Positions 1 through 64,000 of a stretch of DNA of 64,000 nt are shown here, piece after piece (position 1 is the stretch's first letter; every line of letters starts with the position of its first letter). Both the position numbers and the translations under genes were made by a program. The notes under the pieces are model-generated. The model was not told where the DNA came from. It did not search any database and worked only from the letters and a program-made list of their open reading frames with translations. The stretch lies in IMG/VR virus record IMGVR_UViG_3300031950_000001, positions 32,001-96,000 of that record. One strand, written 5' to 3'. Source of the DNA: a virus.

Positions 1-304
1 CTCAAGACTGAGAAAGTTGAAGCGTTTGAACCGTGAGTTATCCCGCCGACAAGAGAGTAGAGGAAGAAGTTGGCGACGCTACATCGTCGGATATTTGAAT
101 ACCGCTAGAAGCATTGAGCGGGAAGCATTACGTTTAATCGACAGATGCCGGAGTGGGTTCACGGACTCTCTAAACGGGCGTGGACGGGAAGGCTCTGGCT
201 ATCGGGAAACCGATAGTGAAACCGGCCCGAATAAAGCGCCAAAATTGGCCGAAGAAAGGCGGCCTTCCAGACCTGCCGTTGTTTAGGCAGGTTTGGTAAA
301 CCAG
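1..304 (+). mobile_element. Non-autonomous IS607 derivative (deleted tnpB remnant plus right end/omegaRNA), cut by the window start
   Basis: Matches pieces of the tnpB at 52778-54043 and ends in the same right end GGCAGGTTTGGTAAACCAG. It has the internal deletion junction CGGATA|TTTGAA. Confidence 0.9.
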
Positions 305-311
305 GTGTAAC

Positions 312-572
312 ATGCTGATCGCAGACTTTCGTACCGGTAAAATGACCAAACTGGCCATTGATTGGAAGGGTCTTTTCTCTGTTCTAATGTCGGGCGCGGT
401 AGGTGGAATTGGCGGACTCGGCGCTGGCGGTCTTATTGACCTACTCCGTGGAGACGGAACGCAGGACTATACCAAAACGCTCGGACTAATCGGTCTGATT
501 AGCGGTCTTGGTTATGGCGGCGCCAGAAAGCTGCTTGAGTATTTATTTAGTGATCATAAGGAGGAAAAATAA
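312..572 (+). CDS. Leader-family A protein (short; leader plus glycine-zipper hairpin)
   Basis: Starts MLIADFRTGKMTKLA, followed by two GxxxG-rich hydrophobic helices. Confidence 0.85.
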   Translation: MLIADFRTGKMTKLAIDWKGLFSVLMSGAVGGIGGLGAGGLIDLLRGDGTQDYTKTLGLIGLISGLGYGGARKLLEYLFSDHKEEK

Positions 573-575
573 GGG

Positions 576-830
576 GTGTTGATATTCGACTTTCGTACCG
601 GCAAAATGACTAAGAGGGCGTTCGACTTTGTCGATTTCGTCGATATTGTCGTGCCTGCGTTGAAAGGAGGCATATATGGGCTTATTGGACTAGTGCTTGG
701 CGATATTATCGATCAGCACATTGGTACCAGAAATCGATGGGCCACGATTCTTGGTCTTACGGGCTTGATCGCAGGTTTGGGCATTGGAGGGTACAGCCGC
801 TACTTAGCTCGGCGACACTTAGAGCAATGA
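576..830 (+). CDS. Leader-family A protein (short)
   Basis: Starts MLIFDFRTGKMTKRA, followed by GxxxG helices and the RWATILGLTGL motif. Confidence 0.85.
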   Translation: MLIFDFRTGKMTKRAFDFVDFVDIVVPALKGGIYGLIGLVLGDIIDQHIGTRNRWATILGLTGLIAGLGIGGYSRYLARRHLEQ

Positions 831-910
831 CGTTCAGACTGGACGGTAGTGCTTAGCTGTGAAGAGCGTAGGTTACTAGATGGCTAAGCTCTTTCCGAGA
901 TTCGAAAAAA

Positions 911-2242
911 ATGTTAATACTCGACTTTCGTACTGGCAAAATGACTAAAATAGCGCTAGACTTTAGCGACGCAGCTTCCGCACTGATATCGGCCGGATTA
1001 CTCGGTCTCGGCGGGGCCGGCCTTGGCTATCTCATTGACATGCGAGCCGGGACCGGAAAGCGATGGACTAAGATTCTTGGCTTGTTAGGCCTGCTGGGCG
1101 GGCTTGGGCTCGGTGCGTACGGCCGATATTTGTATAAAACGGACCAAACATCTCCCAATCAGGACGGTATGGCGGCTAGTCCTCTAGCGGTATCTGGCAG
1201 CACGTCCGATACAGCGCCCGAAGAACAGGCTCGCCGCTTGCCAGCCGACGGTTCGCCACTATCAATCGCACCTACCTCTGACAAGGTACAATCTGACGCC
1301 CCATCGGCTAAAACGCGGCCGACACGCCCGTCTAGCGGCTCATCCGACGCGCCACGAACTTCTTCAGGATCGTCGCGTAGTCCGTCCAACCAGCAACAGC
1401 CCTCTGTTTCTATAAGCTCGTCTGCCGGTTCAGCTGGCACGAAACTGCCTCCTAGCCCGCCAGCTGTACAGCATCCTCAAGGGCTGCATAGCGAGTCATC
1501 CAATAGAGCACAATCTCCGTCAGCGTCGTCTGGTCAGGCATCCGGCACGCCACAAACTTCTTCAAAATCAGCGCCCGGTTCATCTGGTACGGCACAATCT
1601 TCGTTAGGGTCATCCGGTCGCCCATCTGCTGCGCCGCCAACTTCTCCAGGATCATCGAGTGGTCCGTCCGACCAGAAACAGACTTCCGGTTCTACAGGAT
1701 CGTCTGCCGGGTCATCTGGTACGAAACCGTCCTCTACAGGGATCAGGCTTTCCGATGACCTCGCACAGAGGTTAGTAGAAAGAGTAAAGACGTTCCTTAA
1801 AGATACGCGGGGATCGCCTGACGATACGGATAGATATAAGGATCTTGATCAAGCACCTAACGAGATGTGCGTTCGACTTGTGCACACGGGAGTCCAAGGC
1901 GGTCAGGGCGTCTATCAGCCGGATGCCCGAGCCTATCGGGCAGCCGCAGAATTTGCTCGCGGCGACGAACAAAAACAGAGAGCAATTCGTCTCGCGAAGC
2001 GTTTCAGTGCACGGATCCATCTGCTTTTATTGCTCCAGCCCAAGCTTGCGCCTGATATGGCACAAGACATAACTCAGCGTATTAACGATGCTCTAACGGT
2101 GTTGCTAACGTTAAAGCCCGACGCATCAAACGCAGACGAGATCGATAAGTATTTTGCAGACAGGCTGCGCGGTTTGTTTAGTAATGATATTATTAATAAG
2201 GCGCTAACCGATCCCTTTTCGATTTCGCCTGAACCACGTTAA
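911..2242 (+). CDS. Leader-family A protein with long Ser/Pro/Gly linker and helical C-domain
   Basis: Starts MLILDFRTGKMTKIA, then glycine zipper and an approximately 200-aa low-complexity linker. Confidence 0.85.
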   Translation: MLILDFRTGKMTKIALDFSDAASALISAGLLGLGGAGLGYLIDMRAGTGKRWTKILGLLGLLGGLGLGAYGRYLYKTDQTSPNQDGMAASPLAVSGSTSDTAPEEQARRLPADGSPLSIAPTSDKVQSDAPSAKTRPTRPSSGSSDAPRTSSGSSRSPSNQQQPSVSISSSAGSAGTKLPPSPPAVQHPQGLHSESSNRAQSPSASSGQASGTPQTSSKSAPGSSGTAQSSLGSSGRPSAAPPTSPGSSSGPSDQKQTSGSTGSSAGSSGTKPSSTGIRLSDDLAQRLVERVKTFLKDTRGSPDDTDRYKDLDQAPNEMCVRLVHTGVQGGQGVYQPDARAYRAAAEFARGDEQKQRAIRLAKRFSARIHLLLLLQPKLAPDMAQDITQRINDALTVLLTLKPDASNADEIDKYFADRLRGLFSNDIINKALTDPFSISPEPR

Positions 2243-2267
2243 ACGAAGTCGAAAGCTGTTTTCAAAT

Positions 2268-2457
2268 TTTATCTTCGTCAGTCCCTGATAGCACTGTACG
2301 GTCCAGAACGAAACTTACCGAACGAAGAAGCGGCTGAAAGGGAATTTCAACCAGTGATAGAGTTGTTTAAGCAGACTAACATCGGAGAGATTCAGAGGGC
2401 GCTAGAAAATCCATTTTCCCTTTTAACTGAATCACCCTAGAAAAGGGGGTAATTATC
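2268..2457 (+). repeat. Intergenic direct repeat R1, copy 1 (coding remnant plus RBS region)
   Basis: Near-identical to 3323-3510 and partly to 4603-4696. Confidence 0.85.
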
Positions 2458-3285
2458 ATGCGAATCCTTGACTTTCGCGCTGGCAAAATGACGAAACGGG
2501 GGTTAGACCTTGGTGATGTTGGTGATGTTCTTTCCGTGGTAGGACCGGGAGCATTGTTTGGTATCGGTGGTGCAGGGCTTGGTAGTATCATTGATATGCT
2601 AGCCGGCACTAAACGTCGATGGACCACGATTCTTGGCCTGACAGGATTGGCTGGAGGCGTTGGGCTTGGAAGTACAGGTCTATTTAAGTCCTGGTTCGCA
2701 GCAGAACGAGGGCCTGAGTTCCCCAAGAAACTAAGTGACATCCCAGCTTATGCTAAGATCTTCCGCTATATCGTATTTATGCGAGCAGATCCGAGTGCAT
2801 TCAAAGGCTCTGATCATCCTATATTTCGACGCCTCCCTGAGATGGATGGAGAGCAGCTGTATTGCCATCTTACGCAGCTGGGGATTGCTCCGAACACGCT
2901 TCCGGGGTATAGAGCGAATCCGTATGTCCATAACGTGGCGGCAAACCTAGTTTCTCCTACCGACCCGCGACAGTTTGCAATTCTACATGCGGCGCATTTC
3001 AACCTGGAAGTTGTGCCGTTACAACTGTGCTGGAACGAGCTTGATGCAAACCAGCGCAACCGACTATTTTCGTCTCTCGGTGCGTATAGGGAGAAATTGG
3101 CTTTAAACGCCAACGACCCTACAATCAGCAAGGAAGCCGATAACGAGTTTAATAAACTAGTAAAGCAACTTATAGAGTACGGGAAAAAAGAGCATGCAGA
3201 TGCACTACGAATATTGCACCAGCAGCATCAAATGGACGTCCAAGAATTTGCTCAACAAATTCAGCAAGTTAAGCAACGACCGTAA
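2458..3285 (+). CDS. Leader-family A protein
   Basis: Starts MRILDFRAGKMTKRG, then glycine zipper and a variable C-domain. Confidence 0.85.
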   Translation: MRILDFRAGKMTKRGLDLGDVGDVLSVVGPGALFGIGGAGLGSIIDMLAGTKRRWTTILGLTGLAGGVGLGSTGLFKSWFAAERGPEFPKKLSDIPAYAKIFRYIVFMRADPSAFKGSDHPIFRRLPEMDGEQLYCHLTQLGIAPNTLPGYRANPYVHNVAANLVSPTDPRQFAILHAAHFNLEVVPLQLCWNELDANQRNRLFSSLGAYREKLALNANDPTISKEADNEFNKLVKQLIEYGKKEHADALRILHQQHQMDVQEFAQQIQQVKQRP

Positions 3286-3322
3286 TGACATTAAAGAACC
3301 CTGATTCATTATCACGATTTCT

Positions 3323-3510
3323 TTTATCTTCGTCGGTTCCTGATAGCATTGTACGATCCAGAGCGAAATTCACTGAACGAAACAGCGGCCGAGAAGGAAT
3401 TTCAACCAGTGATAGAGTTGTTTAAGCAGGCTAACATAAGAGAGATTCAGAAGGCGCTAGAAAATCCGCTTTCCCTTTTAACTGAATCACCCTAGAAAAG
3501 GGTAATTATC
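3323..3510 (+). repeat. Intergenic direct repeat R1, copy 2
   Basis: Near-identical to 2268-2457. Confidence 0.85.
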
Positions 3511-4293
3511 ATGCGAATCCTTGACTTTCGTACCGGCAAAATGACGAAACTGGCGTTAGACTTTGGTTATATTCCTGCTATGGCTATACCGGGAGTATTG
3601 TATGGTATCGGTGGTGCAGGGCTAGGTAGTCTCATTGATAGGCTAGCCGGCACTAAACGTCGATGGACCACGATTCTTGGTCTGCTAGGATTGGCCGGAG
3701 GTGCTGGGGCTGGAGGGTTGCTCCGATATCTGGATGAGCGCTCCAATACTCCTGAAGCGCAGATGCGTCGGTTCCTAACGAATGCAACGGCGCCGCCGTC
3801 TGATCAGTTTGTGCAACAGATGAGCGAGACCTTCCCATATATAGTTGAGACTTTCCGAAAGGCCGCTACCGAAAAGAAACCGAGCGATCTGATTCGTGGT
3901 CTTATCTGGCCATTATACGAGGAAGGCGGAATTTGGCTTTATAACCCGAGTGCCAGCGAGTTCCAACTTATCCTCTATTTCGCTTCTAAAACGCGAAACC
4001 ATGAGATGATACTACCTGCAATTGATCTTGCAACGGATATAGCTGCGCAAGGTCGGTTGCTTTCGCGGTATCAGGAATGGATTCCGGAGAATTTACGGCC
4101 AGAGATAGAGAACCACTTTAGGAACTATGTGAATGCGACTATCGACTATGTCGAAGGTAAGACGCCGGATCCGAACGCGCCTAAATTATATCTTGACAAG
4201 TTGGTGAAACTACTCAAGGATACAAATAAAAAAGAGCTTATAGAAATTGCGGATCTGATCAGACAACCACGTAAGGTTCTACAACAACAGTAA
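3511..4293 (+). CDS. Leader-family A protein
   Basis: Starts MRILDFRTGKMTKLA. The C-domain is paralogous to 5155-5922 (GRLLSRYQ..IPE.LRPEIE.HF.NY). Confidence 0.85.
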   Translation: MRILDFRTGKMTKLALDFGYIPAMAIPGVLYGIGGAGLGSLIDRLAGTKRRWTTILGLLGLAGGAGAGGLLRYLDERSNTPEAQMRRFLTNATAPPSDQFVQQMSETFPYIVETFRKAATEKKPSDLIRGLIWPLYEEGGIWLYNPSASEFQLILYFASKTRNHEMILPAIDLATDIAAQGRLLSRYQEWIPENLRPEIENHFRNYVNATIDYVEGKTPDPNAPKLYLDKLVKLLKDTNKKELIEIADLIRQPRKVLQQQ

Positions 4294-4297
4294 ACAA

Positions 4298-4503
4298 GAA
4301 CGGGAATACTGATAACGATCAAAATTTTGATTCCGGAATCAAATTTCGATGATGGTTCCGGAATACGCCAATGGTGCGGGCTGATATAGCCCGTTTTTCG
4401 TGGTCTTGGCCGTGAGAGTATTAGGTCAACCTGATTAAGTTATTCATCTCGGCGCCAAATGCGCACAAATTCATGTTAATACTCGATTTTCGTACCGGCC
4501 GAT
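4298..4503 (+). repeat. Intergenic direct repeat R2, copy 1
   Basis: Near-identical to about 5928-6135. Includes the 18-bp palindrome and the first 10 leader codons. Confidence 0.85.
4326..4343. repeat. Dispersed palindrome TTTGATTCCGGAATCAAA
   Basis: Exact 18-bp palindrome, intergenic. Confidence 0.95.
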
Positions 4504-4607
4504 ATAACAGAATTCAGCCCGAAGGCTACGATCCAGATCCCGTAGACTACCAAGCTGCTAGCCAAGCTGCTATAATAAAATCTGTACCGTCCAAACCGAC
4601 GAAGTGA
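4473..4607 (+). pseudogene. Deleted or chimeric leader-family A remnant
   Basis: MLILDFRTGR is fused directly to GYDPDPVDYQAA (compare GYDPDVLDFQVA in 5155-5922). 44 aa. Confidence 0.7.
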
Positions 4608-4696
4608 TAGAGTTGTTTAAGCAGGCTAACGTCGGAGAGATTCAAAGGGCTATAGAAATCCGTTTTCCCTTTTAACTGAATCACCCTAGAAAGGAG

Positions 4697-5144
4697 GTTA
4701 AAGCTGTTTTCAAATAACTAACTATACCGCTACAAACATACCAATAACACTTGACAAGAGACAAAGATGCGATATACTAATTGGTAAGGATTACCTGCTG
4801 GTCGACAGTGAAATAATCGAGGTTGACCGTCGTTCGGTATAGACACGGGCGTCAAGGCGTTAGCCGTTCTCTCAGATGGAAAGCGGTACGAGAACCAAGT
4901 ACTGCTACGCTCAAGACTGAGAAGTTGTCGACGCTACATCGACGGATATTTGAACGCCGCTCGGAACATTGAGCGGGAAGCGTTACGTTTGATCAACAGA
5001 GGCCGGAGTGGGTTCACGGACTCTCTAAACGGACGTGGACAGGACGTAAGACCCTTCGGGGCAGTCCTGGATGAAACGTCAAAATTGGCTGAAGAAAGGC
5101 AGCCTTCCATTCCTGCCGTGGTTTAGGCAGGTTTGGTAAACCAG
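4697..5144 (+). mobile_element. Complete non-autonomous IS607 derivative (448 bp), inserted at GGAG in the RBS of 5155
   Basis: Left end GTTAAAGCTGTTTTCAAAT and right end ...GGTAAACCAG match the full element. tnpA and most of tnpB are deleted. Confidence 0.92.
4751..4778 (+). promoter_or_regulatory. sigma70-like promoter in the left end of the IS607 derivative
   Basis: TTGACA-16 bp-TATACT. Confidence 0.6.
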
Positions 5145-5154
5145 GGTAACTATC

Positions 5155-5922
5155 ATGTTAATCCTTGACTTTCGCACCGGCAAAATGACGAAACTGGCGT
5201 TAGACTTTGGTGATGTTGCGTCCGTGGCGATACCGGGGGCGTTGTTGGGTCTCGGTGGTGTGGGGCTCGGTAGTCTAATTGATATGCTAGCCGGCACTAA
5301 ACGTCGATGGACCACGATTCTTGGTCTGACAGGACTGGCCGGAGGTGCGGGGCTTGGAGGATTGGGTCGATATCTGTATAAGCGCGATCCTACATATCAG
5401 ACGTTTGTGTTCCTAGATAAGGCATTCACGCCGGCGACTGAGTCGGATGTGCAGAAGAAGTTCGGTAACAACCCAGACGCGATTGCGGCGCACCAAACCC
5501 GAATCAATAACATGACGCCGACCGAACTGATTAATAGTCTTATCGAACCAATGTACAAGGACTTTTGGGGGTATGACCCGGATGTTCTCGATTTCCAAGT
5601 TGCCCGCTATCTCGTTTCTAAACAGGCCGATAACGCGAAATTAACCGCACTTAATATCGCCGTGGATATAGCGGTACGAGGTCGGTTGCTTTCGCGGTAT
5701 CAGAAACGGATTCCGGAGGATTTACGGCCAGAAATAGAGAAACACTTTATGAACTATGCGCGCGAAATGACCAATCAGTTCGCAAGTGCGAATCCAAATT
5801 GGGAAGTGCCTAAATCGCATCTTCAGACGTTGGTAGGGTTACTCGTGGCGACGAATCAAGAAGAGGTCGAAAAACTTGCGAAGCTAGTCGCAAATCCATA
5901 TAGCGTTCGGGATCAATCATAA
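5155..5922 (+). CDS. Leader-family A protein
   Basis: Starts MLILDFRTGKMTKLA, then glycine zipper. Confidence 0.85.
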   Translation: MLILDFRTGKMTKLALDFGDVASVAIPGALLGLGGVGLGSLIDMLAGTKRRWTTILGLTGLAGGAGLGGLGRYLYKRDPTYQTFVFLDKAFTPATESDVQKKFGNNPDAIAAHQTRINNMTPTELINSLIEPMYKDFWGYDPDVLDFQVARYLVSKQADNAKLTALNIAVDIAVRGRLLSRYQKRIPEDLRPEIEKHFMNYAREMTNQFASANPNWEVPKSHLQTLVGLLVATNQEEVEKLAKLVANPYSVRDQS

Positions 5923-5958
5923 AAAAACGAACGGGAATATTGATCGGTATCAAAAAAT

Positions 5959-5976
5959 TTTGATTCCGGAATCAAA
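5959..5976. repeat. Dispersed palindrome TTTGATTCCGGAATCAAA
   Basis: Exact copy, within repeat R2 copy 2. Confidence 0.95.
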
Positions 5977-6105
5977 TTTCGATGATGGTTCCGGAATACG
6001 CCAATGGTGCAGACCGATATAGCCCGTTTTTCGTGGTCTTGGCCGTGAGAGTATTAGGTCAACCTGATTAAGTTATTCATCTCGGCGCCAAATGCGCACA
6101 AATTC

Positions 6106-6918
6106 ATGTTAATACTCGATTTTCGTACCGGCCGAATGACCAAGTTTGCTTTGGAATGGCGCGGGCCGCTTGTTGATTGGCAAGGACTGGCTCGTGACTG
6201 GGGGTTGATCGGGCTACTGACCCTTGGCGGACTCGGCGTCGGCAGTCTTGTTGATTGGCTTCGCGATCGAAAGCTCTTTAGTGACGTCTCAAAACGAATT
6301 TTGTTGCTAAGCTTAGCGGTGGGATCGGTCGCTACGCTCGGCCGTTTTATGAATCAAAATATTTGGCTATATTTGCGGAAACGGAAACCGCTGGAAGGCC
6401 AAGGAAAAGAAATCGCGGACAAACATATCGAATTTGCCGCAAAATTACTAGAATTGCATAAAAGCGCGGCGAACGGATCAGCACAGATCAAGGACCCAGG
6501 ATTGCCAGTTGATATGACATTGAGTGAGATCGTCCGCGCAGGCAAGACGGGTGATCATCGATTCCTCGACGCGATTCAGAAGGTTTTGCAAAGTACGCGT
6601 TATAACCTGGATCAGGATTATAAAAACGCCGTCGATGATCTACTAAACTCCGTCGCGTTCTGGCATCTAATGCAAGCCATGCTTTCGAAAGTGCCGCCAA
6701 ACCACCCGATACGACAGACAATCAACCAGAAAATGGATCGCTGTATGCTTGATCCGCGCGTCGCGCGACAAGCGGAAGTTGAATCGATGAAGGCCGATCT
6801 TAGCGCCTTACAAATTCCCAATGCGCACGCTACAGTAGAGACGTTATTCTCGAATCCAGATGCGTTTATACAATCATGGCCGCAAATGTCGGCTAAACTC
6901 TTTGAACAGACAAAATAG
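6106..6918 (+). CDS. Leader-family A protein (divergent)
   Basis: Starts MLILDFRTGRMTKFA, then two hydrophobic helices and a unique C-domain. Confidence 0.85.
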   Translation: MLILDFRTGRMTKFALEWRGPLVDWQGLARDWGLIGLLTLGGLGVGSLVDWLRDRKLFSDVSKRILLLSLAVGSVATLGRFMNQNIWLYLRKRKPLEGQGKEIADKHIEFAAKLLELHKSAANGSAQIKDPGLPVDMTLSEIVRAGKTGDHRFLDAIQKVLQSTRYNLDQDYKNAVDDLLNSVAFWHLMQAMLSKVPPNHPIRQTINQKMDRCMLDPRVARQAEVESMKADLSALQIPNAHATVETLFSNPDAFIQSWPQMSAKLFEQTK

Positions 6919-6945
6919 CGGTCGAATCCTGCCGTCTTTGTGAAA

Positions 6946-6963
6946 TTTGATTCCGGAATCAAA
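6946..6963. repeat. Dispersed palindrome TTTGATTCCGGAATCAAA
   Basis: Exact copy. Confidence 0.95.
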
Positions 6964-7000
6964 ATCATCGTTGTTTTTAGTTTGACGGGACAAGAAACGT

Positions 7001-7285
7001 ATGCGAATTGTACTCGACAATAAAGAATTTGAATGTAAGAAGTTCGTCGTATTCGACAAGTTTGGCAACGCGGTCGCTGCCGGATATGATCATGCTGATG
7101 TCCTCGTGTTTGATACATGTGCCGGCCCCGATTTTCCGAAAATTCTCTCCATTGTTGGCTATCCAGATCGTCTTCCAACACAGATCATTGATACAAAACC
7201 ATTAATACCGGAGCTTTCTCCTATCAAGCCTGACACAGGTGCCGACCATGCAGGAAACGACCATTGGACAACTCTTAATTTCTAG
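7001..7285 (+). CDS. Hypothetical protein
   Basis: 94-aa ATG ORF filling the gap before the RNAP gene and overlapping its start. Confidence 0.55.
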   Translation: MRIVLDNKEFECKKFVVFDKFGNAVAAGYDHADVLVFDTCAGPDFPKILSIVGYPDRLPTQIIDTKPLIPELSPIKPDTGADHAGNDHWTTLNF

Positions 7286-9089
7286 TACCCTGCCGTCGGA
7301 TATTAAGCTTCCTGACGAAATCACAAAGAAGACGATCAATAGTTTCTATGGGGAGCTTGCTCGCAAATACCCCGATCGCTACGGCGAAATTACGAAAAAG
7401 TTAAATCAAATTGCCGTTCAGGCCCTTTATTCCAATGACGGCGCCTCGTTTAGCCTAGATGATCTTCGACCTCTTCCTTCTTCTTACTCTTATAGACCGG
7501 TTATTCTAAAAGAGATCGAGCAGATCGCGTCCAGCAAATTGCCGGATCGCGAAAAGCGCAAAAAAATCGCCGACGCCATTCTTCGTCATTCGCAAAATCT
7601 CCTTCAACTCACGCAAGACGAGGCCAAAGCCGCGAATAATCGATTCTACGAATATGTCTATTCCGGCGCTCGCGGTAATCCCGCCCAGCTTAAGCGGCTT
7701 ATTACGGGGGATACGGCCTACTTTGACCCCTCTGGAGAGGTAGTACCCTTCCCCGTTTTATCTGCGTATTCGGCAGGAGTACCTCCCGCAGAGTTTTGGG
7801 CTGCCTGCTATGGCGCCAGGAAGGGGCTAGCGGATACAAAGCTGGATGTAGCCAGAAGCGGTTATCTTGCCAAGCTTCTCAACCGTGCTACCCATCGGCT
7901 TGTTGTTATCGGCCACGACGCCAAAACAAAAACTCCTTATCCCATTGGTCTTCCTGTAGAGACTCAAGACCCTGATAATATCGGCGCATTTCTCGCACTT
8001 CCGGCAGGAAGATGGCCTGCCGGTACGGAGATAACACCGGCCGTTTATGAAGATCTAAAACGAGACGGTATCAAAAAGATCGTCGTTCGGAGTCCCATTG
8101 CCAGCCCTGCTGTTGATGGAATCTATGCCGTCGATGCCGGAATCCGCGAACATGGTCGTCTCCCCGAAATCGGTAGCATTCCTGGCATGGCGGCGGCCCA
8201 AGCAATCGGCGAACGACTAGCACAGACGTCCTTGAGCTCGAAGCATCTGGGAGGCGTTGTGAAGTTTAGCGGCTTTAGAGTGCTAGAACAGATGCTTAAT
8301 GTTCCGAAATTCTACGTTGGCGGCGCCATTCATAGCCAGGTCGACGGAAAAGTTCGATCTATAGACAAAAATGAAATTGGTCAATGGCGAATTGTAATCG
8401 GAGAACAAGAACATCTAGCACCTCCGTCCCATAAACCCATCGTCAAAGAGGGCGACGTTGTCGAAGCCGGAGACATACTAACGGAGGGTTTGCCCAACCC
8501 GGCAGAGGTAGTAAAGCACAAAGGGGTTGGCGAAGGACGTAGGGCATTTGTTAAAATGTTTTATGAGGCGATGCGTGACGCTGGTCAGCCGGTCCATCGT
8601 CGTAATGTCGAGCTTTTAGCCCGAGGTCTTATCGATCACGTTATTATAACCCAGCCGTTTGGGGGGTTCTATCTCGATGAAATCGTACCCTATGGCGAGG
8701 TTGCTAAGCGATGGACCCCCCGAAAGGGTAGTGTTCGAGTTCCTGTCGACAGCGCGTTAGGCTACTATCTTGAAGTACCCGTTCTTCACTACACGATAGG
8801 GACAAAGATAAAGCCTTCGGTTATCAAAGAGCTTAAAGAGGCGGGAATCAAAGATATTATCGTTCATAGCGATCCGCCTCCGTTTGAGTCATATATGGTT
8901 CGTGCAGCATCTTCGCTTGAGTTTGATCCCAACTGGATGACACGGTTGTTCGGCTCGAACCAAATTCGGGCCTTATTAAGCGCCGTCCGTCAAGGCGCTA
9001 CAGGTGAAATCTACGGTACTAGCTTTGTTCCTGCAAAAGCAATCGGGATTCCGTTGGGGCAGTGGATACGTGGAGTTGTAAATCGCTAA
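7239..9089 (+). CDS. Phage multisubunit RNA polymerase, beta'-like C-terminal half (split rpoC homolog)
   Basis: Has SGARGN, a bridge-helix-like GARKGLADT..SGYL, a trigger-loop-like AAQAIGERLAQ..SKH, sandwich-barrel VKEGDVVEAGDILTEG, and HRRNVELLAR. No NADFDGD catalytic motif. Confidence 0.9.
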   Translation: MPTMQETTIGQLLISSTLPSDIKLPDEITKKTINSFYGELARKYPDRYGEITKKLNQIAVQALYSNDGASFSLDDLRPLPSSYSYRPVILKEIEQIASSKLPDREKRKKIADAILRHSQNLLQLTQDEAKAANNRFYEYVYSGARGNPAQLKRLITGDTAYFDPSGEVVPFPVLSAYSAGVPPAEFWAACYGARKGLADTKLDVARSGYLAKLLNRATHRLVVIGHDAKTKTPYPIGLPVETQDPDNIGAFLALPAGRWPAGTEITPAVYEDLKRDGIKKIVVRSPIASPAVDGIYAVDAGIREHGRLPEIGSIPGMAAAQAIGERLAQTSLSSKHLGGVVKFSGFRVLEQMLNVPKFYVGGAIHSQVDGKVRSIDKNEIGQWRIVIGEQEHLAPPSHKPIVKEGDVVEAGDILTEGLPNPAEVVKHKGVGEGRRAFVKMFYEAMRDAGQPVHRRNVELLARGLIDHVIITQPFGGFYLDEIVPYGEVAKRWTPRKGSVRVPVDSALGYYLEVPVLHYTIGTKIKPSVIKELKEAGIKDIIVHSDPPPFESYMVRAASSLEFDPNWMTRLFGSNQIRALLSAVRQGATGEIYGTSFVPAKAIGIPLGQWIRGVVNR

Positions 9090-9117
9090 AAAATTTGATT
9101 CCGGAATCAAATTTTTT
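9088..9117. repeat. Dispersed palindrome, extended to a 30-bp perfect palindrome
   Basis: AAAAAATTTGATTCCGGAATCAAATTTTTT, overlapping the RNAP stop codon. Confidence 0.95.
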
Positions 9118-9130
9118 CGAGATTTGAGCC

Positions 9131-9985
9131 GTGAATATCAGAAAACTCGACCTTGGGCGATCGAATCGCGCGCTAAACGCCGTGGAAGCCAGGATTCGTT
9201 GCCTTATTAAGACCGCCCAAACATCGGAAGAAAAAGATACGCCTTGGATGAAGCTACTGAACTATCTGCAAAGTAAGCCAATACTGGTACCATTTTTGCG
9301 AATGAAGCTTAACAGTCTTGACATGGAACAAAATGAACGTCAAAAGCTTCTGGATTCTATTGCCAAATATGGACTGTTTAAAGTTGTAGACGAGGAGGTT
9401 CTCAACAGTATGGTTGACGCTCTATACAAGAATAATCAGTTAAAAGATAAATTCGTGAAGGCCGTGCGGGCCAGCGATAGTCTGCCCGAAGGTGCGAAAA
9501 CCGCGTTGTTAGATGCGCTTGAATGGCGCCTGAACCAAATGCGTCAGCAACAAAATCGAACGCAGCCCGCGCAACAAGATATGTTGCAACCTGGTCCGTC
9601 ACAGCCACAGCCAGCGCAAGATGTCGAGAAGCGTCTTCAGTTGATGATGCGTGGTTTCGATACGGATTTCTATTACGATCCCGTCGGATCGTGTTACTGG
9701 CTACGCTATCGTAATGGGCTGTGGATCGGGTTTGTGCCTGCGGTTCCAGATAGCTCAAGACGTCTTACGGTCGTAGAGGATTCGAAACATGTAACTACCT
9801 ATCGCGACAACGCTACAGGCCATCATTGGGTACAACTTCCGAACGACCAATGGTACATAGTTAGTATCCCAATGCGGCAACCTAGCTATACTCAGTTTGA
9901 TCCGCAAAAAGCTTTGGGGCCACTGCCAGGAGCTAAGTCGACTCAACCAAACATCCAACAGCCTGTCCTTACGCAGCCAAAATAA
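9131..9985 (+). CDS. Leader-family B protein
   Basis: Starts MNIRKLDLGRSNRALNAVEARIRCLIKTAQ. Has Gln/Pro-rich linkers. Confidence 0.8.
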   Translation: MNIRKLDLGRSNRALNAVEARIRCLIKTAQTSEEKDTPWMKLLNYLQSKPILVPFLRMKLNSLDMEQNERQKLLDSIAKYGLFKVVDEEVLNSMVDALYKNNQLKDKFVKAVRASDSLPEGAKTALLDALEWRLNQMRQQQNRTQPAQQDMLQPGPSQPQPAQDVEKRLQLMMRGFDTDFYYDPVGSCYWLRYRNGLWIGFVPAVPDSSRRLTVVEDSKHVTTYRDNATGHHWVQLPNDQWYIVSIPMRQPSYTQFDPQKALGPLPGAKSTQPNIQQPVLTQPK

Positions 9986-10052
9986 ACACAAAACCGTCGA
10001 GAAACGTAACGCACGTAACGTCGGGTCGCATTTGATTAAGGAAATTGAAAAA

Positions 10053-10070
10053 TTTGATTCCGGAATCAAA
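10053..10070. repeat. Dispersed palindrome TTTGATTCCGGAATCAAA
   Basis: Exact copy. Confidence 0.95.
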
Positions 10071-10088
10071 ATTTTGAGGTCGCTGTCG

Positions 10089-11021
10089 ATGAACGTCCGA
10101 AAGCACTATTTAGGTCGATCGAATCGTAACTTAAACGCACTCGAAGCCAGGATTCGTCTTCTTATTAAGAGGGCCCAACGGTTTGATCTAGACGAAATGC
10201 GGAACACTTTAGTGACACGTCTGGCACAGCAACGTTGGAGAATAACTGACTTCCTCCGTAATCTTGTGGCAAACGACGCAATCAGCAAGGAGGATGCTCA
10301 AAGACTTTTGAACTATCTTACGAATACATATAGATTTTATGGTACTGACCTTGTAAATCGCAAGGTTATTGATGTCATAATGGATTTCATGCAAAGACAA
10401 TCGCCCGAGAGCCAAAGGGCGTTTATCGCCGGTCTGGAGAAGTTGATGTCCAATTTAATTGGCATGCCGCCAAATGAGCAAGAGAACGTGTTAGATATGG
10501 TTCGTCAAGGCATATCGCCCAGCCAGCCGGATCAACAAAGCCTGCTGGATCGACAGGATCAGCCGCAGATCGGGGAGCCTCTCACCATGATTCCGCTTGG
10601 TCAGAATCGATGGCTCTTCCTAAGCAAAAACAGAGCCGATGCGGCTTGGATGGGAGGTCCGAACAAATACTTGACCCCAGTCGATCACCAATATGTGGTT
10701 GAGCTGTTGAAACAACAGCCAAACCTAAGGAAACAAGCCAAGAATGTTATTTTTGAGTATCGTTCGCCATATCACCCTGTATACTTCGTTCGCGAGCAAG
10801 CTACTGGAAAGTCGTTTTCGATACCTTCGGAGGAACAAATTCGCCAATACCTTCCTGGCTACACGCCTCAACAGCCGACTCAGCAAAATATGCAGCCGTT
10901 TGCCCCTAGACCAACTCAGCAAAATACGTCGCCGTTTGCCCCTGAGACGATGCAACCACCTATTCCTGGACGGACTCAACAACGGCCAAATGCTGGAAAA
11001 CGTGGCGCTCCGTCTTATTAG
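10089..11021 (+). CDS. Leader-family B protein
   Basis: Start reassigned to ATG 10089 (GAGG RBS) by homology: MNVRKHYLGRSNRNLNALEARIRLLIKRAQ. Confidence 0.8.
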   Translation: MNVRKHYLGRSNRNLNALEARIRLLIKRAQRFDLDEMRNTLVTRLAQQRWRITDFLRNLVANDAISKEDAQRLLNYLTNTYRFYGTDLVNRKVIDVIMDFMQRQSPESQRAFIAGLEKLMSNLIGMPPNEQENVLDMVRQGISPSQPDQQSLLDRQDQPQIGEPLTMIPLGQNRWLFLSKNRADAAWMGGPNKYLTPVDHQYVVELLKQQPNLRKQAKNVIFEYRSPYHPVYFVREQATGKSFSIPSEEQIRQYLPGYTPQQPTQQNMQPFAPRPTQQNTSPFAPETMQPPIPGRTQQRPNAGKRGAPSY

Positions 11022-11052
11022 TCACAAAACGATAGTTGAAAAACGAGATTTT

Positions 11053-11070
11053 TTTGATTCCGTAATCAAA
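11053..11070. repeat. Dispersed palindrome, one mismatch (TTTGATTCCGTAATCAAA)
   Basis: 17 of 18 bases match. Same position upstream of a family B gene as the other copies. Confidence 0.9.
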
Positions 11071-11087
11071 TCTTGAGGGCTCGACCA

Positions 11088-13376
11088 ATGAACGTCAGAA
11101 ACCTCTATTTCGATCGATTAAATCGTAAATTAAACGCAATCGAGGACAGTATTCGTCTTGTAAAGAGGGCGCAAGGAGCTGACCAGAAGGACCCATGGAA
11201 AATTTTGGATAGCTATCTAAAGGCGCATGAGATGAAGGTAAGGGACCTGCTCGATAAGGTCCAGCAGAAATACGGGCAAACCGGCGCGACAATGCTTCAG
11301 CGATTTCTTGAAAATAACGGGATCAAGCCCGACACTTCCTTATCTTCGGATCTTACGCAGAAAATTCTTAACCTTATACGATCGAAACAAGAGTACAAAT
11401 TCGCTCTTGACGCCGTGCCTGCTATAGTGGATGCGTTGTTGAAGGACATGCCGAAAAATGAACGAAAGATCGTGACAAATGCGGTTAAAGCGCATATATC
11501 CGCTCCGCAGACCAGACAGCCAGCTCAACAGCCAGCTCAACAGAACGCCGCACAGCCAAGTCCGCAGGCTCAACAAACGCAAAAGGCTAGGGAGCGCCTT
11601 GTTCCAGTTCAGCTTTCGCCGGACGGAAAGGGCGGCGTCTATCACGACCCAGAAACGGGCTATTATTGGGCACTTTTTCCAGATGAAAGAAAGGTCTGGG
11701 TCTCCCCAGACGAAATGGCGAAGACGATAAACGCTAGGGAAATGAGCAAAAATCGACCTTGGTTCCAGCAGATTATGTCAAATCCGCACTATACGGATAG
11801 GAGCAAAGTCCTCGAAGATCAAGGAATGACAGAGGACGCAGAGCGAATGTTCAAGTTTCATCTCCAACAATTTGCGCCCAGGAGCTTTGATCCGAATCGG
11901 ACGGCGCTACTACGCGCCCGAGCGGCGGAGTTTGCAGAGGTTCGCGACGGTAAAAAGGTTATAACAGGCAATAGCGTAAAAGCCGCAATAGTGGCAGATT
12001 ACCTAATACAGCGTGGTAGGGGTTTGGCACATGAAGACGAGGTGTTTAGAAATCCTGCTACAGCGGGCTGGCCGACCAATATGCCGCCGCGTACGAAAGA
12101 ACAACAGGCGAAGCGCATAGCCGAATCGGTTACGAGCTCGGTAGAGCGCTTTGAAGATATTCGAAATACGCTTCTTGGTCTGTCACCTGAACTTCGCCTA
12201 CGGGTTTGGAGTTCGCTTCCGAAGGAGACTCGACAGCAACTGCTAAAAGCGTATAGAGACTTGGATTATAAAACATTTGGCCGCGGTTACATCGAGGAAA
12301 GATGGAAGAGAATAAAATCGGATATAGTGAAATGGGGGATTATACCAGTCCCGCCCGAGCAGAAACCGCCAGAAGGGCCCCCGCCCGAGCAGAAGCAGCC
12401 TCCAGCGCCCCCGCCGAATCCGTTCGACGAGCCCCAGCCAGAGCAGAAGCAGCCTCCAGTACCTCCGCCAGAGCAGAAGCAGCCTCCAGTGCCTCCGCCG
12501 ACGCCCGAGCAGAAACCGCCAGAAGGGCCCCCGCCCGAGCGGAAGCAGCCTCCAGCGCCTCCGCCACCTGCTGACCAATCGTATGCCCTAACGTATCCCT
12601 TTGCGCCTCGCGAGCCAGGCACAATTGGATCAGTTGGTGAACAGATTACTGTACCGCCGTCGCTCTTATCGGGGTGGCCAGAGTCGAACAAGCCTGCCTT
12701 TCCGAATTATCCGTATAGAGTAGTAGAATCGAATCCCACTGAAGGGCTTGGTCTGCCTAACGCCTTAACGCAGCCGCAAAAACCCTTATCACAGATATTT
12801 GAGTCTACACTCGGTCCTTTGCCGCCCCCGTCGAACAAGCCTACCGTTCCGAATTACCCGTATCGAGTCGTAGAATCGAATCCCACTGAAGGGCTTGGTC
12901 TGCCTAACGCCTTAACGCAGCCGCAAAAACCCTTATCACAGATATTTGAGTCTACACTCGGTCCTTTGCCGTCTGAGTCGAAGAAGACGCCTGCACCAAC
13001 GTATCCCTTTGCATCTCAAACACCGGGCACAATTGGATCAGTTGGGGAACAGATTACTGTGCCGCCGTCGCTCTTATCGGGGCGGCCTGCGTCGAATGCC
13101 AGCCTATCTGGTCTGCCTGCTGCTGGGCAATCGTCCGCACCAACGTATCCCTTTGCATCTCAAACACCGGGCACAATTGGATCAGTTGGGGAACAGATTA
13201 CTGTGCCGCCGTCGCTCGTATCGGGGTGGCCAGAGTCGAATGCCAGCCCGTTTGGTTCGCCTGCTGCTGGTCGGCCATCCATACCGACGTATCCATATTC
13301 GCCTCTAGAATCGAGTCCACCAGGAACGATTGGTCGACCGAGCGTTATACCACCTGCGCTACCGCTAATTTATTGA
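11088..13376 (+). CDS. Leader-family B protein with long Pro-rich repeat tail
   Basis: Starts MNVRNLYFDRLNRKLNAIEDSIRLVKRAQ. Has PEQKQPP repeats and approximately 47-49-aa tandem repeats. Confidence 0.85.
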   Translation: MNVRNLYFDRLNRKLNAIEDSIRLVKRAQGADQKDPWKILDSYLKAHEMKVRDLLDKVQQKYGQTGATMLQRFLENNGIKPDTSLSSDLTQKILNLIRSKQEYKFALDAVPAIVDALLKDMPKNERKIVTNAVKAHISAPQTRQPAQQPAQQNAAQPSPQAQQTQKARERLVPVQLSPDGKGGVYHDPETGYYWALFPDERKVWVSPDEMAKTINAREMSKNRPWFQQIMSNPHYTDRSKVLEDQGMTEDAERMFKFHLQQFAPRSFDPNRTALLRARAAEFAEVRDGKKVITGNSVKAAIVADYLIQRGRGLAHEDEVFRNPATAGWPTNMPPRTKEQQAKRIAESVTSSVERFEDIRNTLLGLSPELRLRVWSSLPKETRQQLLKAYRDLDYKTFGRGYIEERWKRIKSDIVKWGIIPVPPEQKPPEGPPPEQKQPPAPPPNPFDEPQPEQKQPPVPPPEQKQPPVPPPTPEQKPPEGPPPERKQPPAPPPPADQSYALTYPFAPREPGTIGSVGEQITVPPSLLSGWPESNKPAFPNYPYRVVESNPTEGLGLPNALTQPQKPLSQIFESTLGPLPPPSNKPTVPNYPYRVVESNPTEGLGLPNALTQPQKPLSQIFESTLGPLPSESKKTPAPTYPFASQTPGTIGSVGEQITVPPSLLSGRPASNASLSGLPAAGQSSAPTYPFASQTPGTIGSVGEQITVPPSLVSGWPESNASPFGSPAAGRPSIPTYPYSPLESSPPGTIGRPSVIPPALPLIY
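12349..13250 (+). repeat. Intragenic tandem repeats
   Basis: CCCGAGCAGAAGCAGCC units, a 147-bp duplication near 12683/12830, a 141-bp duplication near 12995/13136, and three copies of PGTIGSVGEQITVPPSL. Confidence 0.85.
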
Positions 13377-13416
13377 GTGGGCCGTCACGCACCTGTTTCT
13401 ATGAGGAGGTAGAGCG

Positions 13417-13746
13417 TTGGCTTTTCTAACTTTTTCTTCGGCAAATGACGAATATTTGATTGTTTTCTGGAAAGATGAGTCGACACCTCTATTGGTGTTT
13501 GAAATCGCCTCCGGCAGCGGGATGGTGGCCAAATGCGTTCCCAATTCGGAACCAAACTCATTTGTGATGGATATTATCGGAGGAATAAAGCGAAATAGTC
13601 CGAAATCGATACGCGTAGATATCGATAATGACAACATGAAGTATTATGGTCCTTTGCTGGACGAGTTCATAGAGGAACTGACTGGCGGTGAAATCAAGGC
13701 CGATTCGACAAGCAAAGGTACCAATACTCAGTCCTCTGCTAGTTAA
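13417..13746 (+). CDS. Hypothetical protein (paralog of 13783)
   Basis: GAGGAGG RBS. Shares KD..TPL..FE, GGIK.NS...IRV.ID and GP..DE.IE.LTG with the next gene. Confidence 0.75.
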   Translation: MAFLTFSSANDEYLIVFWKDESTPLLVFEIASGSGMVAKCVPNSEPNSFVMDIIGGIKRNSPKSIRVDIDNDNMKYYGPLLDEFIEELTGGEIKADSTSKGTNTQSSAS

Positions 13747-13782
13747 ACGTGAACGGTTTCCGGTGTCTGTTTCTTTAAGGAG

Positions 13783-14139
13783 TTGGTCGTGCTCTTTATC
13801 GACATTTATTCGGAAAAAGACGGGTTTGTCGTTATTATTCGGAAAGATAAGTTGACCCCTCTAGTGGCGTTTGAAACTGACGGCACTAGCTTTGTTGTGC
13901 ACAAGTACGTTTGGGGTCCCGGAAGAAAAAAGATTGAGTTTACGCCGAACGCTTTAGGCGGAATCAAGCTAAATAGCTCACAGGCCATACGAGTCGAGAT
14001 CGATGACGCGAACGTGGTATATATTGGCCCTACTATGGACGAACTCATTGAGGCCCTAACCGGTGTCAAAATTCGACCGAAAGAATCCCAAAATGGAGCT
14101 GATTCTGAAACTTGCAAAGATCGGCGAGCAGATTCATAA
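13783..14139 (+). CDS. Hypothetical protein (paralog of 13417)
   Basis: AAGGAG RBS and clear paralogy to 13417. Confidence 0.75.
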   Translation: MVVLFIDIYSEKDGFVVIIRKDKLTPLVAFETDGTSFVVHKYVWGPGRKKIEFTPNALGGIKLNSSQAIRVEIDDANVVYIGPTMDELIEALTGVKIRPKESQNGADSETCKDRRADS

Positions 14140-14323
14140 CGGCAATTCGACGCCGGAAGGTATCGAAGAGTTTTTGGCGCTTTCGGAGGAACGTCTTAAA
14201 GAGCTCCACAAGCAAGTTGCCGAGTTCTATCAGTCTGGAAATCTTGAAGACTGGAAAACCTATTATTTTGCGCGACTTTGTCTTCAATCGATCTTCCGGC
14301 GTCGTTCAGGCCGTCATCCTTAA
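14093..14323 (+). CDS. Small hypothetical helical protein
   Basis: Protein-like ORF overlapping the end of the upstream gene. Start uncertain. Confidence 0.45.
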   Translation: MELILKLAKIGEQIHNGNSTPEGIEEFLALSEERLKELHKQVAEFYQSGNLEDWKTYYFARLCLQSIFRRRSGRHP

Positions 14324-14340
14324 CGCGCCGTTCCACCGTC

Positions 14341-14428
14341 AAAATTTTTGATTCCGGAATCAAAAATTTTTGGTTTATCCCCCTATATAGGGGGTTATCG
14401 CTAAAAATTTGATTCCGGAATCAAATTT
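14341..14428. repeat. Two dispersed palindromes (cores 14347-14364 and 14408-14425) flanking CCCCCTATATAGGGGG (14379-14394)
   Basis: Three palindromes within 90 bp. The first extends to 30 bp perfect. Confidence 0.92.
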
Positions 14429-14491
14429 CGCGAACCTGTTCGATACAAAAGACGTCGTTATCATGCATCAAAGGACTCGGATTTCCCGGAT

Positions 14492-14523
14492 CTGCCGCGG
14501 TTTCGGCAGGTTTGGTAAACCAG
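14492..14523 (+). mobile_element. Isolated IS607 right-end remnant
   Basis: CTGCCGCGGTTTCGGCAGGTTTGGTAAACCAG matches the element terminus, with the hairpin retained. Confidence 0.8.
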
Positions 14524-14566
14524 TACTTCATGTGGTACAATAACTTGGAGAGAGGAGGGCTGCAAA

Positions 14567-15049
14567 ATGGGCGATATTATTAAAGATTTGAAGCAGGCTT
14601 TTATGACCTTTATGGAAATCATGCGTCTAATGGCTGGCTATTTTTTAGCAATGATCTGCAGCCTCCTGCAAACCATTTTTGGCTATCCAAGTCCCGACTC
14701 TCGCCTGAGCTACAACGCATTTTTGCGGAGATATGGAACCGATCCGACACTTTCCGATATTGCCGATATGCTCCTTGCGGGTCTTAGAACGGTGGTTTTA
14801 GCCTTTCTGGCGTTCGTATCCTGGATTGCCTTGACCCTTTTTCATATCTACGCGAATATTCGAGATGCCATTTTAGCGCTACTAAAGCGAAAAACCTATA
14901 AAGCCGAACGGACCGGCGGGGTTATTGTTAATGTAATTGTGAACGTCGTCATTTCGGTAGGTATTATCGTTCTCGGGCTGTTGGGGACATTACTGTACTT
15001 GCTCGTTCGTCTGATCTCCGAGCTCCTCAAAAAGATACGGAAACAGTAA
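14567..15049 (+). CDS. Membrane protein (2-3 TM helices)
   Basis: AGGAGG RBS, extended -10 TGGTACAAT upstream, hydrophobic segments and a basic C-terminus. Confidence 0.75.
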   Translation: MGDIIKDLKQAFMTFMEIMRLMAGYFLAMICSLLQTIFGYPSPDSRLSYNAFLRRYGTDPTLSDIADMLLAGLRTVVLAFLAFVSWIALTLFHIYANIRDAILALLKRKTYKAERTGGVIVNVIVNVVISVGIIVLGLLGTLLYLLVRLISELLKKIRKQ

Positions 15050-15051
15050 AC

Positions 15052-17232
15052 ATGAGCAGCTACATGAAAAGCAAAGCTCTGCTTCAGAAACTGGCCGGCC
15101 TGAAAGGCGTTAAACGGGCTGACGACCTTTCGAGCACGAACGAGTTCGAGAAGGCATTCTCGAATCTCGCCCTGGCTGTTACGATGGACCAATTTCCGCA
15201 ACTATCTGAGCGGATTCTTGGTTTCCAGACTATCGAAAAAAGCGAAGACGAGCGCAAAGCCGTCGGCGTACTGGGTCTGGATCTAGGCGGAAAGCTGGCC
15301 CTAGCGCCGTTTTTCTTCAATAAAGGCGAGCTTGTTGGCAGCGAACTTCTGTGGTTGGCGGATGGGAACGTCTTTGTGCCCAAGATTCCTGAATGGATCG
15401 ACCATCTTGTAATGCATCACAATATGCCGATGGGCACCCTTATTTCCGAAAATATCCGCCCGATTCAGCCAACAATGGATTTTCTGCGCTTCCTTCCCAC
15501 AAAAGCGGCAAGCGCAGATTGGCTCGTTAATTACCTGCCCGATATTGCGTATGCGCGACTGCATCCGCCGGGACTTAAGGGCGTCGACCTTGAGGGGGCT
15601 ATCCGTCGCAATCCTGCGCTTGCGAAGGCGTTCATTAAGCTCAGTGAAGCGTGGCCTGCAATTAAGCTCTATAAGCAATACGGTGTCCAGAGACTTCTCA
15701 ATGTTGCTGAAGAGTCGGCCCAGCGGGGTGAATCGGTTCTTTATGAACCGATCAAACGACAACGAGTAAAAACGGCCGCAGTTGAGATTATTACCAATCT
15801 CGACGTAGATGACCCCCGGCTCTCGGTCGAAGATCGCCTGAAAATCAAGAAAGACGGTTATCTCGTCATCGACCGACGGAAATCTTTTGCCAAATATGCA
15901 AAAGTCGAGGACGTTGAAGCCACCGTTCGAGAACAGATTCAAGTAAACGTAACCGAGCCGGGCGTCTATAAAGTATTGTCGGAAAAGGACGGAAAGTTCC
16001 ACCGTGCCCTGGTTATCCCGTATCGTGCCGATCTACGAAACGACCGTGCGCGTAAGCCCGATTTTTACCCGACAAGATACGAAACGGACCGTCTATCTAA
16101 GGTTTACGTGAAGTTTCTCGATGGCGACGAGGAGTACATGTGCCATCCGCAAGACGTAGCCGTTCTTGTGGGAAGCAAGGAGAGCGACGAGGCGTTTCAG
16201 CGAGCGCTTAAGAACAATAGTGTTTCCGCTAAGAAGACGTCGGGCCGTCACCTTATTGTTGATAAATCGGGCAACGTCATCCATGTTTTTCAGTATGATG
16301 ACGAGCTTGTACTCGCCGACGGCGACCGTCCGGGGCAGGAAGTCGTCGTTATCATTACCGAGACGCCTACGGGTAATATTGTGTTCGGCCGTAAGCGGGT
16401 GTTCGTTCCGCCGGATGCGCGGATGATCAATCTTGCCAAAGTCAAACAAAAATCCCCTTCTGGGGGGCCTGATCTCCTCGCTAAACGGGTAGCAAATGGC
16501 GATTTTGATCAACTTACGGTCATTAAATTCAATGACGATCATTTCGCCATCAACGGTCGGCACAAAAACAAGCGGGAAGCCGTTAGTGAGCTTCTCATCG
16601 TTTACGGTCTTAATGAGAAAGGGGCTGAGGAAATCCTCCGTACATCCCGCTCCAGTGGAACTCGGTGGATTGTCTCAAAGACTGCCGAGCAGATTTCGCT
16701 CGATCCCAAGCTTACGCCTGCACCCGGTTTTGTCGAACCTGCTGGCGTTCCTGATATGTTCCTGGGTTCTCAAACCCCTACAAAGCCGGCTCTTTCATAT
16801 ATGGTTTCTGTATCCTCGGTCAGAGGAATTATGCCTGTTCGTCGGCGGGCGAACGAGCCGATCAACCCTGAGCTTGTAAAAGCCGTCCAAGAGGCCGCCC
16901 AAACCGGCCAGAAAGAAGTTTTCGATACAACTACGCTTTCGTCCTTGCTTTCCATTGCCGATGACCGGGAGATTATCGACAAGCATCTTCCCGACGTCCT
17001 CCAGGCGGTTGATGCTCTTGGGCGTATCCTCTTTGCGTTCTATTGGCATAGCGACGAGTTTGAACGGCGCTATGGTCAATATGACGTCGAACGGATCAAG
17101 AATATGCTCTCGGCGCAGTTCAAACAGCTTGGGAAACTGTCGGTTATGCTCAAGGAACAGCAGCAAACGGCAATGACACGCCATATCGATGAGGGTACTG
17201 GTGAATTTGGTTCGGCTAGGGAATTAGGATAA
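15052..17232 (+). CDS. Large probable virion head/core protein (K-x-A rich)
   Basis: 726 aa, first large gene of the structural module. Has KLA, KRA, KAA, KTA and KYA motifs. Confidence 0.7.
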   Translation: MSSYMKSKALLQKLAGLKGVKRADDLSSTNEFEKAFSNLALAVTMDQFPQLSERILGFQTIEKSEDERKAVGVLGLDLGGKLALAPFFFNKGELVGSELLWLADGNVFVPKIPEWIDHLVMHHNMPMGTLISENIRPIQPTMDFLRFLPTKAASADWLVNYLPDIAYARLHPPGLKGVDLEGAIRRNPALAKAFIKLSEAWPAIKLYKQYGVQRLLNVAEESAQRGESVLYEPIKRQRVKTAAVEIITNLDVDDPRLSVEDRLKIKKDGYLVIDRRKSFAKYAKVEDVEATVREQIQVNVTEPGVYKVLSEKDGKFHRALVIPYRADLRNDRARKPDFYPTRYETDRLSKVYVKFLDGDEEYMCHPQDVAVLVGSKESDEAFQRALKNNSVSAKKTSGRHLIVDKSGNVIHVFQYDDELVLADGDRPGQEVVVIITETPTGNIVFGRKRVFVPPDARMINLAKVKQKSPSGGPDLLAKRVANGDFDQLTVIKFNDDHFAINGRHKNKREAVSELLIVYGLNEKGAEEILRTSRSSGTRWIVSKTAEQISLDPKLTPAPGFVEPAGVPDMFLGSQTPTKPALSYMVSVSSVRGIMPVRRRANEPINPELVKAVQEAAQTGQKEVFDTTTLSSLLSIADDREIIDKHLPDVLQAVDALGRILFAFYWHSDEFERRYGQYDVERIKNMLSAQFKQLGKLSVMLKEQQQTAMTRHIDEGTGEFGSARELG

Positions 17233-17239
17233 GTAGACC

Positions 17240-17647
17240 ATGAAGCTCCATGAAATTCGACGTAGTTCGGTAACAGGGAATGCTCTCGAAGTAGGCCAAG
17301 CGGCATCATCAGTTGTTTTTGCGATACCCGTTCCTGCCGAAGGTATCGTTCGACGCTTTTCTCTTGCTGCCGAAACGACGCAGGATATGCCTACAATTAC
17401 CGGCGTGAATCTCTATGATGATAGTCCGTCCGGGACAAATTCGGCCTTCAATCATGCTAGCAAGGTTATTCCCACCCAAACGTCGGCTCCTGCCCAATAT
17501 ATAGGACAGGCGGCCTATTCGTTAACGTCTCGTCGTGCGCAGTATGGCGGTCAGTTGTACGTCGAAGTTACAGCCGGTTCTAATATCCCGGCAGGGGCTA
17601 AGTTTGCTCTTTCGCTTGTGATTCAAGTCGGTGGCGCAATCATGTAG
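17240..17647 (+). CDS. Small beta-rich probable virion protein
   Basis: 135 aa, rich in Ala/Ser/Thr/Val, in the structural operon. Confidence 0.65.
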   Translation: MKLHEIRRSSVTGNALEVGQAASSVVFAIPVPAEGIVRRFSLAAETTQDMPTITGVNLYDDSPSGTNSAFNHASKVIPTQTSAPAQYIGQAAYSLTSRRAQYGGQLYVEVTAGSNIPAGAKFALSLVIQVGGAIM

Positions 17648-17651
17648 GCCT

Positions 17652-18422
17652 ATGATCGACAACGAATTCACAAAGTCCCAGCTCTGGAGACCGCCAGATT
17701 GGCGTTGGAAAAGGGCGCAAATGCTGAAGGATGTCGCTAACCTCCCCCGAACGGAGGATAACGACAACTATGTCCTTCTTGCCATCGATTACTTAAGTGG
17801 CAAGCAGACGGCCGAGCAGATCATGGCCGAAAAGATTTACTCAAAAGAGATTCTCGCGTCAGTAAAGTGGGAAGTAGAAGCCAGATTAATCGCCGGTCAG
17901 ACAGATCAAGAAATCGCTTCTCGGTTAGCGACATCCCCAGATGTAATACGGTTTTATGAAGCATGGTTTTATAATATAAGAGATAGACTTGACAACTATA
18001 GTTATATCTTTCAACGACTGATATACCCCATTGTAGAGGTGGTCGACGGTAAGCCATCCAGGGAGGCTGTCTGGAAGTTTTTTGCCTTTTGTGGCGGTTC
18101 CGGCGTTATTGATGAAATTATTTACGACAGCAATATTCTACGTGGCTTGTCGACCAAGAACTTCTGGAAGCAGAATCTTGCGCACACCGTCCTACGTCGG
18201 TTGGCTGTCAAGGCCAAATTTAACGAAGACTTCCTGGATCGTAATGTAGATCGTTTGCTAAGCTCCGTTTCGGAAGAAGGCAAGAAGCGTGAAGGAGACG
18301 AGCTTCACAAGGTTCTTGTCAGTACGATGACGAGTTTGGGGTGGAACTGGGGGGATAAGAAGCTGATCGAACACATGCCGGATGGGCCCAATTTCGAAAA
18401 TACGAATCCGGAGTCAAATTAA
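17652..18422 (+). CDS. Hypothetical protein with possible HTH
   Basis: ATG at 17652. GQTDQEIASRLATSPDVIRFY resembles an HTH. Confidence 0.7.
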   Translation: MIDNEFTKSQLWRPPDWRWKRAQMLKDVANLPRTEDNDNYVLLAIDYLSGKQTAEQIMAEKIYSKEILASVKWEVEARLIAGQTDQEIASRLATSPDVIRFYEAWFYNIRDRLDNYSYIFQRLIYPIVEVVDGKPSREAVWKFFAFCGGSGVIDEIIYDSNILRGLSTKNFWKQNLAHTVLRRLAVKAKFNEDFLDRNVDRLLSSVSEEGKKREGDELHKVLVSTMTSLGWNWGDKKLIEHMPDGPNFENTNPESN

Positions 18423-18423
18423 G

Positions 18424-19779
18424 ATGTCGGTCAAAAAGCTAACATCCGAAACCAAGGAAAAGATCGCGCATATTACCAGCGAGCTTGTCGACAGCGTCGA
18501 GATGGGCGAAGACCCGAAGGCAGCCGCCATTAAGCTCGCCAAAGCGTACGATCTGACAAAAGATCAAATCCGAATGGTCGTTCGAGCCTATAATACGGCG
18601 GCATCGTTGGCCCAGCTAGAGGAATTTGACAAACGAGCCGAAGTTCCACGCGTCATTAACGCAGAAGCGGTTGTCAAAGCTGTCTTTGGAGGCAAGCGGA
18701 CCAAGGTCGCAAGCCAAGAAGTACAAGAAAAGCCGCAAGTGGTTTCCTCCGACTGGTCTCTTCCCGTACAAGCGGTGGTCCGAACTGATACGCCGATTCG
18801 TACCAGCCGTATCATCAAGTTCGCGACAGTTGACCGTCCTAAGCCGGAACCGAAAGATAACACTCCGTTTCTTGCTCAACAAGCTCGCAAAGAAGCGGCT
18901 GTTGTAAAGCTGGCCGCAGAACGTCGTTTCGTCGACGCGATTCAGCAGCTTGCGGAATATTTTTCCGTAACTGGAGCAATTGATCCGAAAATTGCGGAAC
19001 AGAACGCGGTTGCGGCTTTTGGTAAAGATAGTAAAACGATCATCAAATCAGCCCTTGATTTTGCAGGACTAAAGAAAAAACCCATTTATTCTAATAACCC
19101 TGTTTTTGATCCGCAAAAGCCCCCTTACAATCTAATCAAACAGGCCGTTGATGCCTGCAATGACTATCTGCAGGCCGTTAAGACCGAAAAGCTGGCCGAT
19201 GAAGTTGCTCCAAAGAAGAAAAAGCTCGATCTTGCCAACCTCCGGAAGCCGATCTACGGAACGATCTTTCCCGAACTTGAGCCCGAACGTTGGCAGACCA
19301 TCTTTCCTGAATTAGAGTTTGGAAAGGAGGCCGCAGCCAAGACCGGAATTAATATATCTCCGTTTGGACCGACCGCGCAGACGTTGGCCCTTGGTTTAGG
19401 GGAAGTGTTCGGTCATCCTCGAGAATCGGTTGTTAAACCGACCGACGTTACGATGAATATTGAGGCTACAACATTACGAACAAAGAGCTACCTTATTCAT
19501 TTGATGGCCAATGACCCTGTTATAAGCAAATATCCGCCTGAAGAGGTGGTTAAAGTTTATAACGCCCTTAGTCGTCTAGCGCCGAGAGCAATGCAGCAGC
19601 CGAACGTAATTGTTATGTACCTTCGGATTGCACTACAGTCTGGAGGCTCGTTGGATAATTTCCACACCAATTCGCTTGTGGCGATAAATCGCGAATTAGA
19701 CCGGGTAGCGACGGGAATTTCATCCGGCGCATTTTCGCTCGCCGAACGCGGCACGGGCGAATCAGAGGAGGCCGCATAA
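18424..19779 (+). CDS. Probable prohead core protein (K-x-A rich)
   Basis: ATG at 18424. Repeated KIA, KAA, KLA, KRA, KVA, KFA, KEA and KQA. Confidence 0.7.
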   Translation: MSVKKLTSETKEKIAHITSELVDSVEMGEDPKAAAIKLAKAYDLTKDQIRMVVRAYNTAASLAQLEEFDKRAEVPRVINAEAVVKAVFGGKRTKVASQEVQEKPQVVSSDWSLPVQAVVRTDTPIRTSRIIKFATVDRPKPEPKDNTPFLAQQARKEAAVVKLAAERRFVDAIQQLAEYFSVTGAIDPKIAEQNAVAAFGKDSKTIIKSALDFAGLKKKPIYSNNPVFDPQKPPYNLIKQAVDACNDYLQAVKTEKLADEVAPKKKKLDLANLRKPIYGTIFPELEPERWQTIFPELEFGKEAAAKTGINISPFGPTAQTLALGLGEVFGHPRESVVKPTDVTMNIEATTLRTKSYLIHLMANDPVISKYPPEEVVKVYNALSRLAPRAMQQPNVIVMYLRIALQSGGSLDNFHTNSLVAINRELDRVATGISSGAFSLAERGTGESEEAA

Positions 19780-19815
19780 ACAACCCTCCTTTTTTGACCA
19801 GAAAGGTTTAAAACA

Positions 19816-20079
19816 ATGCTCTGCTACGAGGCTATTATGAAGATCGCTGCGTTGCTAAAAGAAGCTCGTAAATCAAAGCATTTTGAGGAAAAGGACTATC
19901 CGGAAAAGGCAAAAGAGATTTATCGTGCTCTGAAACGCGAACACGGCGAAGAGATGCCTGCCGAAGTCAAGGCTCGAATAGCCCTTGCGAGAGCCAAAGG
20001 AAAGAAGCCTGGTAGTAAACCTACAGGACCGATACATTATCGTTGGAGCCGTAGTAAGAAGAAATATGTGTCGAAATAA
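19816..20079 (+). CDS. Small basic protein
   Basis: 87 aa, Lys-rich, with KIA and KEA near the N-terminus. Confidence 0.7.
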   Translation: MLCYEAIMKIAALLKEARKSKHFEEKDYPEKAKEIYRALKREHGEEMPAEVKARIALARAKGKKPGSKPTGPIHYRWSRSKKKYVSK

Positions 20080-20125
20080 CATTTTCGGTTGTCGCGAGCA
20101 ATTTAGCAAAAAATAGGACAAAACG

Positions 20126-21583
20126 ATGGCGACTGATCCTATAAAGCTGATACGGCGACATCGCATAAAACACGCCGCGGAGCCGGCCGGGCCTGCTGAT
20201 CAAAGTGAACCGACGCTACAGGTCGGGCCTCCAGCCCCAAGGAACCTCGGGCCAGAACCGCCGCCTGATGCGCCTGCCTCGGGCGCTGCACCGCCGACGG
20301 GCGTGCGCGGATTTATGGATGCAGTCGTCCCGCCCGCTCTCGCATTAGGTGCGACAGGGATATTAATTGGAACATTATTTGATCGAAAACACGGGCTTTT
20401 TGCAGGAACGACGGCGGCATTAGGGCTTCTGGGAACGGCTATTGGCGCTGGTTGGGGTGCTTTGCAAGCCGGCGGCGGCACCGGCGGCACTGGTGGTCTT
20501 TCAGATGTTATGATACGCGGCATTGGGCGTATGTTTGGCTTCGGCGACCAGTCAGGAGAGCCTTCACAAGGGTGGGGAGAAAGTCTAGCCCCGTGGGTTC
20601 GATGGTTGTCGCCAGTTGGTGGCGGTGGTGTCGGTTTTTTCCTTGGAAGCGGCCTCGGTAGCCGTCTATATAAACGATTCGCCTATCCGCGCGGGCTAAA
20701 GAAATTCAATTTATATATACCCCATCCGACGCACGTACGACGATTTGATTCATTTATCGATATGGTAATAGATACATTGCAAAGTCGCGGGGCCGTACTA
20801 AAGCACGCTATAGATAGGCTTAACAATAAGGCGTCATTACTTGTTGACCAAGCTAAGCAACTAGATCAGCTGTTGCGCGCGCGAATTCAGACTAAGATGA
20901 AAGGGATGTCCGATTTAGCATACCGCGTAACAAGTCAGAAGGAGCCATTATACGAACATGCGATATCGCAAAAAACCGTAGTGCGGCAACAACCCGTATT
21001 CGAGTCGCCTGTGTTAATAACGAACAACGCAACGCTTGTAAGCGACGCTTTGGCGGCAAACAAAGAAGTACGACTCAGAATGGCGACACGCGAGTTCTTG
21101 TCTTGTCTTGGGCCTGGGGATATTAATCCATTAGAGTTCGAAAAGTGTAAAGATGTTCTAAAAGCGATTGCAAAAGACCACGGGCTCGAAGGAAGCGAGA
21201 AAAGAATTTTCGACAGTGCGAGTGATCAAATAGCGGCTGCACGTAGAAGTTGGTTCCGGAACAGGACTGATGCAGAGGCGCTTGAACACGCAAAACAAAG
21301 TATCGACGTTGGTCGCGCCGAAAGGACTGCGCAGAAGCGTCTCAGCAAAGCACTTCGCGCTCTTGAGCAGCAACTCGATGCGACCGCCCGCGATATCAGC
21401 GTGCTTGAGCGGTGTAAGCGACGCTTGCCCAACATAAAGTCTCCGCCAAAATGGCCCGGATGGACAGGTGGCTTGGGTGTGGGGGCGGCAGGCGTGGTGC
21501 TGGGTGAATTCGCTGGTCCGTTGGTGGCAGATTGGCTTATGCCTCCGCATCCCGTGCGCTCTCTACAACAACCTATAGATTAG
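20126..21583 (+). CDS. Glycine-zipper-containing probable internal virion protein
   Basis: Basic N-terminus ending in KHA, a Pro-rich linker, several GxxxG hydrophobic helices and a coiled coil. Confidence 0.7.
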   Translation: MATDPIKLIRRHRIKHAAEPAGPADQSEPTLQVGPPAPRNLGPEPPPDAPASGAAPPTGVRGFMDAVVPPALALGATGILIGTLFDRKHGLFAGTTAALGLLGTAIGAGWGALQAGGGTGGTGGLSDVMIRGIGRMFGFGDQSGEPSQGWGESLAPWVRWLSPVGGGGVGFFLGSGLGSRLYKRFAYPRGLKKFNLYIPHPTHVRRFDSFIDMVIDTLQSRGAVLKHAIDRLNNKASLLVDQAKQLDQLLRARIQTKMKGMSDLAYRVTSQKEPLYEHAISQKTVVRQQPVFESPVLITNNATLVSDALAANKEVRLRMATREFLSCLGPGDINPLEFEKCKDVLKAIAKDHGLEGSEKRIFDSASDQIAAARRSWFRNRTDAEALEHAKQSIDVGRAERTAQKRLSKALRALEQQLDATARDISVLERCKRRLPNIKSPPKWPGWTGGLGVGAAGVVLGEFAGPLVADWLMPPHPVRSLQQPID

Positions 21584-21730
21584 TTTTCGCGTTTACATTG
21601 TGCGCATTCAAGCATAATATACGAGGCGGGAACGGGCGCTTGCCGTTATCGTTCGTCTTATAACAGCTGCTAGGCGTCGAATCTCTCGGTGGGTAGATTC
21701 TAGTAAATTCGGAAGAGCCGAAAGATACCC

Positions 21731-23137
21731 ATGCTAAAAATCATTCCTCCCAATAGCCAAACCTTTGACGAGCCTCCCGTCTATGCCGTAAAGATGGCGT
21801 CGAAAGGTCTTACGGGAGAGGATCGAAAAAGCTTTGTCAAACGGGCGGCTGCCTATTTTATTGACGTATTACAGAAATCGCCACCAAAATCCGGTGAAGT
21901 GCCTATCCATGTTATCGCCCTCGGCGATGGCGAGCATTTCGGGCCAAATCGTAACGGCGACTATTTCCCGTCGGAAACATGTGAACGCGATCATTCTACT
22001 TTTACCAAATTTGCCTATTTTTACCGTTCTCACATCAATAAAAACCCCCGTCGCAGTTATGGGATCGTAAAGGCTTCTTATTACAACAAGCCAGCAGGTC
22101 GGATTGAACTTCTTGTTTATCTTAATGGTACTAAAGAGGCTGCCGAGCGTAATCAAGGCCTTGTTGCCGATGAGGAGCTTGAACTCCTCCATAAGGGGGA
22201 AGATATCCCCGTCAGCATGGCAACCAGGGTACCTTATGACGTCTGCTCGGGCTGCGGCAATAAAGCCCGGACCCGACTTGAATACTGCACTCCCGCCCGA
22301 TGCGTGAAATATGGCGGACTCCGTAGCAATATTGGTAAAACCTTCGATGACGGCCATACGCTGTGTGCGATAAACCCCGTTTGTGAGTGGTTTGATATTT
22401 CCCACGTCATTCGACCGGCGGATAGGATTGCCTATTCCATTGCGGTTTATTCCGAACTTACCAAGCAGGCTAACGAAGATGGAACAGTCGTTTCTGGGGC
22501 CGAGCTAGCCGAAAAGATAAAGCTTGCCCTTCCGACGTGGTATATCGATGCGCTTCCTTCGCCGATAGTCAGAAAGCAGTACCAAGCCCTTAAAACGCTC
22601 ACTGAGATCGAAAAAACAGCGGCGTTTGACCTCTCCTATGCTACTAAATTGGCCGAAATCTCGAAAATTGCTAAAAGCGGTCATCCGGTGCCCTCAAAAA
22701 ACATTGACAAACAGAACTTCCTTATCTCCTTAGGCCAAATGGGAGTAATGCTCCCCCCGAAAGTATGGGCCGATCTGTTTGGAGCTCCCGATTTTTCGTC
22801 GTATTTGCCCGGGAGTTTCACAAAGCTATCCCAACAGAGCGATGTAGTTTCTATAATAGAAAGTAATCCGTATATTTCGACCCAAAGCGTCAAAGTTGCC
22901 GGTTCCGTTGATATTCGTCCTATCGTTTCCTGTTACTCGATAAAGCCGTTTGAATTCGCGATTAAGACGGCCAGTTATAGCCCCCATTACGTAACCCTGG
23001 AGAAGGAGGCCGATGAGCGATTGGGGCAGGTTTTAGCCAGGGAATACGCCCTATATCAATTGGCCGTTCTTTCAAATTACGTTGATAGTCCAGATTTCCG
23101 GAAAATGGCAGCCATTGCCGTTTCCGTACAGTTTTAA
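21731..23137 (+). CDS. Probable prohead maturation protease
   Basis: Lies just upstream of scaffold and capsid genes. Has NRNGDYF, YRSH, VSMA..YDVCSGCGN and FDISHV motifs resembling phage head-maturation serine proteases. The C-terminal half is full of K-x-A. Confidence 0.65.
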   Translation: MLKIIPPNSQTFDEPPVYAVKMASKGLTGEDRKSFVKRAAAYFIDVLQKSPPKSGEVPIHVIALGDGEHFGPNRNGDYFPSETCERDHSTFTKFAYFYRSHINKNPRRSYGIVKASYYNKPAGRIELLVYLNGTKEAAERNQGLVADEELELLHKGEDIPVSMATRVPYDVCSGCGNKARTRLEYCTPARCVKYGGLRSNIGKTFDDGHTLCAINPVCEWFDISHVIRPADRIAYSIAVYSELTKQANEDGTVVSGAELAEKIKLALPTWYIDALPSPIVRKQYQALKTLTEIEKTAAFDLSYATKLAEISKIAKSGHPVPSKNIDKQNFLISLGQMGVMLPPKVWADLFGAPDFSSYLPGSFTKLSQQSDVVSIIESNPYISTQSVKVAGSVDIRPIVSCYSIKPFEFAIKTASYSPHYVTLEKEADERLGQVLAREYALYQLAVLSNYVDSPDFRKMAAIAVSVQF

Positions 23138-23164
23138 AAAATTTGATTCCGGAATCAAATTTTT
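23137..23164. repeat. Dispersed palindrome (core 23142-23159)
   Basis: 28-bp perfect palindrome at the protease stop codon. Confidence 0.95.
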
Positions 23165-23193
23165 AAGAGTAGCTGTGTTGGGTGTTTCTTATA

Positions 23194-23202
23194 TGCTATA
23201 AT
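23194..23202 (+). promoter_or_regulatory. Extended -10 promoter for the scaffold/capsid operon
   Basis: TGCTATAAT about 50 bp upstream of GGAGGAG-ATG. Confidence 0.55.
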
Positions 23203-23251
23203 AAAAAATTGAAAAACGAGCGTTTCGCGGATTTCATTTGGAGGAGCAAAT

Positions 23252-24460
23252 ATGACCAAATCTTTGCAAGAAATCACCGATCTCCTTCGTCAAGTGATTG
23301 AAGGGAAGGTCAAGAAAGCATCGGTTGGTGACGACGCGGATGACAGAACCCGAGAGCATAAGCCCGGCGATTTTGCCGACGAGCTTTTGCAGGAAAACAA
23401 GGAAACGATTCCCTCGGGTACCGCCAGCTATGACGAGGAAGAACCAGTGGACACGGATGAAGACAAAGAAGAGGAAACCACCGAGGGTGCTGAAAACCTT
23501 TTGGCTGGTCCTAGCGGCTATGAAGGTGTTCCGGAACCTGAGGATAAACCTAAAGACGTCTCCACCTCTTCCGGGCTTAGCGTCGAGAAACAGAGTGCAG
23601 TCAAAAAGGCTAGTACTAATGAACTCGCCGAAGCCGCAGTTCATTACGCTGCCCGCATTGCAGGCTTCTTGAAAGAGGCCGCGGAGGATAGTGGTTATCT
23701 TCTCAGCGAGATTTCGCCTACGGTTCTTTCGCGCCTTGTTGCCAGCAAAGTCGTCGAGGAGGCACGAGCTCGGGCGAATCTCGTCGGTGCCATTTTGCAT
23801 AGCGTAAAGCTTGCGCAAGATGCGGCTGAAGAAGAGGAAGAAGGGAAAGAAAAGAAGAAAAAGATGCCCACGGACGAATATGAGGAGACCGAAGAATCTG
23901 AGAACGAGCCCCCAAAAGTCAAAGTAAAAGAGCCCGAGGAAACGCCCGAAGAGACCGCTGAAGAGCCTTCCAACGTTCCCGTTATTCCCGCCGAAGATAT
24001 CGATAGGCTTGTTGATGCTCTTTCGGATCTCGTTCGTGCTGAAGAGGCTGCGGGCCGTTCGGGAGCACCTCGAGGCCTTGAGCCTGGCACTGAGGAAGAA
24101 CCGAGCGAGGAAGACGAAGAAGAAAAGGGTCAAATCCTCGAACGGCTTCTGAGCGAAGCTCCTGCGCCGGCTGCGGAGGAAGAGAAGAAAAAAGAGGAAG
24201 AAATTAAACGCGCCAGCGACGAGGAAATTCTCTCGGCGACTCTAGATGCGCTTCTTGCTCGTGGTGAAAGCCTGACTGATCTGGCTTCTAAAGGCGGCCG
24301 GATTGGATATCAATTGGCGAAATGCGCTGAAGCGCATTTGCGAAGCCGTCGATATGTTCCGCTTTCGCGATTGCCCGCAGAAAAACGGGCTCGTGCTCGT
24401 CGGTTGCGAGACCACGTTGAAGATTTCATTTCCGATCTGTACAATAAAAGTAGGAACTAA
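23252..24460 (+). CDS. Acidic scaffold-like protein
   Basis: Very Glu-rich, located between protease and capsid genes. Has KKA twice, KEA, KLA and KRA. Confidence 0.7.
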   Translation: MTKSLQEITDLLRQVIEGKVKKASVGDDADDRTREHKPGDFADELLQENKETIPSGTASYDEEEPVDTDEDKEEETTEGAENLLAGPSGYEGVPEPEDKPKDVSTSSGLSVEKQSAVKKASTNELAEAAVHYAARIAGFLKEAAEDSGYLLSEISPTVLSRLVASKVVEEARARANLVGAILHSVKLAQDAAEEEEEGKEKKKKMPTDEYEETEESENEPPKVKVKEPEETPEETAEEPSNVPVIPAEDIDRLVDALSDLVRAEEAAGRSGAPRGLEPGTEEEPSEEDEEEKGQILERLLSEAPAPAAEEEKKKEEEIKRASDEEILSATLDALLARGESLTDLASKGGRIGYQLAKCAEAHLRSRRYVPLSRLPAEKRARARRLRDHVEDFISDLYNKSRN

Positions 24461-24478
24461 GCAGAGGAGACATCAAAT

Positions 24479-24859
24479 ATGGCAGACATTGTAAAATATG
24501 CCGAAGCTCTTCAGCTCGTTGTCCGCGAGCTTGCCAATCGAGCCAGTGGCTACGTCGAAAAGCAAGCTGCCGTGACGAAACGAGTTCCGGAGGTGATTGA
24601 TACCCTTGTCGCGAACTCGTTTATCACGGTTAACCAAAAAGACGTGGCGGCAAAACTCTTAAGCACACACGAAGGTAGCCTCGAAATTATCGAGCGGATG
24701 GCTAAAAAGGCAAGCGTTCGCCAATCTGGCGTTATTGGTGAAGCCGTAGGCGGTAGTTCCAGCACTCCTATCCGCCGAGTGGCCGTGGATCATATTCCTC
24801 GAATTGAGGATCTCCCGGCTGCGCAGGAGTTTGCTCAGCGGATTTTGTCTCGCGCATAA
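24479..24859 (+). CDS. Small head-assembly protein
   Basis: 126 aa with KYA, KQA and KKA, in the head operon. Confidence 0.7.
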   Translation: MADIVKYAEALQLVVRELANRASGYVEKQAAVTKRVPEVIDTLVANSFITVNQKDVAAKLLSTHEGSLEIIERMAKKASVRQSGVIGEAVGGSSSTPIRRVAVDHIPRIEDLPAAQEFAQRILSRA

Positions 24860-24900
24860 CGGTACATTAGACGAAAAACTCTAAGAAGGAGATTAAAACG

Positions 24901-25527
24901 ATGGCTAGACTGATCCTTCAAGCTTACGATCATGCATTGAATGTTGTGCGTGGGTGGAACCCGCCTACTCATTTGCAGAAGGTGGCGCCGGTTGATACCG
25001 CCCTCCTGCAGACGATTAGCACCTGGCCTGCAGGGCGTGTCGGGTTTGTTTCCGGTTCGGGCGCGAATGCGGGTACCGTGACTTTGGCTACGCCGACGAA
25101 CACCGCTGGTAACCCGATGCCTCTCTATCTGTTGCAGGGCGGCCAAGGCTACGATGTGGCGGATACCGGTGTTAACGCCGCCGGCAATCTGGTGCAGGTG
25201 AATACTGCCCCGGGCGGTGTTATTACGGGCCTTGTTGCTACAGGTGGTTTCGAGCTCCAGACCACCGAATACAAAACCGGCCAAGGTGTTAACTACAGTG
25301 TGAATACTCCTCTGACGGTTGCGCTTGATGCCAGTAACATCGGTGGTTTGCTTGCGCCGGGCACTTTCTATACGAACTGGATTTGCGGCGTGGCCTCTGT
25401 GCATTGGGGCTATGACTATCAGACCTACGGACCCGGTCAATATCCGACCAGTCCCGTTGGCGTGAACGCCATGAAACGCAACGTGCTGACGTTCTGGAGT
25501 TACTTCTTGCCGAAGTCCGGAAGCTAA
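24901..25527 (+). CDS. Probable capsid decoration/cement protein
   Basis: Gly/Thr-rich beta protein immediately upstream of the MCP. AAGGAG RBS. Confidence 0.6.
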   Translation: MARLILQAYDHALNVVRGWNPPTHLQKVAPVDTALLQTISTWPAGRVGFVSGSGANAGTVTLATPTNTAGNPMPLYLLQGGQGYDVADTGVNAAGNLVQVNTAPGGVITGLVATGGFELQTTEYKTGQGVNYSVNTPLTVALDASNIGGLLAPGTFYTNWICGVASVHWGYDYQTYGPGQYPTSPVGVNAMKRNVLTFWSYFLPKSGS

Positions 25528-25577
25528 TTCAGTCTGAGCAACTTAACTTCAACTAAGAATATAAGGAGACAGAGACT

Positions 25578-26540
25578 ATGGCAGATACTGTGGTCCAAAC
25601 CGGTGATCCCATTAAGGATTATCGACTTTTGAATGAAGCCTTGTTTAACCAACTGATGGGCGATCCTTATGAGAAGGCTGCCGCCCAGCAGGATCTGGAT
25701 AACTTCGTTCGGTTGATGGCTCGTGAAACCGGCGTTCAACGGCGCTTCCTGCCGTTCGTGCCGATCACCTCGGATCAACTCCATCCGCAAGTCAGCACGG
25801 ACGTTCCGGCAATCGTGCTGTTCAAAGAACCGAACAGCCCTGGCGCCGTGAGTATCGGTTACAATACGAACTCCAGCCAATGGTTCATCCATGGCGATCG
25901 GTACTTACTGACCTTCGCCCGTATCAAAAGCCCGACCTTCATGGGCGACAAGAGCCTCTTGAGCACCTATCAATACGATATCCGTCAAGTGATTGCCGAC
26001 CAAGCTGTCCTTGACGTCATGGCCCAAGAGGACTCTCGCTTCTTTGCCGCCGTGAATACGGTGCTTGGCAACACCGTTAACGGCGCAAGCCCGATGACGG
26101 GTGTTGTCCAGTACGTCGGGTATTCAGGCGGGCTGAACCGTGAAACCTTCGTGAGCTCGCTGCAGATTCTGCCCAGCACCCCCGCCCACTTCGAAACCCA
26201 GACGATTGTGATCAACAACGTTACCGCTAAAGAAATCCGTAAGTGGGACTTCATGGAAATGGGTGGTCAGCGGAGCCAGGAAGTGCTGCTGGGTGGTAAC
26301 CTGTATGATCAGTTCGAGGATATCAAATGGGTTATCACGATTAAGCGCCATCTGGTTCCCGATAACGAATGCTACCTGTTTGCGGATCCGCGAGGCCTCG
26401 GCAAGGCTTATAGCCGCGAAGAACTCACCATGTATGTCGAAGCCAAGGCTTGGCAGATTCTGTGGTTCTCCTATGAAGAAGTTGGCGCGGCGATCGTGAA
26501 CGGCTACTCCGTGGCCCGCGCGAAGTTCAATCATACGTAA
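25578..26540 (+). CDS. Major capsid protein (probable HK97 fold)
   Basis: 320 aa, strong RBS, codon usage suggesting high expression, canonical position. Has an ED..FF spine-helix-like segment and C-terminal YEEVGAAIVN...V. Confidence 0.75.
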   Translation: MADTVVQTGDPIKDYRLLNEALFNQLMGDPYEKAAAQQDLDNFVRLMARETGVQRRFLPFVPITSDQLHPQVSTDVPAIVLFKEPNSPGAVSIGYNTNSSQWFIHGDRYLLTFARIKSPTFMGDKSLLSTYQYDIRQVIADQAVLDVMAQEDSRFFAAVNTVLGNTVNGASPMTGVVQYVGYSGGLNRETFVSSLQILPSTPAHFETQTIVINNVTAKEIRKWDFMEMGGQRSQEVLLGGNLYDQFEDIKWVITIKRHLVPDNECYLFADPRGLGKAYSREELTMYVEAKAWQILWFSYEEVGAAIVNGYSVARAKFNHT

Positions 26541-26583
26541 TCTCCGTAAAATTCTGAGAAATTGATGTTCGAGGAGAGATAGT

Positions 26584-26850
26584 ATGCCCAGCCAAGAAAA
26601 GATTGCTCAAGCGTTGGGATATATCGAGCAGAACTATGCGGTGCCTGCGTACCTCCGTAGGCTTGCTGAACTCGGTATTATCCCTGAAAACCAAGCGGAA
26701 GTGAATCTCTTGGTTAAGATGGGAGAAGAGGCCGGCGAGCTCTTGCGGAAGTACGGCAACGCCGAAATGGAAAAGTCCGCAGCGGATGAATCCGCCTCGG
26801 TTGACCCTTATCTTTTAGATGCCGTTAAGACCATCTTTGGCCGAGATTAA
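26584..26850 (+). CDS. Small hypothetical head-associated protein
   Basis: GAGGAG RBS, with KIA and KSA. Confidence 0.7.
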   Translation: MPSQEKIAQALGYIEQNYAVPAYLRRLAELGIIPENQAEVNLLVKMGEEAGELLRKYGNAEMEKSAADESASVDPYLLDAVKTIFGRD

Positions 26851-26855
26851 CAAAT

Positions 26856-27074
26856 ATGAAAGCCTTTAAGGTACTCCGCGAAGGTGGTGTCCGTATTAAT
26901 GGTCGCTATTTCCCGAAAGATGCCATTGTAACGGGAGATAGCTTAGTCGAAGCCTTTGTCAGATATCCGGGCGGGCTTCTTCGTCGTAATAAACGACGTC
27001 TTGATAAAGTTAAAGCTCTTCTCGAGCAGCTTGAACAAAGCGGCGCAATTACGATTGAAGATGTCGAAGGATAG
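26856..27074 (+). CDS. Small hypothetical protein
   Basis: 72-aa ORF tightly packed in the operon. Confidence 0.65.
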   Translation: MKAFKVLREGGVRINGRYFPKDAIVTGDSLVEAFVRYPGGLLRRNKRRLDKVKALLEQLEQSGAITIEDVEG

Positions 27075-27080
27075 CCAATC

Positions 27081-27569
27081 ATGGCCAAAAAATTAACCGT
27101 TAATAAACCGCTCGATCTTTTTGGTGAGCTTAAATTAGGATCGGGCGACTCTTTTGTTGCTCCGACACGGGAAGCGCTCTATGCGTTACTTGGAGCGTTA
27201 ACGCGCAGCGTTAAACAACTTGGACGTGCTCTTACAGCATTCCAAAAGACGTTAGACACATTAATGTCGGCAGGTGCGATCACCGAGACAAGTTACATGT
27301 TCGAGCCTAATTTTGAGCAGGAACCGCTTTGGGTTGTTGTAGATTGCACGACTTTAGACAAAGTTTATTTGCCGAATGTAGAAGATCTTGCGACATATAG
27401 CGACCGAATTGTGAAACTTACCTCAGAAGATGGTAGCCATAGTTTCTGTGGGCTTGTGACGCAAAGCCAATCGTACGATACTGTTGATGAGCGCCGATAT
27501 ATCGTAGCTCAGCAATTTGAGAGCTGCCATGAGTGCGTGAATGCATCGAATAGTTCTTCGAAATCGTGA
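27081..27569 (+). CDS. Hypothetical protein
   Basis: 162 aa with C-terminal CxxC and a Ser-rich end. Confidence 0.7.
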   Translation: MAKKLTVNKPLDLFGELKLGSGDSFVAPTREALYALLGALTRSVKQLGRALTAFQKTLDTLMSAGAITETSYMFEPNFEQEPLWVVVDCTTLDKVYLPNVEDLATYSDRIVKLTSEDGSHSFCGLVTQSQSYDTVDERRYIVAQQFESCHECVNASNSSSKS

Positions 27570-27623
27570 TCAGATAATGACGAGTGTTTAGACGACCCGC
27601 GATGCCATTTCTAAATTAAAACG

Positions 27624-27662
27624 GGCCGCGTTTCTCGCAAGGGAGACGCGGCCTTTCTTGTT
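27624..27662 (+). terminator. Intrinsic terminator after the capsid operon
   Basis: GGCCGCGTTTCTC-GCAA-GGGAGACGCGGCC followed by TTTCTTGTT. Confidence 0.8.
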
Positions 27663-27794
27663 CAAAAAAAGCAAACGGACGCGACGTTCGGTCGTGAAGC
27701 TTGAAGACCTTGTTTCCGTCTACAAAATGTAGTAGCATTGAAATATGGGCGAAAATCGTGTCTTTGTACATAGTTACCAGATGGAGTCGTCGCC

Positions 27795-28562
27795 ATGCCT
27801 AAAATTACCGATCTTAATGTGCTTCCACGTGCCGAACTCAGCTCCAGCGACAAACTGGAAGTTGTTGACGTCAGTGATCATACAATGGCCCCTACGGGGA
27901 CGAATAAGACCATTACGGCCGGAAGCCTTGTAGGAGAACTATTAAACGCCGTTCCAGGCACGATTGTCGCCAATGCGGCGGTTGTAGCCAATTCGTCTGG
28001 TCAGATTGCCCCTGGGGTGGGGCAGACGCAACTTACGACGCTTGCTGTCGAACCAGGCGCCTGGACTTCCGGGAAGGCGCTTGTTGTTGATACAAACGGC
28101 AAGCTGAATTCCGTAAGCTCAAGCCAGTTTCAGACGCTTAACGTTACGGCGGGGTCGTGGACAGCGGGGAAGGCACTCGTTGTTGCAGCAGACGGTAAAA
28201 TAAATTCCGTTTCGTCGAGTCAGTTCCAGGCTCTAAACACAACTCCGGGAGATATTGCGCCAAATAAAGCCGTTGTTCCCGATTCGTACGGTTCGATGGC
28301 ATCGTCGACCGTAAGCATTAACACCGGGAATCCCGGAAGCATTGAGATTTTAAAAGGCGGAACATCGGTTGTTATTACAGGCGATACGATCACCATCGCG
28401 GACGGCACGTCTTCGATCACGGTCACGAAATCTTCGTTTGTAGGGTCTGGATCGCCGCTTATTGTTAAGTGGCAAGGGCTTCCAACCTCCGAAGTCGGTC
28501 TTGAGAATTATCAGCTTTGGATCGATGAGTTGGGCTATCTCAGGATGAAGCTACCCACCTAA
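27795..28562 (+). CDS. Fibre/whisker-like virion protein
   Basis: MPKITDL N-terminus and 27-aa repeats (GxWTxGKALVV...GK.NSVSSSQFQ). Confidence 0.65.
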   Translation: MPKITDLNVLPRAELSSSDKLEVVDVSDHTMAPTGTNKTITAGSLVGELLNAVPGTIVANAAVVANSSGQIAPGVGQTQLTTLAVEPGAWTSGKALVVDTNGKLNSVSSSQFQTLNVTAGSWTAGKALVVAADGKINSVSSSQFQALNTTPGDIAPNKAVVPDSYGSMASSTVSINTGNPGSIEILKGGTSVVITGDTITIADGTSSITVTKSSFVGSGSPLIVKWQGLPTSEVGLENYQLWIDELGYLRMKLPT

Positions 28563-28564
28563 TT

Positions 28565-28582
28565 TTTGATTCCGGAATCAAA
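28565..28582. repeat. Dispersed palindrome TTTGATTCCGGAATCAAA
   Basis: Exact copy immediately after a stop codon. Confidence 0.95.
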
Positions 28583-28638
28583 AATTTCGTAATCGCGTCT
28601 CGACCTCTCTACTATCGCCAATTCCGGAAGCCGAATCT

Positions 28639-28842
28639 ATGAGCATCATAGAGACGCTCAAACGGGCCTTAGACGGCAAAGAGTTTTGGCTACTCGATAT
28701 GTCCAAAGTAGCCGACGACAGGGTTCATCTTGCGAATATTCTTCATCAATTAGAGCTTTCTAAGACCGACGATATGGAGCGGAAGCAGCTGTTCGATCTG
28801 CTCTATATCATTTTCGCCGAAGACCCGTTCCGCAGGAAATAA
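28639..28842 (+). CDS. Small hypothetical protein
   Basis: 67-aa ORF coupled to the next gene. Confidence 0.6.
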   Translation: MSIIETLKRALDGKEFWLLDMSKVADDRVHLANILHQLELSKTDDMERKQLFDLLYIIFAEDPFRRK

Positions 28843-28845
28843 ACG

Positions 28846-29664
28846 ATGGCCACTATTCGTGAAGAGATTCCTCAATTCTTAGGGCAGCCGGTTTACTCCA
28901 AAAAGACTGCCTTCCATACCAAGGCAGGTATGGATGCGCCGCTGGAAGCTGTAATACGCGATGATAACGGTAATCCTATCAACCTTGGCCACTCCGGGCC
29001 TTACGGACAGGCCAGTTTAAAAGCCTATTTCCAAGAGGGAAGCCAGCCGGATTGGTTTCCCGATTCTTCCGATGTTACGATCATCGATCGCGATGGCGGA
29101 AGAATTTCTTTTTCGCTTCTCGATCAAGTCAAGAACGTTCCGGGTATCTATAATGTTCTCGTAAAAATCTTCGATAAAGACGACAAGTGGGTCGATTCCC
29201 GGGAATACTTTGTTTATATCGATCCTTCGCCCGATCAGAAACAAAGTACCGAATTCCCCCCGATATCGCGTGTTCGGCTAGCCCTATTTGACACAAGCCC
29301 AATCGAAAATGAGCTCCTTGGCCAGAAGCAGTTTAATCTGACCGATATCTGTATTGCGGCCATCGAAGCCGTTGATGAATGGAATACATCTCCTCCGTTT
29401 ACCCCGCGGCTTATGGTTACTACGAATTCTATTTGGGACTGCTGCAATTTTATTACCGGGGTCAAGCTAAAGCTCTATTCCATGCTTGTCGAGCATTATC
29501 GAAAGAATAGTCTTGCATACCAAGCCGCCGGCATTGCCATTAACGATAGCAAGCTTCAAGAATATAGTGTGGCGTTAGCTGAGGCGCAGCGTAAGTATCT
29601 CGAAGAAGTGATGCGTCTGAAGTATCATCGCAATATGATGAATACCTTCCGCATTATTCCATGA
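28846..29664 (+). CDS. Probable head-tail adaptor (neck) protein
   Basis: Ig-like N-half and helical C-half (D..P.EN.LL...F, WNTSPP, L.YQA.GI.IND). Position after the head genes. Confidence 0.55.
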   Translation: MATIREEIPQFLGQPVYSKKTAFHTKAGMDAPLEAVIRDDNGNPINLGHSGPYGQASLKAYFQEGSQPDWFPDSSDVTIIDRDGGRISFSLLDQVKNVPGIYNVLVKIFDKDDKWVDSREYFVYIDPSPDQKQSTEFPPISRVRLALFDTSPIENELLGQKQFNLTDICIAAIEAVDEWNTSPPFTPRLMVTTNSIWDCCNFITGVKLKLYSMLVEHYRKNSLAYQAAGIAINDSKLQEYSVALAEAQRKYLEEVMRLKYHRNMMNTFRIIP

Positions 29665-29676
29665 GACGGAGACGCC

Positions 29677-30951
29677 ATGCTCGTCAAACAAGCTGCCCGA
29701 AAGCTTATAAAAGCCGTTGGCAATATTGCTGCCGAAGATTTGTCGAAGGCAAAGACGAGGGCCGAAGCTCGAAAGCGGCTTCGCGAATTAAGAATTGCCC
29801 TTACATACGGTAAAAGGCCTGTCGAGGTTGCGGCGATCAATATGGTCTTGGATCTTTTCCGAGACATCGTGGATAAATTAGACCCAACCTACATTCGAGA
29901 ATGGTGGGAGGAAACGGAGAAACAATTCCAGGAAGAACAAGAAGAGATGGCGCAATCGGTAGATGTTAAAGAACTGGCCGAACAGCTGCCGGACTATGCC
30001 GCTGCGCCGATAAAGCGATTGGACGACATATGGGCGCGGGTTTATCTGACACATGGTGATGAGCGTCTTATTGACGCATATTTTGTTAAGAAAAGCAAGG
30101 GCAAATATGAAGTCAATCCCAGAGTCAAACAGGCTTTTGCCCATCTGTTGAAGAATTTCGGCTCTAATATCGACAAACTCTATATGGAGGCCACTGGGGT
30201 CGGCCGCGTGATGGGCTTTTTCCAGCGGATTAAAGACGAGCCCATTATTGCGCTCGCACCGACTAAAGGTGTTGCCTTGTTGCAGACGTTGTACCACGAG
30301 CTCGTACACGCTACTGCGCCAAAGTACCTACTCGAATTGCAAAAGCATCCGCATACCAGCACGTTGACTCGAAGCCGAATCAGGCTAATCAATGAAATTT
30401 CTTCCGAAATTGCGACGAGAGCCTTTAATGACTGGGTTCAAGAAAACTATACGCCGGAAGTGCTAGTCGCGATTAAAAACGGCGTCCTCCCAGTGCCCGA
30501 TACGCCAAAATGGAAGGAGTTTGTGAAACGACACAATATCCAGATCGAACCTCCTGCGATACCTCGGCATCCTATTGAAATACTTGCAGGAACCGAAGAG
30601 TCCGAACCGCTTGTTGAAGAGCTTGCCGGGTACAAAGGCGTTGGGCCTATTCGTCGTACGTTATATCGAATTTGGGACGTTCTATATGGGCCGTCATATT
30701 ATCTAGGAGGCTACAAAGTGGGTGCAGTGCAGCCGAATAAAGCCGATCCTCGGGTTGCGCCGGGAGGCATCAATCCTCCTCCTCCTCCTGGTGCGCAATC
30801 GCCGCTTCAACGGGCGCCTACCAATCAGCCTAATAACCCGACACTTGCGAAATGGATGCTCGTTATTAATACGATGAAGAAAATATTGCAGTCGTTACAG
30901 CAGAACACGCCCGGTACGCCGCAAGCACCATCGACTCCAAATGTGGCCTAA
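29677..30951 (+). CDS. Putative zinc metallopeptidase-domain protein
   Basis: LYHELVHA with a downstream NE...E (gluzincin-like), and N-terminal KQA. Confidence 0.6.
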   Translation: MLVKQAARKLIKAVGNIAAEDLSKAKTRAEARKRLRELRIALTYGKRPVEVAAINMVLDLFRDIVDKLDPTYIREWWEETEKQFQEEQEEMAQSVDVKELAEQLPDYAAAPIKRLDDIWARVYLTHGDERLIDAYFVKKSKGKYEVNPRVKQAFAHLLKNFGSNIDKLYMEATGVGRVMGFFQRIKDEPIIALAPTKGVALLQTLYHELVHATAPKYLLELQKHPHTSTLTRSRIRLINEISSEIATRAFNDWVQENYTPEVLVAIKNGVLPVPDTPKWKEFVKRHNIQIEPPAIPRHPIEILAGTEESEPLVEELAGYKGVGPIRRTLYRIWDVLYGPSYYLGGYKVGAVQPNKADPRVAPGGINPPPPPGAQSPLQRAPTNQPNNPTLAKWMLVINTMKKILQSLQQNTPGTPQAPSTPNVA

Positions 30952-31750
30952 TATCCCTCCAAATACACCACCCTTTAAATGGGTCGTCTGCGAAACAGAG
31001 ACAGGATATTGGACAATATCCTGGGACTTAGAGGGACCGTTTTCTGATCCAACACCTTGGAACTTTCAAGTCCAGATCAACAATCTCAATAGTCAAGATA
31101 ACGCTTGGGAAAACATCGGCGATCCTATCCAAGATGGCAACTTCGTTAGGATCGAACAAGGACGGCATTATATTCCGAACGTTACCCCACTGTTTAGGGT
31201 CGTCCTAACCACCCCTTCAGGCCAATACATATCCGGAGCAGTCGCCTCGCTTGGGGAGCTTACCTGGCGTCAGCGTTATATTGCAAAAAAGCTTTATCGA
31301 TTGCTTCGTTTAGAGCGTCCTTCGATGCCTCGAATTCGAGGCCAACTGTTACATCGTCGAATTGTCGGTCAGCCGTGCACATGTTCTGCGGCGGCAGCCT
31401 CCATTAAATCTGCCGTCGATAGCAAATGCCGAATCTGCTTTGGTACGGGGATTGTAGGCGGATTTTGGCGTCCTGCCGATTCTCCGGTGATTTTCATCGG
31501 AGGCCAGCAGATTGCAGCCAAGATGGATCCAAAACTGGGTACGGTAGTAAGCGCGGTTAAGCAAGGGCTTTTTGTCGGCCTTCCTTTTGTTTATCCGAGG
31601 GATGTCTGGGTAGACAGCGTATCCAAGATGAGATATCTTATACGAGAAGCCAACATTACGGCCGAACTTAATGGTATTCCCGTTGTCATTCAGGCCGGAA
31701 TGAGCCTTATTCCGCCCGATAATCCTATTTACGACCTGAAGGTTGCGTAA
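30941..31750 (+). CDS. Probable head-closure/neck protein with Zn-binding insert
   Basis: CxC...CxxCxGTGxxGG motif and DVWVD....RY. Neck-region position. Confidence 0.55.
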   Translation: MWPNIPPNTPPFKWVVCETETGYWTISWDLEGPFSDPTPWNFQVQINNLNSQDNAWENIGDPIQDGNFVRIEQGRHYIPNVTPLFRVVLTTPSGQYISGAVASLGELTWRQRYIAKKLYRLLRLERPSMPRIRGQLLHRRIVGQPCTCSAAAASIKSAVDSKCRICFGTGIVGGFWRPADSPVIFIGGQQIAAKMDPKLGTVVSAVKQGLFVGLPFVYPRDVWVDSVSKMRYLIREANITAELNGIPVVIQAGMSLIPPDNPIYDLKVA

Positions 31751-32332
31751 ATGTCCGAAGACCCTTTTGTCGTAATTCCGTACGAAGAGGTTTGTCGAAA
31801 CGGTCCTTCGCCGTTGTATTTTGATCGGGTCCTAAAGGAACTGCTGGCAGAGCATTTTTCCGATTCGACACGAATCATTTCTCCTTATTTGCGAAATAAA
31901 ATCTACTCGCCGGATTACACCGAGACGCAACTTAGAATCGAACCTTATTATGTATGGACGCCTGAATCAGCCGATCAGACCCCGGCCATCATTCTTACCC
32001 GCGGTGACTGGACTCCGGCACTGAATAAACTGATGGGCGGATACACCATCGTCAGTGATAGCGAAGCTGTAGCACCGATGTTATGGCAAGGAAGCCATAT
32101 TTTGAATTGTGTGTCTTCTGTTCCTATTGAGTCGGCGGAACTGGCGTTTGAAGTTGCGAATTTCTTTATTTCCATGCGTCGTCCCATTGAACGACGCTTG
32201 GCTGTCGCAAGGCTTCTTGTGGCCAAACTCACCGGTACCATGCCGTCGCAGCATGTTGCGGAATTGTGGGAAACGACAATTGCCGTTGTTTATGACTTTG
32301 AAAAATCCTTTGTCGTCACCAAGACGACCTAA
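31751..32332 (+). CDS. Probable tail terminator/completion protein
   Basis: 193 aa, PAIILxRG motif, position before the tube-like gene. Confidence 0.5.
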   Translation: MSEDPFVVIPYEEVCRNGPSPLYFDRVLKELLAEHFSDSTRIISPYLRNKIYSPDYTETQLRIEPYYVWTPESADQTPAIILTRGDWTPALNKLMGGYTIVSDSEAVAPMLWQGSHILNCVSSVPIESAELAFEVANFFISMRRPIERRLAVARLLVAKLTGTMPSQHVAELWETTIAVVYDFEKSFVVTKTT

Positions 32333-32344
32333 TGGAGAGCCGCC

Positions 32345-32842
32345 ATGACCACCAAGATTAATGTTTTTGATGCCAATCCGACGCTCGACGCCGTATATAC
32401 GATAGGTCATGCGACCGTTAAGGTTTATGGCGACAATAATCAGCTTATTGCAGAGCCGATGGCTGTGCTGCAGGTTAAGTATGGCTTTTCGGCACAAGTA
32501 TCGCCGGTCTATGATCTTGTAACCGGCAATATGATTCTTATTCGCGGTGTCCCGATAGGTGAAATCAGCCTCGATGGTATTATTGGCGGGACGCACGCCA
32601 TTACCGCATTCTTGCAAGGACTGTCCAAGGCATGCAATGGAGGCGGCAAAATCGAGATCGAGGTGAAAACTGCGTGCGAAAACAATCCTCAGCCGATCAC
32701 GATTCGATTTTCATCGGCGATTATCAAGCTTATCGGCGGAACGATCTCGGCAAATGCGCCTGCACTGATGACATCCGTTTCGATCCAGTGCTTCAATATG
32801 GAAATCGAAACGGGCAGTAGCGGAAGTAGTAGTGGCAGTTAA
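32345..32842 (+). CDS. Tail tube-like protein
   Basis: 165-aa beta protein with the Q.V.PVYDL...G.P.G.ISL..IIG pattern. Confidence 0.55.
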   Translation: MTTKINVFDANPTLDAVYTIGHATVKVYGDNNQLIAEPMAVLQVKYGFSAQVSPVYDLVTGNMILIRGVPIGEISLDGIIGGTHAITAFLQGLSKACNGGGKIEIEVKTACENNPQPITIRFSSAIIKLIGGTISANAPALMTSVSIQCFNMEIETGSSGSSSGS

Positions 32843-32871
32843 ACAAAATTGAAAAAAGTGGAAGATCAACA

Positions 32872-35496
32872 ATGAGTGCAAAGGCAGATCCTGAACAGCT
32901 TAGACAGATTCCGGCTCCGCAGCCACGACAGCATCAAACAGAGGCAGATATTGGCGGACCGCGCCCGGATCCGACGCATATAACGACAACAATGCCTATA
33001 ACCCAGGGCACGATTAAAGCCGGCAGGGTCGTAGGCATGTCGCCTTACTTGCAAGTTTATAAAGTTATTACTGGCGACGGGCTACCTGTTCTAGCCACGC
33101 CTTTACGTGTAGGCGGTCCAGGCCAATTCGGAACGGTTTCAACGCCGACGTATACTCCCGGCGATTATGTGTTGCTTCTTGTCCATCCCGGGTATCCGCA
33201 CGCCTTTATTGTCGGCGCCATGCCGCTTTCCCGCGTAGGTCCGGTTCCTGTTCCAGATAAGGTATCCCTTATCGGATGTGACTTTTATCATTCCGTCTGG
33301 GCTCCGGTAGCGACATTGTTGGGCTATCCGGACTTCTCAGGACGAACGTTTGCGGATGCCTGTGGACTCGAACAAGGTTTTACTGCAAATGGGATGGCGT
33401 TTACGATTGACCCGTTTTTAGCGCAGCTTCGTTACGACGAAGCAACGGGCCTGTTTGTTTTTGCAATGGACCGCACGGTCCGGATCAGCGGCAGGACATA
33501 TGAAGAGAGATCGGCAGCGCATGAGAAGACAGGATGGGCAGCATCCAATCTTATGTGTTTGTACGAAGGAGTTAATCTAAAGAGGCACGAACTACTTGGT
33601 TATTATTATACAGGGCTGGATCCACGCACGAGCAGGCCTACCGATGAGATTTGGGCTGCAGCAACGGATTGTGCGGATTATGGACAATTTCCTTTCCATC
33701 GTTTGCAGGAATATAAGGGCGCGCTTGGCTTCTTTAAGCGGACATTTCTAGTGGGCCTGCCGATCGAAAAGCTAGATGCTTATCATGCCTTTGAAGGCAA
33801 AAAAGACAGTCGCAGCAGTAGTAGCAGTAGCAGTGGTGATGATAACGGTAGTTCGAGCGGCGACGAGGAAAAAGAAATAGGCTATGTAGGGCTCTATGAC
33901 GAACAGTTGGGTATTGATGGCTATTATTGTGTTCGGTCGTCGGCCGGTTTCGGCTGGATAAAGACGCCCATTATTTCTGCGCCACGTCGGAAGAAGCGAA
34001 TAAATGATACCGGTCTTCAATTGAATGATCCTGTTCGTTCGTGGCCACACGACACACAGACAGGCAATTTTAAAGCCGTATCGTATGCCTTGACTACTTG
34101 GGATGTATTGCTTCATTCTTTTGTCTGGTTTGGATCGCAGAAGTTTATAAATGGAGATGACTTTGTCTGCGCTAATGAGAAAGATTATTTTGAAAAAGTC
34201 TATCAAAATCAGAGATGGGACCGTGTAATGAGTCTAAAAGGATTAGACGAGCTGCAAAGTGGCAAGTTTATGCCGCCGCCGGACAAAGCCGATCTTAATA
34301 TTTTGGGATTAAATGATGGTAAGGTTTTCAATAGCGTAGCCTACATCGCAATTCTTCCGGACGGGTCCATCACGATCGGTGATGGTTATGGCGGCGAAAT
34401 TGCGATGACCGGCGGCAAAATATTCATCGACGCGCCGGGCGGAGTATTCTTAAGATCGGGACGGGAAGTCTGTGTCCTTGCAGGAAGCGATTTTATTGCC
34501 ACGGCCGACCGAAGTATTGATATACAAGCCAAAAAAGATACACGGCTGGCAGCTAAACACAATCTTCATCTAGCCGGAGCTCTCGACGGTGGTGCTCATG
34601 GCGTGCTGATCGAGAGCCGAAGTACGGCTGATGATCCGAGTTGGTTTTTTAGTAACGACCCCGAAGCCTTGGGTGAGAACACGACCATCGGCGGTATTCG
34701 ATTGGTATGTCCGCAGCATGTAATAGCCGGTTATGCTGCGGGTGTACATATGGTTGCGCATGGATCGGGATATGGCGGAGGCGAAATCCGACTGGAAGCC
34801 TGCCGTCCCGCTCCAGGACAACCAAATGGTCATATTGTTCTGGTTGGAGATAGCGTCAATCATCATGTCGATTGTGCTGTTGTCTTTCGATATCCGGCCT
34901 ATCGGCAGGACGATGCAGATCCCACGGTTTATTTCGCGGCAAAAGATCATTTCATCGTTCCGGTTAAGCAAATTGGGACTGAAATCCAATGCAATCGCGT
35001 CGATCAATCCGGGTTTGATCAAGCCAGGTATAATGACGTAGTTACAACCGTTACAAGCACGATCTCTGCCCTGCATCCTAATAGTTTTGCAAACGACATA
35101 CCGACGACTTCGTACTGTTTCACCTTCAGGTCCGTCAATCAGATGTGTACAAAATGCATTGAGCTTATAAAGCCAAGATGGTATCGGCTTGCGTATCGGC
35201 TCGGCGAGACGTACGATAATATATTAAAAGAAAGTCACGCTCGAATTCGTCTGTTCGTACCAAAACCATGCGGGTCTTATCCTGGCTATGATCCAACCGG
35301 TCAAGCACGGCCAAAAGAGTATGATCAAGATAAGACCATTTTGGATGAGTACTATAATACGGCGGGACCTCCTCCAGAAATCATTGAGTCCCATGCGGAT
35401 ATACCTATTAGCATCAAACACGAGAACTCCATTGGCATCTATGGATTGCAGCCATGCTATCCGGACATGAGATGCGATCAGCCATCGTCCGGGTAA
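32872..35496 (+). CDS. Baseplate spike/hub-like protein (gp5/VgrG-like)
   Basis: N-terminal OB-fold-like YTPGDYVLL and beta-helix-like repeats (DGSITIGDGYGGEI.MTGG.I.I.APG). Poly-Ser linker. Confidence 0.55.
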   Translation: MSAKADPEQLRQIPAPQPRQHQTEADIGGPRPDPTHITTTMPITQGTIKAGRVVGMSPYLQVYKVITGDGLPVLATPLRVGGPGQFGTVSTPTYTPGDYVLLLVHPGYPHAFIVGAMPLSRVGPVPVPDKVSLIGCDFYHSVWAPVATLLGYPDFSGRTFADACGLEQGFTANGMAFTIDPFLAQLRYDEATGLFVFAMDRTVRISGRTYEERSAAHEKTGWAASNLMCLYEGVNLKRHELLGYYYTGLDPRTSRPTDEIWAAATDCADYGQFPFHRLQEYKGALGFFKRTFLVGLPIEKLDAYHAFEGKKDSRSSSSSSSGDDNGSSSGDEEKEIGYVGLYDEQLGIDGYYCVRSSAGFGWIKTPIISAPRRKKRINDTGLQLNDPVRSWPHDTQTGNFKAVSYALTTWDVLLHSFVWFGSQKFINGDDFVCANEKDYFEKVYQNQRWDRVMSLKGLDELQSGKFMPPPDKADLNILGLNDGKVFNSVAYIAILPDGSITIGDGYGGEIAMTGGKIFIDAPGGVFLRSGREVCVLAGSDFIATADRSIDIQAKKDTRLAAKHNLHLAGALDGGAHGVLIESRSTADDPSWFFSNDPEALGENTTIGGIRLVCPQHVIAGYAAGVHMVAHGSGYGGGEIRLEACRPAPGQPNGHIVLVGDSVNHHVDCAVVFRYPAYRQDDADPTVYFAAKDHFIVPVKQIGTEIQCNRVDQSGFDQARYNDVVTTVTSTISALHPNSFANDIPTTSYCFTFRSVNQMCTKCIELIKPRWYRLAYRLGETYDNILKESHARIRLFVPKPCGSYPGYDPTGQARPKEYDQDKTILDEYYNTAGPPPEIIESHADIPISIKHENSIGIYGLQPCYPDMRCDQPSSG

Positions 35497-35498
35497 AG

Positions 35499-35514
35499 TT
35501 GATTCCGGAATCAA
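35499..35514. repeat. Dispersed palindrome (16-bp core TTGATTCCGGAATCAA)
   Basis: Immediately after a stop codon. Confidence 0.92.
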
Positions 35515-35584
35515 ATTTCCTTAAAAACGTACATATTCTAGCGAAACGGTAATGTCGTTAGTCTGTCAAAAAGGGGACTATTCT

Positions 35585-36058
35585 ATGTCTAACGTTTCGG
35601 AAACGACGTCAGTTCCAAAAGATACGGATATCGACGTTATTGAATATCTCAACTGTCTAGCGGCAGGAAGACCGTTTGAGGCTAAGTACACCTTATTTGG
35701 AAATCTTACCGTCATGTTTCGTGAGCTATCGCTTCATGATATCCGGCTTCTCGATGAAGCCGAACAAACCCAAAACATCAACCGCAAGCAAGCGGAGGTC
35801 TTTGCCGCAATATCGCGGTTTGAAAATCAACTTCAAAATAAGACTCACCTTTTTAAACCCGTCTCCGAGCTTGCCAGATCGACACAGAACGTCGTGTCCC
35901 ATCTTGTACGATGGTTTTGCGACAATATCGCGACCACGACGACCATCTATACCGCGATTGAAAATGTATATGACGACTTCAAGCAACGACTAGAGAAGAT
36001 CGTAAAACGGGCGGCGGATCCGGATTTTTTCGTAAAAACATCGCAGCAAGAGCAATAG
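35585..36058 (+). CDS. Probable tail assembly chaperone (G)
   Basis: V.FRELS motif and a C-terminal DPDFF encoded over the slippery heptamer T TTT TTC (36025-36031). Confidence 0.6.
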   Translation: MSNVSETTSVPKDTDIDVIEYLNCLAAGRPFEAKYTLFGNLTVMFRELSLHDIRLLDEAEQTQNINRKQAEVFAAISRFENQLQNKTHLFKPVSELARSTQNVVSHLVRWFCDNIATTTTIYTAIENVYDDFKQRLEKIVKRAADPDFFVKTSQQEQ

Positions 36059-36276
36059 TTCTTGCTGCGATGGATAGAATGCCGGTTGCAGTAAAAATTG
36101 CTTACTATTGTGTTCATGAGGCTGAACAGGCGGTTTTGATGTCGGCGCTGTTGAGCATTCTGTCGGCGCTTGACACCAGTAAGGCATCCAGTGCTGCGAG
36201 TGCGTTTAACTTTTTGTATGATTTCAATCAAATAGCGGCAATGATTTTACAAAGGCGTCGCGATGAATCCGGATGA
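36031..36276 (+). CDS. Probable -1 frameshift extension of the tail chaperone (GT)
   Basis: The -1 frame is open from the slippery site through the ORF at 36070-36276. Confidence 0.5.
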   Translation, partial: RKNIAARAIVLAAMDRMPVAVKIAYYCVHEAEQAVLMSALLSILSALDTSKASSAASAFNFLYDFNQIAAMILQRRRDESG

Positions 36277-36706
36277 CCAACTTACGGAATTTTTAGGAAG
36301 ACTCGGTTCTGTTGTGACGGGGCTTGCCCCTTCCAGCGTGCTGGGGATGTTTGGCCAAAATACGAGTATAGGCGGCCGGTCAGCAAACACGGGCATATCA
36401 TCCAATCCCAGCACGTCTATTCCTTCGAGCGATTTGCCATTGCCACCAGCGCCGAATTTGAACACTGCTGGTTACGCGTCTAATGTTCCATCTCTCGGTT
36501 TGCCGCCAGCACCGAATTTCCCTGAGATACCTGTTCCTAATTTGGACGCTGCTGGTTACGCGTCGAATGTTCCACAGATCAATTTTCTGAGTCCTTATAC
36601 ATCCCCGATGCCCGCGGCTATACAAACACCGAATATTTCTACGACTCCGCCGGCGGATTCATACGCAGGACTGAATTTCGATAATATTACTTTCGAGCGC
36701 GCATGA
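36263..36706 (+). CDS. Pro/Ser-rich protein in the tape-measure position
   Basis: 147 aa with an internal repeat PNL..AGYASNVP. Overlaps both neighbours. Confidence 0.55.
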   Translation: MNPDDQLTEFLGRLGSVVTGLAPSSVLGMFGQNTSIGGRSANTGISSNPSTSIPSSDLPLPPAPNLNTAGYASNVPSLGLPPAPNFPEIPVPNLDAAGYASNVPQINFLSPYTSPMPAAIQTPNISTTPPADSYAGLNFDNITFERA

Positions 36707-37095
36707 CAATCACAGTATTGCCGGTAAAGAACCGTGCTGTTGCCGTCGTAAAGGACGCTGTACCGATTACGGTACAGTTTCATCATACCTTCGGCGGCGC
36801 GGTGAACCGAATAACGATTGCAAGACGAGCAGGTTATCAGGTTCTGCATACGCTAGGCAACATTTTGTTTTATGCGACCTTTGTCGAAAGAGCGTCGGTA
36901 GTCGAAATACAAGGTGCTCTGTACGCTCCATGCAACTCTAGTGGAGGACGACTCTATCCAGAAGGACCGTTGCCTGCGTTAAACGCGATCATGGCAGTGG
37001 GAGGGTTTCGGGGAATATGCGTCGAAACCGCGACGTCGTACGTTGCTGGCCCTGTATCTGCTTTTAGCCTTCGGCTGGTCGGAGTTTATGCCTAG
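36703..37095 (+). CDS. Tube-initiator-like baseplate protein
   Basis: Q.LHTLG...Y..F.ER...VEI.G pattern and ATGA coupling. Confidence 0.5.
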   Translation: MTITVLPVKNRAVAVVKDAVPITVQFHHTFGGAVNRITIARRAGYQVLHTLGNILFYATFVERASVVEIQGALYAPCNSSGGRLYPEGPLPALNAIMAVGGFRGICVETATSYVAGPVSAFSLRLVGVYA

Positions 37096-38569
37096 CCTTG
37101 TTAAGTCGCCTCCTTTTACCGCATATTGCATTATTACGGGCGGCTCCGGCATAGCCGTAGCTCCCGTCGTGAAGATCGACTGTATTTACGCTAAGAATCA
37201 AATCCCGCAAGCGACAATTGTTGTTGCAGGCGGTTATGAGCTACGCAGCATACTAGCAGGTGTTCCGCAGCTAAGTCCAATCGCGTACATGTCGCCGAGG
37301 TTTACTGATTTATATGCGGCGGAAGTAGTTCTTGGCGGCACGACTCTTATAAGCGGTATTATTGTCCATCTTTCGCGAACCGAGACGGGAAGTTCGCTTC
37401 ACTACGAGCTGCATATCAATCATTGGCTTGACTGGCTAAACTATGCTGCGCCGCATTCGGCATATAGCTCGCCCGAAAATCCCGTCTGCCTAACTGGCCA
37501 TCCTTTCAACTTTGCTTTGCCTGCGGGCCAGCTTCCTATTGGAGGCCATCTTGTTTCCGCAATGCGACATTTATATGCGCTTGGCGATTTGTGGGAGGAC
37601 AAGGTCAAACCGTTTTTGATGCAAATTCTTCGTACCAACTTCCTCGAAGACGTAGGATTTTTCCGGCTTCCGGATATACCACAGGCCCGAATGGCGTTGA
37701 GCCGGATTACCTCGTTAGGGTTGCTTCCGACGGGACTTCTTAATATCATTCCAGAGCTTCCCAACGTTATTGCGATGCTGTGTCTTGATCTTCCCAAAAA
37801 ACCGGAAGAAAGCTGGGGAAGTACGTTATGGAAGCGCCTCGTTGAAGCTTTCTGTCCTTACTTTATGCTCGATATCATACCGTGCGTGCATTCGGCGCTT
37901 ATCGTTCCCTCGACACCGACGTGTCCGTATGCGTCATTTCCTATCTTGAGAGAAGAGCAGCTAGCAAATGTCGGGGCGCGGACATTCCAAAAATCCATTA
38001 TGTTTTATGGTTTATATACTCAGGTTCAAAGTATCTATGGGCTTGGTCCCGGCGACGTATCGGCTACTCCTATTGTGGGTGGCGTTGCCAATCCTTGGCC
38101 GGGCACTATTACCTTAAGACGTGCGCCGCCTATTCTTGATTATTTGCTTACACTGGCGCCGTCGGTGGTCTATACAGGAAACGTTTTGTCGATAGGCGAT
38201 CCGCGAGGGCAGTTTCCGATTGCTGCAAATAAAGGCGGTGATCCGGCCACGCTTGCCAACGCGGCCGCATATTCTATGATGATGCGAGAGTTCTTAGAAA
38301 CACGTAAAGCCGTGCTTGTCTGTACGCCGACATACGCATTCCGGGTTGCATCGCCGGGCTCGATTATTTCGTTTGTAGGCCCGTACCTAGGTTCGACGAT
38401 CTGGTATGGTTGTGTAGACGCTGTTAGAATTATGGTAGATTCGGAATCATGCCAAGCACAAATAACATATTCCCTCTCCTATTGTCGGAATGAAGCCGAA
38501 AACGCCGCGTGTCCGGATAGCAGTCCTTTATACGGTACCTATTTTAGTGGAGCACCGTTAATCGCGTAG
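37088..38569 (+). CDS. Probable baseplate hub protein
   Basis: ATG at 37088 with GGAG RBS. N.IP.A.I and PGS.I.F motifs. Position in the tail module. Confidence 0.55.
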   Translation: MPSLVKSPPFTAYCIITGGSGIAVAPVVKIDCIYAKNQIPQATIVVAGGYELRSILAGVPQLSPIAYMSPRFTDLYAAEVVLGGTTLISGIIVHLSRTETGSSLHYELHINHWLDWLNYAAPHSAYSSPENPVCLTGHPFNFALPAGQLPIGGHLVSAMRHLYALGDLWEDKVKPFLMQILRTNFLEDVGFFRLPDIPQARMALSRITSLGLLPTGLLNIIPELPNVIAMLCLDLPKKPEESWGSTLWKRLVEAFCPYFMLDIIPCVHSALIVPSTPTCPYASFPILREEQLANVGARTFQKSIMFYGLYTQVQSIYGLGPGDVSATPIVGGVANPWPGTITLRRAPPILDYLLTLAPSVVYTGNVLSIGDPRGQFPIAANKGGDPATLANAAAYSMMMREFLETRKAVLVCTPTYAFRVASPGSIISFVGPYLGSTIWYGCVDAVRIMVDSESCQAQITYSLSYCRNEAENAACPDSSPLYGTYFSGAPLIA

Positions 38570-38571
38570 CC

Positions 38572-39015
38572 ATGGGATGCGGATGTGGAAAGAAAGCAAA
38601 TCAGCCTAACCAGCCTCCGATGCCAGCGCCGGTACCGCCTGCGCCGGCTGTCGGACATAGACCGTTGTTTCCTCCTCCACCACCCCCACCACCTTTTTTT
38701 CCACGACCGTCATTTCATCCTGTTGTAGGAGCACCGCCTATGAGAGCAGAAGGACGACCCAGTTGTATGGAATGTGTCGAGAAGCACATTGGAGCAGCGA
38801 TGGTTCTAGCAACGGAGCTTCAGCAAGGCTATCCATATCGGGTTCGTATTATAGGTCATTTGCATGAGGCAGAGGAAGAAAGTCTGCAATGGCCTGAGCT
38901 TTCGGCCTGTATTCGAGAAGAAAGGGTCAAATTCCAACAGTCCGGGGGTAAGATTTTGCCCAATTTTGATCGAATCATCGCCATTATGGGCCGATATGCG
39001 GCCGGGACCGCCTAA
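38572..39015 (+). CDS. Hypothetical protein (MGCGCG start, poly-Pro, CxxCxxKH domain)
   Basis: 147-aa ORF coupled to the upstream gene. Confidence 0.7.
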   Translation: MGCGCGKKANQPNQPPMPAPVPPAPAVGHRPLFPPPPPPPPFFPRPSFHPVVGAPPMRAEGRPSCMECVEKHIGAAMVLATELQQGYPYRVRIIGHLHEAEEESLQWPELSACIREERVKFQQSGGKILPNFDRIIAIMGRYAAGTA

Positions 39016-39044
39016 AATTTGATTCCGGAATCAAATTTTAGGCG
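39009..39044. repeat. Dispersed palindrome, longest copy (36-bp perfect)
   Basis: CGCCTAAAATTTGATTCCGGAATCAAATTTTAGGCG. Confidence 0.95.
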
Positions 39045-39117
39045 AATTTGTGGCTTCTGCGGCGTCGAAAGTCGGGTTCGACAGGCCAGTTGTCGTTTTT
39101 TGAGGCATTTAATATTG

Positions 39118-39147
39118 GGGTGGCGTTTGCCACCCTTTTTGTTTTTA
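39118..39147 (+). terminator. Intrinsic terminator
   Basis: GGGTGGC-GTTT-GCCACCC followed by TTTTTGTTTTT. Confidence 0.7.
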
Positions 39148-39192
39148 GTTATGTTTTTTTCGTGTCCCTCTTTTTTAGTTAGGAGGTGTTTC

Positions 39193-40212
39193 ATGGTCGA
39201 CGTAATTCATGCAACGGCGTTTCCATTACGAATTCCCAGGCTCAGACAGATGGGCGACGCCATCGGTATCGAATCCGCCGATCGCCCCATGCAAATTATT
39301 CTTCCGGGTTTGGGTACGGAGAATGTATTTCCTCGTGCTAACCCTTCAAAGCATGGCATGTTTATCATGCCCGATAAATCAGTTATTGAAGTAGCCGACA
39401 AGATTACGTTGTATCGCTCTATGCTGAGGACCGATGAGCTTGAGACCCTATGGTCTAAAAAGACGCGTGCCTATGCCGTGGCCGTAGGAAAAGTGTTTAT
39501 TGCGGCTCTGTATCCGTCACGGATATCTATTTTAGATATGACAGGGAAGGAAGTTGATCGTATTAAGTTTAGCGCCAACGCGATTCCTCCGATCTCAAGC
39601 CGTCGGGGCGACACTCTGTGCGCGCTTCCCGCCCACGGTAGCAAAATCGTGTTTGCCTATCGTTCTCGGCGCCCACTGTGTGCCGTTGTCGTGTTTGATA
39701 TGCAGAAACGAGATATTGAAAACATTTATGAGCGCGGTTATATTTCTCCGGACGGGAGGTATCTATTTGAGCAAATAATTACGGACGTTGATCAGGACTT
39801 TCGTTTTAAAGTCATTTCCATCGAGACCGGTGCGGTTGTATTTGAGGACATATTGTCCCGCGATGTCGTCCGGTGTAGCGTTCAGGCCGGTCATATTATT
39901 GCGCAGACCGAGGATGCTGGGATACTTCTTGTCAATTTAGAGACACTTGATACGATCTCAATACCCGCATATGATGTTGCGATTACGAACGATGGGTACG
40001 TCGCAGCTGTTTCGTACAGCGATTGGACATATGGCGAAAGAAATCGTTTCCAGCAGTCGTCAGTGATATATTCGGACGATAAAATCTATCGCCCCGTCTA
40101 TATTTTTAAGCTAAGCGACCTTCCACGCGCTCAGGCGCCATTTATGAATCGTCATATCGTTCTATTTCCGACGGATGCCGTTCAGGCATATTGCGCTGTA
40201 GATGGAGTGTGA
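39193..40212 (+). CDS. Beta-propeller-like protein, paralog family C
   Basis: AGGAGG RBS at 39181 and an ISPDGRYL motif. Clear paralog of 40273. Confidence 0.75.
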   Translation: MVDVIHATAFPLRIPRLRQMGDAIGIESADRPMQIILPGLGTENVFPRANPSKHGMFIMPDKSVIEVADKITLYRSMLRTDELETLWSKKTRAYAVAVGKVFIAALYPSRISILDMTGKEVDRIKFSANAIPPISSRRGDTLCALPAHGSKIVFAYRSRRPLCAVVVFDMQKRDIENIYERGYISPDGRYLFEQIITDVDQDFRFKVISIETGAVVFEDILSRDVVRCSVQAGHIIAQTEDAGILLVNLETLDTISIPAYDVAITNDGYVAAVSYSDWTYGERNRFQQSSVIYSDDKIYRPVYIFKLSDLPRAQAPFMNRHIVLFPTDAVQAYCAVDGV

Positions 40213-40272
40213 CCGCATAACGTAACCAATGGGCGCATGTTGCGTGAACGTTTTTAAGTTCGGAGGTGGTCC

Positions 40273-41304
40273 GTGACCCGCGTAATTCCGACAATTGTAC
40301 TTTCGTCCTTTTTAAATCCTAAGCTCCACCAGATGGGTGATGCTATAGGTATCAAATCGGATAATCGTGTCCTGGATATCCTTCTTCCGGGTTTGGATGA
40401 AGAAGACCTGCTGTGTGTTAGTCGGTATTCAGGGCCGCGTTCCGTATTTATCATGGATGATAAAGCGATTATTGGCGTGAGTGACCATTCTAGTGTTTCC
40501 CGCTATGTGCGAAAGAATGACGATTTTAGTGTCGTATGGGCCAAAAATCTACGTGCCTATACGGTGGCGGTAGGAAAAACGTTTATTGCCGCGCTGTATC
40601 CGTCTCGTGTATCGATTCTCAATCTGGAGGGTAAGGAAGTGGACAGCATTAAGTTTGCTCCTCGTACGATTCCTCGAATCATGTACGACCTAGAAGCCGG
40701 TCCGCGCGTGCTCCCCGTACACGGGAGTAAAATTGTATTTGCTTATTATTCTGCGAAAGCGCTGGACACCGCTGTTGTGGTGTTTGACATGCAAAAACGG
40801 GATATTGAGAACATTTATGAAGACCGCTGGATCTCTTCGGACGGTAAATATCTCGTTCAACAAACGATTGTCGATCGCGTGCAGAATATCCATCGTATTA
40901 CGATTGTTTCCGTTGAGACAGGAACGGTTGTATTTGATGATCTATTGCCAGACGAATTAGGCCTAACCGACATTCAGGCAGGTTACATGATCCTGAATGT
41001 CGCGTATCGCGGTGATACGCCGTATCTGTGGACGATTCTTATTAATTTAGATACCCTTGACGTAACCTCAATTCCGACCGATGAGGTGACTATTACGAAC
41101 AACGGGTACGTTGCGATTGTTCCCGATTCTAACCGGCAGTACGACGAGGAGAAGGGCTGCTGGTATACCGAGAATATTTATGACGTGGTTCATATTTTTA
41201 AACTAAGCGATATTCCACGTGCTCCGGCGACAGATATGAATGGTCATACCATTCTACTTCCGACGAATGAAATTCAGGCGTGTTGTGTTACGGATGGAGT
41301 GTGA
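40273..41304 (+). CDS. Beta-propeller-like protein, paralog family C
   Basis: GGAGG RBS. Shares QMGDAIGI, FIAALYPSR and VVFDMQKRDIENIYE with 39193. Confidence 0.75.
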   Translation: MTRVIPTIVLSSFLNPKLHQMGDAIGIKSDNRVLDILLPGLDEEDLLCVSRYSGPRSVFIMDDKAIIGVSDHSSVSRYVRKNDDFSVVWAKNLRAYTVAVGKTFIAALYPSRVSILNLEGKEVDSIKFAPRTIPRIMYDLEAGPRVLPVHGSKIVFAYYSAKALDTAVVVFDMQKRDIENIYEDRWISSDGKYLVQQTIVDRVQNIHRITIVSVETGTVVFDDLLPDELGLTDIQAGYMILNVAYRGDTPYLWTILINLDTLDVTSIPTDEVTITNNGYVAIVPDSNRQYDEEKGCWYTENIYDVVHIFKLSDIPRAPATDMNGHTILLPTNEIQACCVTDGV

Positions 41305-41306
41305 CT

Positions 41307-42323
41307 ATGCGTGGTATAACCCATTGTCCTATGTTACATGTGCTTCCGGAGCAAGAAAAGCAAGGAGAGGCAGTCGTGGACAGTATGGACTACCGAGTTT
41401 TTAATTTCGATGGCGAGATATTTGAAGGAAAGGACGGAAACTTATATGCTCTCGTTTATCCCCATGACGCTATTTATAAGCTAAATGGCAACGACTTGGG
41501 TCCGGTACTTTATTGTGGCCCGCAAATGTTTTACAAATCGATGACGAAGACGGGCTATGACTACGCCCTAACTCAATTTCTGTCCCGACGCGGACGCAGG
41601 TTCCGTACATGGAGGGTCTTTCGGATAAGCGAGCAAAAGGAATACACATATACGTTTCCGGCCCGGTATTTCAACGCATTCGGATTTAACGCAGAGCGAA
41701 AAGTACTAGTTGCGTTTCAAGACTCGGTGGGTCACCGCGAAGTAGTCGGCATCGATTTTCGTTCGCGTCCGCGTACGACAAGACGAGTGCTGCTCGCTTT
41801 GTGTTCGATGCCTAACGTCGACCGACTTCTTGTCGCCTACTATGACGCGTCGAGAGTTATTCATATGTACGATCTGATGGAGCACAAGCACGTCTCGACA
41901 ATCGATGTAGGCATGTTTCATATTTATGAAGTATTCACTTACTATCCACTAGCGCCGAACATCGTCATTCTGCTGGGAATGTCGGACCATCGGGCGCTCT
42001 TTATTATTAAAGATCGGTCTATCGTTTTTCAGCTTCCTCTGCTCAATCCGCATGCTGTATATTCGGTCGAAAGTATAGGCAATCGATGTATTATCGGCAT
42101 ATGTTATAGCGCCAATGATAACAGATATATTTACGCGAATTTGGACAACGAGCGATTCTGCATTTTAAGCGACGTCTCCGGAGCCGATTTATTGTGCTCT
42201 GGCGTCGTAGTCCGACTTAAGCCGCATGGTCTTATCATCATTCCGACAGCGGATCTGGAACGAAATCAAGTTGGTTTGATCAGGGCTATGCCGAGCCGAC
42301 AGTCCGCGCTTGCGCTACTGTGA
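41307..42323 (+). CDS. Beta-rich protein, paralog family D
   Basis: Shares FDG.IF.G.DG.LYA, YYP.APNI and YANLD..RFC.L with the next two genes. Confidence 0.75.
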   Translation: MRGITHCPMLHVLPEQEKQGEAVVDSMDYRVFNFDGEIFEGKDGNLYALVYPHDAIYKLNGNDLGPVLYCGPQMFYKSMTKTGYDYALTQFLSRRGRRFRTWRVFRISEQKEYTYTFPARYFNAFGFNAERKVLVAFQDSVGHREVVGIDFRSRPRTTRRVLLALCSMPNVDRLLVAYYDASRVIHMYDLMEHKHVSTIDVGMFHIYEVFTYYPLAPNIVILLGMSDHRALFIIKDRSIVFQLPLLNPHAVYSVESIGNRCIIGICYSANDNRYIYANLDNERFCILSDVSGADLLCSGVVVRLKPHGLIIIPTADLERNQVGLIRAMPSRQSALALL

Positions 42324-42347
42324 CCCGTAGAACAGGAGGATCGTACA

Positions 42348-43406
42348 ATGTGCAGTGTGTCCTGTCCTGATGGACAAAGTGTAACCGCAAGCAACGTAAC
42401 CGATCATATCAAGTTGCATGAACTAGAAGATCGAGAAAGTCAAAAAGAGGCGATCGTGGACGGGAGGTGCTACCCAGTATTTCGTTTTGATGGCCGTATA
42501 TTTGACGGGAAAGACGGTAATTTGTATGCCGTCGTTTATAACCGTCGCGAGATATATAGACTAAATGGCAATAAGTTAGGTTCGGTCGTTTATAAGAGTC
42601 CGCAGTCTCTTGATCTCTATGTGACGAATACGGGTTATGATCACGTCATATATCAACTCACCCCTCGATACAGGCAGACGTACCGGGTATGGAGGATTTT
42701 TCAGCCGAGCAATCAAAAGGAATACCGATATACGCAGTCGTCCCGTTATTCTGCACCATATGGATTTAATGTAGGACGGCAAGCACTTGTCATACACAAT
42801 GATGGGTTTCATAATTGTCGTGAAATGCGCTGTGCCGATTTGAGTTCCCGCCCAATCACAGAATGGCGAACAGCGATCGACGTTAAATCCTCGCCAAACG
42901 TTGATAGGCTTCTCGTTGCCAAATATGACACGCCGAGTCTGATTCATATCCACAATATAATGGGAGGTGAGCGCGTCTCGACGGTCGATCTAGATGGGCT
43001 TCCGATTCATAAGATATTATTCTACTATCCACTAGCACCGAATATTGTCATTCTTCTGGGAATGTCGGACGATTATGCGCTCTTTATTGTGAAAGATCAA
43101 TCTATCGTCTTCCAGCTTCCGATACAAAGTCCAATTTTTACGTACTCGGCCGAAAGCATGGGCAATCGGTGTCTTATCAGTCTATACCATTGGCCCGATC
43201 GTCGCCGATATATTTACGCAAATCTGGATAATGAGCGATTCTGTGTGCTAAGCGGTGCTACAGACGCCTCCTTATTATGCTCGGGTGTCGTAGCCAGACT
43301 TAAGCAACGGGATCTTCTCATTATTCCGACAGCCGATCTGGAACAAAAGCAGTTTGGTTTGATCACGTTTGCGCAGAGTCAACAGTCGGTTCTTGCCTTG
43401 TTGTGA
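42348..43406 (+). CDS. Beta-rich protein, paralog family D
   Basis: AGGAGG RBS and paralogy. Confidence 0.75.
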   Translation: MCSVSCPDGQSVTASNVTDHIKLHELEDRESQKEAIVDGRCYPVFRFDGRIFDGKDGNLYAVVYNRREIYRLNGNKLGSVVYKSPQSLDLYVTNTGYDHVIYQLTPRYRQTYRVWRIFQPSNQKEYRYTQSSRYSAPYGFNVGRQALVIHNDGFHNCREMRCADLSSRPITEWRTAIDVKSSPNVDRLLVAKYDTPSLIHIHNIMGGERVSTVDLDGLPIHKILFYYPLAPNIVILLGMSDDYALFIVKDQSIVFQLPIQSPIFTYSAESMGNRCLISLYHWPDRRRYIYANLDNERFCVLSGATDASLLCSGVVARLKQRDLLIIPTADLEQKQFGLITFAQSQQSVLALL

Positions 43407-43433
43407 TCTAGTTAACAGGAGGAGGAGGGTCCA

Positions 43434-44369
43434 ATGCGGAATAGGTCCTATCACGTTATTAACTTTGACGGTGCTATATTTGAAGGAGGAGATGGTAGAT
43501 TATATGCTGTGCGGTATGGCAGTAGTGATGTGTATCGGATAGATGGTACCAAGCTTCGATGGGCGTTTGCGCTTCCCAAAGGTTGCGTATACGATTCGTA
43601 TGGGTTTGTTGGCTATGACTACGTTCTTGCTCGGGTTCCGGGTAACGATGATAGCGTCGACAAATGGAAGGTTCGCGTCGTAAGTAGCGACCAAGTTTAT
43701 CGGTTTTACCAGCATAACCCTGCGTTCTATGGATTTAATGCAAAACATAAGATACTGCTCGTAAACCGCTCTCCCGATCGTATTGACTATACCAACCTTC
43801 AGACGATGGAGATATCCGCCACAACGCTTGATCAAATGGCTCAGATCAACGTAGATAAGCTTTTGATCGCCAATTACCGTGACGGGATAATTCAAACGCG
43901 TTATTTGACCGCGCCCGATGATATTGTTTCGACCGTCGATATCGCAGGGCTACATCTATGCGAGCCGGTCTTTTACTATCCTATCGCGCCAAATATTATT
44001 GCTCTATTGGGATGGGCACATGACAACGACGAAAATCGGCTATTTATCGTACGAAATGATCGCGTTGTGTTCCAGATGCCGATGATTGATGTTATAGGCG
44101 CAGAGAGCATGGAAAAGCGATTCCTTATTTACGGACGCCTACCGAAGAACCGCCGACCTAGCTCGGTCATTCTATACGGAAATCTTGATACGAATCGGTT
44201 CTGTATCTTGCCTAATATTTTTGACGCGAAGCTGATTAGTTATGGAATTGTTGTTGAGCCGCGAAGTATGTCTGGATATTGTATTGTGCCGTCCAAGCAC
44301 TTAGAGCACAAAACGCTTAATATTATGAAATTTAATCCGTGCGATTCATCGGCGCTAGTTGCTGTATGA
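43434..44369 (+). CDS. Beta-rich protein, paralog family D
   Basis: GGAGGAGG RBS and paralogy. Confidence 0.75.
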   Translation: MRNRSYHVINFDGAIFEGGDGRLYAVRYGSSDVYRIDGTKLRWAFALPKGCVYDSYGFVGYDYVLARVPGNDDSVDKWKVRVVSSDQVYRFYQHNPAFYGFNAKHKILLVNRSPDRIDYTNLQTMEISATTLDQMAQINVDKLLIANYRDGIIQTRYLTAPDDIVSTVDIAGLHLCEPVFYYPIAPNIIALLGWAHDNDENRLFIVRNDRVVFQMPMIDVIGAESMEKRFLIYGRLPKNRRPSSVILYGNLDTNRFCILPNIFDAKLISYGIVVEPRSMSGYCIVPSKHLEHKTLNIMKFNPCDSSALVAV

Positions 44370-44412
44370 GACCGGATAGTCTTTTTCTGGCGTAAAAGGA
44401 GGGATTTGCAGA

Positions 44413-45492
44413 ATGCTAGCGTTGGCCTCCGCAGACTGGCATATCGGAGACACGATAAAAGGCTTTATGCCATACGAACTCAAAGAGGATATTGATACCA
44501 TTCTCGACCTTATTCTAAAAGAAGTTGAACGGCTATCCCCTAAATGCTTTATTCTGGCTGGCGATATTTTCGACACCAAAACCGTCGGGGGCGAATCCTT
44601 AGCAAAATGCTCCCGGTTCATTAAACGCTGCCGGGACGTCGGCTGTACTGTGCTTTTTGTCCAAGGCCAGCATGATCTTAATACGGTTCCCATTCTGTCT
44701 ACATACGGCTACGACAACGTCGTTTATCTCAACGGAAAACTGCAGTGGTTTTCGCCTGACGGTAATCTACGGATTGCAGGTATGGATTTTGCCTACAAGC
44801 CTTTACGGGCTATCTCCTGTGATCTCTTAGTGACGCATCAAAACTGGAAACGGCCAGGATGGCCTTTCGGTATCCAAGAGCCTATTCCAGCCCTTTTAAA
44901 GAAGAAGCTGGTTGTTTCCGGTGATTGGCACGAGCATACGGTATTTCATTTGGGTTCCGATCTGCCTGCTGTCCTTTCTCCAGGACCGCTTCTGCCACAA
45001 CGACTAACGGAACCAAAAACATGCGCCATCTGGGCTATCGAGGATGATCTTTCCTATCGAAGCATTATCATCCCTACCAGGAAGTGGTTTGAATACACCA
45101 TAATGGGTGACGACGAATTAGACAAAGCGGTATCCGAAGTCAATGGTTTTCGGTGCGATCCTACCATTCCAGAAAGATTCGTAAAACCAGTATGCGTCTT
45201 GCGTTATCCTGCCGATTTCCATAATCAGGTGCTAAAAGCCGAAGAAAGCATGAACGCCATTTGTATTCATGTTTTGCTGACTAGCCCTAAAGAAAGGGGA
45301 CCTGTGGAAAAACTCACGTCCAGCCAGTTCGATATTCGACAGATTTTACGGCGTCTCTACGCAGACGATCCGAAACTAGCGGATATCGAACGTATTCTTA
45401 TGGCTTCAAGTCCATCGGCAGTAAAAGAGATTATTCGGGACATTCTGGGAGAACCAAAGAACCACGTCAACGGAGGGAAGGTTGAGTCATGA
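44413..45492 (+). CDS. SbcD/Mre11-like metallophosphoesterase nuclease
   Basis: ADWH, GDIFD, GQHD, THQ and GDWH motifs. Coupled to an SMC-type ATPase. Confidence 0.85.
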   Translation: MLALASADWHIGDTIKGFMPYELKEDIDTILDLILKEVERLSPKCFILAGDIFDTKTVGGESLAKCSRFIKRCRDVGCTVLFVQGQHDLNTVPILSTYGYDNVVYLNGKLQWFSPDGNLRIAGMDFAYKPLRAISCDLLVTHQNWKRPGWPFGIQEPIPALLKKKLVVSGDWHEHTVFHLGSDLPAVLSPGPLLPQRLTEPKTCAIWAIEDDLSYRSIIIPTRKWFEYTIMGDDELDKAVSEVNGFRCDPTIPERFVKPVCVLRYPADFHNQVLKAEESMNAICIHVLLTSPKERGPVEKLTSSQFDIRQILRRLYADDPKLADIERILMASSPSAVKEIIRDILGEPKNHVNGGKVES

Positions 45493-47207
45493 GTATTTCT
45501 CGTCTTTCGTTACGTCACTTCCGAAAGCATCGAAATCTCGACATTTCCTTTGGCCCAACGACATTGATCATAGGCCCAAACGGTTCAGGCAAAAGCACGA
45601 TTATCGAAGCCATACGTTTCGCGCTCGTAGGTGCGCTTAATAGCGACCTTAAGGACGCGATTACCGTCGGATCAAGCGAAGCCTTTGTCGATCTTCATTT
45701 CGACGACGGACTCATTGTTCGACGAAGGATTGACAAGCGCGGTAGTTACGCCGGACTTGAGCACGACGGCAACGCCGTCAATGGGGTTTCGGCCGTAACG
45801 AAATACATCTTGGACCATTTCGATATCTCCGAAGAAGCCGTTCATGTACTGCTGTCTCGGCAGGAAGCACTGTATGAATTCTTTATGGAAGCTGAAGCCA
45901 AACGAGTAGGGATGGTCTCTTCGCTCATTCCTGGCGTAGGCGTCATCAAGTCCCGATATGACTGGCTGACAGACGCGTTATCATCCTATCCGGACTATGG
46001 CACGCTCGAACCGACCAGCGAGGAAAAAGTCCGCCAATTAAAAAATAAGCTGAATGAGGTCGAAGCCAAACTAAATGAGCTCAAAAAGCGAAGGAATGAT
46101 GCTCTAGCCCGACAAAATGCCGATCGTGAAAAGGCCAGAATAAAGGAATTGGCACACCTCATAGCGCTGAAGCAGTACGAGATTGAAGAAATTAATCGAA
46201 GGGTCGCTCAGATGGAGGCGATGCTAGCCGAACTGCAGCCGAAACTTGAAACTCTGACTTCCCAAATCCAGAAAATCGAGACGCCGGCGGCCGATCTTGC
46301 GCGTCAGAACGAGCTACGGAAAGCCTATCAGACGGTCATGGAAGATATGACCCACAAGATTGCAACCGAGCCTCGATTTGAGGATATGAAAGAAGTCCTT
46401 GCTCCGATTGTTTCGGAGCTACTGAGCTGGTTCATCCCTCCGCCCGTTGATACGACCATTTTCGACAAGCTTGCCGAGCTTCGACAGGAAGAACAGGTCT
46501 TAAGCCATAACAAGCAAGTGCTTCAGACCGAAATCGCCACTCTCAGAAACCGAAAGTCTCTTATGGCGTCTGAAAAAAGCTTTCTACAGAGCAGGAGAAA
46601 CGCCATCATGATTCCGCAAGAAGAGCTGTCTTCAGAGGAGAATGTGGAAGAGCTTGTTGCGAAGACGGACAGTATGATGAGTGAAATGGCCAAGATATGC
46701 GAGGAACTCAGCAAAGAGAAGCGGCTATTACAAATGGGCCAATATCAACAGAAAAGAGACTATGTCAATCAGCTTCGGAATGTATTTCACTGGCGAAACA
46801 TCTCGATGCAGGCTTCAACATTCATCCTTGATAACCTTGTCGACGATATCAATGACTATCTCGCCCTATTAGATGTTCCATTTAGGGTCAAAACGAAGGA
46901 AGGCTCTATGACGCTGACAGCCGTATTTGGAGACACCGAGCTTCCGGATCAATTACTCTCAGGAGGCCAACGGGTGGCTGTTTCAATCGCTATGAAGTTG
47001 GCAATTTTACGCCTTTTGGGGGGTAAGTTCCGGTTTATCGCCCTAGATGAGCCGACGGCTTTTCTAGACAACGCCAGAATAGCCGGGCTAAGGGAGCTTA
47101 TGAGACGGACAAACGAAGTATGCCGTAATGAAGGGACGAAACTGATCGTAATCAGCCATTGTCCCGAAATTCAATCGGCATTTGATAATGTGGTCCAACT
47201 GGGCTAA
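45489..47207 (+). CDS. SbcC/Rad50-like ATPase
   Basis: Walker A GPNGSGKST, coiled coil, signature LSGGQ, Walker B LDEPT and H-loop ISH. Confidence 0.9.
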   Translation: MSISRLSLRHFRKHRNLDISFGPTTLIIGPNGSGKSTIIEAIRFALVGALNSDLKDAITVGSSEAFVDLHFDDGLIVRRRIDKRGSYAGLEHDGNAVNGVSAVTKYILDHFDISEEAVHVLLSRQEALYEFFMEAEAKRVGMVSSLIPGVGVIKSRYDWLTDALSSYPDYGTLEPTSEEKVRQLKNKLNEVEAKLNELKKRRNDALARQNADREKARIKELAHLIALKQYEIEEINRRVAQMEAMLAELQPKLETLTSQIQKIETPAADLARQNELRKAYQTVMEDMTHKIATEPRFEDMKEVLAPIVSELLSWFIPPPVDTTIFDKLAELRQEEQVLSHNKQVLQTEIATLRNRKSLMASEKSFLQSRRNAIMIPQEELSSEENVEELVAKTDSMMSEMAKICEELSKEKRLLQMGQYQQKRDYVNQLRNVFHWRNISMQASTFILDNLVDDINDYLALLDVPFRVKTKEGSMTLTAVFGDTELPDQLLSGGQRVAVSIAMKLAILRLLGGKFRFIALDEPTAFLDNARIAGLRELMRRTNEVCRNEGTKLIVISHCPEIQSAFDNVVQLG

Positions 47208-47222
47208 AGATTTGCTGAAATT

Positions 47223-47465
47223 AAGGGCATTTACAAACGGCCCGGGGCGTCCACATTTTGCTCCTTGTGGCGTCCCGGGCCATTTCTGAAGAGAATTTTT
47301 TGTCCCCTAAACTGGCCGCGACCCCGGCGGCCTAAAATAATCGGAGGGGCGCCCCCCAGCGTTTGTGCGGGTGAGGCTGATTCTGCCAGGTGGCTGCCGG
47401 CCTGGCGATTCCATAGTCGGGACACTGGCTTTTGGGGACAGCCGGTGCGACTATGAAGTGCCTTT
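47223..47465 (+). ncRNA. Candidate structured ncRNA (multibranch with pseudoknot), family not recognised
   Basis: A closing stem, five internal stems, a loop-to-strand pairing and G.U pairs that favour the + strand. Confidence 0.6.
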
Positions 47466-47497
47466 TCCGGCGGCGTTTTTTTAGCTATTAGGCAATT

Positions 47498-47515
47498 TTT
47501 GATTCCGGAATCAAA
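47498..47515. repeat. Dispersed palindrome TTTGATTCCGGAATCAAA
   Basis: Exact copy. Confidence 0.95.
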
Positions 47516-47621
47516 TTTTTTTAATCATATCGCCAAAAGTGCGGCATTTAATAATGGGAATGGCCATCGTGCGGTGCGATGGCTAATTTTTTTTACTTTT
47601 TTTACAATTGGAGGTTTTTTT

Positions 47622-48101
47622 ATGAACCAAGTGTCAACCGGTTTTCAAAATGTTCTAAGTCAAGAAATTTCAAAAGAGCAGTTTGTCGAACTGCTCAACC
47701 AGGCCCGAGAGAGGGCCAAGCGGCTAGGAAGGCCGCTAACCGGGCTAATTTGGCTGCCCAAGGGGCTTTCCGAGCCCCTCAGGGCAGCCGCCGTTACCGT
47801 CTACCCAGACGGTAACGGAATTGCCGGAATGGGGATTTTCAATCCCCACCCGGCCACGACGGGCAGGTATGAGGGCCGGTGGTATCGGTGGTCGGTCGAC
47901 GAGACCGACGTAACCAAGCCAACCGGCCAATGGGCCGGGCGAGCCCTGGCTTTAATTGCTCATGGCCTCGCCACCGGGCGAGCCTACCCGTTCCCAAACG
48001 GGCAGGCCGCGCCGGAGGGGGACTATGAAGCCCCACCCCGCTACGCCGTAGCGGCCGGTGGGCTGCATTCAGTAATCCCCCAGGCCTTCCTGGCCCGATA
48101 A
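47622..48101 (+). CDS. Hypothetical protein with atypical composition
   Basis: GGAGG RBS in a T-rich leader. 159 aa. Confidence 0.75.
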   Translation: MNQVSTGFQNVLSQEISKEQFVELLNQARERAKRLGRPLTGLIWLPKGLSEPLRAAAVTVYPDGNGIAGMGIFNPHPATTGRYEGRWYRWSVDETDVTKPTGQWAGRALALIAHGLATGRAYPFPNGQAAPEGDYEAPPRYAVAAGGLHSVIPQAFLAR

Positions 48102-48138
48102 AGAATTTCAATTAAAGTGAATTAATTCATGGAACGTT

Positions 48139-48205
48139 GCGGGTAGCCCGGCGTCGGTTCAAACAGCTTTTTTTGAAACGCCGGGCTACCCGCTTGAATT
48201 TTTTT
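48139..48205 (+). terminator. Long GC hairpin, probable terminator
   Basis: 16-bp perfect stem GCGGGTAGCCCGGCGT/ACGCCGGGCTACCCGC followed by a T-rich tract. Confidence 0.7.
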
Positions 48206-48273
48206 AGTGATCAGACAAGAATCGACAGTAGAATTTGCCTCGTTCTTCTATTTTTTCACTTGGAGTAAGGCCT

Positions 48274-48720
48274 ATGTTTGTTTTAGGTATTGATCCTGGT
48301 CAACGGGGCGCAATTGCGGTTCTTTCCGACTCACGAACAGGCGCAATCTTTGGAATGCCCCAAACCGAAAAGGATATATGCGAACTTCTTTTAGATATTA
48401 AAGACAAATATTCTCCTATCATGTGCTACATTGAAGACGTCCATGCAATGCCCAAACAGGGTGTATCTTCGACGTTCAAGTTTGGGCGGAACTATGGATT
48501 TCTTCGAGGTGTTCTAACCGCACTTAAGATTCCATTCGACGGAATTAGTCCTGTTACATGGCAACGTAAAATACGCTTTTCTTCTAGGGGAAACAAGAAG
48601 CTAGCCAAGCAAAAGGCGCAGAACCTATTTCCGGGCATCGAAGGTATTACAGATCTTACGGCTGATGCCGTTCTAATCGCCTATAGTTGCCTATTGGACG
48701 TCACCAAGGTAAGAGAGTAA
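48274..48720 (+). CDS. RuvC-like Holliday junction resolvase
   Basis: LGIDPG, YIEDV, F.FG..YG, SP..WQ and ADAVLIA motifs. Confidence 0.85.
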   Translation: MFVLGIDPGQRGAIAVLSDSRTGAIFGMPQTEKDICELLLDIKDKYSPIMCYIEDVHAMPKQGVSSTFKFGRNYGFLRGVLTALKIPFDGISPVTWQRKIRFSSRGNKKLAKQKAQNLFPGIEGITDLTADAVLIAYSCLLDVTKVRE

Positions 48721-48748
48721 CTTTTTGGCTCTGTCTGGAGCAGGAGTA

Positions 48749-49390
48749 ATGCTTCCCTGTTCTAAGCTAGAAGGAGTTATTAAATATCCGAATCTTTTAT
48801 CTTTCGACTATGCGCGGGCTCGGCTGCTTGTGCATGGTTGTCTTGACGCATCGGGTCGATACATTCTCGCTTATGGCAAACCTACGGGTGTAATACTTGA
48901 TAAAACGGTTGTACTGCCGTATGACATTTACCCGCGGCTCTTGCACAGACTTCTTGTCCGCGAGCTCTTGCCGAATACGACGGGATGGCTCTTTGCGTGC
49001 GGAGATGACTACGGCGAATTCTTCGTCGATGGCAAGCGGAAGGGAACTCGGATTCACTTCGATCGTTACGAACCCTTTAAAGATCCGCTAAAACGCAGGA
49101 GTCTGCCCGAACTTGTTCGGCCGTCGTACGATCTGTTCGTCGAGCTTTATGAACTGATTCTCAAGATTCTCGAAATATCGCGTCCTGAGGAATTGGGTAA
49201 ATGGCCGATTTACATGTACAACATAAAACACAAAGGGCGTATTGATTGTCTTTTCAACGCTGCCATGACGGAGCATCTTCGATGCGAAATCCATTTAAAA
49301 TTTCGCGATATCATCCAGCCGACCGAGAAACTACTCCGACGCGGTAGTCAGACTGTAGCCCGGAAGCGAGAGCGAATATGTGCTACGTAG
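48749..49390 (+). CDS. Hypothetical protein, paralog family E
   Basis: KLEGV.KY, PELVRPSYD and RC..H.K.RDII.PTEK.LRRG motifs. Confidence 0.75.
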   Translation: MLPCSKLEGVIKYPNLLSFDYARARLLVHGCLDASGRYILAYGKPTGVILDKTVVLPYDIYPRLLHRLLVRELLPNTTGWLFACGDDYGEFFVDGKRKGTRIHFDRYEPFKDPLKRRSLPELVRPSYDLFVELYELILKILEISRPEELGKWPIYMYNIKHKGRIDCLFNAAMTEHLRCEIHLKFRDIIQPTEKLLRRGSQTVARKRERICAT

Positions 49391-49408
49391 TACGTAAAGG
49401 AGTCACGT

Positions 49409-50083
49409 ATGTGGAATCACATTAAACTGGAGGGCGTGCTAAGGTATCGGAGTCAGCTGACATTTGATGTTGTGATCGCTAAGCTGTTGAAAGACGGCTA
49501 CTTTGACCACGTAAGCCAATCGATTTTAGCTTACGGCGAACCGGTTGGTTCCGTATTTGACAAGGTCATCGTGTTCCCTTATGCAACATATCCGCCGTCT
49601 ATATATTCGACGTTACTTTATGAGCAGCATTTGTTCGATTCAACAGGTTGGCTGTTAGCAGCTGGCGACCGTGTCGGCGAGTTCATAACCGACAAACAGA
49701 CCACTCAAATCCGGTTTAGTATAGACACAGATTGGTACAAACCCATATTATGTCGTGCCGAGATTCCGGAGCTCGTTCGACCGTCGTACGATTTGCTCAT
49801 ACGACTTTCGTTCGTATCTCGTGTGAGATGGAGTAGCGAGGAGCATATTCAGCAACAAGATGAATTAGCCTATCTGGATGACGGGGTCATGTACGCGACC
49901 AGGTATAATGATACTCCTATTTATGATACAATTCGTACGGAGTATTTTCGGTGCGTGATGCATGTTAAATATCGTGATATTATTGCGCCCACAGAAAAAT
50001 GGCTTCGTCGAGGCGGCCAGGCGTATGCACGAAAGCTGCGCGAACGGTTCCTCAGTCGACGGAGCGCAGGAGTCTCGCCGTGA
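49409..50083 (+). CDS. Hypothetical protein, paralog family E
   Basis: AAGGAG RBS and the same motifs. Confidence 0.75.
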   Translation: MWNHIKLEGVLRYRSQLTFDVVIAKLLKDGYFDHVSQSILAYGEPVGSVFDKVIVFPYATYPPSIYSTLLYEQHLFDSTGWLLAAGDRVGEFITDKQTTQIRFSIDTDWYKPILCRAEIPELVRPSYDLLIRLSFVSRVRWSSEEHIQQQDELAYLDDGVMYATRYNDTPIYDTIRTEYFRCVMHVKYRDIIAPTEKWLRRGGQAYARKLRERFLSRRSAGVSP

Positions 50084-50757
50084 TCGTTAAGCTAGAAGGC
50101 GTGCTCAAATATCGCGATCAGATCACATTTGATCGCGTAATCGCTAATCTGTTTGAATATGGGTTTTTTGATCCCGTCGAGCAATCGATTTCATCCTATG
50201 GCGAACCCATCGGCGCTGTATTTGATCGAGTTATCGTCCTCCCCTATGCGACGTATGCGACATTGTTGAGCGATGCACTATGTGAGGAATGGTTTGCGCC
50301 AACATATCGAAGCTGGTTGTTGCGGATCGATCATCGTGGCGGCGATTTTCTAGCAGACGGACGTGTGGACGAGATACGGTTTCTCGGCAGTAAGGATTGG
50401 TTCAAACCCGTACTGCGTCGTGCCGATGTTCCTGAATTCGTGCAACCGTCCTATGATCGCGTTGTACGATGTCTGGCCGCATTGCGGCATATTTGGGAAA
50501 AGTCCGATGGCCGCGGATGCGCGAGGCCTCCGTACGAACTGACCTGCGAAGATGAGCCGGTTTTGAGTCGCGTCAACCATGCTCCCGGCATCCATCGTAA
50601 CGATGTAATTCTTATGGAGTACTTCCGATGCTTAATGCATGTTAAATATCGTGATATTATTGCACCTACAGAAAAGTGGCTTCGTCGAGGTTGCCGATTA
50701 CGGGCAAAGCGGTTGAAAACGATAGCGGACCCGCGGTCGAAAGGAGACTCTCCGTGA
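50080..50757 (+). CDS. Hypothetical protein, paralog family E
   Basis: GTG at 50080 (GTGA coupling, AGGAG RBS) and the same motifs. Confidence 0.75.
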   Translation: MIVKLEGVLKYRDQITFDRVIANLFEYGFFDPVEQSISSYGEPIGAVFDRVIVLPYATYATLLSDALCEEWFAPTYRSWLLRIDHRGGDFLADGRVDEIRFLGSKDWFKPVLRRADVPEFVQPSYDRVVRCLAALRHIWEKSDGRGCARPPYELTCEDEPVLSRVNHAPGIHRNDVILMEYFRCLMHVKYRDIIAPTEKWLRRGCRLRAKRLKTIADPRSKGDSP

Positions 50758-51629
50758 GTGAGCTGCTTTTTTATCTCGAAGAATACATAAAACAAAATGG
50801 TCGGACAAAAATAGCGGAGCTAGCACGACTATTTGGGATTGGCAGGTCAATTGTCAGAAAATACATCAGAACATCGACCATTCTCGATATTTCGGGCCCA
50901 TATGCCGTATTGAGGCGGACCGTTGGGAGCGAATACGGCGAAGTCACTCCGGATGATCTTATTACTATTCGGAAGTACGATGTACCGACGCCCGAAGAGA
51001 TCGAATGCCGCAAACAGACTATTCTTGACTGTATTGATGATTCGCTTCAAACACCGTTTATTCTCGAACGTCCGGATGAGTTTACAAATCTTATTCAGGC
51101 GGTCATCGAATTCTTTACTTCATTAACAGACGAGCGGGCTAGCAGCCTTGCGATGCAGATACGTTCCGATCTTTGCGAGGAAAGGGACGAGCACAAGCTT
51201 TATAAGATCTACATCTATATCTATAGTCGCCAGTCCAGATCAATAAAGGGCTGGGCGGCATTTATCGTAAACCGAAATAATCTCATGCACGCCATGAGTG
51301 GTTGCATGCTTCGCGTATCGGTTCTTCACATGTATCTCAATATTCTTGCACGAATTCTCCGATTTGTTAAACCTTTCTCAGCCATTCAGATTGTATCGGA
51401 CAAGCGAAGTATCGATACGTTGCGGCGGAGCCTCAATACCGATCATCGCATGTCCCTAAGCGAGCGATACGCTCGAAAGAAGTTGCTGTCGCTACTATCT
51501 TCATATACTATTAGCTTTGGCATTGCCGATGATGAGATACTCCAAAATTGCCGAAATATGGCGATTAAGGCAAGGGAGGACCTTTGTTTGTTAGGAGTTG
51601 GTAATGGCCGTGTATCGCGTTTATTGTAG
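50754..51629 (+). CDS. N-terminal HTH plus degenerate RNase H-like domain protein
   Basis: HTH-like IAELARLFGIGRSIVRKYI, plus GWAAFI and IQIVSD in the C-half. Confidence 0.55.
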   Translation: MSELLFYLEEYIKQNGRTKIAELARLFGIGRSIVRKYIRTSTILDISGPYAVLRRTVGSEYGEVTPDDLITIRKYDVPTPEEIECRKQTILDCIDDSLQTPFILERPDEFTNLIQAVIEFFTSLTDERASSLAMQIRSDLCEERDEHKLYKIYIYIYSRQSRSIKGWAAFIVNRNNLMHAMSGCMLRVSVLHMYLNILARILRFVKPFSAIQIVSDKRSIDTLRRSLNTDHRMSLSERYARKKLLSLLSSYTISFGIADDEILQNCRNMAIKAREDLCLLGVGNGRVSRLL

Positions 51630-51957
51630 GGAGGGGCGCTACAAAGCCGTTCCGATACGTCGGATCGACTTTCGGGCGCTTTTGTTAGGCCCGATATGGC
51701 TCGTACTCCAACGAGCTTATCTTGAAGCCTTAGCGACATTCCTCTTGCTAATTGGACTGTGGGGCTGTGGACTCCCTCTATTTGTGGCGATTATCGTGGT
51801 GAATATGCTAGTAAGTTACATTAATTTGGTCGTCCTTGATTCCCGGTTGCAGCGATCGGGATGGGACTACATAAGCTCAGTAGAGGCTAAAGATCCGCAT
51901 ACGGCGATAAAGTTGGTTTTGGACCCGTTTTTGTCTTTGAAGAAAGGAGTGAAATGA
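51604..51957 (+). CDS. DUF2628-like membrane protein
   Basis: F.ALLLGPIWL, TM helices and L...GW.....V.A....A pattern. Confidence 0.6.
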   Translation: MAVYRVYCREGRYKAVPIRRIDFRALLLGPIWLVLQRAYLEALATFLLLIGLWGCGLPLFVAIIVVNMLVSYINLVVLDSRLQRSGWDYISSVEAKDPHTAIKLVLDPFLSLKKGVK

Positions 51958-52292
51958 TGTTTGATGACGATCAAGTCCACGATGATTTCGATCAACAGCC
52001 AGAGCAGCCAAGTTATGATGAGTTGTCAAAACACATTGTCTTGCCTTCGAAGGTAGTAGGCGTTTTTGTGGTACCGACTCCAGGAACGTTTAAACTATCG
52101 ATTTTGTGCATCCCCGAAAATGCCAAGCTCGAAGACGTAGGCAAGACGGAGCCCGCGGTACATGTCGTACTTTCGCTGCAGGACGTGGAAGCGCTGCTCC
52201 AGATGCTAAAAGACGGACTCGAAAGAGTCAAACTAGAACAAAAGGCACGATCGGCAGCGAATTATGGCCGTGAGCTGTTCGGACTGAGTTAG
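51954..52292 (+). CDS. Hypothetical protein
   Basis: AAGGAG RBS and an acidic N-terminus. Confidence 0.7.
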   Translation: MMFDDDQVHDDFDQQPEQPSYDELSKHIVLPSKVVGVFVVPTPGTFKLSILCIPENAKLEDVGKTEPAVHVVLSLQDVEALLQMLKDGLERVKLEQKARSAANYGRELFGLS

Positions 52293-52334
52293 CCAGGCCA
52301 AAAAACCCTACTTGTAGGGGGTAGGCTTATAAAA

Positions 52335-52352
52335 TTTGATTCCGGAATCAAA
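52335..52352. repeat. Dispersed palindrome TTTGATTCCGGAATCAAA
   Basis: Exact copy. Confidence 0.95.
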
Positions 52353-52777
52353 TTTTGGCTTGTCCGTTTTGAAAAAATCTGTTAAATTGATTTAACAAAC
52401 CTCCTACCTGCCCGCCCCGCGGAGCACCGCAGAACACAATCCTGCGGGGCGGGCAGGGTTTAATCGTCCGTCCTATAACGAAAGGAGAAGGAGAAATGAA
52501 GTATCGTGCAATTGTGTCGGGTCTAATGGTTCTGTCGGTTTTGGCTGTTTCGTCGCTGCGAGCGGCTGATGTTCCGCCCGATATCGAGAAGAAGCATGTC
52601 CAAATGCTCTATCCAGTCGTCCGCGTGACGGTCAAGAACGCTGGCGGCTCTGGGACAATTCTCTATAGCGAAGATCGTGGAGATGGCTGTCAGACCTACG
52701 TTTTGACGAACTATCACGTTATCGAGGGAGCCATTAATATCGTTACCGAGTGGTCTTCGCTGGTTTACCAAACCTGC

Positions 52778-54043
52778 CTAAACCACGGCAGGTTTGGTAG
52801 GCTGCCTTTCTTCAGCCAATTTTGACGCTTCATCCAGAACTGCCCCGAAGGGTCTTACGTCCTGTCCACGTCCGTTTAGAGAGTCCGTGAACCCACTCCG
52901 GCCTCTGTTGATCAAACGTAACGCTTCCCGCTCAATGTTCCGAGCGGCGTTCAAATCCCTATCAGCGGTATACCCGCACTCACAAACAAACGTTCGGTCA
53001 CTCAGTGCCAAGTCTGATTTGACTACACCACACATTGGGCATAGCCGACTAGAGGGGAAGAAGCGGTCAACTTTTACCAATACGCCGCCGTACCACTCGG
53101 ATTTGTATCGTAACTGTCGTACAATCTCGCCAAGCCCAGCATCGGAGATTAGCAGGGCCATGCGGTGGTTACGCAGCATTCCGGCGACATTCAAATCTTC
53201 CACGCCGATAATCCGATAGGTGCGGGCGATCTCGGTCGTCATCTTGTGCAGATAATCCAACCGCTTGTTGGCTATCCGACGATGTAGCGTCGCCAACTTC
53301 TTCTTGGTGCGGTTCCAGCGACCGCTTCCCTCTTGTCGGCGGGATAGTTCGCGGCTCAGACGCTTTAACTTTCTCAGTCTTGAGCGTAGCAGCACTTGGT
53401 TCTCGTACCGCTTGCCATCTGAGAGAACAGCCAAAGTCCTGACGCCCACGTCTATCCCGACTGCCCCTTGTGGGTGCTTGTGTTCTGGTGGTTCGATTTC
53501 TACATTGACAGCAGCATACCAATGCCCTGCGTTCTCCGAAATAGTAACTGACTTGATTTCACCGTTAAACCTCAACACCTCGGCCATATTGATTGGTTTA
53601 TCTAACTTTTCCAACTTGAGCCAATGGCCGTCAATACGAACCCGTGTCCCGTCCATTCTGAAGGATAATTTGGATCGTTTCTTGGACTTGAACCTGGGAT
53701 AGCCCTTCTTAGTATCGCCATTCTTGCACCGGCGAAAGAACCTCGTGAATGCGTCATCAAGATTCCGAAAGCCAGTTTCTACAGCGCATTTAGAAACGTC
53801 CAGGGCCCAGGGGAACTGCTTGCGCTTGATGGCGTTGAATTGCCTTTTCAAGGTATAAGCTGATGGTTTCCTGCCAGCGGCATATTCTTTCTGCCACTCG
53901 GCCAAACCCCAATTGAAGGCAAATCTTGCCGTTCCGCAAGCCTTGCGCAGGTACTCGGTCTGTTGAGGCGTGGGATTAAGTCTGATTTTATGTGCTCGCT
54001 GCATCGGAGCTTTCCTTCTGCCTGCGCCCGCCTCGTGCTCCAT
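52778..54043 (-). CDS. tnpB: TnpB RNA-guided nuclease
   Basis: N-terminal HTH_OrfB-like region, RuvC D (GIDVG), E (VEDL) and D (DRDLNAA), and Zn finger CPMC...CECG. True start probably MQRAHK. Confidence 0.95.
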   Translation of the reverse strand: MEHEAGAGRRKAPMQRAHKIRLNPTPQQTEYLRKACGTARFAFNWGLAEWQKEYAAGRKPSAYTLKRQFNAIKRKQFPWALDVSKCAVETGFRNLDDAFTRFFRRCKNGDTKKGYPRFKSKKRSKLSFRMDGTRVRIDGHWLKLEKLDKPINMAEVLRFNGEIKSVTISENAGHWYAAVNVEIEPPEHKHPQGAVGIDVGVRTLAVLSDGKRYENQVLLRSRLRKLKRLSRELSRRQEGSGRWNRTKKKLATLHRRIANKRLDYLHKMTTEIARTYRIIGVEDLNVAGMLRNHRMALLISDAGLGEIVRQLRYKSEWYGGVLVKVDRFFPSSRLCPMCGVVKSDLALSDRTFVCECGYTADRDLNAARNIEREALRLINRGRSGFTDSLNGRGQDVRPFGAVLDEASKLAEERQPTKPAVV

Positions 54044-54599
54044 ATAACCGAGACGAAAAACTTACAATGATCGTCAGAATATCCTCAATCAACTCTTCGT
54101 GCTCGTTCTTCTCTTCCGCTTCTTCCAGAACTTCTACTCTGCAACCTACGCCATTGAAGAATCGCTCAATGGTTCGGAAACCAAAGCGGGTCAATCTATC
54201 TCGATGTTCAACTACAACCTTTTTGATTTTACCTTTGCAAGCCGCGTCTATGATCTTGAAGAACTGGCGGCGATTGTCGTTTAGACCAGAAGCAATCTCG
54301 GAACAGTCTAACACAATGCGATAACCGCGCTCCCTACAGGCTTCTATCAGCCTTTCATGCTGGCGGGTAAGATTCTCTACTTGCTTTTGTGTAGATACAC
54401 GAGCATACAAGGCTACGTCCTTCTCGGTTACAGTAACACCATCCGATATAGACAGGAGCTTTTCAATCTCGGCACTATCATAGCGACGATGCCCGCCAGC
54501 AGTACGGTGTTCAGTCAGCTTTCCATCCCTGAGCCACCGATGCAAGGTGGTCTTGGAGAGCCGATACTTCTGCTCGACTTCCGATTGCCTCAACAACAT
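53988..54599 (-). CDS. tnpA: IS607 TnpA serine recombinase
   Basis: MerR-like HTH (TLHRW..DGKL...RT.GGHRRY), YARVST, SGLN..R and DRL.RFG. Confidence 0.95.
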   Translation of the reverse strand: MLLRQSEVEQKYRLSKTTLHRWLRDGKLTEHRTAGGHRRYDSAEIEKLLSISDGVTVTEKDVALYARVSTQKQVENLTRQHERLIEACRERGYRIVLDCSEIASGLNDNRRQFFKIIDAACKGKIKKVVVEHRDRLTRFGFRTIERFFNGVGCRVEVLEEAEEKNEHEELIEDILTIIVSFSSRLYGARGGRRQKESSDAAST

Positions 54600-54720
54600 C
54601 AGCCATTACCTCATTCAGCCAAGTCTCATAGTCCTGTTTGTCCGGTACGGATTCAAATGGCGGGTCAACCTCGATTCTTTCACCGTTGACCAGTACGTAA
54701 TCCTCACCAATTTCATTTAT

Positions 54721-54749
54721 AGTATAGCGCATCTTTGTCTCCTTGTCAA
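54721..54749 (-). promoter_or_regulatory. sigma70-like promoter in the IS607 left end
   Basis: TTGACA-17 bp-TATACT on the minus strand. Confidence 0.7.
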
Positions 54750-55458
54750 GTGTTATTGGTATGTTTGTAGCGGTATAGTCAGTTATTTGAAAACAGCTTT
54801 AACCTCCAGCAAGACGTGAAGCGGGAAGTCAACGACGAAGTCAAGGTTGAAATTTTCCGCTACACGCAAGGAAGTCGTCAAGACTTTAGTGACGCTTGTC
54901 AGGCGGAAATTGTAGCCAATTCGAAAGAAGAGGATTTGGCACTTTTACGCCTTAAGACCTCCCGCAAGATCGATCACGTCGCGAAAATGCTTCCCGAAAA
55001 CGTCAGGGTTTACATTTTCCAGCCGATCTATGCGGTAGGATGCTCGCTGCCGCATCCGCCGATTGCAACAAAGGGCGAGATTAACTATCTCGATGACGTT
55101 ATTGATAAGCGTACTTATTGGATGGGAACGGCCAACATCGTCTTCGGTAATAGCGGTGGCGCCGTCTTTACCGAACATAACGGGGACTATTATTTCATTG
55201 GCGTCCCTAGCCGGGTTGCCGGCAGCTGGACGCAGATCTTCCCTCATATGGGATGGTTCATCCCGATCACGCGAGTTAGAAACTGGGCTAAGGCCGAGCA
55301 TCTTGAGTTTCTGATTGATCCGAAGGTCAAGCCTTCGGATTGCTTTGCCAAGCGCGAGCAATTGCGCAAAGAAGCCGAACTGCGGATTTCGGCACAAAAG
55401 AAAGGCGAGCCAACTCCAGCGCCGAAGCCTTAAAACAATCTGATTAGCATTTCGACTA

Positions 55459-55510
55459 AAACAAAAAACGTCCAGCCACGCTGTTTTGTGACTGGTTGGA
55501 CGTTTTTGTT
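55459..55510. terminator. Bidirectional intrinsic terminator
   Basis: AAAAACGTCCAGCCA...TGGTTGGACGTTTTT with A and T tails. Confidence 0.75.
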
Positions 55511-55615
55511 TCAACGGCATTTCGTTGAGTCGATCTGGACGTGACTCTTCGTTTGAGATCGTCTTCACGACGATCTCGTTCTTCGTTATTCCCGCTTTCA
55601 CGAGGAGGCTTTCTT

Positions 55616-56296
55616 GTGACTCGTGTTATGTTCGAGGGGGTTATCGTATACCCCAATCAGATTTCTTGCGACCGTATTAAAAAGCTGCTCCAGTCTTACA
55701 TGGACGAGACGGGGTCGTATATCGTTACGGATAACCAGCCATCCGCCGTCTTTGTAGACACCGCCATTGTGTTTCCTGGCGATTACTATGACGGCTTTGA
55801 TGACCTTGTCCCGGAGCTGTTTTATAACGGAGAAGGATGGTTGTTATGGCACACACCGGCGCTCCAGCTTGTAGGCTTTATTCTCGATGGTCGCGAGATG
55901 GAAGGAACGGACTATGATTCTTACATTAAGTATGTTATAAATACAGGTAAGGTACCAAAAGTACCGCCTTCTCTAAGGCCGATTTGGCAAAGATACAGGT
56001 CGAGTCGAACGGAGCTCTATCAGCTGATTGGGCGCTATTATAAACACTCATTTCCTAATTTTGAGTTTATTGATCATTATTGCAAAGTATATGGCGGTGA
56101 TAGGAATGCGATTCTACGGTGTTGGATCGAGTCTATTGTGTGCCATAGCCGATGCTTCTTCCGACACAAATATCGTCGGGAGATAAAGCCGACGATGAGC
56201 ATTTTTAGGAAAGGCGTTAGATTATTGGACGCGCTTCTTTTGAACAAGGGCGTTACGTTGTTGGATGCACTGAAGTCGCAATCGAGCGGAAACTAA
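55616..56296 (+). CDS. Hypothetical protein, divergent family E member
   Basis: GAGGAGG RBS, FEGVIVYP, GWLL and RC....KYR..I.PT...RKG. Confidence 0.7.
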   Translation: MTRVMFEGVIVYPNQISCDRIKKLLQSYMDETGSYIVTDNQPSAVFVDTAIVFPGDYYDGFDDLVPELFYNGEGWLLWHTPALQLVGFILDGREMEGTDYDSYIKYVINTGKVPKVPPSLRPIWQRYRSSRTELYQLIGRYYKHSFPNFEFIDHYCKVYGGDRNAILRCWIESIVCHSRCFFRHKYRREIKPTMSIFRKGVRLLDALLLNKGVTLLDALKSQSSGN

Positions 56297-56337
56297 CATT
56301 TTTACTCAAAATGGGTGGTAAGGAGTACCGCCTAAAA

Positions 56338-56355
56338 TTTGATTCCGGAATCAAA
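56338..56355. repeat. Dispersed palindrome TTTGATTCCGGAATCAAA
   Basis: Exact copy. Left flank ACCGCCTAAAA is shared with the 39009 copy. Confidence 0.95.
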
Positions 56356-56372
56356 TTTTTTAGCTAGTCGCA

Positions 56373-56513
56373 TTGGGACTATTGCGGTTAAAGACCAGTC
56401 GACAGGTGCCGCATGTGGCCAAACTACTGCCAGTCGAAGCGAAGGTGTATATCTTTCAGCCGATTTATGCGGCGGGATGTTCTCTCCTGCATCCGCCGAT
56501 TGCTACGAAAGGA
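56373..56513 (+). pseudogene. Fragment of a second trypsin-like protease allele
   Basis: LLRLKTSRQVPHVAKLLP...VYIFQPIYAAGCSLLHPPIATKG is homologous to about 54937-55077. Confidence 0.8.
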
Positions 56514-56736
56514 CCAGAACACAAGCATCCGCATCGGATATTTGAATGCCGCTCGAAACATTGAGCGGGAAGCGCTACTTGTGATCAACAGAGGCCGGAG
56601 TGGGTTCACGGACTCTCTAAACGGACGTGGACAGGACGTAAGACCCTTCGGGGCAGTCCTGGATGAAGCGTCAAAATTGGCCGACGAACGGCGGCCTTCC
56701 ATTCCTGCCGTGGTTTAGGCAGGTTTGGTAAACCAG
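56514..56736 (+). mobile_element. IS607 remnant (tnpB scrap plus right end/omegaRNA)
   Basis: PEHKHP scrap, the CGGATA|TTTGAA junction and an intact 3' region ending GGTAAACCAG. Confidence 0.9.
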
Positions 56737-57059
56737 TGGCAAGTGTTTGCGCCAGTAACTTGCACACAGAAGTCGCCGGTGCCGTGTCTGATATGGCAGT
56801 GGGATGCGGGGCGCATGTGTCTGCGCAATGGCAATAGTCCGCTAGTGATTCATGTGTCTGGGCGTGGGAAACCGTACTTGAGCGCATGGGATAACATGAT
56901 GCGTAATCGGTGGTCATGTCGGGAGTAAGGTGTAGTGTGGGCTGATCGGCAGGTTGGCGGCTAAGCCTGCCAATGAACCGACACCGGCGCCACCAGCGCA
57001 GCAACCGTGATCATACTTGCATAAAGAACGAGAAGGTCTATCATTTGGGAGTGCGGCCT

Positions 57060-57707
57060 GTGGCGAACTATACCATTTTTTACCGTTGTGACGATGGCGC
57101 TGGTCCGTTTTATACACCTGGTACCAATTTTTCCGGCGTTTATCGCGCGTGGTTTGATGGGCGTTATTATCGCGTAGATCATTATAGCGACGTTCCGGAG
57201 GGGGATTACCTCGTCGTAGGGACTCGGGACTATTACAGTTCCGAGTGCCCGCCAAGAGATTCCTTTACCATTTTCTATCGTTGTAGAGATAATGCAGGAC
57301 CATACTCCAGATATGGCACTAATTACTCCGGCGTTTATTACAATTGGCATGATCTGTGTCATTATCGCGTAGATCATTATAGCGATATTCCGGAAGGGAA
57401 TTACTTCTACGGCTTGGACCCGGACTATTACGGTTCCGAGTGCCCGCCAGGCGATTTTACTATTTTCTATCGTTGTGGCGATAATGCGGGACCATACTAC
57501 GCAGCTTCCACTAAGTACTCCGGCGTTTATTACTATCCGGGTGATGAGCAGTATTACCGCGTCGATCATTATAGTTGGCAGCCCGAGGGCGAGGGGCTCG
57601 CCGGCTGGCGATTGTCTTATTACGGTCCCACTTGTCCAGGCGGCCCTTCTTTTAACCCTGCTTGGGCGCTTTATACCAATACTTATATAGGGAACGGCCA
57701 TGTATAA
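57060..57707 (+). CDS. Tyr-rich three-repeat protein
   Basis: Three approximately 64-aa repeats (TIFYRC..AGP...SGVY...YRVDHYS..PEG...YY..CP). Probable GTG start with GGGAG RBS. Confidence 0.75.
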   Translation: MANYTIFYRCDDGAGPFYTPGTNFSGVYRAWFDGRYYRVDHYSDVPEGDYLVVGTRDYYSSECPPRDSFTIFYRCRDNAGPYSRYGTNYSGVYYNWHDLCHYRVDHYSDIPEGNYFYGLDPDYYGSECPPGDFTIFYRCGDNAGPYYAASTKYSGVYYYPGDEQYYRVDHYSWQPEGEGLAGWRLSYYGPTCPGGPSFNPAWALYTNTYIGNGHV

Positions 57708-60018
57708 GAAAAACGATCCCAGTCCGAAACCTATCAAGGCCAAAGTCGTCAAGGCCTCTGATGGCTCCGGTATCACATCTGGAGTTACGGCGTACCACAT
57801 TACCGGTACGAGCCGTACTACCGGCAGTGGGAGCCTAACCCATATTGCGAACGGCTTATGGTCTTATACGCCAACGCAGAGCGAGACCAACTACAACGAA
57901 TTCGCAATCGAGTTTTACCATGCGGACGCCGTAGCTAGGGGTCCAATCGTTCAGGTCTTTACGTCCAGCAAGCTTGTTTCCGAATTGAATGATCTCGCAA
58001 AGACGGATATCCTCAGCGACGGCGTAGCCTTCCCAGGCGCTCGTATCGATGCGGCCATCTCTAGCCGTCTGGCTACAGGCGATAGCAGGCTCAATTACTT
58101 GGATGCCTCGATTTCGAGCCGATTGGCCTCGACGGATAGCCGACTCAACAACCTCGATGCCGCTATTTCGAGCAGGCTGGCTACGAATGATTCGAGGCTT
58201 AATAATCTCGATGCTACCATTTCGAGCCGTGCGTCAGCGACGTATTACACCAGCGAACGAGCGGCCAAACTCGATTATCTGGATGCTTCCATCAGCAGTC
58301 GACTAGCTTCGTCGGCTTATACGGCTCCGGATAACGCCGGGATTGCGGCGATTAAAGCGAAGACCGATAAGCTCACCTTTAATGAAGGGAACGCTGTCTA
58401 TGCTTATGGTTCGACGGGCGGCGCGTCGGCTGAAGAGGTTTGGACCTACTCCAATAGATCGCTCACCGATAAATCCGGATTCTCCTTAACTTCAGATTAT
58501 AATGCGGCGAAAAATGCTGCCTCTCAGTCGACGGTCGATGCGATTAAAGCGCAAACCGACAAGCTGCAATTCACTACCGAAAACTACGTAAAAGCCAAAG
58601 CGGAAATCGTCGGTGATAAAACTGGCTATGGTCTTACAACCGACTACGACCGTGCAAAAACAGCGTTGGCCGTCTCTGAATACACCGCCCCCGATAACGC
58701 AAGCATTACGGCTATTAAGACGCAAACCGATAAATTACAGTTCAATGCTGCCAATGACGTAAAAGCTACACTGGATGGCGAAACCGTTACCGTTTCCACC
58801 AATCAGGACAAGACTGGCTATTCCTTGACATCGGACTATGATGCCGCAAAAACAGCGGCTAGCCAGTCTACGGTTAATGCTATCAAGACCAAAACCGACA
58901 AACTCACGTTTAATGAATCTAATGCGGTCTATGCGTACGGACCCGCAGGGGGCGGAGCGTCTGCTGAAGAGGTCTGGACGTACTCCAACCGATCCTTGAC
59001 CGACAAGTCGGGCTTCTCGCTGACCTCGGACTACAACGCTGCGAAGACTGCCGCGTCGCAGTCAACAGTTGATGCGATTAAATCGAAGACCGATAAACTC
59101 ACATTTAATGAATCTAATGCCGTCTATGCCTATGGCTCAACTGGCGGTGCATCTGCCGAAGAAGTCTGGACGTATTCTAACCGATCTCTTACGGATAAGT
59201 CGAATTTCTCGCTTACTTCGGACTACAATGCAGCAAAGACTGCCGCTTCGCAGTCAACAGTTGATGCTATCAAGGCCAAGACGGATCGTCTGCAATTTAC
59301 GACCGACAACGACGTTAAAGCAACCCTTGACGGCGAGAAAGTTACTGTTCAGTCGAACGAAGACAAGACAGGTTACTCGCTAACCTCTGCTTATGATGCC
59401 GCCAAAAATGCCGCTTCGCAATCTACGGCTGATGCTATTAAGGCCAAAACCGACAAACTCACATTCAACGACTCGAACGCAGTCTACGCCTACGGAGCCG
59501 GTGGCGCGTCGGCAGCCGAAGTGTGGTCGTATTCGACACGATCGCTTACTGATAAGGCAGGGTTCTCGCTAACCTCCGATTATGATGCCGCCAAGACGGC
59601 TGCGTCGCAGTCATCGGTCAACGCCATTCTTAATAAGATGGCTGCAACAGTGGTGATCGTTAGTCCGCTTAATCCTGTATCCAAGCAAATAACCCTAATC
59701 AAAGGCGATTCGTACGAAGCCGAAGATAACCGTGATATACGATTTATGCTCGGTCCTACGCCAGACTTGTCTTCGTATTCACTCACATTTACAGCTGTTG
59801 AGACGGAAAGAGGCGCGTTCGTTATTGAAAAGACGCCGAGGCGTATTATACAAGATAATCATCAGATTCTATCTATCGAACTCACGTCGGCAGATACGGC
59901 TAATTTGCCCGTCGGACCGAATTCACTCGAATATAATATAAAAGCTGCAAAGAGTGACGGTGATAAAATCACACTTGTTATGGGATCGATAACGGTCATC
60001 GAAGGCCGCGTTCGATAA
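57700..60018 (+). CDS. Repeat-rich fibre/appendage-like virion protein
   Basis: Five LDA.ISSR repeats, four ASA.EVW.YS.RSLTDK repeats and many IK.KTDKL repeats. Confidence 0.75.
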   Translation: MYKKNDPSPKPIKAKVVKASDGSGITSGVTAYHITGTSRTTGSGSLTHIANGLWSYTPTQSETNYNEFAIEFYHADAVARGPIVQVFTSSKLVSELNDLAKTDILSDGVAFPGARIDAAISSRLATGDSRLNYLDASISSRLASTDSRLNNLDAAISSRLATNDSRLNNLDATISSRASATYYTSERAAKLDYLDASISSRLASSAYTAPDNAGIAAIKAKTDKLTFNEGNAVYAYGSTGGASAEEVWTYSNRSLTDKSGFSLTSDYNAAKNAASQSTVDAIKAQTDKLQFTTENYVKAKAEIVGDKTGYGLTTDYDRAKTALAVSEYTAPDNASITAIKTQTDKLQFNAANDVKATLDGETVTVSTNQDKTGYSLTSDYDAAKTAASQSTVNAIKTKTDKLTFNESNAVYAYGPAGGGASAEEVWTYSNRSLTDKSGFSLTSDYNAAKTAASQSTVDAIKSKTDKLTFNESNAVYAYGSTGGASAEEVWTYSNRSLTDKSNFSLTSDYNAAKTAASQSTVDAIKAKTDRLQFTTDNDVKATLDGEKVTVQSNEDKTGYSLTSAYDAAKNAASQSTADAIKAKTDKLTFNDSNAVYAYGAGGASAAEVWSYSTRSLTDKAGFSLTSDYDAAKTAASQSSVNAILNKMAATVVIVSPLNPVSKQITLIKGDSYEAEDNRDIRFMLGPTPDLSSYSLTFTAVETERGAFVIEKTPRRIIQDNHQILSIELTSADTANLPVGPNSLEYNIKAAKSDGDKITLVMGSITVIEGRVR

Positions 60019-60042
60019 CACGAGAATTCCGTTTATCCGCTC

Positions 60043-60088
60043 TTGACACGGACACCTCGACGGCATAGATTAGTCGAGGTGTTTTTTT
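60043..60088 (+). terminator. Terminator hairpin overlapping a sigma70-like promoter
   Basis: ACACCTCGAC/GTCGAGGTGT plus a T tract, overlapped by TTGACA-17-TAGATT. Confidence 0.65.
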
Positions 60089-60110
60089 GTCCCTGCTTGG
60101 AGGGTCTGTA

Positions 60111-61604
60111 GTGAAGGCACTAATCACGGTTGGAGGTCCTCTTATCTCTATCGCTGCCGATGAGCAGACGCCGCTTACCGGTTCGATCGTCGAAAAGATC
60201 ACCAAACCGCTCATCTTTACCAAGATTAAACTCAATTATCATCGAGGCAATCTCAACAAGCATCCGGAACGATGTGTTCTCTATCATGTTGACGAACAAG
60301 GTAAGATTTGGTGTCATCGTGGCTGGATCGACAAAATTCACCGTATGCTCTTGTCAGAGGGATATGAAGTTACTATAAAAGAGGATTGGCCGCCGCTGGC
60401 GCGACCCGACTGCTATACAGAAGATATCCAAGCGTTGGCAAATAGCCTCCAATTCCGGCCTAAACAGATTGAATGCATTGCGGCTTTGATCGCAAGAATT
60501 AGAGACCGACGAGGTGGTGTTGTTGTCGCTCCTCCAGCGTTTGGAAAGACAAAGCTCATCTCGGCGTTGTGCGTTCTCTATCCTAAGGCGAAGATCGATA
60601 TCATTACGCACGGTAACGAGCTCATTGAGGACCTTTATCGGCATGTTCTAAAGCTGACCCCGGACGTCGGTGTTATCGCCAAAGGAAGCTGCGACAAGCG
60701 TCGAGTAACGATTATCTCGGATATGAGTTTGAAGTATTCGGATGGAGACGCAGATATTGTATTGGCAGATGAAGTTCATAAACTCATGACGGATCGTGCG
60801 GTGAAGGAATTGGCAAGATACGATCACGCGTGTATGTTTGGATTTACGGCTACGCCCGACACACGGCTGGATAATGCCCATCGCCGAATGGAGGGGCTAT
60901 TTGGTCCAGTGATCTTTCAGGTCGATTGGGAAGAGGCTGTCCGGCTCGGGGTCGTTGTTCCCATTCACGTCTATATGCTTCATATCGATTCCGGTGTTCC
61001 GGTATCGAAATATTACCGCAGCCAAATTAGTATGAAACGCTTTGCGTATTGGCGAAATACGGTTCGTAATCGCCGAATTGCCGAAGCCGCCCGAAACTTT
61101 GTTAAAGCTGGGCTTCAGACCCTCATCCTAGTTGAAACCGTTGAGCATATGGTGTATCTTAAGGAGCTCCTTCCCGAATTTCAGGTCTGCTACAGCAACA
61201 TGAATTTAGACCGTCCGGCCATGAAATTCCTTCGAAGCCGCGGATTGCTGGAGAATGTTCCAAAACTTTCTTACCGCGATCGAATGGACGTCAAAGCGCG
61301 ATTCGAGAATCGTGATATAATGGGTTGTATCGCCACTACAATTTGGACGCAGGGTGTTAGCTTCGATAGTCTTCAGGTTCTTATCCGTGCTGATGGCGGC
61401 TATAGCGAGACCAATAACCAACAATGGCCTGGCCGCGTCGCCAGAATTGATCCGAAAACCAATAAATCGTATGGTATTCTGGTAGATTGCTTCGACGAGT
61501 TCGATGTTTGGACCAAGGCCAGGTCTTTCGCTCGCCTCAGGAGCTATCGCAGCAATGGCTGGCAAATCTCCCATCATCGGCCCAGTGAAACGCCTACCTT
61601 CTGA
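60111..61604 (+). CDS. Superfamily 2 helicase (UvsW/XPB-like)
   Basis: RPKQ, APPAFGKT, DEVH, TAT and Q..GRV.R motifs. GGAGG RBS before GTG 60111. Confidence 0.9.
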   Translation: MKALITVGGPLISIAADEQTPLTGSIVEKITKPLIFTKIKLNYHRGNLNKHPERCVLYHVDEQGKIWCHRGWIDKIHRMLLSEGYEVTIKEDWPPLARPDCYTEDIQALANSLQFRPKQIECIAALIARIRDRRGGVVVAPPAFGKTKLISALCVLYPKAKIDIITHGNELIEDLYRHVLKLTPDVGVIAKGSCDKRRVTIISDMSLKYSDGDADIVLADEVHKLMTDRAVKELARYDHACMFGFTATPDTRLDNAHRRMEGLFGPVIFQVDWEEAVRLGVVVPIHVYMLHIDSGVPVSKYYRSQISMKRFAYWRNTVRNRRIAEAARNFVKAGLQTLILVETVEHMVYLKELLPEFQVCYSNMNLDRPAMKFLRSRGLLENVPKLSYRDRMDVKARFENRDIMGCIATTIWTQGVSFDSLQVLIRADGGYSETNNQQWPGRVARIDPKTNKSYGILVDCFDEFDVWTKARSFARLRSYRSNGWQISHHRPSETPTF

Positions 61605-62259
61605 AATTCTTGCCACTTCGACGGTTCAAGCAAAGAATGAATTCGATCTCGAAAAGATAATCCGTGACTGCTATGTTGCAAATCGAAAGTATTACGTCGG
61701 CGATAGTCAATCCAAGTACGGAGATACGCAGACCCGATGGGACATGCCGTCCAGGAAGGACGGCCTTACCACCTGGGGCCGAATAGCTCGATTTCTTATC
61801 GAACATAATATCGATGATGTTCATCGCTATGTTCACGCCCAGTTTGCTGCCAGCGATAATCCAGCTGCACTCTACCCTCCATTTCTCATCGGCGGGAATG
61901 CCCTCAAAGCCTATCATGAGTACAATAGTACTGCGGATGAACGGCTAAGGTCGAGTCTTCATGCGGAGATCTCTCGATTTAGAACGGAAGTTGTCTTAAA
62001 CTCGAAGCCAGGTATGACTACGGAAGAGTGTTGGCGGTTTGTTTTGATGAATTCGGGCAATAGTATTTCGCCGCTCTTGCGTTATCTGTGTGCTGTCGAT
62101 ATTGGAGCTATGGATTTGGCGAAGTTTTGGTATGACGCTGCTATGTTGCAAGTCATCATGGATCCACGCGGATATATCCGCGTATGGGACGATTGTTTCA
62201 ACGGGCGTATCAAAACGTTGATTACCGGGGCCGGAATTTTGATTCCGGAATCAAAATAA
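61585..62259 (+). CDS. Hypothetical replication-module protein
   Basis: Lies between the two helicases. Start uncertain. Confidence 0.65.
   Translation: MKRLPSEILATSTVQAKNEFDLEKIIRDCYVANRKYYVGDSQSKYGDTQTRWDMPSRKDGLTTWGRIARFLIEHNIDDVHRYVHAQFAASDNPAALYPPFLIGGNALKAYHEYNSTADERLRSSLHAEISRFRTEVVLNSKPGMTTEECWRFVLMNSGNSISPLLRYLCAVDIGAMDLAKFWYDAAMLQVIMDPRGYIRVWDDCFNGRIKTLITGAGILIPESK
62238..62255. repeat. Dispersed palindrome inside the last codons of a CDS
   Basis: Exact copy encoding ...LIPESK, directly before the RBS of the DnaB-like gene. Confidence 0.95.
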
Positions 62260-62269
62260 GGAGTCTCCA

Positions 62270-63808
62270 ATGCAGCAGAACAGCCGTTTAGACCTCATTC
62301 TGTCCTATGTGATTCACAACCCTGCCTTTGCACGAACGGCATTTACACAGCTTACGGACGAGCATTTTAATCTGATGACCGAACAGCACTATCGGCTATT
62401 GTGGCAATTTCTAAAAATCTATTACCAGCAGTTTAGTAGCGTTCCGAGCCAAAGCGTACTGAAAGATAGCATTAAAGCGCTTAGTCGAGAAAATACGATT
62501 ATCTCAAAGCTAGAAGACAGCGTCCTTCAGCTTATTGATACCCTTTACAGTCGACCTTCAAGCGATTTCCAAGATACCGCTCATGCAAATCGCGTTTTGC
62601 AGGATTTCTTAGGAGAAGTACTCAAGCGAAACCTAGCCAAGAACCTTGAGCTCGCGTCCGATGCGCCGACGATTAAACTACCTAAGATCCTTCAAGAAGC
62701 CGAGGAGAAGTTGCGCCACATCTCGACGATTACAAATCCGGTCCCGACCGGGTCGATCGTCGATGCCCTTTTCCAGCAAGACGTAGGCGACATTGTACTG
62801 ACTGGTCTGCCATTTATTGACGACCACATGAAAATGCGGACAAAAAACGTAAATGTTCTTTTAGGGCCGACAGGCGGCGGCAAGACGACGCTTGCGTGCC
62901 AGATCCTAACCCAAGCAGCTCTAACCCTATATGCCGATGACCGTTTTCTCGGCAGAGAGCCGTCGGGATGGTTCGCGTATTTTGGATATGAAGGTCCTAT
63001 AGGCCGATCAGCATCCCTGATGATGAGTTATGCGGCCAGAATCCCAAGAAATGTATTAGTTAATCTACGTAGCCTAGACGAGCTTTCAACGACCGAGAGA
63101 CCAAGTGATTCCGATAGAGAACTTAGAAATCGAGGTGAAATACCGAGACTTGTCGGACAACGAGAGCGATTTGAAGAAGCCCAAAGCATCTTATCCAAGT
63201 ACGTTAAAATATTTGACTTTTCCGGAGGAAAAGATAAAGACGGTCGATCATACGGACATGGCGGTATCGACGAAATCGCCTCATTTGTCGACCATCATTG
63301 CAGTCAAACAAAGCTCCTGCCGAAGCTAATCGTTATCGATTGGGCAGGGATGGTTGTCCAGCGTTATATTAGTGCCCATAATCAGTCCGATAAAAACCTG
63401 ATCATAGAACTGGGTCGGTTTGTTGATAAGGTCTATAATAAAATTGCGAGTCCGTATAACTGCGTTGTGCTTGTCGTTCATCAGCTAAGAGGGGCCGTCC
63501 AACGCAACAAAACCATGTGCATGTCCGCCACCCACGCGGATGCGGCATGGTGCTCGGATTTTGGGGTTAACGCTTCGTACGTTTTCTGTCTTGGCGATAA
63601 AGACCCTGATACGAACGTCTGTCTGTTGCGATGGACAAAGACGCGGGACGGCAAGACTCCGCCTCCCATCGTTTGCCAGTTGGACGGCGAACTCTCTCGA
63701 TTTGTGACCGTTGATGACCTTTATCAATACGACTACGTCATTAAGCAGATTGTGCCGCGTGAGAAAGAGACGAGCCGAAAACCTCGTGTGTTTAGCGTCG
63801 ATTTTTAG
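62270..63808 (+). CDS. DnaB-like replicative helicase
   Basis: Walker A GPTGGGKTT, Walker B LIVIDW, HQL and K.RDG. AAGGAG RBS. Confidence 0.85.
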   Translation: MQQNSRLDLILSYVIHNPAFARTAFTQLTDEHFNLMTEQHYRLLWQFLKIYYQQFSSVPSQSVLKDSIKALSRENTIISKLEDSVLQLIDTLYSRPSSDFQDTAHANRVLQDFLGEVLKRNLAKNLELASDAPTIKLPKILQEAEEKLRHISTITNPVPTGSIVDALFQQDVGDIVLTGLPFIDDHMKMRTKNVNVLLGPTGGGKTTLACQILTQAALTLYADDRFLGREPSGWFAYFGYEGPIGRSASLMMSYAARIPRNVLVNLRSLDELSTTERPSDSDRELRNRGEIPRLVGQRERFEEAQSILSKYVKIFDFSGGKDKDGRSYGHGGIDEIASFVDHHCSQTKLLPKLIVIDWAGMVVQRYISAHNQSDKNLIIELGRFVDKVYNKIASPYNCVVLVVHQLRGAVQRNKTMCMSATHADAAWCSDFGVNASYVFCLGDKDPDTNVCLLRWTKTRDGKTPPPIVCQLDGELSRFVTVDDLYQYDYVIKQIVPREKETSRKPRVFSVDF

Positions 63809-63820
63809 AAGGAGCGTTTC

Positions 63821-64000
63821 GTGTTGCCTCTAAACGTCGAGCTTTATTCGATTCTCGAAAAAACCTTTGGATCCGTAAAGATCGCCAAAACCGGCGAACC
63901 GTTCCGCTATAATGCCGGAACGTTTGCCGGTTCTTCTTTTTTCGAAATCATCGATTACGGTGAAACGTACCGAGTCTGCTGTCCGTTCTGTCTGAAACGG
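63821..64000 (+). CDS. Probable primase, N-terminal Zn-binding region (truncated by window end)
   Basis: AAGGAG RBS, open frame to the window end, GETYRVCCPFC, and position after the DnaB-like gene. Confidence 0.6.
   Translation, partial: MLPLNVELYSILEKTFGSVKIAKTGEPFRYNAGTFAGSSFFEIIDYGETYRVCCPFCLKR

Follow-up and report, generated by a model that had tools for sequence, protein, structure and literature searches.

Several DNA segments in this phage follow a GGAG motif at their left end or finish with AAACCAG at their right end. They raise the question of what an insertion sequence of this kind targets, why one copy lies between a Shine-Dalgarno (SD) sequence and its start codon, and whether gene-less copies could still serve the nuclease of a complete one. 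Our reading as a whole, which we consider likely to be correct, is that they belong to an IS607-family lineage with a GGAG target and an RNA-guided TnpB that takes its guides from right flanks, and that their excess at ribosome-binding sites (RBSs) arises through a target that is the SD core.

Copies of the element in the phage genome

The uncultured hot-spring phage (~142 kb) is host to an IS607-family insertion sequence lineage that comprises, in the window (the whole 64,000-nt stretch analysed) and the complete genome (144 kb checked), one complete IS607/TnpB-type element and five shortened copies, its deletion derivatives:

52760..54803, minus strand: copy E, autonomous IS607-family element of 2,044 bp, antisense within a secreted trypsin-like protease gene
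4697..5144, plus strand: copy C, non-autonomous 448-bp mini with a left end of ~135 bp, tnpB fragments (4834-4923 and 4920-4948) and a 197-bp right-end block
genome 1619-2066, beyond the window: copy A, second mini, splitting a glycosyltransferase ORF
1..304, plus strand: copy B, remnant without left end, beginning 103 bp before the window and terminating 7 nt upstream of the gene 312 ATG
14492..14523, plus strand: copy D, 32-nt right-end stub consisting of the terminal hairpin only, RNA scaffold absent
56540..56736, plus strand: copy F, remnant without left end, scaffold complete, one compensatory pair change relative to E

Since an exact terminal repeat of 1,741 bp is present on the contig, the left end that lies at the end of the contig is the same copy as the mini at genome 1619-2066. 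The right-end 19-mer (GGCAGG...AAACCAG) has five exact matches, ending at 304, 5144, 14523 and 56736 on the plus strand and at 52760 on the minus strand, where shuffles expect 0.01. The original prediction of five right-end copies thus holds for their common AAACCAG terminus, although the copy at 14523 is merely a 32-nt stub and those ending at 304 and 56736 have no left end. For the copy ending at 304, a left end outside the window had been assumed; however, this copy begins at genome 31897, within tnpB homology, and no left end belonging to it was found anywhere in the genome, which leaves the GGAG-GTGTAAC-ATG leader proposed for gene 312 after its excision hypothetical. Its scaffold is divergent with an enlarged hairpin, and its site is likewise occupied in the related contig L091. 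Copy F is also found in the near-identical contigs L028, L057 and L113.

Copies A and C are identical at 448/448 bases and lie at unrelated loci. A mini that has both ends, no genes and two identical copies at unrelated sites has therefore moved recently in trans, and the TnpA of resident copy E in particular may have mobilised it; against the latter, the left ends of the mini and copy E share only 88% identity. The mini lineage goes back to an ancestor which had one internal deletion (IS positions 1536-1851) in common with copies B and F.

GGAG belongs to the target

54804..54807, minus strand: GGAG target/TAM-like motif adjoining copy E at its left end; read on the plus strand, it encodes Leu-Gln of the protease
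4693..4696, plus strand: GGAG of the split SD sequence AAAGGAG|G of gene 5155, at the junction

In the window, the two left junctions are GGAG|GTTAAAGCTGTTTTC (4693-4696|4697 on the plus strand and 54807-54804|54803 on the minus strand), in agreement, together with the AAACCAG right ends, with what had been noted from the sequence before; the genome adds a third independent junction, that of copy A (..TTAATGGAG|GTTAAAG), so that GGAG|GTTAAAG stands at 3/3 independent left junctions of the phage. Excision of 4697-5144 yields TAGAAAGGAGGGTAACTATCATG, which at 23 nt is as long as the leader before gene 2458 and differs from it by 3 substitutions, as expected from the ungapped match described earlier. 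Likewise, when GGAG is kept, excision of copy E restores a 332-codon protease ORF and excision of copy A a 376-codon glycosyltransferase ORF. The protease gene is intact in the related phage contig L152, and the 4697 site is empty in L091. Because excision that leaves GGAG behind restores two ORFs and a paralog-like leader, GGAG belongs to the target and not to the element.

The alternative that the element includes GGAG as its terminal tetranucleotide draws on the fact that GGAGGTTAAAG is common to all three copies, with a boundary that is not placed by sequence identity alone. However, if GGAG were lost along with the element, both restored ORFs would be frameshifted, the CTCC(AG) of the protease encodes Leu-Gln that is aligned to the intact homologue, and a tandem or circle-type junction in contig L089 reads CCAG|GATAAAACAGTT, without GGAG. 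We regard GGAG as an element end as extremely improbable and, given the frameshift and the L089 junction, as effectively refuted.

No inverted pair joins the termini of 52760-54803 and no target-site duplication was found, since copies A, C and E have nothing beyond the AG core in common in their flanks. In public contigs, GGAG was present at 43/48 distinct left junctions (junction GGA-GG, left-flank consensus AAAGGAG|G), while the right junction CCA-G was followed by a flank starting with G in 75/90 cases, the next base being non-G in 17% of sites. AG is common to 100% of the junctions in the phage; since most junctions share AGG, an AG core is indistinguishable by sequence from the canonical GG core. 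By analogy with known TnpA/TnpB biology (PMC6188088; 10.1101/2023.11.20.567912; PMC11061315), TnpA would exchange strands at a dinucleotide within the AGG of GGAGG.

Transposase and nuclease genes

53988..54599, minus strand: tnpA, serine recombinase of 203 aa with an N-terminal MerR-type HTH (Pfam Resolvase and HTH_17/MerR)
52778..54043, minus strand: tnpB, 421-codon ORF (Pfam OrfB_IS605, Cas12f1-like_TNB and HTH_OrfB)

TnpA scored 183.8 bits against the NCBIfam IS607 family transposase model (transpos_IS607 equivalog, cut-off 110) and TnpB 323 bits against guided_TnpB (cut-off 100). Homology and an upstream AGGAAA suggest that translation of tnpB starts at Met14 (~54004), which would give a protein of 408 aa. 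Its closest natural solved structure is ISDra2 TnpB (8h1j/8exa, E ~1e-79), a zinc-ribbon domain is indicated by the Pfam Cas12f1-like_TNB match, and the RuvC D-E-D triad is kept, with GIDVG, IGVED and DRDLN aligning to D191/E278/D361 of ISDra2 TnpB. Judged from this triad, TnpB appears catalytically intact and is predicted to cleave. The tnpB of copy E is the only one in the genome, in keeping with the single intact TnpB proposed originally.

The right-end RNA and its predicted guides

52760..52905, minus strand: structured right-end RNA of copy E, putative omegaRNA scaffold of ~145 nt, overlapping the 3' end of tnpB
4948..5144, plus strand: right-end block of mini copy C, 97.5% identical to E, full scaffold at ~5000-5144
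52740..52759, minus strand: 20-nt guide of copy E (right flank), predicted from the TnpB model
5145..5164, plus strand: predicted guide of mini copy C, spanning the spacer of the downstream gene together with its start codon (5155)

The consensus of the right-end RNA contains 31 pairs, 16 of them with compensatory changes, and 97.7% of its cells are paired versus 84% in shuffles and ~35% in slid controls; 0/500 shuffles attained the observed values. This conserved, covarying structure stops exactly at the element boundary. In the right-end block of the mini, two differences from E at paired positions keep the pairing (G-U to G-C and U-G to U-A). At the gathering threshold no Rfam family was found in the window, and RAGATH-18 gave no match in the right end even at E <= 10. 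The sole Rfam match in the right end was a weak one to Moco-II (E 0.4) on the opposite strand.

According to established TnpB biology, the right-end RNA would act as an omegaRNA with 16-20 nt of right flank as its guide and, given a GGAG-type TAM, would direct the single TnpB to the empty allele, resulting in restorative homing or in a drive against phages that co-infect but do not carry the insert. Every copy with an intact scaffold (the minis, B and F) could supply its own guide to this TnpB. The predicted guide of copy E matches the genome only at its own flank, where CCAG stands in place of GGAG, and the nearest other genomic matches of the predicted guide of mini copy C have 3 mismatches and no GGAG. 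In contigs from two hot-spring metatranscriptome libraries, the right-end parts of related copies reached a depth of 77-189, while the left-end part and the genes nearby stood at 2-6, a hint only of over-represented right-end RNA, as these are contig depths of related copies for which DNA carry-over is possible.

Placement at ribosome-binding sites

Across the family, long ORFs start 4 to 13 nt downstream of the element in 51/90 right flanks and in 49/88 independent site clusters (56%), whereas the control rate is 16% for GGAG sites (p = 4e-17) and 30% for AGGAGG (p = 3e-6). Over half of the independent insertions are located 5-8 nt ahead of a start codon and co-oriented with the gene. Such gene-proximal insertion turns GGAGG into CCAGG ahead of the downstream gene, and the predicted weakening of the SD sequence was borne out by the pairing with the anti-SD, which changed from a mean of -11.1 to -4.5 kcal/mol and was weaker in 22/22 cases. 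The claim that insertions hit RBSs therefore holds for the family, but in the phage itself only 1/3 two-ended copies lies in an SD sequence while 2/3 split coding sequences, making SD placement a tendency rather than a rule. That insertions rewire cargo genes, as also proposed originally, is a possible consequence.

The excess at RBSs probably has two sources, a target motif that is the SD core and a better tolerance of insertions between SD and ATG than of those in coding sequence. We give about even chances to a purely survivorship-based origin, in which TnpA needs only GGAG(G) anywhere, with no extended target recognition, and coding insertions are purged, so that in gene-dense phage genomes the remaining copies sit mainly at SD sequences. 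In line with survivorship, 2/3 two-ended phage copies lie inside ORFs at GGAG, in both orientations, so that SD context is not required, and non-SD sites in relatives carry plain GGAG too. On the other hand, the enrichment holds against the full AGGAGG motif and the left-flank logo reaches AAAGGAGG. However, both the AGGAGG enrichment and the extended logo are also expected under selection for real SDs, and the two readings are inseparable from sequence alone.

Promoter-like sites and the fate of shortened copies

54721..54749, minus strand: left-end promoter-like site TTGACA-N17-TATACT upstream of tnpA, 11/12 matches
4751..4778, plus strand: promoter-like site TTGACA-N16-TATACT kept in mini copy C, 11/12 matches, sigma-70-like

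As originally proposed, the 448-bp mini keeps the left-end promoter, here an 11/12 sigma-70-like site, and the whole 3' RNA region with its covarying scaffold. A near-consensus promoter co-oriented with gene 5155, downstream of a terminator-like hairpin (4376-4394) that would otherwise insulate this gene, could indicate a domesticated regulatory cassette that the phage keeps for driving gene 5155. We consider such domestication quite improbable, since a glycosyltransferase ORF is interrupted by the second, identical mini (genome 1619-2066), and since the promoter is simply the one that precedes tnpA in the element itself and is conserved family-wide, most full-length relatives having it in the corresponding place. 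In addition, the SD of gene 5155 is weakened by the insertion (-12.1 to -3.9 kcal/mol), and the site is empty in L091.

It is also unlikely, in our view, that minis and remnants are inert debris, no longer mobilised and no source of guides, whose conserved scaffold merely reflects youth. Copies B, D and F, having no left end, cannot transpose, and only 5/20 distinct family minis have kept the promoter motif along with that of the scaffold, as would be expected of debris. Against this stand the two identical 448-bp copies at unrelated loci and the presence of the same mini lineage at two more sites, one in L077 (97.8% identical over 454 nt, at a different site) and one in L091 (a left end sharing its terminal motif). 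Moreover, the scaffold motif is kept in 15/20 minis, although ~60 bp of the right end are enough for TnpA in the Cbo system (10.1101/2023.11.20.567912), the base changes in C and F either leave the structure unaffected or are compensatory, and the right-end RNA of related copies appears to be over-represented in the two metatranscriptome libraries.

Comparison with known systems

What we describe is known behaviour, well documented here, and no new kind of system; an AGGAG TAM for IS607 TnpBs has already been published (PMC11061315). Ren et al. (2024) reported AGGAG/GAGGG TAMs for 23 IS607 TnpBs and 5'-AGGAG in 18/22 strains (PMC11061315). The ISFba1-type elements, with a RAGATH-18-derived reRNA (PMC11061315; PDB 8iaz), resemble the phage element in their IS607 context and AG-rich left-end motif, and their measured TAM (5'-AGGAG or GAGGG) matches the AAAGGAG|G flank of the phage family, whose TAM is a predicted one. 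However, the phage TnpB fits ISDra2 TnpB (E 1e-79) far better than 8iaz (E 4e-46), its scaffold overlaps the tnpB 3' end while the ISFba1-type RNA lies downstream of the gene, and its right-end RNA matches neither RAGATH-18 nor another Rfam model. The published TAM is therefore not simply transferable to a TnpB nearer to ISDra2 (TAM TTGAT) with an RNA outside RAGATH-18/Rfam. ISDra2 (IS200/IS605; 8h1j, 8exa) shares the ~408-aa TnpB, the scaffold across the tnpB 3' end and the right-flank guide, but it transposes as a single strand by peel-and-paste with a Y1 HUH transposase, and its TAM is TTGAT.

In the Clostridium botulinum (Cbo) IS607 IStron, the TnpA target is the TnpB TAM and mini-IS are mobilised in trans (Zedaveinyte et al., 10.1101/2023.11.20.567912). 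It has a serine TnpA, a TnpB and gene-less minis like the phage element, but carries a group I intron that the latter lacks and uses TGGG instead of GGAG(G); its scarless circle excision and the restoration of the element by TnpB homing are features that are also predicted for the phage element from its sequence. Similar to Helicobacter pylori IS607 and IS1535 (Chen et al. 2018, PMC6188088), the phage TnpA combines an N-terminal HTH with a C-terminal serine catalytic domain, and the elements lack inverted repeats as well as target duplications; exchange, which takes place at a G-containing dinucleotide in H. pylori IS607 and IS1535, would do so in the phage family too. Canonical H. pylori IS607, however, uses a GG target and nothing further, in contrast to the 4-5 nt GGAG(G) and the constant CCAG right end of the phage family. 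The PATEs of IS200/IS605 and the mini-IS of IS607 have also kept both ends, lost their genes and are mobilised in trans, many retaining the guide-RNA scaffold, but the 448-bp phage lineage retains the element's promoter as well.

The lineage offers a natural data set for a known mechanism: 88 sites are independent of one another, three empty sites could be restored, and two minis are identical. The coincidence of recombinase target and predicted nuclease TAM with the SD core would place element ends between RBS and start codon of phage and bacterial genes, and at such sites the predicted guide RNA covers the start codon of the displaced gene. It also extends a GGAG-type target to an ISDra2-like TnpB lineage outside the RAGATH-18 group, which could interest those mining compact nucleases with new TAMs.

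Flank copies at the left junction

The target GGAG is separated from the conserved core of the left end by 6-9 nt, which are normally inherited unchanged. In 5/39 two-ended relatives, this stretch has been replaced by 6 nt identical to those with which the right flank of the respective copy begins; these 6 nt are the seed of its own predicted guide. We tentatively put forward, as a rather doubtful interpretation, that these copies are a templated footprint and a natural record of RNA-guided homing or shifted recombination in the wild at RBSs. Such a footprint might arise by repair of a TnpB-cut empty site, or by a TnpA crossover in a shifted register, after which the element re-entered its old site, and would, if true, put both a TAM and a match to the seed at the left junction of the element itself.

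Copies of the element in the phage genome

A BLAST search with the full element identified six independent copies in the phage genome, a contig of 144,055 bp from hot-spring samples (according to the sequencing-run metadata), of which the window represents positions 32001-96000.

Copies of the IS607-family element in the phage genome
Copy A: genome 1619-2066; second 448-bp mini element
Copy B: genome 31897 to window 304; remnant without left end
Copy C: window 4697-5144; 448-bp mini element
Copy D: window 14492-14523; remnant, 32-nt stub
Copy E: window 52760-54803, minus strand; full element, 2,044 bp
Copy F: window 56540-56736; remnant without left end

The mini elements A and C do not differ at any of their 448 positions, and their flanks are unrelated. 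All derivatives have in common an internal deletion of element positions 1536-1851 and must therefore have descended from deleted ancestors and not directly from E. Copy B, in which a hairpin is enlarged, represents a divergent sub-lineage; a search across the genome revealed no left end for it, so that this copy has no GGAG junction to examine. A further left end, located where the contig stops, is copy A again, duplicated by an exact terminal direct repeat of 1,741 bp (genome 1-1741 and 142315-144055). Since this repeat stops 127 bp inside the mini element, it may be an assembly overlap halted by the repeated element rather than a physical genome end. The window contains 16 occurrences of an invariant palindrome, TTTGATTCCGGAATCAAA (including 4326-4343, 14347-14364, 14408-14425 and 56338-56355), and remnants D and F as well as the region upstream of mini C are located just 3' of one of them.

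TnpA (203 aa) matched the Pfam Resolvase and MerR-type HTH domains and scored 183.8 bits against the NCBIfam IS607 equivalog (cut-off 110), identifying it as an IS607-type serine recombinase. The tnpB gene, a 421-codon ORF probably starting at Met14, contains OrfB_IS605, TNB and HTH domains; its product aligns over the full length to ISDra2 TnpB (E about 1e-79), whereas the match to the ISFba1-type structure 8iaz is far poorer (E 4e-46). The RuvC residues D, E and D are conserved. In line with the single intact TnpB originally noted, the tnpB of copy E is the only one in the genome. Neither terminal inverted repeats nor convincing shared subterminal repeats, which were sought as TnpA binding sites, were found in the element.

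The GGAG target

The junction GGAG-GTTAAAG, the first hyphen marking the boundary of target and element, had been noticed at two left ends in the window and was detected at a third outside it, while all copies end with AAACCAG. Removal of copy E (52760-54803), leaving GGAG in the flank, restored a 332-codon plus-strand ORF with a signal peptide and a trypsin-like domain, whose halves (window 51789-52759 and 54804-55433) are split by the insertion. This protease gene is intact in a related 135-kb phage contig (L152), with 82% identity in the C-terminal part, and the Leu-Gln encoded by the GGAG complement aligns to the L152 protein except for one extra Leu codon in the latter. Likewise, removal of mini A (genome 1619-2066) restored a 376-codon ORF, the halves of which (genome 1049-1618 and 2067-2624; L153) correspond to the N-terminal and C-terminal portions of glycosyltransferases of the GT-A type. 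Since excision that leaves GGAG behind restores the ORFs at both sites, GGAG is the target sequence and the following seven nucleotides, GTTAAAG, belong to the element. The alternative assignment of the heptamer to the target, with an inner boundary at CAGTT/CTGTT, was rejected, as the heptamer recurs at three unrelated sites and its retention would cause a frameshift in both restored ORFs. Mini A itself provides an in-frame TTG (TTG GTA AAC CAG) at its right end, before the downstream glycosyltransferase half.

At site C, excision of 4697-5144 gives, as predicted, a leader as long as that before 2458, a paralog of the downstream cargo gene 5155. In the related contig L091 the mini is absent from this site, the upstream 89 nt are 94% identical and the gene runs on directly; the empty site reads CGAAG-A and not AGGAG-G. 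For site A no empty allele could be compared, because the related phage G006 has no glycosyltransferase near the matching region. The exact predicted empty sites of the three two-ended copies were absent from viral contigs, an uninformative result given the divergence of close relatives at these positions. Just upstream of the mini C insertion site, a short ORF (window 4470-4606) starts with the cargo-family leader MLILDFRTG, stops after approximately 45 codons and looks like a truncated cargo-family paralog.

Both junctions have AG in common in every copy of this phage; for most family members the common sequence is AGG. IS607 elements canonically use GG as the core (PMC6188088), and the Cbo system tolerates mismatched cores (10.1101/2023.11.20.567912); the junction sequences would fit either an AG or a GG core.

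Preference for Shine-Dalgarno sequences

A survey with a 19-mer from the right end recovered 24 viral, 102 metagenomic and 13 MAG loci, the latter labeled as Chloroflexia, Armatimonadota, Actinomycetota, Bacillota, Acidobacteriota and others. Anchored by the conserved core of the left end, 43 of 48 distinct left junctions had GGAG at the expected offset (flank consensus AAAGGAG-G), in agreement with the target originally proposed. Among 90 distinct right flanks, 75 begin with G. In 51, a gene start (ATG, GTG or TTG as the first codon of an ORF of 60 codons or more) lies between +4 and +13, most often at +5 to +8; when similar sites were clustered, the proportion was 49/88. At control positions in the same loci, gene starts followed 16% of GGAG, 30% of AGGAGG and 10% of random positions (Fisher p 4e-17 and 3e-6 relative to GGAG and AGGAGG, respectively). 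The family is thus preferentially located in Shine-Dalgarno (SD) sequences, co-oriented with the downstream gene. The original proposal that insertions hit ribosome-binding sites therefore holds family-wide, but was over-generalized for this genome, in which C lies in an SD sequence, B probably does too, and A and E split genes; its interpretation was largely right in kind.

The predicted weakening of the SD sequence was also borne out: in all 22 two-ended copies near an SD sequence the calculated anti-SD pairing became weaker, on average from -11.1 to -4.5 kcal/mol. For gene 5155 it changed from -12.1 to -3.9 kcal/mol with the mini, similar to the natural leader of a second paralog, 3511 (-4.5 kcal/mol).

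An exact scan of viral contigs with a left-end 18-mer returned chance matches only, because the left end is too variable, and GenBank phage records contained no DNA match to the element. Five large viral contigs with the right end (L022, L027, L006, L018 and L017) share with the region the element alone and not its flanks. One site in related phages, AAGGAG-GCGCGATGAAGC (L006/L022/L128, L015 and L009/L017), carries two left-end subfamilies and three different terminal heptamers, which suggests repeated entry or replacement at a single ribosome-binding site. In the MAG 'Chloroflexia bacterium PO_10' the right-end 19-mer is present on five contigs (L138, L140, L141, L142 and L144); provided that these contigs do not represent phage DNA that was binned into it, this lineage could be a reservoir or host of the family.

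That the TAM of TnpB might be GGAG was already anticipated by published data: AGGAG or GAGGG TAMs were measured for 23 IS607 TnpBs, and AG-rich motifs adjoin their left ends (Ren 2024, PMC11061315). The word 'ribosome' does not occur in that paper, and in the literature searched with IS607 and SD or ribosome-binding-site terms, ribosome-binding-site targeting by IS607 was not apparent. For the Cbo IS607 IStron, identity of TnpA target and TnpB TAM, trans-mobilized minis and restorative homing have been established (10.1101/2023.11.20.567912). Particular to the present system are the combination of a GGAG target with a TnpB resembling that of ISDra2 and a non-RAGATH scaffold, the evidence for recent mini mobilization inside one genome, and the quantified excess of copies at gene starts.

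The right-end RNA and its predicted guides

The terminal 200 nt of the right ends were aligned for 40 copies, taken from this phage and public contigs, and RNAalifold gave a consensus structure of 31 pairs in seven helices, with compensatory changes at 16 pairs. Paired cells amounted to 97.7%, compared to 84% in shuffles and about 35% with slid partners, and none of 500 shuffles reached the observed covariation. The structured part comprises approximately the last 145 nt, overlaps the 3' end of tnpB and halts at the element boundary, an architecture like that of the ISDra2 omegaRNA. No Rfam family was found in the whole window at the gathering threshold, and at the right end neither RAGATH-18 nor any other TnpB-guide family was found at E <= 10, the sole match being a weak Moco-II on the opposite strand. 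Copy F shows a compensatory U-A to C-G change; copy D is a stub lacking the scaffold.

The 20 nt 3' of each right end have at least three mismatches in the first 16 positions to any other place in the genome. At occupied sites the TAM position is CCAG, which fits the self-avoidance that the homing model would predict. In a copy within an SD sequence, the predicted guide is bound to include both the spacer and the start codon of the downstream gene; for copy C it corresponds to 5145-5164, with the ATG at 5155.

Parts of the stretch were represented, as contigs, in three hot-spring metatranscriptome runs. In two studies, contigs covering the right-end block, from related copies with 12-18 differences, had depths of 189 and 77, compared to 2-6 for the left-end part and neighboring phage genes. 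These depths, which belong to related copies and may include DNA carry-over, are compatible with an abundant right-end RNA. Low-depth contigs linked an L077-type mini to its own flanks; stretches of 4000-6000 lacked cover and no contig crossed this phage's own mini and flanks, neither of which carries weight in either direction.

Mini elements and flank-matching left ends

Distinct elements in the survey ranged from 105 to 2,044 bp. Of the 20 shorter than 700 bp, 15 contained the scaffold motif, six the strict promoter motif and five both. The 448-bp mini retains promoter and RNA region, as originally noted: its left end has TTGACA-N16-TATACT and that of copy E TTGACA-N17-TATACT (11/12 match each), and the differences between its scaffold and that of E are confined to unpaired positions and to G-U/G-C and U-G/U-A switches. 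Judged from sequence, this promoter would be the element's own tnpA promoter, kept in its relatives. The 448-bp mini occurs at four or more sites (A, C, the 97.8% identical L077 and a left end in L091) and hence represents an active lineage of non-autonomous elements.

GGAG and the conserved core of the left end are separated by 6-9 nt that vary by lineage and are stable across transposition events, GTTAAAG being common to A, C, E, L077 and L091. However, in five of 39 two-ended copies (L044, L059/L007, L084, L118 and L128/L006) the first six nucleotides after GGAG equal the first six of the copy's own right flank (GACATG, GAAAAA, GATCTG, GTGAAG and GCGCGA), a number reached by none of 5,000 permutations (p < 2e-4). 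These hexamers resemble a target-site duplication, which is not expected for a serine recombinase. Because the right flank retains the natural SD-to-ATG spacing, copying proceeded from the flank to the left end. Either a crossover in a shifted register, with subsequent re-entry at the same site, or imperfect repair of an empty site cut by TnpB might account for it. At one locus (L089:1238-1285) a right end abuts a left end directly (CCAG-GATAAAACAGTTACC), representing either a tandem insertion or a circle junction captured in the assembly.

Follow-up and report, generated by a model that had tools for sequence, protein, structure and literature searches.

A lineage-specific family of phage proteins with a conserved N-terminal peptide and a glycine-rich hairpin, encoded between split RNA polymerase genes

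As judged from sequence, the 144-kb phage considered here encodes a lineage-specific orphan family of paralogous small basic proteins with a clear signature, in which a short N-terminal leader is followed by two Gly-rich helices linked by a basic turn. The selection that acts on the leader is at the level of the peptide and not of the DNA. That ten paralogues diverge fast and still keep this 13-residue peptide near-unchanged points to a specific recognition system.

An array between two RNA polymerase genes

Seven intact genes and one remnant with a common leader (consensus M[LR]I[ALF]DFR[TA]G[KR]MTK) lie at positions 312-6918 of the window, the 64,000-nucleotide stretch of phage DNA that was analysed, and their reading frames are exactly those given in an initial annotation (Table 1). 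The family reaches further than this region: three diverged members (MLIYDFKSGKMVKFA.., MLIYNFQNNKMEKVA.. and MLIHDFQKQGQTVKVE..) are encoded upstream of the window at L008:12076-13255, directly after the gene for the fused RNA polymerase (RNAP) beta-beta'N subunit, and the family totals 10 intact copies in this phage. Its proteins have a pI of 8.0-9.7, or about 12 for two small upstream members. An orthologue of member 1 is kept in relatives (L001:4303), and member 2, of which P0014 is the orthologue, starts 4 nt past the stop codon of member 1. The linker between hairpin and C-domain in member 3 comprises ~200 residues and is rich in Ser, Pro, Gly and Thr. The remnant and member 7 have the same upstream segment.

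Table 1. Features of the array and its surroundings, in window coordinates
Feature	Position	Strand	Description
TnpB/omegaRNA mini-element, 3' part	1..304	+	old, internally deleted; right end ..GGTTTGGTAAACCAG
Member 1 (w312)	312..572	+	86 aa, ..KLA; leader and Gly-rich hairpin only
Member 2 (w576)	576..830	+	84 aa, GTG start, ..KRA; leader and hairpin only
Member 3 (w911)	911..2242	+	443 aa, ..KIA; leader, hairpin, linker, helical C-domain
Member 4 (w2458)	2458..3285	+	275 aa, ..KRG, leader MRILDFRAGKMTKRG; hairpin, type B helical C-domain
Member 5 (w3511)	3511..4293	+	260 aa, ..KLA; leader, hairpin, type A helical C-domain
Palindrome TTGATTCCGGAATCAA with terminator-like hairpin and T-run	4327..4394	+	after member 5; fold z -3.1
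Remnant	4473..4607	+	leader codons 1-10 intact, unrelated frame after residue 10
TnpB mini-element	4690..5144	+	recent, 455 bp; 99.8% identical to genome 1612-2066
Member 6 (w5155)	5155..5922	+	255 aa, ..KLA; leader, hairpin, type A helical C-domain
Member 7 (w6106)	6106..6918	+	270 aa, ..GRMTKFA; leader, diverged hairpin, C-domain with no detectable relation to the rest
Conserved 94-aa gene	7001..7285	+	always precedes beta'C in relatives L005, L006 and L026
RNAP beta' C-terminal part (Rpb1 domains 4-5)	7239..9089	+	partner of the fused beta-beta'N gene

The array is located between the fused beta-beta'N gene (genome positions 21574-25935, 13 kb upstream of beta'C) and the beta'C gene, shares its strand with the structural genes on either side and falls within the late/structural gene block. 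Genes near the array also encode hairpin-plus-Pro-rich proteins, and downstream the major capsid protein gene is preceded by one for an acidic scaffold-like protein and, before that, one for a candidate prohead protease. Pfam gave no S77 or S78 prohead protease in the genome (PF03420 had no match), and w21731-23137 provided a weak Atlas lead (0.85) to S77/S78 clusters. The phage comes from a hot spring, and its host is probably Chloroflexus.

Of 1.84 billion representatives, about 16 truly belong to the family. They were seen only in relatives of this phage, always between beta-beta'N and beta'C, and copy number differs between close relatives. The leader is not found mainly in non-phage loci, a point that had been chosen beforehand as a refutation test. 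In the distant relative L026 a single copy adjoins genes for conserved Pro/Gly-rich and GYxTLP-hairpin membrane proteins, which points to a core module rather than to random accessory genes. No member was assigned to a significant family by Pfam or PHROGs, tblastn against 50,697 phage records and a sequence-profile search of the PDB gave no matches, IMG/VR held no further locus, and an Atlas search with the 86-residue member returned nothing usable. Large profile matches to P0020, P0021 and P0026 were rejected as compositional false positives, since the Gly-rich repeats in question belong to surface proteins of the T9SS/PKD and YDG types.

The older TnpB mini-element has its right end 7 nt ahead of the member 1 start codon (ATG), an arrangement repeated in the relative L001. 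The recent mini-element is a clean insertion in the 5' UTR of member 6, 10 nt before the ATG, and contains a sigma70-like promoter (4751-4778, 11/12 matches) that reads into this gene. With TnpB mini-elements here and homing endonucleases in Vibrio phage D181, the gap between the RNAP genes is an insertion hot spot. Member 6 is followed by another copy of the palindrome-plus-terminator unit (from 5960 on), and member 7 by the palindrome without the terminator-like part (6947). The 215-nt spacers before w2458 and w3511 were considered as structured RNAs and rejected (z +0.6); they resemble remnants of a C-terminal coding end. Neither Rfam nor a tRNA scan gave a match in the window.

Selection on the leader peptide

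In its wider form the tag spans 13-16 residues with the pattern M-L-I-x-D-F-x-x-G-K-M-x-K-x-A. A degenerate DNA pattern of the leader core yielded 7 matches against 0.01 expected, and the strict motif was found by a six-frame scan of the whole genome only at the eight places in the array. Although pS is 0.58 in the leader and in the hairpin alike, pN/pS is 0.10 in the former versus 0.60 in the latter. The leader is retained on paralogues that are otherwise only 12-50% identical, and P0024, a protein from a relative, has lost the hairpin and kept the leader. These results uphold the earlier view of the N-terminal peptide as a functional tag, and strong purifying selection on the leader, whose synonymous sites are saturated, suggests that a protein partner reads it.

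The same comparison effectively refutes a reading of the leader as a conserved DNA or RNA element, whether it served translation initiation, was targeted by TnpB/omegaRNA or arose by gene conversion between paralogues. The two TnpB mini-elements do end so close to leader start codons that their guide-equivalent flanks cover the first codons, and several of the upstream segments were duplicated together with their genes. However, non-synonymous change is six times lower in the leader than in the hairpin at equal pS, leader variation falls mainly in third codon positions, and the sequences upstream of the members belong to at least four unrelated classes. We give this explanation hardly any credence.

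A class III (prepilin-like) signal, which the initial annotation had offered as its alternative, proved a poor fit. Together with a bacteriocin-type signal, it would have the host cut the leader after K-x-A/G and free a pilin-like or pore-forming peptide, which we regard as very improbable. The leader is short, its K13 is invariant and its A/G15 near-invariant, with a hydrophobic residue next; two members have KRA or KRG, and Asp at +5 occurs in four members, as had been claimed. Signals of this class, however, are basic, have K/R at -2 and G/A at -1, and run into about 20 hydrophobic residues without a break, with E/D at +5. Here the Lys is at -3 and not at -2 in five of the seven members, and no more than two have Arg at -2. 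Acidic residues occupy +2 and +5, ahead of the hydrophobic core, and pilins do not typically have a basic turn that leads into another helix. The end of the leader (K-x-A, or K-R-G in one member) is not the GG, GA or GS of a double-glycine bacteriocin or RiPP leader. With E values up to 0.1 allowed, Pfam matched no pilin, Flp or bacteriocin family; the phage has no A24 peptidase (PF01478), and the genome of Chloroflexus sp. MS-G has no look-alike of the leader.

The absence of look-alikes from that genome also led us to reject mimicry of a host signal. Mimicry of Prp-processed N-terminal extensions, as on L27 and on the capsid and scaffold proteins of phage 80alpha, was rejected as well: a (K)LNLQFFA-type motif is absent, and Chloroflexus sp. 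MS-G, the likely host, has no PF04327 match. L27 of that genome, in a 92-residue frame, matches from profile position 1 and has no extension.

The tag is missing from every other predicted virion protein of this phage, RNAP subunits among them, and is therefore not a general capsid-targeting signal. The idea that K-x-A recurs as a maturation site in further head proteins was dropped, because so short a motif does not allow such a comparison.

Hairpin, C-terminal domains and putative function

The hairpin with its basic turn is present as originally described, and the glycine zipper attributed to it only partly so. Its helices are Gly-rich and several Gly positions are invariant across the hairpins, but the 3-5 GxxxG motifs per N-domain (one in w6106) do not amount to enrichment, as the observed zipper count was reached by composition-matched shuffles in 25-58% of trials. 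The proposed membrane activity is plausible for helices of marginal hydrophobicity (summed Hessa dG +2 to +7 kcal/mol, KD 1.1-1.85), with oligomerisation and conditional insertion as putative roles. Every hairpin flank is basic, and this feature together with the marginal hydrophobicity suits conversion from a soluble to a membrane form better than classical Sec insertion. AF2 confidence was low over all of the N-terminal 75 residues, as in the model of member 6.

Hairpins of this kind raise the prospect that the short members are class II holins resembling pinholins, with M1 and M11 as dual starts of a holin/antiholin pair and the long members as derived regulators. Consistent with this, w312 and w576, at 84-86 residues, combine a pair of Gly-rich helices with a charged C-terminus, the core group conserves M1 as well as M11, and helices so rich in Gly/Ala and so weakly hydrophobic bring SAR and pinholin domains to mind. 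We judge it improbable, in view of ten paralogues of which eight far exceed these two in size and most have C-domains of about 180 residues, the lack of an endolysin-like Pfam match among neighbouring genes, the absence of M11 from diverged members (MLIHDFQKQGQTVK, MLIYDFANDSFTK), and amino-acid selection on codons 2-10 beyond what dual starts need.

The C-termini had been described as unrelated, swappable payloads, a description that for the most part does not hold. The C-domains of w911, w2458, w3511 and w5155, four of the five long members, are distant homologues within one fast-diverging helical superfamily (the w911 domain matches the type A domain by hhalign at 92%, E 6e-7), and only w6106 stands apart, with no detectable relationship to the other C-domains. 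Identity among the paralogous C-domains falls to about 12-20%. Residues 80-255 of member 6 and the type B C-domain of member 4 were modelled by AF2 with pLDDT >90, the latter with no fold match. Searches with these two confident models in Foldseek and VIA gave generic helical-bundle noise (best Z 7.4, PhoU-like; Foldseek E >0.1). The superfamily is predicted to be all-helical and matches no known fold.

The function that we consider most likely, though at clearly less than even chances, is that these are virion-associated internal or ejection proteins that would insert into a membrane at infection. A single-copy gene of the inter-RNAP module in this phage group would have expanded to the copies seen here. 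The N-terminal peptide may be the common handle for one phage-encoded partner in sorting, assembly or processing, the hairpin would oligomerise and conditionally enter the membrane, and the usual third part would be the fast-diverging all-helical C-domain, sometimes behind a Pro/Ser/Gln-rich spacer. Synthesis would occur late, alongside the virion RNAP; the tag would bring the proteins into the particle, and on infection they would enter the host membrane, where they could aid delivery of DNA and RNAP or allow the C-domain to act on variable host targets. The proposal draws on selection for the leader and its retention by ten paralogues while their C-domains diverge, on the phage-only distribution, the constant position between the RNAP genes and the strand shared with structural genes, on the single copy in L026, and on the basic pI, basic flanks and marginal hydrophobicity of the proteins. 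A virion location is inferred circumstantially from the late/structural setting and from Salmonella phage Arash (below), in which the homologous RNAP and a Gly-rich protein encoded at the same position occur in virions. The order of protease candidate, scaffold-like protein and major capsid protein would leave room for proteolytic maturation, which the initial annotation had placed at K-x-A.

Several observations count against this proposal: the restriction of the tag to this family among predicted virion proteins, the lack of an S77/S78 protease by Pfam, the low AF2 confidence for the N-terminal 75 residues, and the lack of sequence homology to Arash gp213, from a virion list that probably includes contaminants. 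In addition, the insertion hot spot fits accessory non-virion genes equally well, and the sigma70-like promoter of the mini-element upstream of member 6 would allow early expression by host RNAP.

Only slightly less probable, in our view, is that the products are instead non-virion membrane proteins of the infected cell, with roles in superinfection exclusion, envelope remodelling, or the timing or regulation of lysis. The hairpin would then anchor in the cytoplasmic membrane, the C-domain would face competing phages or host envelope components, and the tag would bind a common factor such as an insertase or regulator. The hydrophobic two-helix architecture accords with such a role, as do the spacers that follow the hairpin in w911 and L001 members, whose Ser/Pro, Pro and Gln richness is typical of extracytoplasmic tethers, the neighbouring hairpin-plus-Pro-rich proteins, and the hot spot with its mobile promoters. 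Rapid C-domain divergence and the copy-number differences among close relatives also suggest an arms race. On the other hand, the hydrophobicity is marginal and all three flanks are basic, leaving no consistent positive-inside topology; an N-terminal tail conserved this strongly is unusual for a simple anchor; the array lies within the late/structural block, between virion-type RNAP genes; and L026 has a single-copy core gene.

A more specific form of the ejection proposal, which we put forward as speculative and on balance unlikely, is that a phage lineage with its RNAP in the virion uses MLIxDF..K.A as a portable tag of a new kind, for virion targeting or ejection, which would load membrane-inserting hairpin proteins into the particle. 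After ejection these would form a conduit or anchor for passage of the DNA and the ~2,000-residue RNAP into the Chloroflexus cell, and the paralogues would present diversified C-domains to host targets.

Comparison with known systems

The hairpins resemble those of the ATP synthase c-subunit and AtpI in their helix/basic-loop/helix arrangement, their GxGxG-type small-residue packing face and a conserved carboxylate (D43). Matches to PF09527 are weak (E 0.0013-0.096, below the curated cut-off) and the PDB profile search found no counterpart; the likeness is probably compositional. In pinholins and SAR domains, such as those of phage 21 S68 and P1 Lyz, weakly hydrophobic Gly/Ala-rich helices enter or leave the membrane, with possible dual starts. 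The short members share such helices and a possible dual start, although the second Met (M11) is not universal in the family. Unlike pinholins, these proteins exist as ten paralogues with large C-domains, no endolysin was found next to them, and their N-terminal decapeptide is under amino-acid selection.

Salmonella phage Arash has the same split RNAP layout, with fused beta-beta'N and beta'C. Its homologous RNAP is a major virion component, with beta and beta' as top virion hits by mass spectrometry and the RNAP as the protein most abundant in virions by this method (PMC10585845). The Gly-rich gp213 (214 residues), encoded between the Arash RNAP genes, was also detected in virions, in a list of 116 proteins that probably includes contaminants (PMC10585845). 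Arash gp212 and Vibrio phage D181 0269 are small proteins with a Gly-rich helix and basic tail, likewise encoded between the RNAP halves. Arash gp212 and gp213 share the genomic position and Gly-rich helices of our family, but lack the MLIxDF tag, paralogue expansion and detectable sequence homology; homology to gp213 was considered and rejected on this last ground.

The capsid-targeting sequence (CTS) of phage T4 directs internal proteins into the scaffolding core, from which they are injected with the DNA (PMC3012670). Like the T4 internal proteins (IPI, IPII, IPIII and Alt), the family places a short N-terminal peptide on an array of fast-diverging phage proteins, and in both cases array gene content differs between related phages. 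The two show no sequence similarity. The leader here ends in K-x-A/G, with no Glu there and no [LI]-x-E site of the type cut by gp21 (Peptidase_S77), a protease class that Pfam did not detect in this genome. The present proteins have a hydrophobic Gly-rich hairpin and most share a homologous C-domain, whereas the T4 cargo is unrelated; moreover, the tag is absent from other putative virion proteins. Should the tag prove to signal packaging or ejection, the T4 CTS principle would have an independent second case, in a thermophilic phototroph's phage unrelated to T4; foreign proteins could be loaded into such particles by means of the tag, and delivery of a virion RNAP across the envelope would be easier to explain.

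Signature and distribution of the leader family

The window covers bases 32001-96000 of an IMG/VR virus record that is complete at 144,055 bp and has terminal repeats. An ORF listing placed seven intact genes and one remnant, all on the plus strand, where the initial annotation had them, and each starts with M[LR]I[ALF]DFR[TA]G[KR]MTK-x-[AG]. A degenerate DNA pattern for the leader core matched seven times where 0.01 matches were expected, and a six-frame scan of the whole genome confined the strict peptide to these eight places. The leader is followed by a hairpin of two Gly-rich helices with a basic turn between them (..LID.LAGT[KR]RRW..), in which G39, D43, G47, L58, G60, L61 and G66 are invariant. 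The shared leader and basic-turn hairpin proposed at the outset are thus confirmed, and the family signature is genuine and clean, with solid statistics behind it. Three more diverged members lie outside the window, with N-termini (shortest protein first) MLIYDFKSGKMVKFAMPD.., MLIYNFQNNKMEKVAMPDW.. and MLIHDFQKQGQTVKVEMPEW.., the last with two hairpin units; the genome therefore carries 10 intact members and one remnant.

Coordinates of the features discussed (window positions unless marked as genome)
Feature	Position	Size or remark
Intact family genes (starts)	312, 576, 911, 2458, 3511, 5155, 6106	
Family remnant	4473-4607	
Diverged family members	outside window, directly 3' of upstream RNAP gene	65, 81, 212 aa
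Fused RNAP beta-beta'N	genome 21574-25935	1453 aa
RNAP beta'C	7239-9089	616 aa
Second hairpin family	genome 28135-31725 (contig L008: 14135-17725)	195, 282, 383 aa
Third paralogous family	9131-13376	three successive genes
Candidate prohead protease	21731-23137	468 aa
Major head protein	25578-26540	
Intact TnpB element	52760-54807	421 aa
TnpB mini-copies	1-304; 4690-5144; genome 1612-2066; genome 88540-88736	internally deleted
Sigma70-like promoter	4751-4778	
26-bp palindrome	4327, 5960, 6947, 9095 and 12 more	33 copies in genome
Palindromes ahead of third-family genes	9095, 10054, 11054	one per gene
Apparent lost coding-sequence end	2290-2440, 3349-3495, 4605-4680	2.5 copies

An HMM built from leader and hairpin, run against 1.84 billion cluster representatives, returned 19 proteins. 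Three of them, surface proteins that contain Gly-rich repeats, were rejected as false positives due to composition; the remainder are small metagenome proteins. Seven family loci were present in 241 million metagenome records. No family match came from 50,697 phage records or from the Chloroflexus sp. MS-G genome, and the IMG/VR search gave no locus beyond this genome. Chloroflexus is the likely host, because the TnpB protein of strain MS-G is 85% identical to the phage's own. The family is an orphan, specific to one phage lineage. It lies upstream of the RNAP beta'C gene in every contig long enough to give context, and close relatives differ in family gene content. A distant 135-kb relative (L026) has a single member, MLIYDFANDSFTKLA.., between the RNAP halves, where its neighbours are homologues of the Pro/Gly-rich protein, the GYxTLP-hairpin protein and the 94-aa protein. 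By this arrangement, the family started out as a single copy in the shared module and expanded in the phage studied here.

Selection on the leader

Fifteen distinct members, drawn from the window and from related contigs, were aligned by codon. Leader codons 2-13 gave pS 0.58, pN 0.06 and pN/pS 0.10, and hairpin codons 14-72 gave pS 0.58, pN 0.35 and pN/pS 0.60. Third codon positions hold most of the variable sites, and the sequences upstream of family genes form four or more unrelated classes. On these three grounds the leader is conserved at the amino-acid level. That it is instead a DNA or RNA element is highly improbable, a reading refuted by the contrast in pN/pS between leader and hairpin. 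Recent gene conversion, a translation-initiation element and a transposon target were all rejected as causes of the leader conservation. Met11 cannot be the start of translation, which must lie at the first ATG or GTG.

The preferred reading of the tag is a handle for a single partner protein, common to the family. A prepilin-like or bacteriocin-like leader is a weak and very doubtful alternative, and Prp-type processing was rejected. Cleavage at K-x-A is a conjecture drawn from the conserved K13 and A15. A gene that precedes those for an acidic scaffold-like protein (23252-24460) and for the major head protein may encode a prohead protease: three of its four nearest named clusters in the Atlas protein-cluster resource are prohead proteases (S77, S78 and S78_2; score 0.85), a weak lead, and Pfam found nothing in it. 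With such a candidate, proteolytic maturation would be possible.

Hairpin and C-terminal domains

The hydrophobicity of the hairpin is marginal for transmembrane helices: in the best 19-residue windows the Hessa values sum to about +2 to +7 kcal/mol and the Kyte-Doolittle score averages 1.1-1.85. Because the leader is positively charged (net +2 to +4) and the turn is basic, as is the stretch beyond helix 2, a normal positive-inside two-pass topology does not follow. AF2 placed two helices in the hairpin with low confidence (pLDDT 30-55). GxxxG-type motifs are present, yet no commoner than in same-composition shuffles, so they lend the glycine zipper first suggested no statistical support, and the feature is most safely described as a helical hairpin that is rich in Gly and has invariant glycine positions. 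A holin or pinholin function is unlikely.

The C-domains of w5155 and w2458 (members are named by window start) gave confident all-helical AF2 models (pLDDT >90) with no convincing match in PDB or BFVD. Profile comparisons that used C-domains alone related type A (w3511, w5155 and relatives) to type B (w2458; 91.7%, E 8e-7) and to the C-end of w911 (92%, E 6e-7), and detected no relation of type A to the w6106 C-domain; w312 and w576 are without a C-domain. These relations point to one full-length ancestral protein diverging, rather than to a tag joined to unrelated cargo. The architecture originally proposed therefore keeps its tag and hairpin and loses its swappable payload, only the w6106 C-domain being without detectable kin. 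Judged by sequence, the divergence gradient along this putative ancestor is steep, running from tag to hairpin to C-domain.

Genomic context and comparison with other phages

The phage has one gene set for a multisubunit-type RNAP, split in two genes 13 kb apart, and no match to sigma70_r2 was found in its genome. The interval encodes solely small hairpin-bearing or Pro-rich proteins, on one strand throughout, and head and tail genes lie downstream.

Several other elements were observed. The second hairpin family, upstream of the window and with homologues in the related contigs L001 and L026, shares the C-terminal motif GYxTLPxLLALxSAxxTDKPxxPxxLxLAGLGxAH in all three proteins. Two of them, of 282 and 383 aa, have the N-terminus MGLVFNPNKFSSTKRAA in common as well; one of this pair has TonB-like PPEEPPPGPKP repeats, and in the other a 17-aa unit (LQDPKQQQVVQDMILKG) is repeated about 15 times. 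Downstream of beta'C, the common N-terminal motif (M)N[IV]RK..(G/D)R[SL]NR.LNA[VI]E marks a third paralogous family, again one whose N-terminus is conserved, adjoining the RNAP genes. The palindrome AAAATTTGATTCCGGAATCAAATTTT occurs at gene boundaries genome-wide, in structural and replication modules alike, with no copy in the 10.4 kb from the beta-beta'N stop to its first window position. The apparent lost coding-sequence end (..EFQPVIELFKQANIREIQKALENPLSLLTESP and stop) lies in the spacers, about 215 nt long, that precede members 4 and 5 and follow the remnant; RNA folding of these spacers was not significant (z +0.6). All four TnpB mini-copies keep an omegaRNA-like right end, and in two cases the start codon of a leader gene follows 7-10 nt downstream. 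The one starting at 4690 is a clean insertion, 99.8% identical to another copy, and contains the sigma70-like promoter, which points at a leader gene. From the GGAGG at the left ends, TnpB elements seem to insert into Shine-Dalgarno-like sites.

The RNAP split recurs in Salmonella phage Arash and Vibrio phage D181. Arash has the same order of portal, fused beta-beta'N, about 5 kb of intervening sequence, beta'C (25.6% identical to that of the present phage over 92% of the length) and structural genes. In its virion proteome, a list of 116 proteins that probably includes contaminants, RNAP beta gave the most spectra, beta' was in the top five, and gp213, a Gly-rich protein of 214 aa encoded in the RNAP gap, was detected (PMC10585845). 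Arash gp212 and D181 gene 0269, also between the RNAP halves, encode small proteins that combine a Gly-rich helix with a basic tail. None of these three gap proteins has detectable homology to the family, which they resemble in position and composition only.

Our best-supported model, a tentative one, is that the family products would be virion-associated, membrane-active internal or ejection proteins accompanying a virion RNAP. Nearly as likely, and likewise doubtful, is that they are membrane proteins of the infected cell, for example with exclusion or envelope functions. For the virion-associated model, capsid targeting and delivery form a hypothesis built on circumstantial evidence. Although the family falls outside the T4 CTS system in cleavage motif and protease, that internal-protein system (PMC3012670) is its closest working analogue.

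Follow-up and report, generated by a model that had tools for sequence, protein, structure and literature searches.

A loopless palindrome at the gene boundaries of a phage genome, switched in place in a sister phage, as a probable site for a sequence-specific factor

The 18-base palindrome TTTGATTCCGGAATCAAA, which has no loop, recurs at gene boundaries throughout the genome of a phage (G000), and in a syntenic relative (G001) a symmetric variant takes its place, often at the same junctions. On the strength of this switch, we regard it as highly probable that a trans-acting, sequence-specific factor recognises the palindrome as its cognate site and co-evolves with it. A narrower proposal, which we put forward tentatively, is that the palindrome serves as the docking site of a phage-encoded dimeric DNA-binding protein, a genome-wide regulator of the stoperator or KorB kind. 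The two phages represent an unusually clean natural experiment, in which positions and flanking genes are the same and every copy, including an intragenic one, has switched symmetrically, and such an in-place switch makes the reader protein findable. Once identified, the reader would show how, in this polymerase-encoding clade (PMC7481178), a phage that brings a cellular-type RNA polymerase delimits its transcription units.

Census and placement of the palindrome

The window analysed here is a stretch of 64,000 nucleotides (G000:C1:32001-96000) belonging to an IMG/VR record of 144,055 bp with 1,741-bp direct terminal repeats. The phage comes from a hot spring and encodes its own RNA polymerase. 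All sixteen core positions listed in the preliminary description proved correct on recount: 14 copies are exact and two carry one mismatch, which is internal at 11053 and lies outside an exact 16-bp core at 35499, against an expectation of zero matches to TTTGATTCCGGAATCAAA in dinucleotide-preserving shuffles of the window. These copies and two of the genes next to them are as follows (palindromes are given without strand).

4326-4343: exact palindrome, 33 nt past the stop of the ORF at 3511-4293, with a GC-rich terminator-like hairpin ~50 nt downstream
5959-5976: exact palindrome in a duplicated context, near-identical to that of 4326
6946-6963: exact palindrome, 28 nt past a stop and 38 nt ahead of the next start
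7239-9089, plus strand: C-terminal subunit of the phage RNA polymerase beta' (PF04998 in homologues)
9094-9111: exact palindrome, 5 nt past the stop of that beta' C-terminal gene; the orthologous G001 position, 86978, has the G001 version
10053-10070: exact palindrome; the ATG of a paralogous gene follows after 19 nt
11053-11070: palindrome with one mismatch (G to T in the central CCGG), by sequence match
14347-14425: tandem exact pair (14347-14364 and 14408-14425), centres 61 bp apart, with a GC hairpin between
23142-23159: exact palindrome, 5 nt past a stop; orthologous G001 site 100615
28565-28582: exact palindrome, 3 nt past a stop; orthologous G001 site 105893
35498-35515: palindrome with an exact 16-bp core (from 35499) and an outer T replaced by G
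39018-39035: exact palindrome, 36 bp in its full extent; orthologous G001 site 116065
47498-47515: exact palindrome, ~15 nt past a canonical terminator
52335-52352: exact palindrome, by sequence match
56338-56355: exact palindrome, by sequence match
61504-62259, plus strand: conserved 251-aa ORF with a palindrome in its 3' end, conserved in G001 at 55% identity
62238-62255: exact palindrome in coding sequence, the last six codons (ILIPESK*) of that ORF

Across the whole G000 record the 16-bp core is present in 38 copies (33 exact and five with one mismatch), nearly all of which fall in the non-coding 9% of the genome, in agreement with the gene-boundary placement first described. The closeness to stop codons noted at 9089, 23137, 28562, 35496 and 39015 was likewise upheld, as was the retention of a copy inside coding sequence: only that at 62238, at the end of the conserved ORF, lies clearly within a gene. 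The copy at 10053 stands outside coding sequence: like the copies ahead of the two paralogues of the gene that it precedes, it is 18-20 nt upstream of the true start. As for the flanks, they are A-rich on the 5' side and T-rich on the 3' side, as had been claimed, and whole palindromes measure 16-36 bp.

An in-place switch between sister phages

G001 is syntenic with G000 at ~70% nucleotide identity and carries TTGACTCCGGAGTCAA in 30 exact copies and one variant copy. The two types do not mix: the G000-type palindrome has no copy in G001 and the G001 type none in G000. All G001 copies represent the same symmetric two-base variant of the G000 palindrome, and for at least 10 G000 sites, which make up eight junctions (two of them with tandem pairs), the same two orthologous genes flank a site in both phages; ~7 further G000 sites have one flanking gene in common with a G001 site. 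Even the coding site has switched, since the G001 ortholog ends in ILTPESK..., written in the G001 motif at the cost of an Ile-to-Thr change. As the copies have changed in concert and in place, the reader must have changed as well. The preliminary description had counted against a protein site the prospect that relatives keep the hairpin shape without the sequence; the opposite was found, as G001 keeps a lineage-specific sequence at many of the same positions. Its inference of a site for a dimeric protein thus fares well in part: the switch strongly supports a sequence-specific reader and a dimer is probable, whereas the parS/ParB component fails and support for recombination is inconsistent.

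Another reading takes the palindromes out of transcription altogether: they would be joints for gene exchange at the DNA level, a selfish repeat resembling PeSL, REP or MITE elements, or targets of host factors, replication or packaging, and would be intergenic only because an invariant 18-mer is unfit for coding sequence. We consider this decidedly unlikely. Where conserved genes meet replaced ones, G000 has an excess of sites (17/56 vs 17/111 junctions, p = 0.027), but this enrichment is absent in G001 (7/47 vs 23/97), and a role at mosaic boundaries was rejected on that account. Sites have been gained and lost between the two phages, and the site at 35498 has no G001 counterpart between the same two orthologous genes. 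Besides the tandem pair in the window, G000 has three other pairs, 55-56 bp apart. Three homologous palindrome-spacer-palindrome modules of ~56 bp, together with degenerate partners that are likewise spaced by 56 bp, look like copied units; one such partner, TTCCGGAA, lies 56 bp downstream of the 28565 palindrome. Mobile elements, however, do not change in place at orthologous positions. The preliminary description had called for a co-occurring recombinase; the one found, which is the sole resolvase, is the TnpA of an IS607-type insertion whose TnpA/TnpB pair is missing from G001, and a serine recombinase site was rejected. REP/RAYT systems combine an imperfect palindrome with a GTAG/CGTC head and a Y1 transposase; head and transposase are both absent here (PF01797 gave no match). 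Among the matches listed, no bacterial genome stretch has more than one copy, which also led us to reject a host genomic repeat.

Relatives were sought with the beta' C-terminal gene as marker, and polymerase homologues at 45-55% identity include P0008, P0011 and P0015. In two remoter lineages with the same polymerase (L018/L081 and G002), this role falls to loopless palindromes of unrelated sequence; the L018 motif is also present in L081, which nevertheless shows no protein similarity to G000, a distribution that would also suit a joint for gene exchange. The recurrence of invariant palindromes in three lineages with this polymerase would fit a promoter of the phage-encoded RNA polymerase, or an essential element of one, that is constant within a genome and changes with a specificity factor in a T7-like fashion, a reading that we judge quite improbable. 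The density, invariance and concerted change of the sites do resemble those of phage-polymerase promoters; for many sites in G001 and L081 a start codon follows after 2-20 nt, at eight G001 sites the GGAG of the motif is spaced from the ATG as in a ribosome-binding site, and a divergent gene junction carries palindromes in both G000 and G001. On the other hand, T7-type promoters are asymmetric and directional with a fixed start, whereas element and flanks are fully symmetric here although nearly all genes are co-directional, so that antisense firing would equal sense firing, and no conserved element stands at a fixed distance on either side. The next start is 2 to 200 nt away, with other promoter-like boxes in between: the 23142 palindrome is followed by a TGCTATAAT-type box, and the next gene starts 93 nt past the palindrome. 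Moreover, of 79 relatives sharing this polymerase, most have no repeat of this kind around the polymerase gene, and the polymerase subunits have changed little (82-83% identity between G000 and G001). The partner subunit is a beta+beta'N fusion (G000 21574-25935).

Two other promoter readings were rejected. TTGATT/TTGACT is readable as a sigma-70 -35 element, but a -10 element at 17 bp is missing. The GCATTTAA box as a family-wide polymerase promoter was dismissed because its excess in distant relatives reflects a conserved coding motif; in G000 its distance to palindromes is no less than chance within intergenic DNA.

Duplex site or folded hairpin

A further reading moves the function to the mRNA, where the palindrome would form a hairpin read by a phage factor, or by the phage multisubunit RNA polymerase, in termination, 3'-end formation, processing or stabilisation at gene ends; we hold this to be possible, if rather unlikely. 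Placement gives it some support. G000 sites are more often nearer the upstream stop (n=19) than the next start (n=7), and their flanks, with an A-run on the 5' side and a T-run on the 3' side, resemble a bidirectional terminator; in G002 the stop codon TAG forms part of the extended stem, which in many cases is followed by a T-rich tail, so that the T-run is partial there. Distinct GC-rich terminators of varying sequence are present in G000, as first reported, and canonical ones are rare within the long gene blocks that palindromes punctuate. Against this, G001 sites have no polarity (11 vs 10) and no T-run. Motif and mean flanks are strand-symmetric, and a search of Rfam gave zero family matches in the window.

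Stability argues in the same direction. The palindrome RNA hairpin is very weak for a hot-spring virus: its mean energy goes from -7.2 kcal/mol at 37 C to -2.0 at 60 C and is about 0 at 65-70 C (-0.4 at 70 C), while the canonical terminators of the genome reach -12 to -22 kcal/mol at 37 C. The palindrome thus falls short of the stable GC-rich hairpin of intrinsic terminators and is too weak for an ordinary one; this weakness, together with sequence invariance, disfavours a plain terminator. In L081 the gaps hold the palindrome and a ribosome-binding site and nothing more, which excludes an efficient unconditional terminator in that phage, and these gaps, as well as several G000 and G001 sites, leave no space for a new promoter ahead of the next gene.

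The flanks, in turn, carry a signal of folding. Site by site, own flanks pair better than shuffled partners (p = 0.01 and 0.037), and compensatory changes occur at some orthologous or paralogous sites; the G001 counterpart of the 39018 site is palindromic over 32 bp, with flanks of different sequence that nonetheless pair. Such pairing suggests that the site folds into a hairpin or cruciform, something not expected from a simple model of duplex binding. Among flank mismatches, those of G.U type match those of A.C type in number (16:16 and 17:13), a parity that gives no sign of selection on the plus-strand RNA. The natural single-mismatch variants, 11 of 11, either lie in the would-be tetraloop or form plus-strand G.U pairs, so the plus-strand hairpin is preserved in every case; the pattern fits an RNA hairpin as well as the uncontacted centre of a dimer site. 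The centre itself, however, is self-complementary in three independent versions (CCGG in G000, ATAT in L018/L081 and TCGA in G002), which a loop does not need and which a two-fold symmetric protein on duplex DNA would explain.

Returning to the dimeric protein that we tentatively propose, a phage-encoded homodimer would bind the palindrome as duplex DNA, with contacts to each nine-base half-site (TTTGATTCC). Such a dimer would occupy ~38 intergenic gaps and regulate transcription genome-wide, and by analogy with mycobacteriophage stoperators or KorB operators it might work as a roadblock, an insulator or a global repressor. An unlikely elaboration, drawn by analogy, is that palindrome and reader make up a sequence-specific termination or insulation system for the phage-encoded multisubunit RNA polymerase, in which the boundary-bound dimer would stop or release the polymerase and the site-reader pair would drift so fast that sister phages become mutually unreadable. 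In eukaryotes, mTERF, Reb1 and TTF-I are bound proteins that stop or release polymerase.

Known systems and a candidate reader

The nearest published parallel is the 17-bp repeat of Cluster O mycobacteriophages such as Corndog, which are not obviously temperate and carry more than 30 dyad-symmetric copies per genome (PMC4351075). In print since at least 2015 and unexplained, these repeats were predicted by the authors to bind a dimeric DNA-binding protein (PMC4351075). Like them, the palindromes of G000 and G001 are present in >30 invariant dyad copies throughout the genome, at positions mostly common to relatives. In Cluster O repeats, however, a variable 3-bp spacer separates two invariant arms of 7 bp, and about one-third of the copies are intragenic, whereas the G000 palindrome has no spacer, an invariant centre and one clear coding copy, and the lineage-wide symmetric switch between relatives sets G000 and G001 apart from Cluster O.

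At the Cluster A stoperators, a phage protein (gp71 in L5, or the repressor of TipsytheTRex) stops transcription elongation (PMC9283540, PMC6550527). Stoperators, too, are dozens of copies of one short invariant motif in intergenic gaps genome-wide, as are the 38 copies in G000, and motif and repressor vary together among related phages (PMC9283540, PMC6550527), just as the G000 and G001 motifs differ. The differences are that stoperators are asymmetric 13-mers oriented with transcription, where both the G000 site, a perfect palindrome, and its flanks are symmetric, and that they are bound by the monomeric repressor of a temperate phage. No integrase or obvious lysogeny module was found in the G000 phage, which makes a classical immunity-repressor role unlikely.

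KorB operators (OB of plasmid RK2) and ParB/Noc sites are loopless 13-16-bp palindromes conserved through the centre; they are scattered at variable distance from promoters, and a dimeric global regulator binds them. The G000 palindrome resembles them in being loopless and conserved through its centre; in those systems, however, a cognate ParB_N-domain protein is encoded on the same replicon. The co-occurring ParB that had been suggested did not materialise: at E <= 0.01, PF02195 scores in control genomes but in none of G000, G001, G002 and G003. The 'hairpin rule' of Mimiviridae concerns palindromes at gene 3' ends that are unrelated in sequence and cut by a viral RNase III. G000 is similar in having palindromes just past stops and a virus-encoded multisubunit polymerase, but its palindrome is invariant in sequence and no RNase III gene (PF14622) was found, which also weakens the case for mRNA processing.

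Three more roles were considered and rejected. A phage CsrA gene is present (G000 5388-5618) and the motif contains GGA, but the L018/L081 version lacks GGA, and 18 invariant bases are more than CsrA requires. A restriction or methylation site does not fit, since the rest of the genome shows no avoidance of TCCGGA or CCGG. A solitary CRISPR-repeat mimic (Racr, PMC10651486) would have asymmetric handles, which are absent, and 38 copies would be unprecedented.

The preliminary description had also proposed looking for a co-occurring HTH gene. A 93-aa protein encoded at G000 125214-125495, outside the window, with a MarR-like winged-helix fold, is conserved in G001 and is the only conserved small DNA-binding candidate found. 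We regard it as a weak candidate for the palindrome reader, on a comparison that covers two genomes, G000 and G001. A homologue search with this protein returned near-identical ones only, and no homologue was detected in the G002 record, which is 49% complete. Between G000 and G001 it has 46% identity, against 77% for sigma and the higher values given above for the RNA polymerase subunits, and its recognition helix reads SEATALRR in G000 and SITTVQRR in G001, while closer variants keep the G000 helix.

Palindrome copies and the phage that carries them

A search of the window for TTTGATTCCGGAATCAAA, allowing up to two mismatches, returned 16 sites, 14 of which are exact, and their positions match exactly all sixteen reported in the preliminary description; the number expected from 100 dinucleotide-preserving shuffles is zero. 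The window spans bases 32001-96000 of an IMG/VR virus record (G000; 144,055 bp, 49% G+C, direct terminal repeats of 1,741 bp), and in the whole record the 16-bp core TTGATTCCGGAATCAA is present in 33 exact copies and five with one mismatch. Nearly all copies lie outside ORFs, though non-ORF DNA represents only about 9% of G000 on a crude ORF set, and the consensus, aAAAW-T-TTGATTCCGGAATCAA-A-WTTTt, is symmetric in its core and average flanks. In four palindrome pairs the copies are separated by 55-61 bp, and a degenerate partner, TTCCGGAA, lies exactly 56 bp from each of two further full copies.

G000 contains three modules in which a spacer separates two palindromes (18602-18672, 109312-109383 and 138331-138402), each about 72 bp long, with mutually homologous spacers of 39-40 bp that bear an inverted repeat of their own (TTACG...CGTAA); at two of these three places the syntenic relative G001 has a single palindrome. 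Three tandem paralogous genes (window 9131-13376, starts near 9131, 10089 and 11091) each have a palindrome 18-20 nt upstream of the start codon, and one gene of 1,000 aa occupies their place in G001.

Almost all G000 genes are encoded on the plus strand. A cellular-type RNA polymerase is divided between two genes about 13 kb apart, with a palindrome 5-8 nt after each:

G000 21574-25935, RNA polymerase beta+beta'N fusion, 1,453 aa
Window 7239-9089, RNA polymerase beta'C, 616 aa

The record also encodes a sigma-70-family protein, an SbcC-like ATPase, a family-A DNA polymerase fused to a UDG domain, a RecA-like protein, a LigD-like ligase and a gpA-type terminase. A CsrA homologue (G000 5388-5618; PF02599, E = 1e-11) is kept in G001, and two G000 proteins within 46-61664 match STIV_B116-like (PF08960; best E = 8e-26), which we take to be the family of AcrIII-1 viral ring nucleases, enzymes that degrade cyclic tetra-adenylate. 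Hundreds of beta'C homologues (40-55% identity) occur on contigs of 60-230 kb, and these, together with the phage itself, are taken to be putative members of the clade of polymerase-encoding Caudovirales reported in PMC7481178.

The sister phage and other lineages

The sister phage G001 (IMGVR_UViG_3300020153_000001; 135.5 kb, 94% complete) is syntenic with G000 at a nucleotide identity of 65-74%, and reciprocal best hits between both genomes define 91 orthologous pairs with a median identity of 61%. The motif of the window has no copy in G001, which carries TTGACTCCGGAGTCAA instead (30 exact copies and one variant). This palindrome is identical except that C replaces T5 and, in mirror image, G replaces A12. 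The adjoining flank base has also switched symmetrically, reading TT...AA in G001 and mostly AT...AT in G000. Ten G000 sites, amounting to eight gene junctions of which two hold tandem pairs, share both flanking orthologues with a G001 site, and about seven further G000 sites have one flanking orthologue in common with a G001 site. Sites are also gained and lost between the two genomes, window 35498 being one that lacks a counterpart in G001. A 251-aa ORF, 55% identical between the two phages, has its final six codons formed by the palindrome at window 62238; the encoded C-terminal peptide is ILIPESK (G000) or ILTPESK... (G001), and the motif switch inside this gene has thus cost one amino-acid change.

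Since thirty-odd sites cannot independently drift to one new sequence, the reader has changed and the sites have followed. Retention of hairpin shape alone in relatives, which the preliminary description named as counting against it, is not what is seen, as G001 carries TTGACTCCGGAGTCAA. The palindrome is real and under selection, and is very probably read by a co-evolving factor.

Palindrome punctuation in the polymerase clade is recurrent but patchy, with each lineage having its own word. Among 79 IMG/VR relatives (beta'C identity 38-46%), most show no dispersed invariant repeat in the approximately 22 kb read per relative. The clear case is G002, a distant relative whose record is 49% complete, where GACAAAATCGATTTTGTC occurs 17 times over 97 kb, always inside a longer GC-rich palindrome that often includes the upstream TAG stop. 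Another word, TTAGTTAATATTAAC, is found three times in contig L018 (beta'C 55% identical) and nine times, seven of them exact, in 13 kb of record L081 (IMGVR_UViG_3300026280_000013), where the copies are wedged between a stop codon and the following ribosome-binding site or ATG. L081, a putative member of this lineage, encodes a T4-type terminase, portal and capsid protein; no similarity was found between its genes and those of G000, and only one gene, of 59 aa, is common to L081 and L018.

Duplex DNA site or folded nucleic acid

The centres of three independent words are all palindromic (CCGG, ATAT and TCGA), which argues for a duplex site bound by a symmetric dimer. The chance of a self-complementary four-base loop is 1/16, a figure to be read with some ascertainment bias as palindromes were sought, although the same words emerged from an unbiased tally of repeated 12-mers. 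A duplex site is also favored by the full strand symmetry of motif and flanks, by the equal representation of G.U-type and A.C-type flank mismatches (16:16 and 17:13), and by the weakness of the RNA hairpin, whose mean in G000 is -7.2 kcal/mol at 37 C and rises to -2.0 at 60 C and to -0.4 at 70 C; the canonical terminators of G000 range from -12 to -22 kcal/mol at 37 C. Some gaps are too short to fit a promoter downstream of the palindrome, which is therefore not an efficient unconditional terminator.

That the palindrome acts as an RNA signal is possible, if unlikely, and several observations point to a folded nucleic acid. Pairing of the flanks at each site exceeds that of randomly re-paired left and right flanks, with a mean stem extension of 3.64 versus 2.99 in G000 (p = 0.01) and 2.87 versus 2.55 in G001 (p = 0.037). 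The palindrome at window 39018 is perfect over 36 bp and its G001 orthologue over 32 bp, with differing flank sequences, some compensatory variation is seen in the outer stems of G002, and all 11 single-mismatch variants fall in the central four bases or produce plus-strand G.U pairs. Rfam gave no match in the window. The upstream stop codon is the nearer feature at 19 sites versus 7 in G000 and at 11 versus 10 in G001, a preference that is real in the former, absent in the latter and of little weight. Overall, the duplex-site reading is slightly favored over the RNA reading.

The most likely mechanism, which we favor tentatively, is that a dimeric phage DNA-binding protein would occupy the palindromes, and that the bound dimer would regulate transcription across the genome or act as a roadblock to it. 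A promoter function is quite improbable, and a non-transcriptional element likewise. Among other readings examined, a -35 box has no -10 element to go with it, enrichment at mosaic borders is inconsistent, CCGG or TCCGGA is not avoided elsewhere in the genome, and no bacterial genome stretch among the matches listed has clustered copies.

Candidate readers, known systems and neighbouring repeats

Scanning 139 small ORFs and most large ORFs with Pfam yielded few DNA-binding candidates, namely the sigma factor, an IS607-type TnpA and a 93-aa winged-helix protein:

G000 125214-125495, candidate 93-aa winged-helix protein
Window 52778-54599, minus strand, IS607-type insertion
Window 53988-54599, minus strand, TnpA, serine recombinase with MerR-type HTH
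Window 52778-54043, minus strand, TnpB, OrfB_IS605 with Cas12f-like TNB domain

TnpA was discarded as a reader, being without counterpart in G001, where no match to its HTH was found. Identity between the winged-helix protein and its G001 orthologue is just 46%, and their recognition helices differ at four positions (SEATALRR in G000 versus SITTVQRR in G001); variants 84-90% identical to the G000 protein retain its helix. The predicted fold is a generic MarR-like winged helix (pLDDT 74), with Foldseek matches in the PDB only at E > 0.001. Its gene does not adjoin a palindrome, and the half-complete G002 yielded no homologue. As the palindrome reader, this protein is a lead from two genomes, not a finding.

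The palindrome belongs to a known but unexplained kind. The nearest published case comes from Cluster O mycobacteriophages, whose 17-bp repeat TGTTCGGNNNCCGAACA has 34 copies in Corndog and no known function; a dimeric DNA-binding protein was predicted for it by the authors (PMC4351075). Cluster A stoperators are similarly spread genome-wide and change along with their repressor, but a monomer reads them, and each is asymmetric and oriented (PMC9283540, PMC6550527). KorB and ParB sites have the same loopless form, whereas the defining protein domain is missing in the present phage; domain searches found no ParB_N, RAYT or RNase III in it. What the present case adds is a concerted in-place switch at orthologous positions, the upkeep of one copy within a gene, and occurrence in a phage that encodes its own multisubunit polymerase.

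A second box, GCATTTA(A/C)(A/T)AT(G/T)GG, has 29 plus-strand copies in G000 versus three on the minus strand, and is present in G001 too. About 20 of its plus-strand sites are intergenic (e.g., window 39105 and 47544; G000 96985 and 126120), often with a GC hairpin and T-run directly after, an arrangement that resembles a promoter with a promoter-proximal terminator, or a short RNA gene. In addition, TTTTTTAGCTA(T) recurs directly after GC-rich terminator hairpins in both G000 and G001, e.g., at window 47470-47490.

Follow-up and report, generated by a model that had tools for sequence, protein, structure and literature searches.

A predicted assemblin-fold prohead protease and a Lys-x-Ala motif enriched in the head proteins of a large phage lineage

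The open reading frame (ORF) at 21731 probably encodes a prohead serine protease whose substrates are marked by the tripeptide Lys-x-Ala (K-x-A) and are most likely cut after the Ala. The ORF lies in a window of 64,000 nt, the whole stretch of DNA analysed here, from the 144-kb genome of an uncultured phage. Its domain has a protease fold, and K-x-A is enriched, specific and conserved; we infer that K-x-A is cleaved, by this enzyme, at the bond after Ala. Prohead proteases decide which proteins remain in the phage head, and in which form. To our knowledge, cleavage rules are known for only a few of them (T4, phiKZ/SPN3US, HK97 and the herpesviruses). The original prediction regarded ORF 21731 as the equivalent of T4 gp21 with a K-x-A code. 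The fold, the invariant residues H101 and S162, and the statistics and comparison of the motif agree with it, but its rule for capsid cargo and its second leader family do not hold.

The protease gene and its parts are as follows.

21731..23137, plus strand: 468-aa predicted prohead protease whose C-terminal half is rich in K-x-A (scaffold-like)
21770..22426, plus strand: protease domain of the assemblin fold, aa 14-232, from the predicted structure
22031..22033, plus strand: codon of His101, candidate catalytic His, invariant in 33 homologues
22214..22216, plus strand: codon of Ser162 in the VSMA motif, the candidate catalytic Ser; like M163, it is the same in all 33 homologues
22244..22303, plus strand: insertion in the protease domain with four invariant Cys (C172, C175, C186 and C191)
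22463..22471, plus strand: K245-Q-A247, a conserved site just past the catalytic domain, where the enzyme is predicted to release itself

The assemblin-fold capsid maturation proteases include those of T4 (gp21, S77), HK97 (S78), phiKZ (S80) and herpesviruses (S21). The AF2 model of the 21731 domain, built from 33 sequences and with pLDDT values mostly of 83-97, has the assemblin/T4 gp21 fold that was anticipated for it. In VIA-align, the domain matches T4 gp21 (5jbl) best (Z 10.7, rmsd 3.4, with 142 of 165 residues aligned), and the herpesvirus proteases of VZV and HCMV give Z 7.7 and Z 5.4. The three best Foldseek matches are all chains of 5jbl. The Ser of the VSMA motif, singled out in the original prediction, is the invariant S162, conserved alongside H101. 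The order of the two candidate residues, His before Ser, is that of T4 gp21 and of the herpes proteases; in the latter the third catalytic residue is His. As in herpesvirus assemblin (VZV, HCMV, KSHV and HSV), a C-terminal, scaffold-like part follows the enzyme domain in the same chain.

The protein differs from gp21 in having no detectable sequence similarity to it, an inserted four-Cys ribbon and a C-terminal half of roughly 220 aa. A comparison of the family profile with the single T4 gp21 sequence (hhalign) found nothing, none of 33 members matches a Pfam protease family at E up to 5, the PDB holds no sequence match, and the sole match in PHROGs is PHROG 2774, of unknown function. The insertion is a probable zinc ribbon, and some family members give weak matches to zinc-ribbon Pfam families. 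The gene lies in the head module and adjoins the scaffold-like and major capsid protein (MCP) genes; in T4 as well, the protease gene precedes the genes for scaffold and capsid protein within the head module. The order of protease, acidic scaffold-like ORF, small ORFs and MCP is kept in relatives, in Arash and in phage G. The protease has more than 1000 homologues, of which gp19 of phage G is annotated as a head maturation protease (PMC12484599). A literature search, which took in the Arash proteome paper and met no peptide-level data there, found neither published proteolysis of head proteins by any member of the family nor a paper describing a Lys-x-Ala cleavage rule.

The 468 residues contain 14 K-x-A against 3.04 expected (shuffle p <= 2e-4). 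The sites are K21 and K37 near the N-terminus, K93, K120 and K135 inside the domain, and nine from K245 on, matching the total, the N-terminal pair and the nine post-domain sites counted originally. The linker around K245-Q-A247 is modelled with low confidence (pLDDT about 50), and the K and A of the site are each kept in 97% of homologues. Every homologue has 5-11 K-x-A in its C-terminal part, with a mean of 8.2 against 2.1 expected. The conserved K37, K93 and K135 and the window-specific K120 sit within the folded catalytic domain, where cleavage would be self-destructive or may be absent.

With expected counts corrected for the composition of each protein, the head module contains 56 K-x-A against 24.4 (z 6.4), the first of 1224 gapped two-residue patterns; the next-best pattern has z 3.7. 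The remainder of the window is at expectation (62 against 56.9). The enrichment claimed at the outset thus withstands correction and is stronger than had been stated. In the head module, KA, KxxA, KxxxA and AxK are at expectation, and so are the T4-type motif [LI]xE (40 against 38.4), the phiKZ-type motif [SAG]xE (68 against 63.1) and the herpes-type motif [VLI]xA (83 against 80.3). The x-Glu enrichment looked for in the class of T4 gp21 and phiKZ gp175, which cut after Glu, is therefore absent from the head module, and K-x-A ranks top instead. As a positive control, the same statistic was applied to the T4 head genes and ranked IxE first and LxE sixth, thereby recovering the known gp21 motif, I/L-x-E. 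Among 168 ORFs of the 144-kb genome, five have a Poisson P<0.05 for K-x-A, and three of the five are head ORFs. Eleven of the 12 head ORFs carry K-x-A within their first 40 aa, where 2.5 would be expected (P 1.5e-7). In the closest relative, both K and A are retained at 41 of 52 sites (26.3 expected, p 2.5e-5), which points to selection on the sites. The sites lean only slightly towards low-confidence linkers.

The other features of the head module are the following.

15052..17232, plus strand: 726-aa K-x-A-rich head-module protein, 9 K-x-A against 4.4 expected (p 0.026)
18382..19779, plus strand: 465-aa K-x-A-rich head-module protein, 13 against 4.95 (p 6e-4)
19816..20079, plus strand: 87-aa basic ORF with K9-I-A11 and K15-E-A17 in its translation
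20126..21583, plus strand: 485-aa Gly-rich ORF with K15-H-A17, 2 against 2.8, no overall enrichment
23252..24460, plus strand: 402-aa acidic, scaffold-like protein, 7 against 3.6 (p 0.058)
24479..24859, plus strand: 126-aa head-module protein, 3 against 1.0 (p 0.06)
24901..25527, plus strand: 208-aa Gly-rich protein upstream of the MCP with one site, K27-V-A29
25578..26540, plus strand: MCP (PHROG 2522, E 1.6e-13)
25674-25682, plus strand: K33-A-A35 of the MCP, predicted maturation site
26584..26850, plus strand: 88-aa protein after the MCP, 2 against 0.7

The motif is present in the ORFs at 15052, 18424, 23252, 24479 and 26584, as had been noted, with 26584 not significant alone. Position 18424 is M15 of ORF 18382-19779 and probably its true start; orthologues of this ORF in 63 loci have 9-17 K-x-A against 3-8 expected. 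In ORF 15052, K13-x-A15 is invariant in 36 orthologues, and gene order and size make the virion protein gp218 its counterpart in phage Arash. We considered ORF 15052 as a portal, but its AF2 model (pLDDT 63.5) has no portal or other named fold by Foldseek against PDB and BFVD. Its best match is an uncharacterised phage protein, and the ESM Atlas gave nothing for ORFs 15052 and 18424. The sites of ORF 23252 include VKKAS (twice) and IKRAS. In the relative L004, K and A of this ORF are kept at seven of seven sites (2.1 expected), with P2 only 43% identical, and relatives' ORFs at the same position that BLAST cannot align have 9-13 K-x-A. Relatives' ORFs have 4-8 K-x-A at the 24479 position (1.2-2.4 expected) and 3-4 at the 26584 position (about 1 expected). 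ORF 20126 has a homologue in L004 that carries an N-terminal K-x-A too; such a site occurs in only some orthologues of ORF 24901. ORF 19816 is possibly a small internal protein.

The MCP is homologous to gp27 of phage G (PDB 6wkk). The N-terminal K-x-A reported earlier for the MCP proves to be one site, YEKAA, with K-x-A at residues 33-35, and all 27 aligned orthologues have K-x-A near residue 25-35. The capsid protein of phage G has no K-x-A, indicating that trimming of the capsid protein is not universal. The low count noted for the DnaB-like protein (ORF 62270-63808) is likewise as described, with one K-x-A against 1.6 expected.

Of 78 related phage loci, 62 have K-x-A as their top pattern, and 15 diverse loci pooled have 1018 against 463 expected (z 25.8). 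In the pooled loci R-x-A, K-x-S and K-x-G are not enriched, the pattern thus accepting only Lys and only Ala; ExA is not enriched either, and L-x-K and F-x-K are. Two residues ahead of the Lys the flanks favour L/F, directly ahead of it E/V, and after the Ala A/S. Among cultured phages, K-x-A ranks first in Arash and second in D69 and G. The protease family and the motif occur together in phages of Salmonella and Vibrio, of phage G's Gram-positive host, and in hot-spring and marine samples. The density of the motif is maintained while the positions of its sites turn over, both in the protease tails and in the ORFs at the scaffold position. One relative, L058, appeared to be an exception (16 against 13.3); this was due to long antisense ORFs that had been picked, and its protease retains the motif. 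L076-L081, which are distant homologues over only part of the protein (some 115-215 aa at about 30% identity), have no enrichment and no clear alternative motif. Taken statistically and comparatively, the pattern supports a likeness of K-x-A to a protease cleavage motif.

Three-residue motifs are used by other viral proteases. T4 gp21 is activated by self-cleavage and shreds the core (PMC9958956). The motif at which gp175 of phiKZ and gp245 of SPN3US cut many head and ejection proteins has three residues; propeptides contain several copies of it, the enzymes cleave themselves, and the gp245 motif is A-x-E with Ser at P1' (PMC10052503). The phage studied here resembles both systems: as in T4, the enzyme, the scaffold and the N-terminal leaders all have an excess of a short motif, and as in phiKZ and SPN3US, a three-residue motif recurs in many head proteins, here known from sequence alone. 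It differs in the motif, which is L/I-x-Glu in T4 and (S/A/G)-x-Glu or A-x-E in phiKZ and SPN3US, but Lys-x-Ala here. Herpesvirus proteases cut V/L/I-x-A before Ser. The P1 Ala and P1' Ser match the preference for Ala then Ala/Ser here, whereas P3 is hydrophobic there and Lys here.

The scissile bond might lie in another register, for example after the Lys, with x-Ala as P1'-P2'. The bond is not fixed by sequence, the flanking preferences (L/F, E/V and A/S) fit several registers, and the HK97 protease cuts after Lys103. By analogy, however, the cut is most likely after Ala, since every studied enzyme of the assemblin fold has a P3-x-P1 motif followed by the cut (T4, SPN3US and herpes). The small residue after Ala also suits P1', and we consider another register unlikely. 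It is similarly doubtful that K-x-A is an uncleaved binding or targeting motif, for instance one by which head proteins dock on the scaffold or on the inside of the capsid. Its N-terminal placement in the head ORFs would suit a targeting tag too, and several sites lie within helices of the folded protease. Against this, the protease's tail and the scaffold-like proteins have the highest density of K-x-A, and a conserved K-x-A falls exactly where the catalytic domain ends, the same pattern as for the T4 gp21 motif. Free choice of the middle residue in a tripeptide is, moreover, more typical of protease subsites than of docking interfaces.

The link of ORF 21731 to the motif rests on sequence and model, and cleavage by a different enzyme, from the host or the phage, has a precedent in the staphylococcal phage 80alpha, whose capsid and scaffold are trimmed by a host protease. 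The motif accompanies the 21731 family across phages of unrelated hosts, so a shared host enzyme is unlikely, and we regard a different enzyme as very improbable. K, A and E are abundant in head scaffolds, which are helical, and the related loci are non-independent samples; the enrichment might then have no function and simply reflect Lys/Ala-rich helices or common descent. This reading is largely refuted by the absence of enrichment in the neighbouring patterns, RxA and ExA included, by an enrichment common to proteins that BLAST cannot align, and by conservation of K and A above background without conservation of P2. With the expectation already corrected per protein, we give it hardly any weight.

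In the preferred reading, cleavage by ORF 21731, the substrate motif would be (L/F)-(E/V)-Lys-x-Ala followed by Ala or Ser. Inside the assembled prohead, the enzyme would free itself at K245-x-A247, degrade its own C-terminal half and shred the acidic scaffold-like 23252 together with 18382 and 24479. The capsid protein (after A35), 15052 and other head proteins would each lose a short N-terminal peptide to it. The maturation programme of T4, to which this compares, involves gp22, gp67, gp68, gp23, gp24, the internal proteins and Alt.

The same enzyme may remove a 15-residue leader from the products of one gene family.

312..6918, plus strand: gene family with the peptide leader M-L-I-x-D-F-R-T-G-K-M-T-K-x-A, from comparison of codons and upstream DNA

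In six of the seven copies in the window, the K-x-A of this leader ends at residue 15. Codons vary synonymously and the upstream DNA differs, indicating that the leader is conserved at the protein level. The capsid-targeting sequence of T4 is likewise a short shared N-terminal leader ending in a protease motif; its sequence is unrelated, and the role of the leader here is putative. The claim that two leader families end in the same motif fails, as the other, MIPESNF, is an intergenic DNA palindrome, TTGATTCCGGAATCAA, read from a TTG, and not a peptide. A single N-terminal K-x-A is also a weaker predictor of cargo than had been proposed: 40 of 156 ORFs outside the head module carry one (21.9 expected, about 14% by chance). 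Given this chance rate, ORFs 19816, 20126, 29677 and 38572 are only leads as cargo.

We lean, by a little, towards a wider reading, that a very large and almost undescribed lineage (the homologues above, with Arash, D69 and G) has a protease with Lys at P3 and Ala at P1, unreported for any phage, with P1-Ala/P1'-Ser as in herpesvirus assemblin, and that K-x-A is an 'address and cut' code predicting capsid cargo from sequence, including the fast-evolving leader-tagged family. If true, the Lys-x-Ala rule would give the assemblin fold a new class of specificity, resembling the P1-Ala rule of herpesviruses. It would allow head cargo to be annotated from sequence in a lineage in which about 80% of genes are of unknown function, and in cultured members such as Arash it would offer a short removable tag for loading foreign proteins into capsids.

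The genome that contains the window is that of an uncultured phage (144,055 bp). Its head module spans window positions 15052-27074, where every real gene lies on the + strand, and includes the gene of the major capsid protein (MCP):
25578-26540, + strand, MCP; PHROG 2522, E 1.6e-13; homologous to phage G gp27, PDB 6wkk, E 1.6e-9
A portal role of ORF 15052 is not demonstrable; fold searches assign it no fold.

ORF 21731 (468 aa) matches no named family in sequence-profile searches. Its homologues number more than 1000; they share ~40% identity with it and lie on contigs 130-230 kb long. In the AlphaFold2 model, for which 33 homologues were used, pLDDT is mostly 83-97 over residues 14-226. The original prediction, that this ORF encodes a prohead protease of the assemblin fold, is supported by the model: among ~48,000 PDB representatives, T4 prohead protease gp21 is the top match (5jbl, Z 10.7, 142/165 residues, rmsd 3.4), followed by the proteases of Varicella-zoster virus (Z 7.7) and HCMV (Z 5.4), and 5jbl chains are the top three Foldseek matches. 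H101 and S162, the latter being the VSMA serine proposed earlier, are invariant among the homologues, with the His preceding the Ser as in other proteases of this fold; judging from the sequence, they are candidate catalytic residues. Phage G gp19, annotated as a head maturation protease (PMC12484599), is a homologue with 30% identity.

Inside the protease domain, between the strand of the candidate catalytic Ser and the last strands, lies a CxxC...C....C insertion (residues 172-191). This inserted ribbon, whose cysteines 172, 175, 186, and 191 are all invariant, is probably a zinc ribbon. T4 gp21 is far shorter over the stretch and seemingly has no counterpart. K245-x-A247 comes immediately after the catalytic domain, within a linker modelled at low confidence, at the position where a protease–scaffold fusion would free itself. 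In two relatives' loci (L072:7775-11131 and L075:7112-11005), the protease homologue lies within a much longer ORF (1118 and 1297 aa, respectively), suggesting fusion to an upstream head protein.

Four independent lines of evidence (a T4 positive control, the signal across the lineage, selection on the sites, and a site density kept up while positions change) indicate that K-x-A behaves like a protease cleavage code. The expectation for each ORF was corrected for composition, and p was obtained by shuffling each protein. ORF 21731 remains enriched after the correction, with the layout described originally (two N-terminal sites, three within the domain, and nine from residue 245 on), and the DnaB-like ORF 62270 indeed has a single site.

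K-x-A sites per ORF
21731: 14 observed, 3.04 expected, shuffle p <= 2e-4
18382: 13 observed, 4.95 expected, shuffle p 6e-4
15052: 9 observed, 4.4 expected, shuffle p 0.026
23252: 7 observed, 3.6 expected, shuffle p 0.058
24479: 3 observed, 1.0 expected, shuffle p 0.06
62270 (DnaB-like): 1 observed, 1.6 expected, not enriched

When every residue pair at spacings 0 to 3 is scored against per-protein composition, K-x-A ranks first of 1224 patterns in 13 head-module ORFs (56 vs 24.4, z 6.4; second-best pattern, z 3.7), and KA, KxxA, KxxxA, and AxK are at expectation. K-x-A is not raised in the other 53 ORFs of the window (62 vs 56.9). As a positive control, the same statistic was applied to T4 genes 20, 67, 68, 21, 22, 23, and 24, and IxE and LxE rank 1 and 6 of 1060 patterns. 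I/L-x-E is the experimentally known motif of T4 gp21, indicating that the statistic recovers real protease codes. From ORF 15052 to 27074, 11 of the 12 ORFs have K-x-A within the first 40 residues, where 2.5 are expected (Poisson-binomial P 1.5e-7). Genome-wide, 5/168 ORFs reach P<0.05 for K-x-A, three of them being 15052, 18382, and 21731. The fourth lies beyond the window, right behind the gene of the large terminase (both also located on L082, a stretch of this genome); its product is probably a further processed head protein whose gene sits apart from the main head module:
Genome 107452-109227 (L082:2453-4228), large terminase; PHROG 675, E 7e-52
Genome 109412-110581 (L082:4413-5582), 389-aa ORF; 10 K-x-A vs 3.0 expected, 3 in the first 41 residues

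In L004, the closest relative, whose protease is 76% identical, 41/52 sites keep both K and A, compared with 26.3 expected from K and A conservation in the same proteins (p 2.5e-5). The scaffold-like ORF 23252 keeps 7/7 sites (expected 2.1), with the middle residue just 43% identical. K37, K93, K135, K245, and K425 of the protease and K13 and K151 of ORF 15052 are fixed family-wide, and all 27 MCP orthologues have a site at about residue 25-35. Other sites turn over, yet the C-terminal part holds 5-11 in every protease homologue (mean 8.2 vs 2.1 expected). The scaffold-position ORFs of 13 tabulated relatives have 7-13 sites each; BLAST aligns none of them to ORF 23252 except that of L004.

Among 78 related IMG/VR loci, near-duplicates included, 62 have K-x-A as their top pattern, and in ten others its rank is 2-9. 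Pooling 15 diverse loci gives 1018 vs 463 (z 25.8); there, R-x-A, K-x-S, K-x-G, K-x-T, and E-x-A show no enrichment, and L-x-K and F-x-K are enriched. The extended consensus of the sites is (L/F)-(E/V)-K-x-A-(A/S). In cultured phage Arash, K-x-A likewise leads all patterns (57 vs 31.7), with its sites gathered mainly in gp220, gp222 (the protease homologue), gp223, and gp225; in phage G and in Vibrio phage D69 it takes second place. The phage G MCP has no K-x-A, so not every member of the lineage would trim its MCP.

The proposed second leader family, MIPESNF, turns out to be an invariant intergenic palindrome, TTGATTCCGGAATCAA, read from its TTG. The window contains 15 copies, one immediately after the protease gene (23146):
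39019, 47499, 56339, copies read from TTG as false ORF starts
4330, 5963, 6950, 9098, 10057, 14351, 14412, 23146, 28569, 35502, 52339, 62242, further 12 copies
A different N-terminus also ending in K-x-A, MGLVFNPNKFSSTKRAA, is common to two paralogues, which may represent a true second family of leaders:
Genome 28135-28987, window coordinates -3157 to -2309
Genome 30574-31725, window coordinates -1426 to -275
One member of the MLIxDFRTGKMTKxA family (2458-3285) has a leader ending in K-R-G (MTKRGLD) rather than K-x-A, which makes it an obvious case for asking whether Ala is needed. As a predictor of cargo, a lone N-terminal K-x-A proves weak: 40/156 ORFs outside the head module have one (21.9 expected), so about half of single-site calls are chance. 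ORFs 19816, 20126, 29677, and 38572 are thus leads only.

We infer that K-x-A is cleaved, that 21731 cleaves it, and that the cut falls after Ala. By analogy with head maturation in T4 (PMC9958956) and SPN3US (PMC10052503), the C-terminal half most likely builds the enzyme into the prohead. The enzyme would then activate, cut after K-x-A, free itself from its own tail, and degrade that tail. It would shred 23252, 18382, and 24479, trim the MCP, 15052, and others at their N-termini, and take the leader off members of the MLIxDFRTGKMTKxA family. The putative preference for Ala at P1 and Ser or Ala at P1' resembles the rule of herpesvirus assemblin and not that of T4 and phiKZ, whose enzymes cut after Glu; [LI]xE and [SAG]xE are at expectation in this phage's head module. 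No paper naming a K-x-A-type cleavage motif was found in the literature searched. The enzyme class and its logic are already known; the Lys-x-Ala specificity is, judging by that literature, undescribed.
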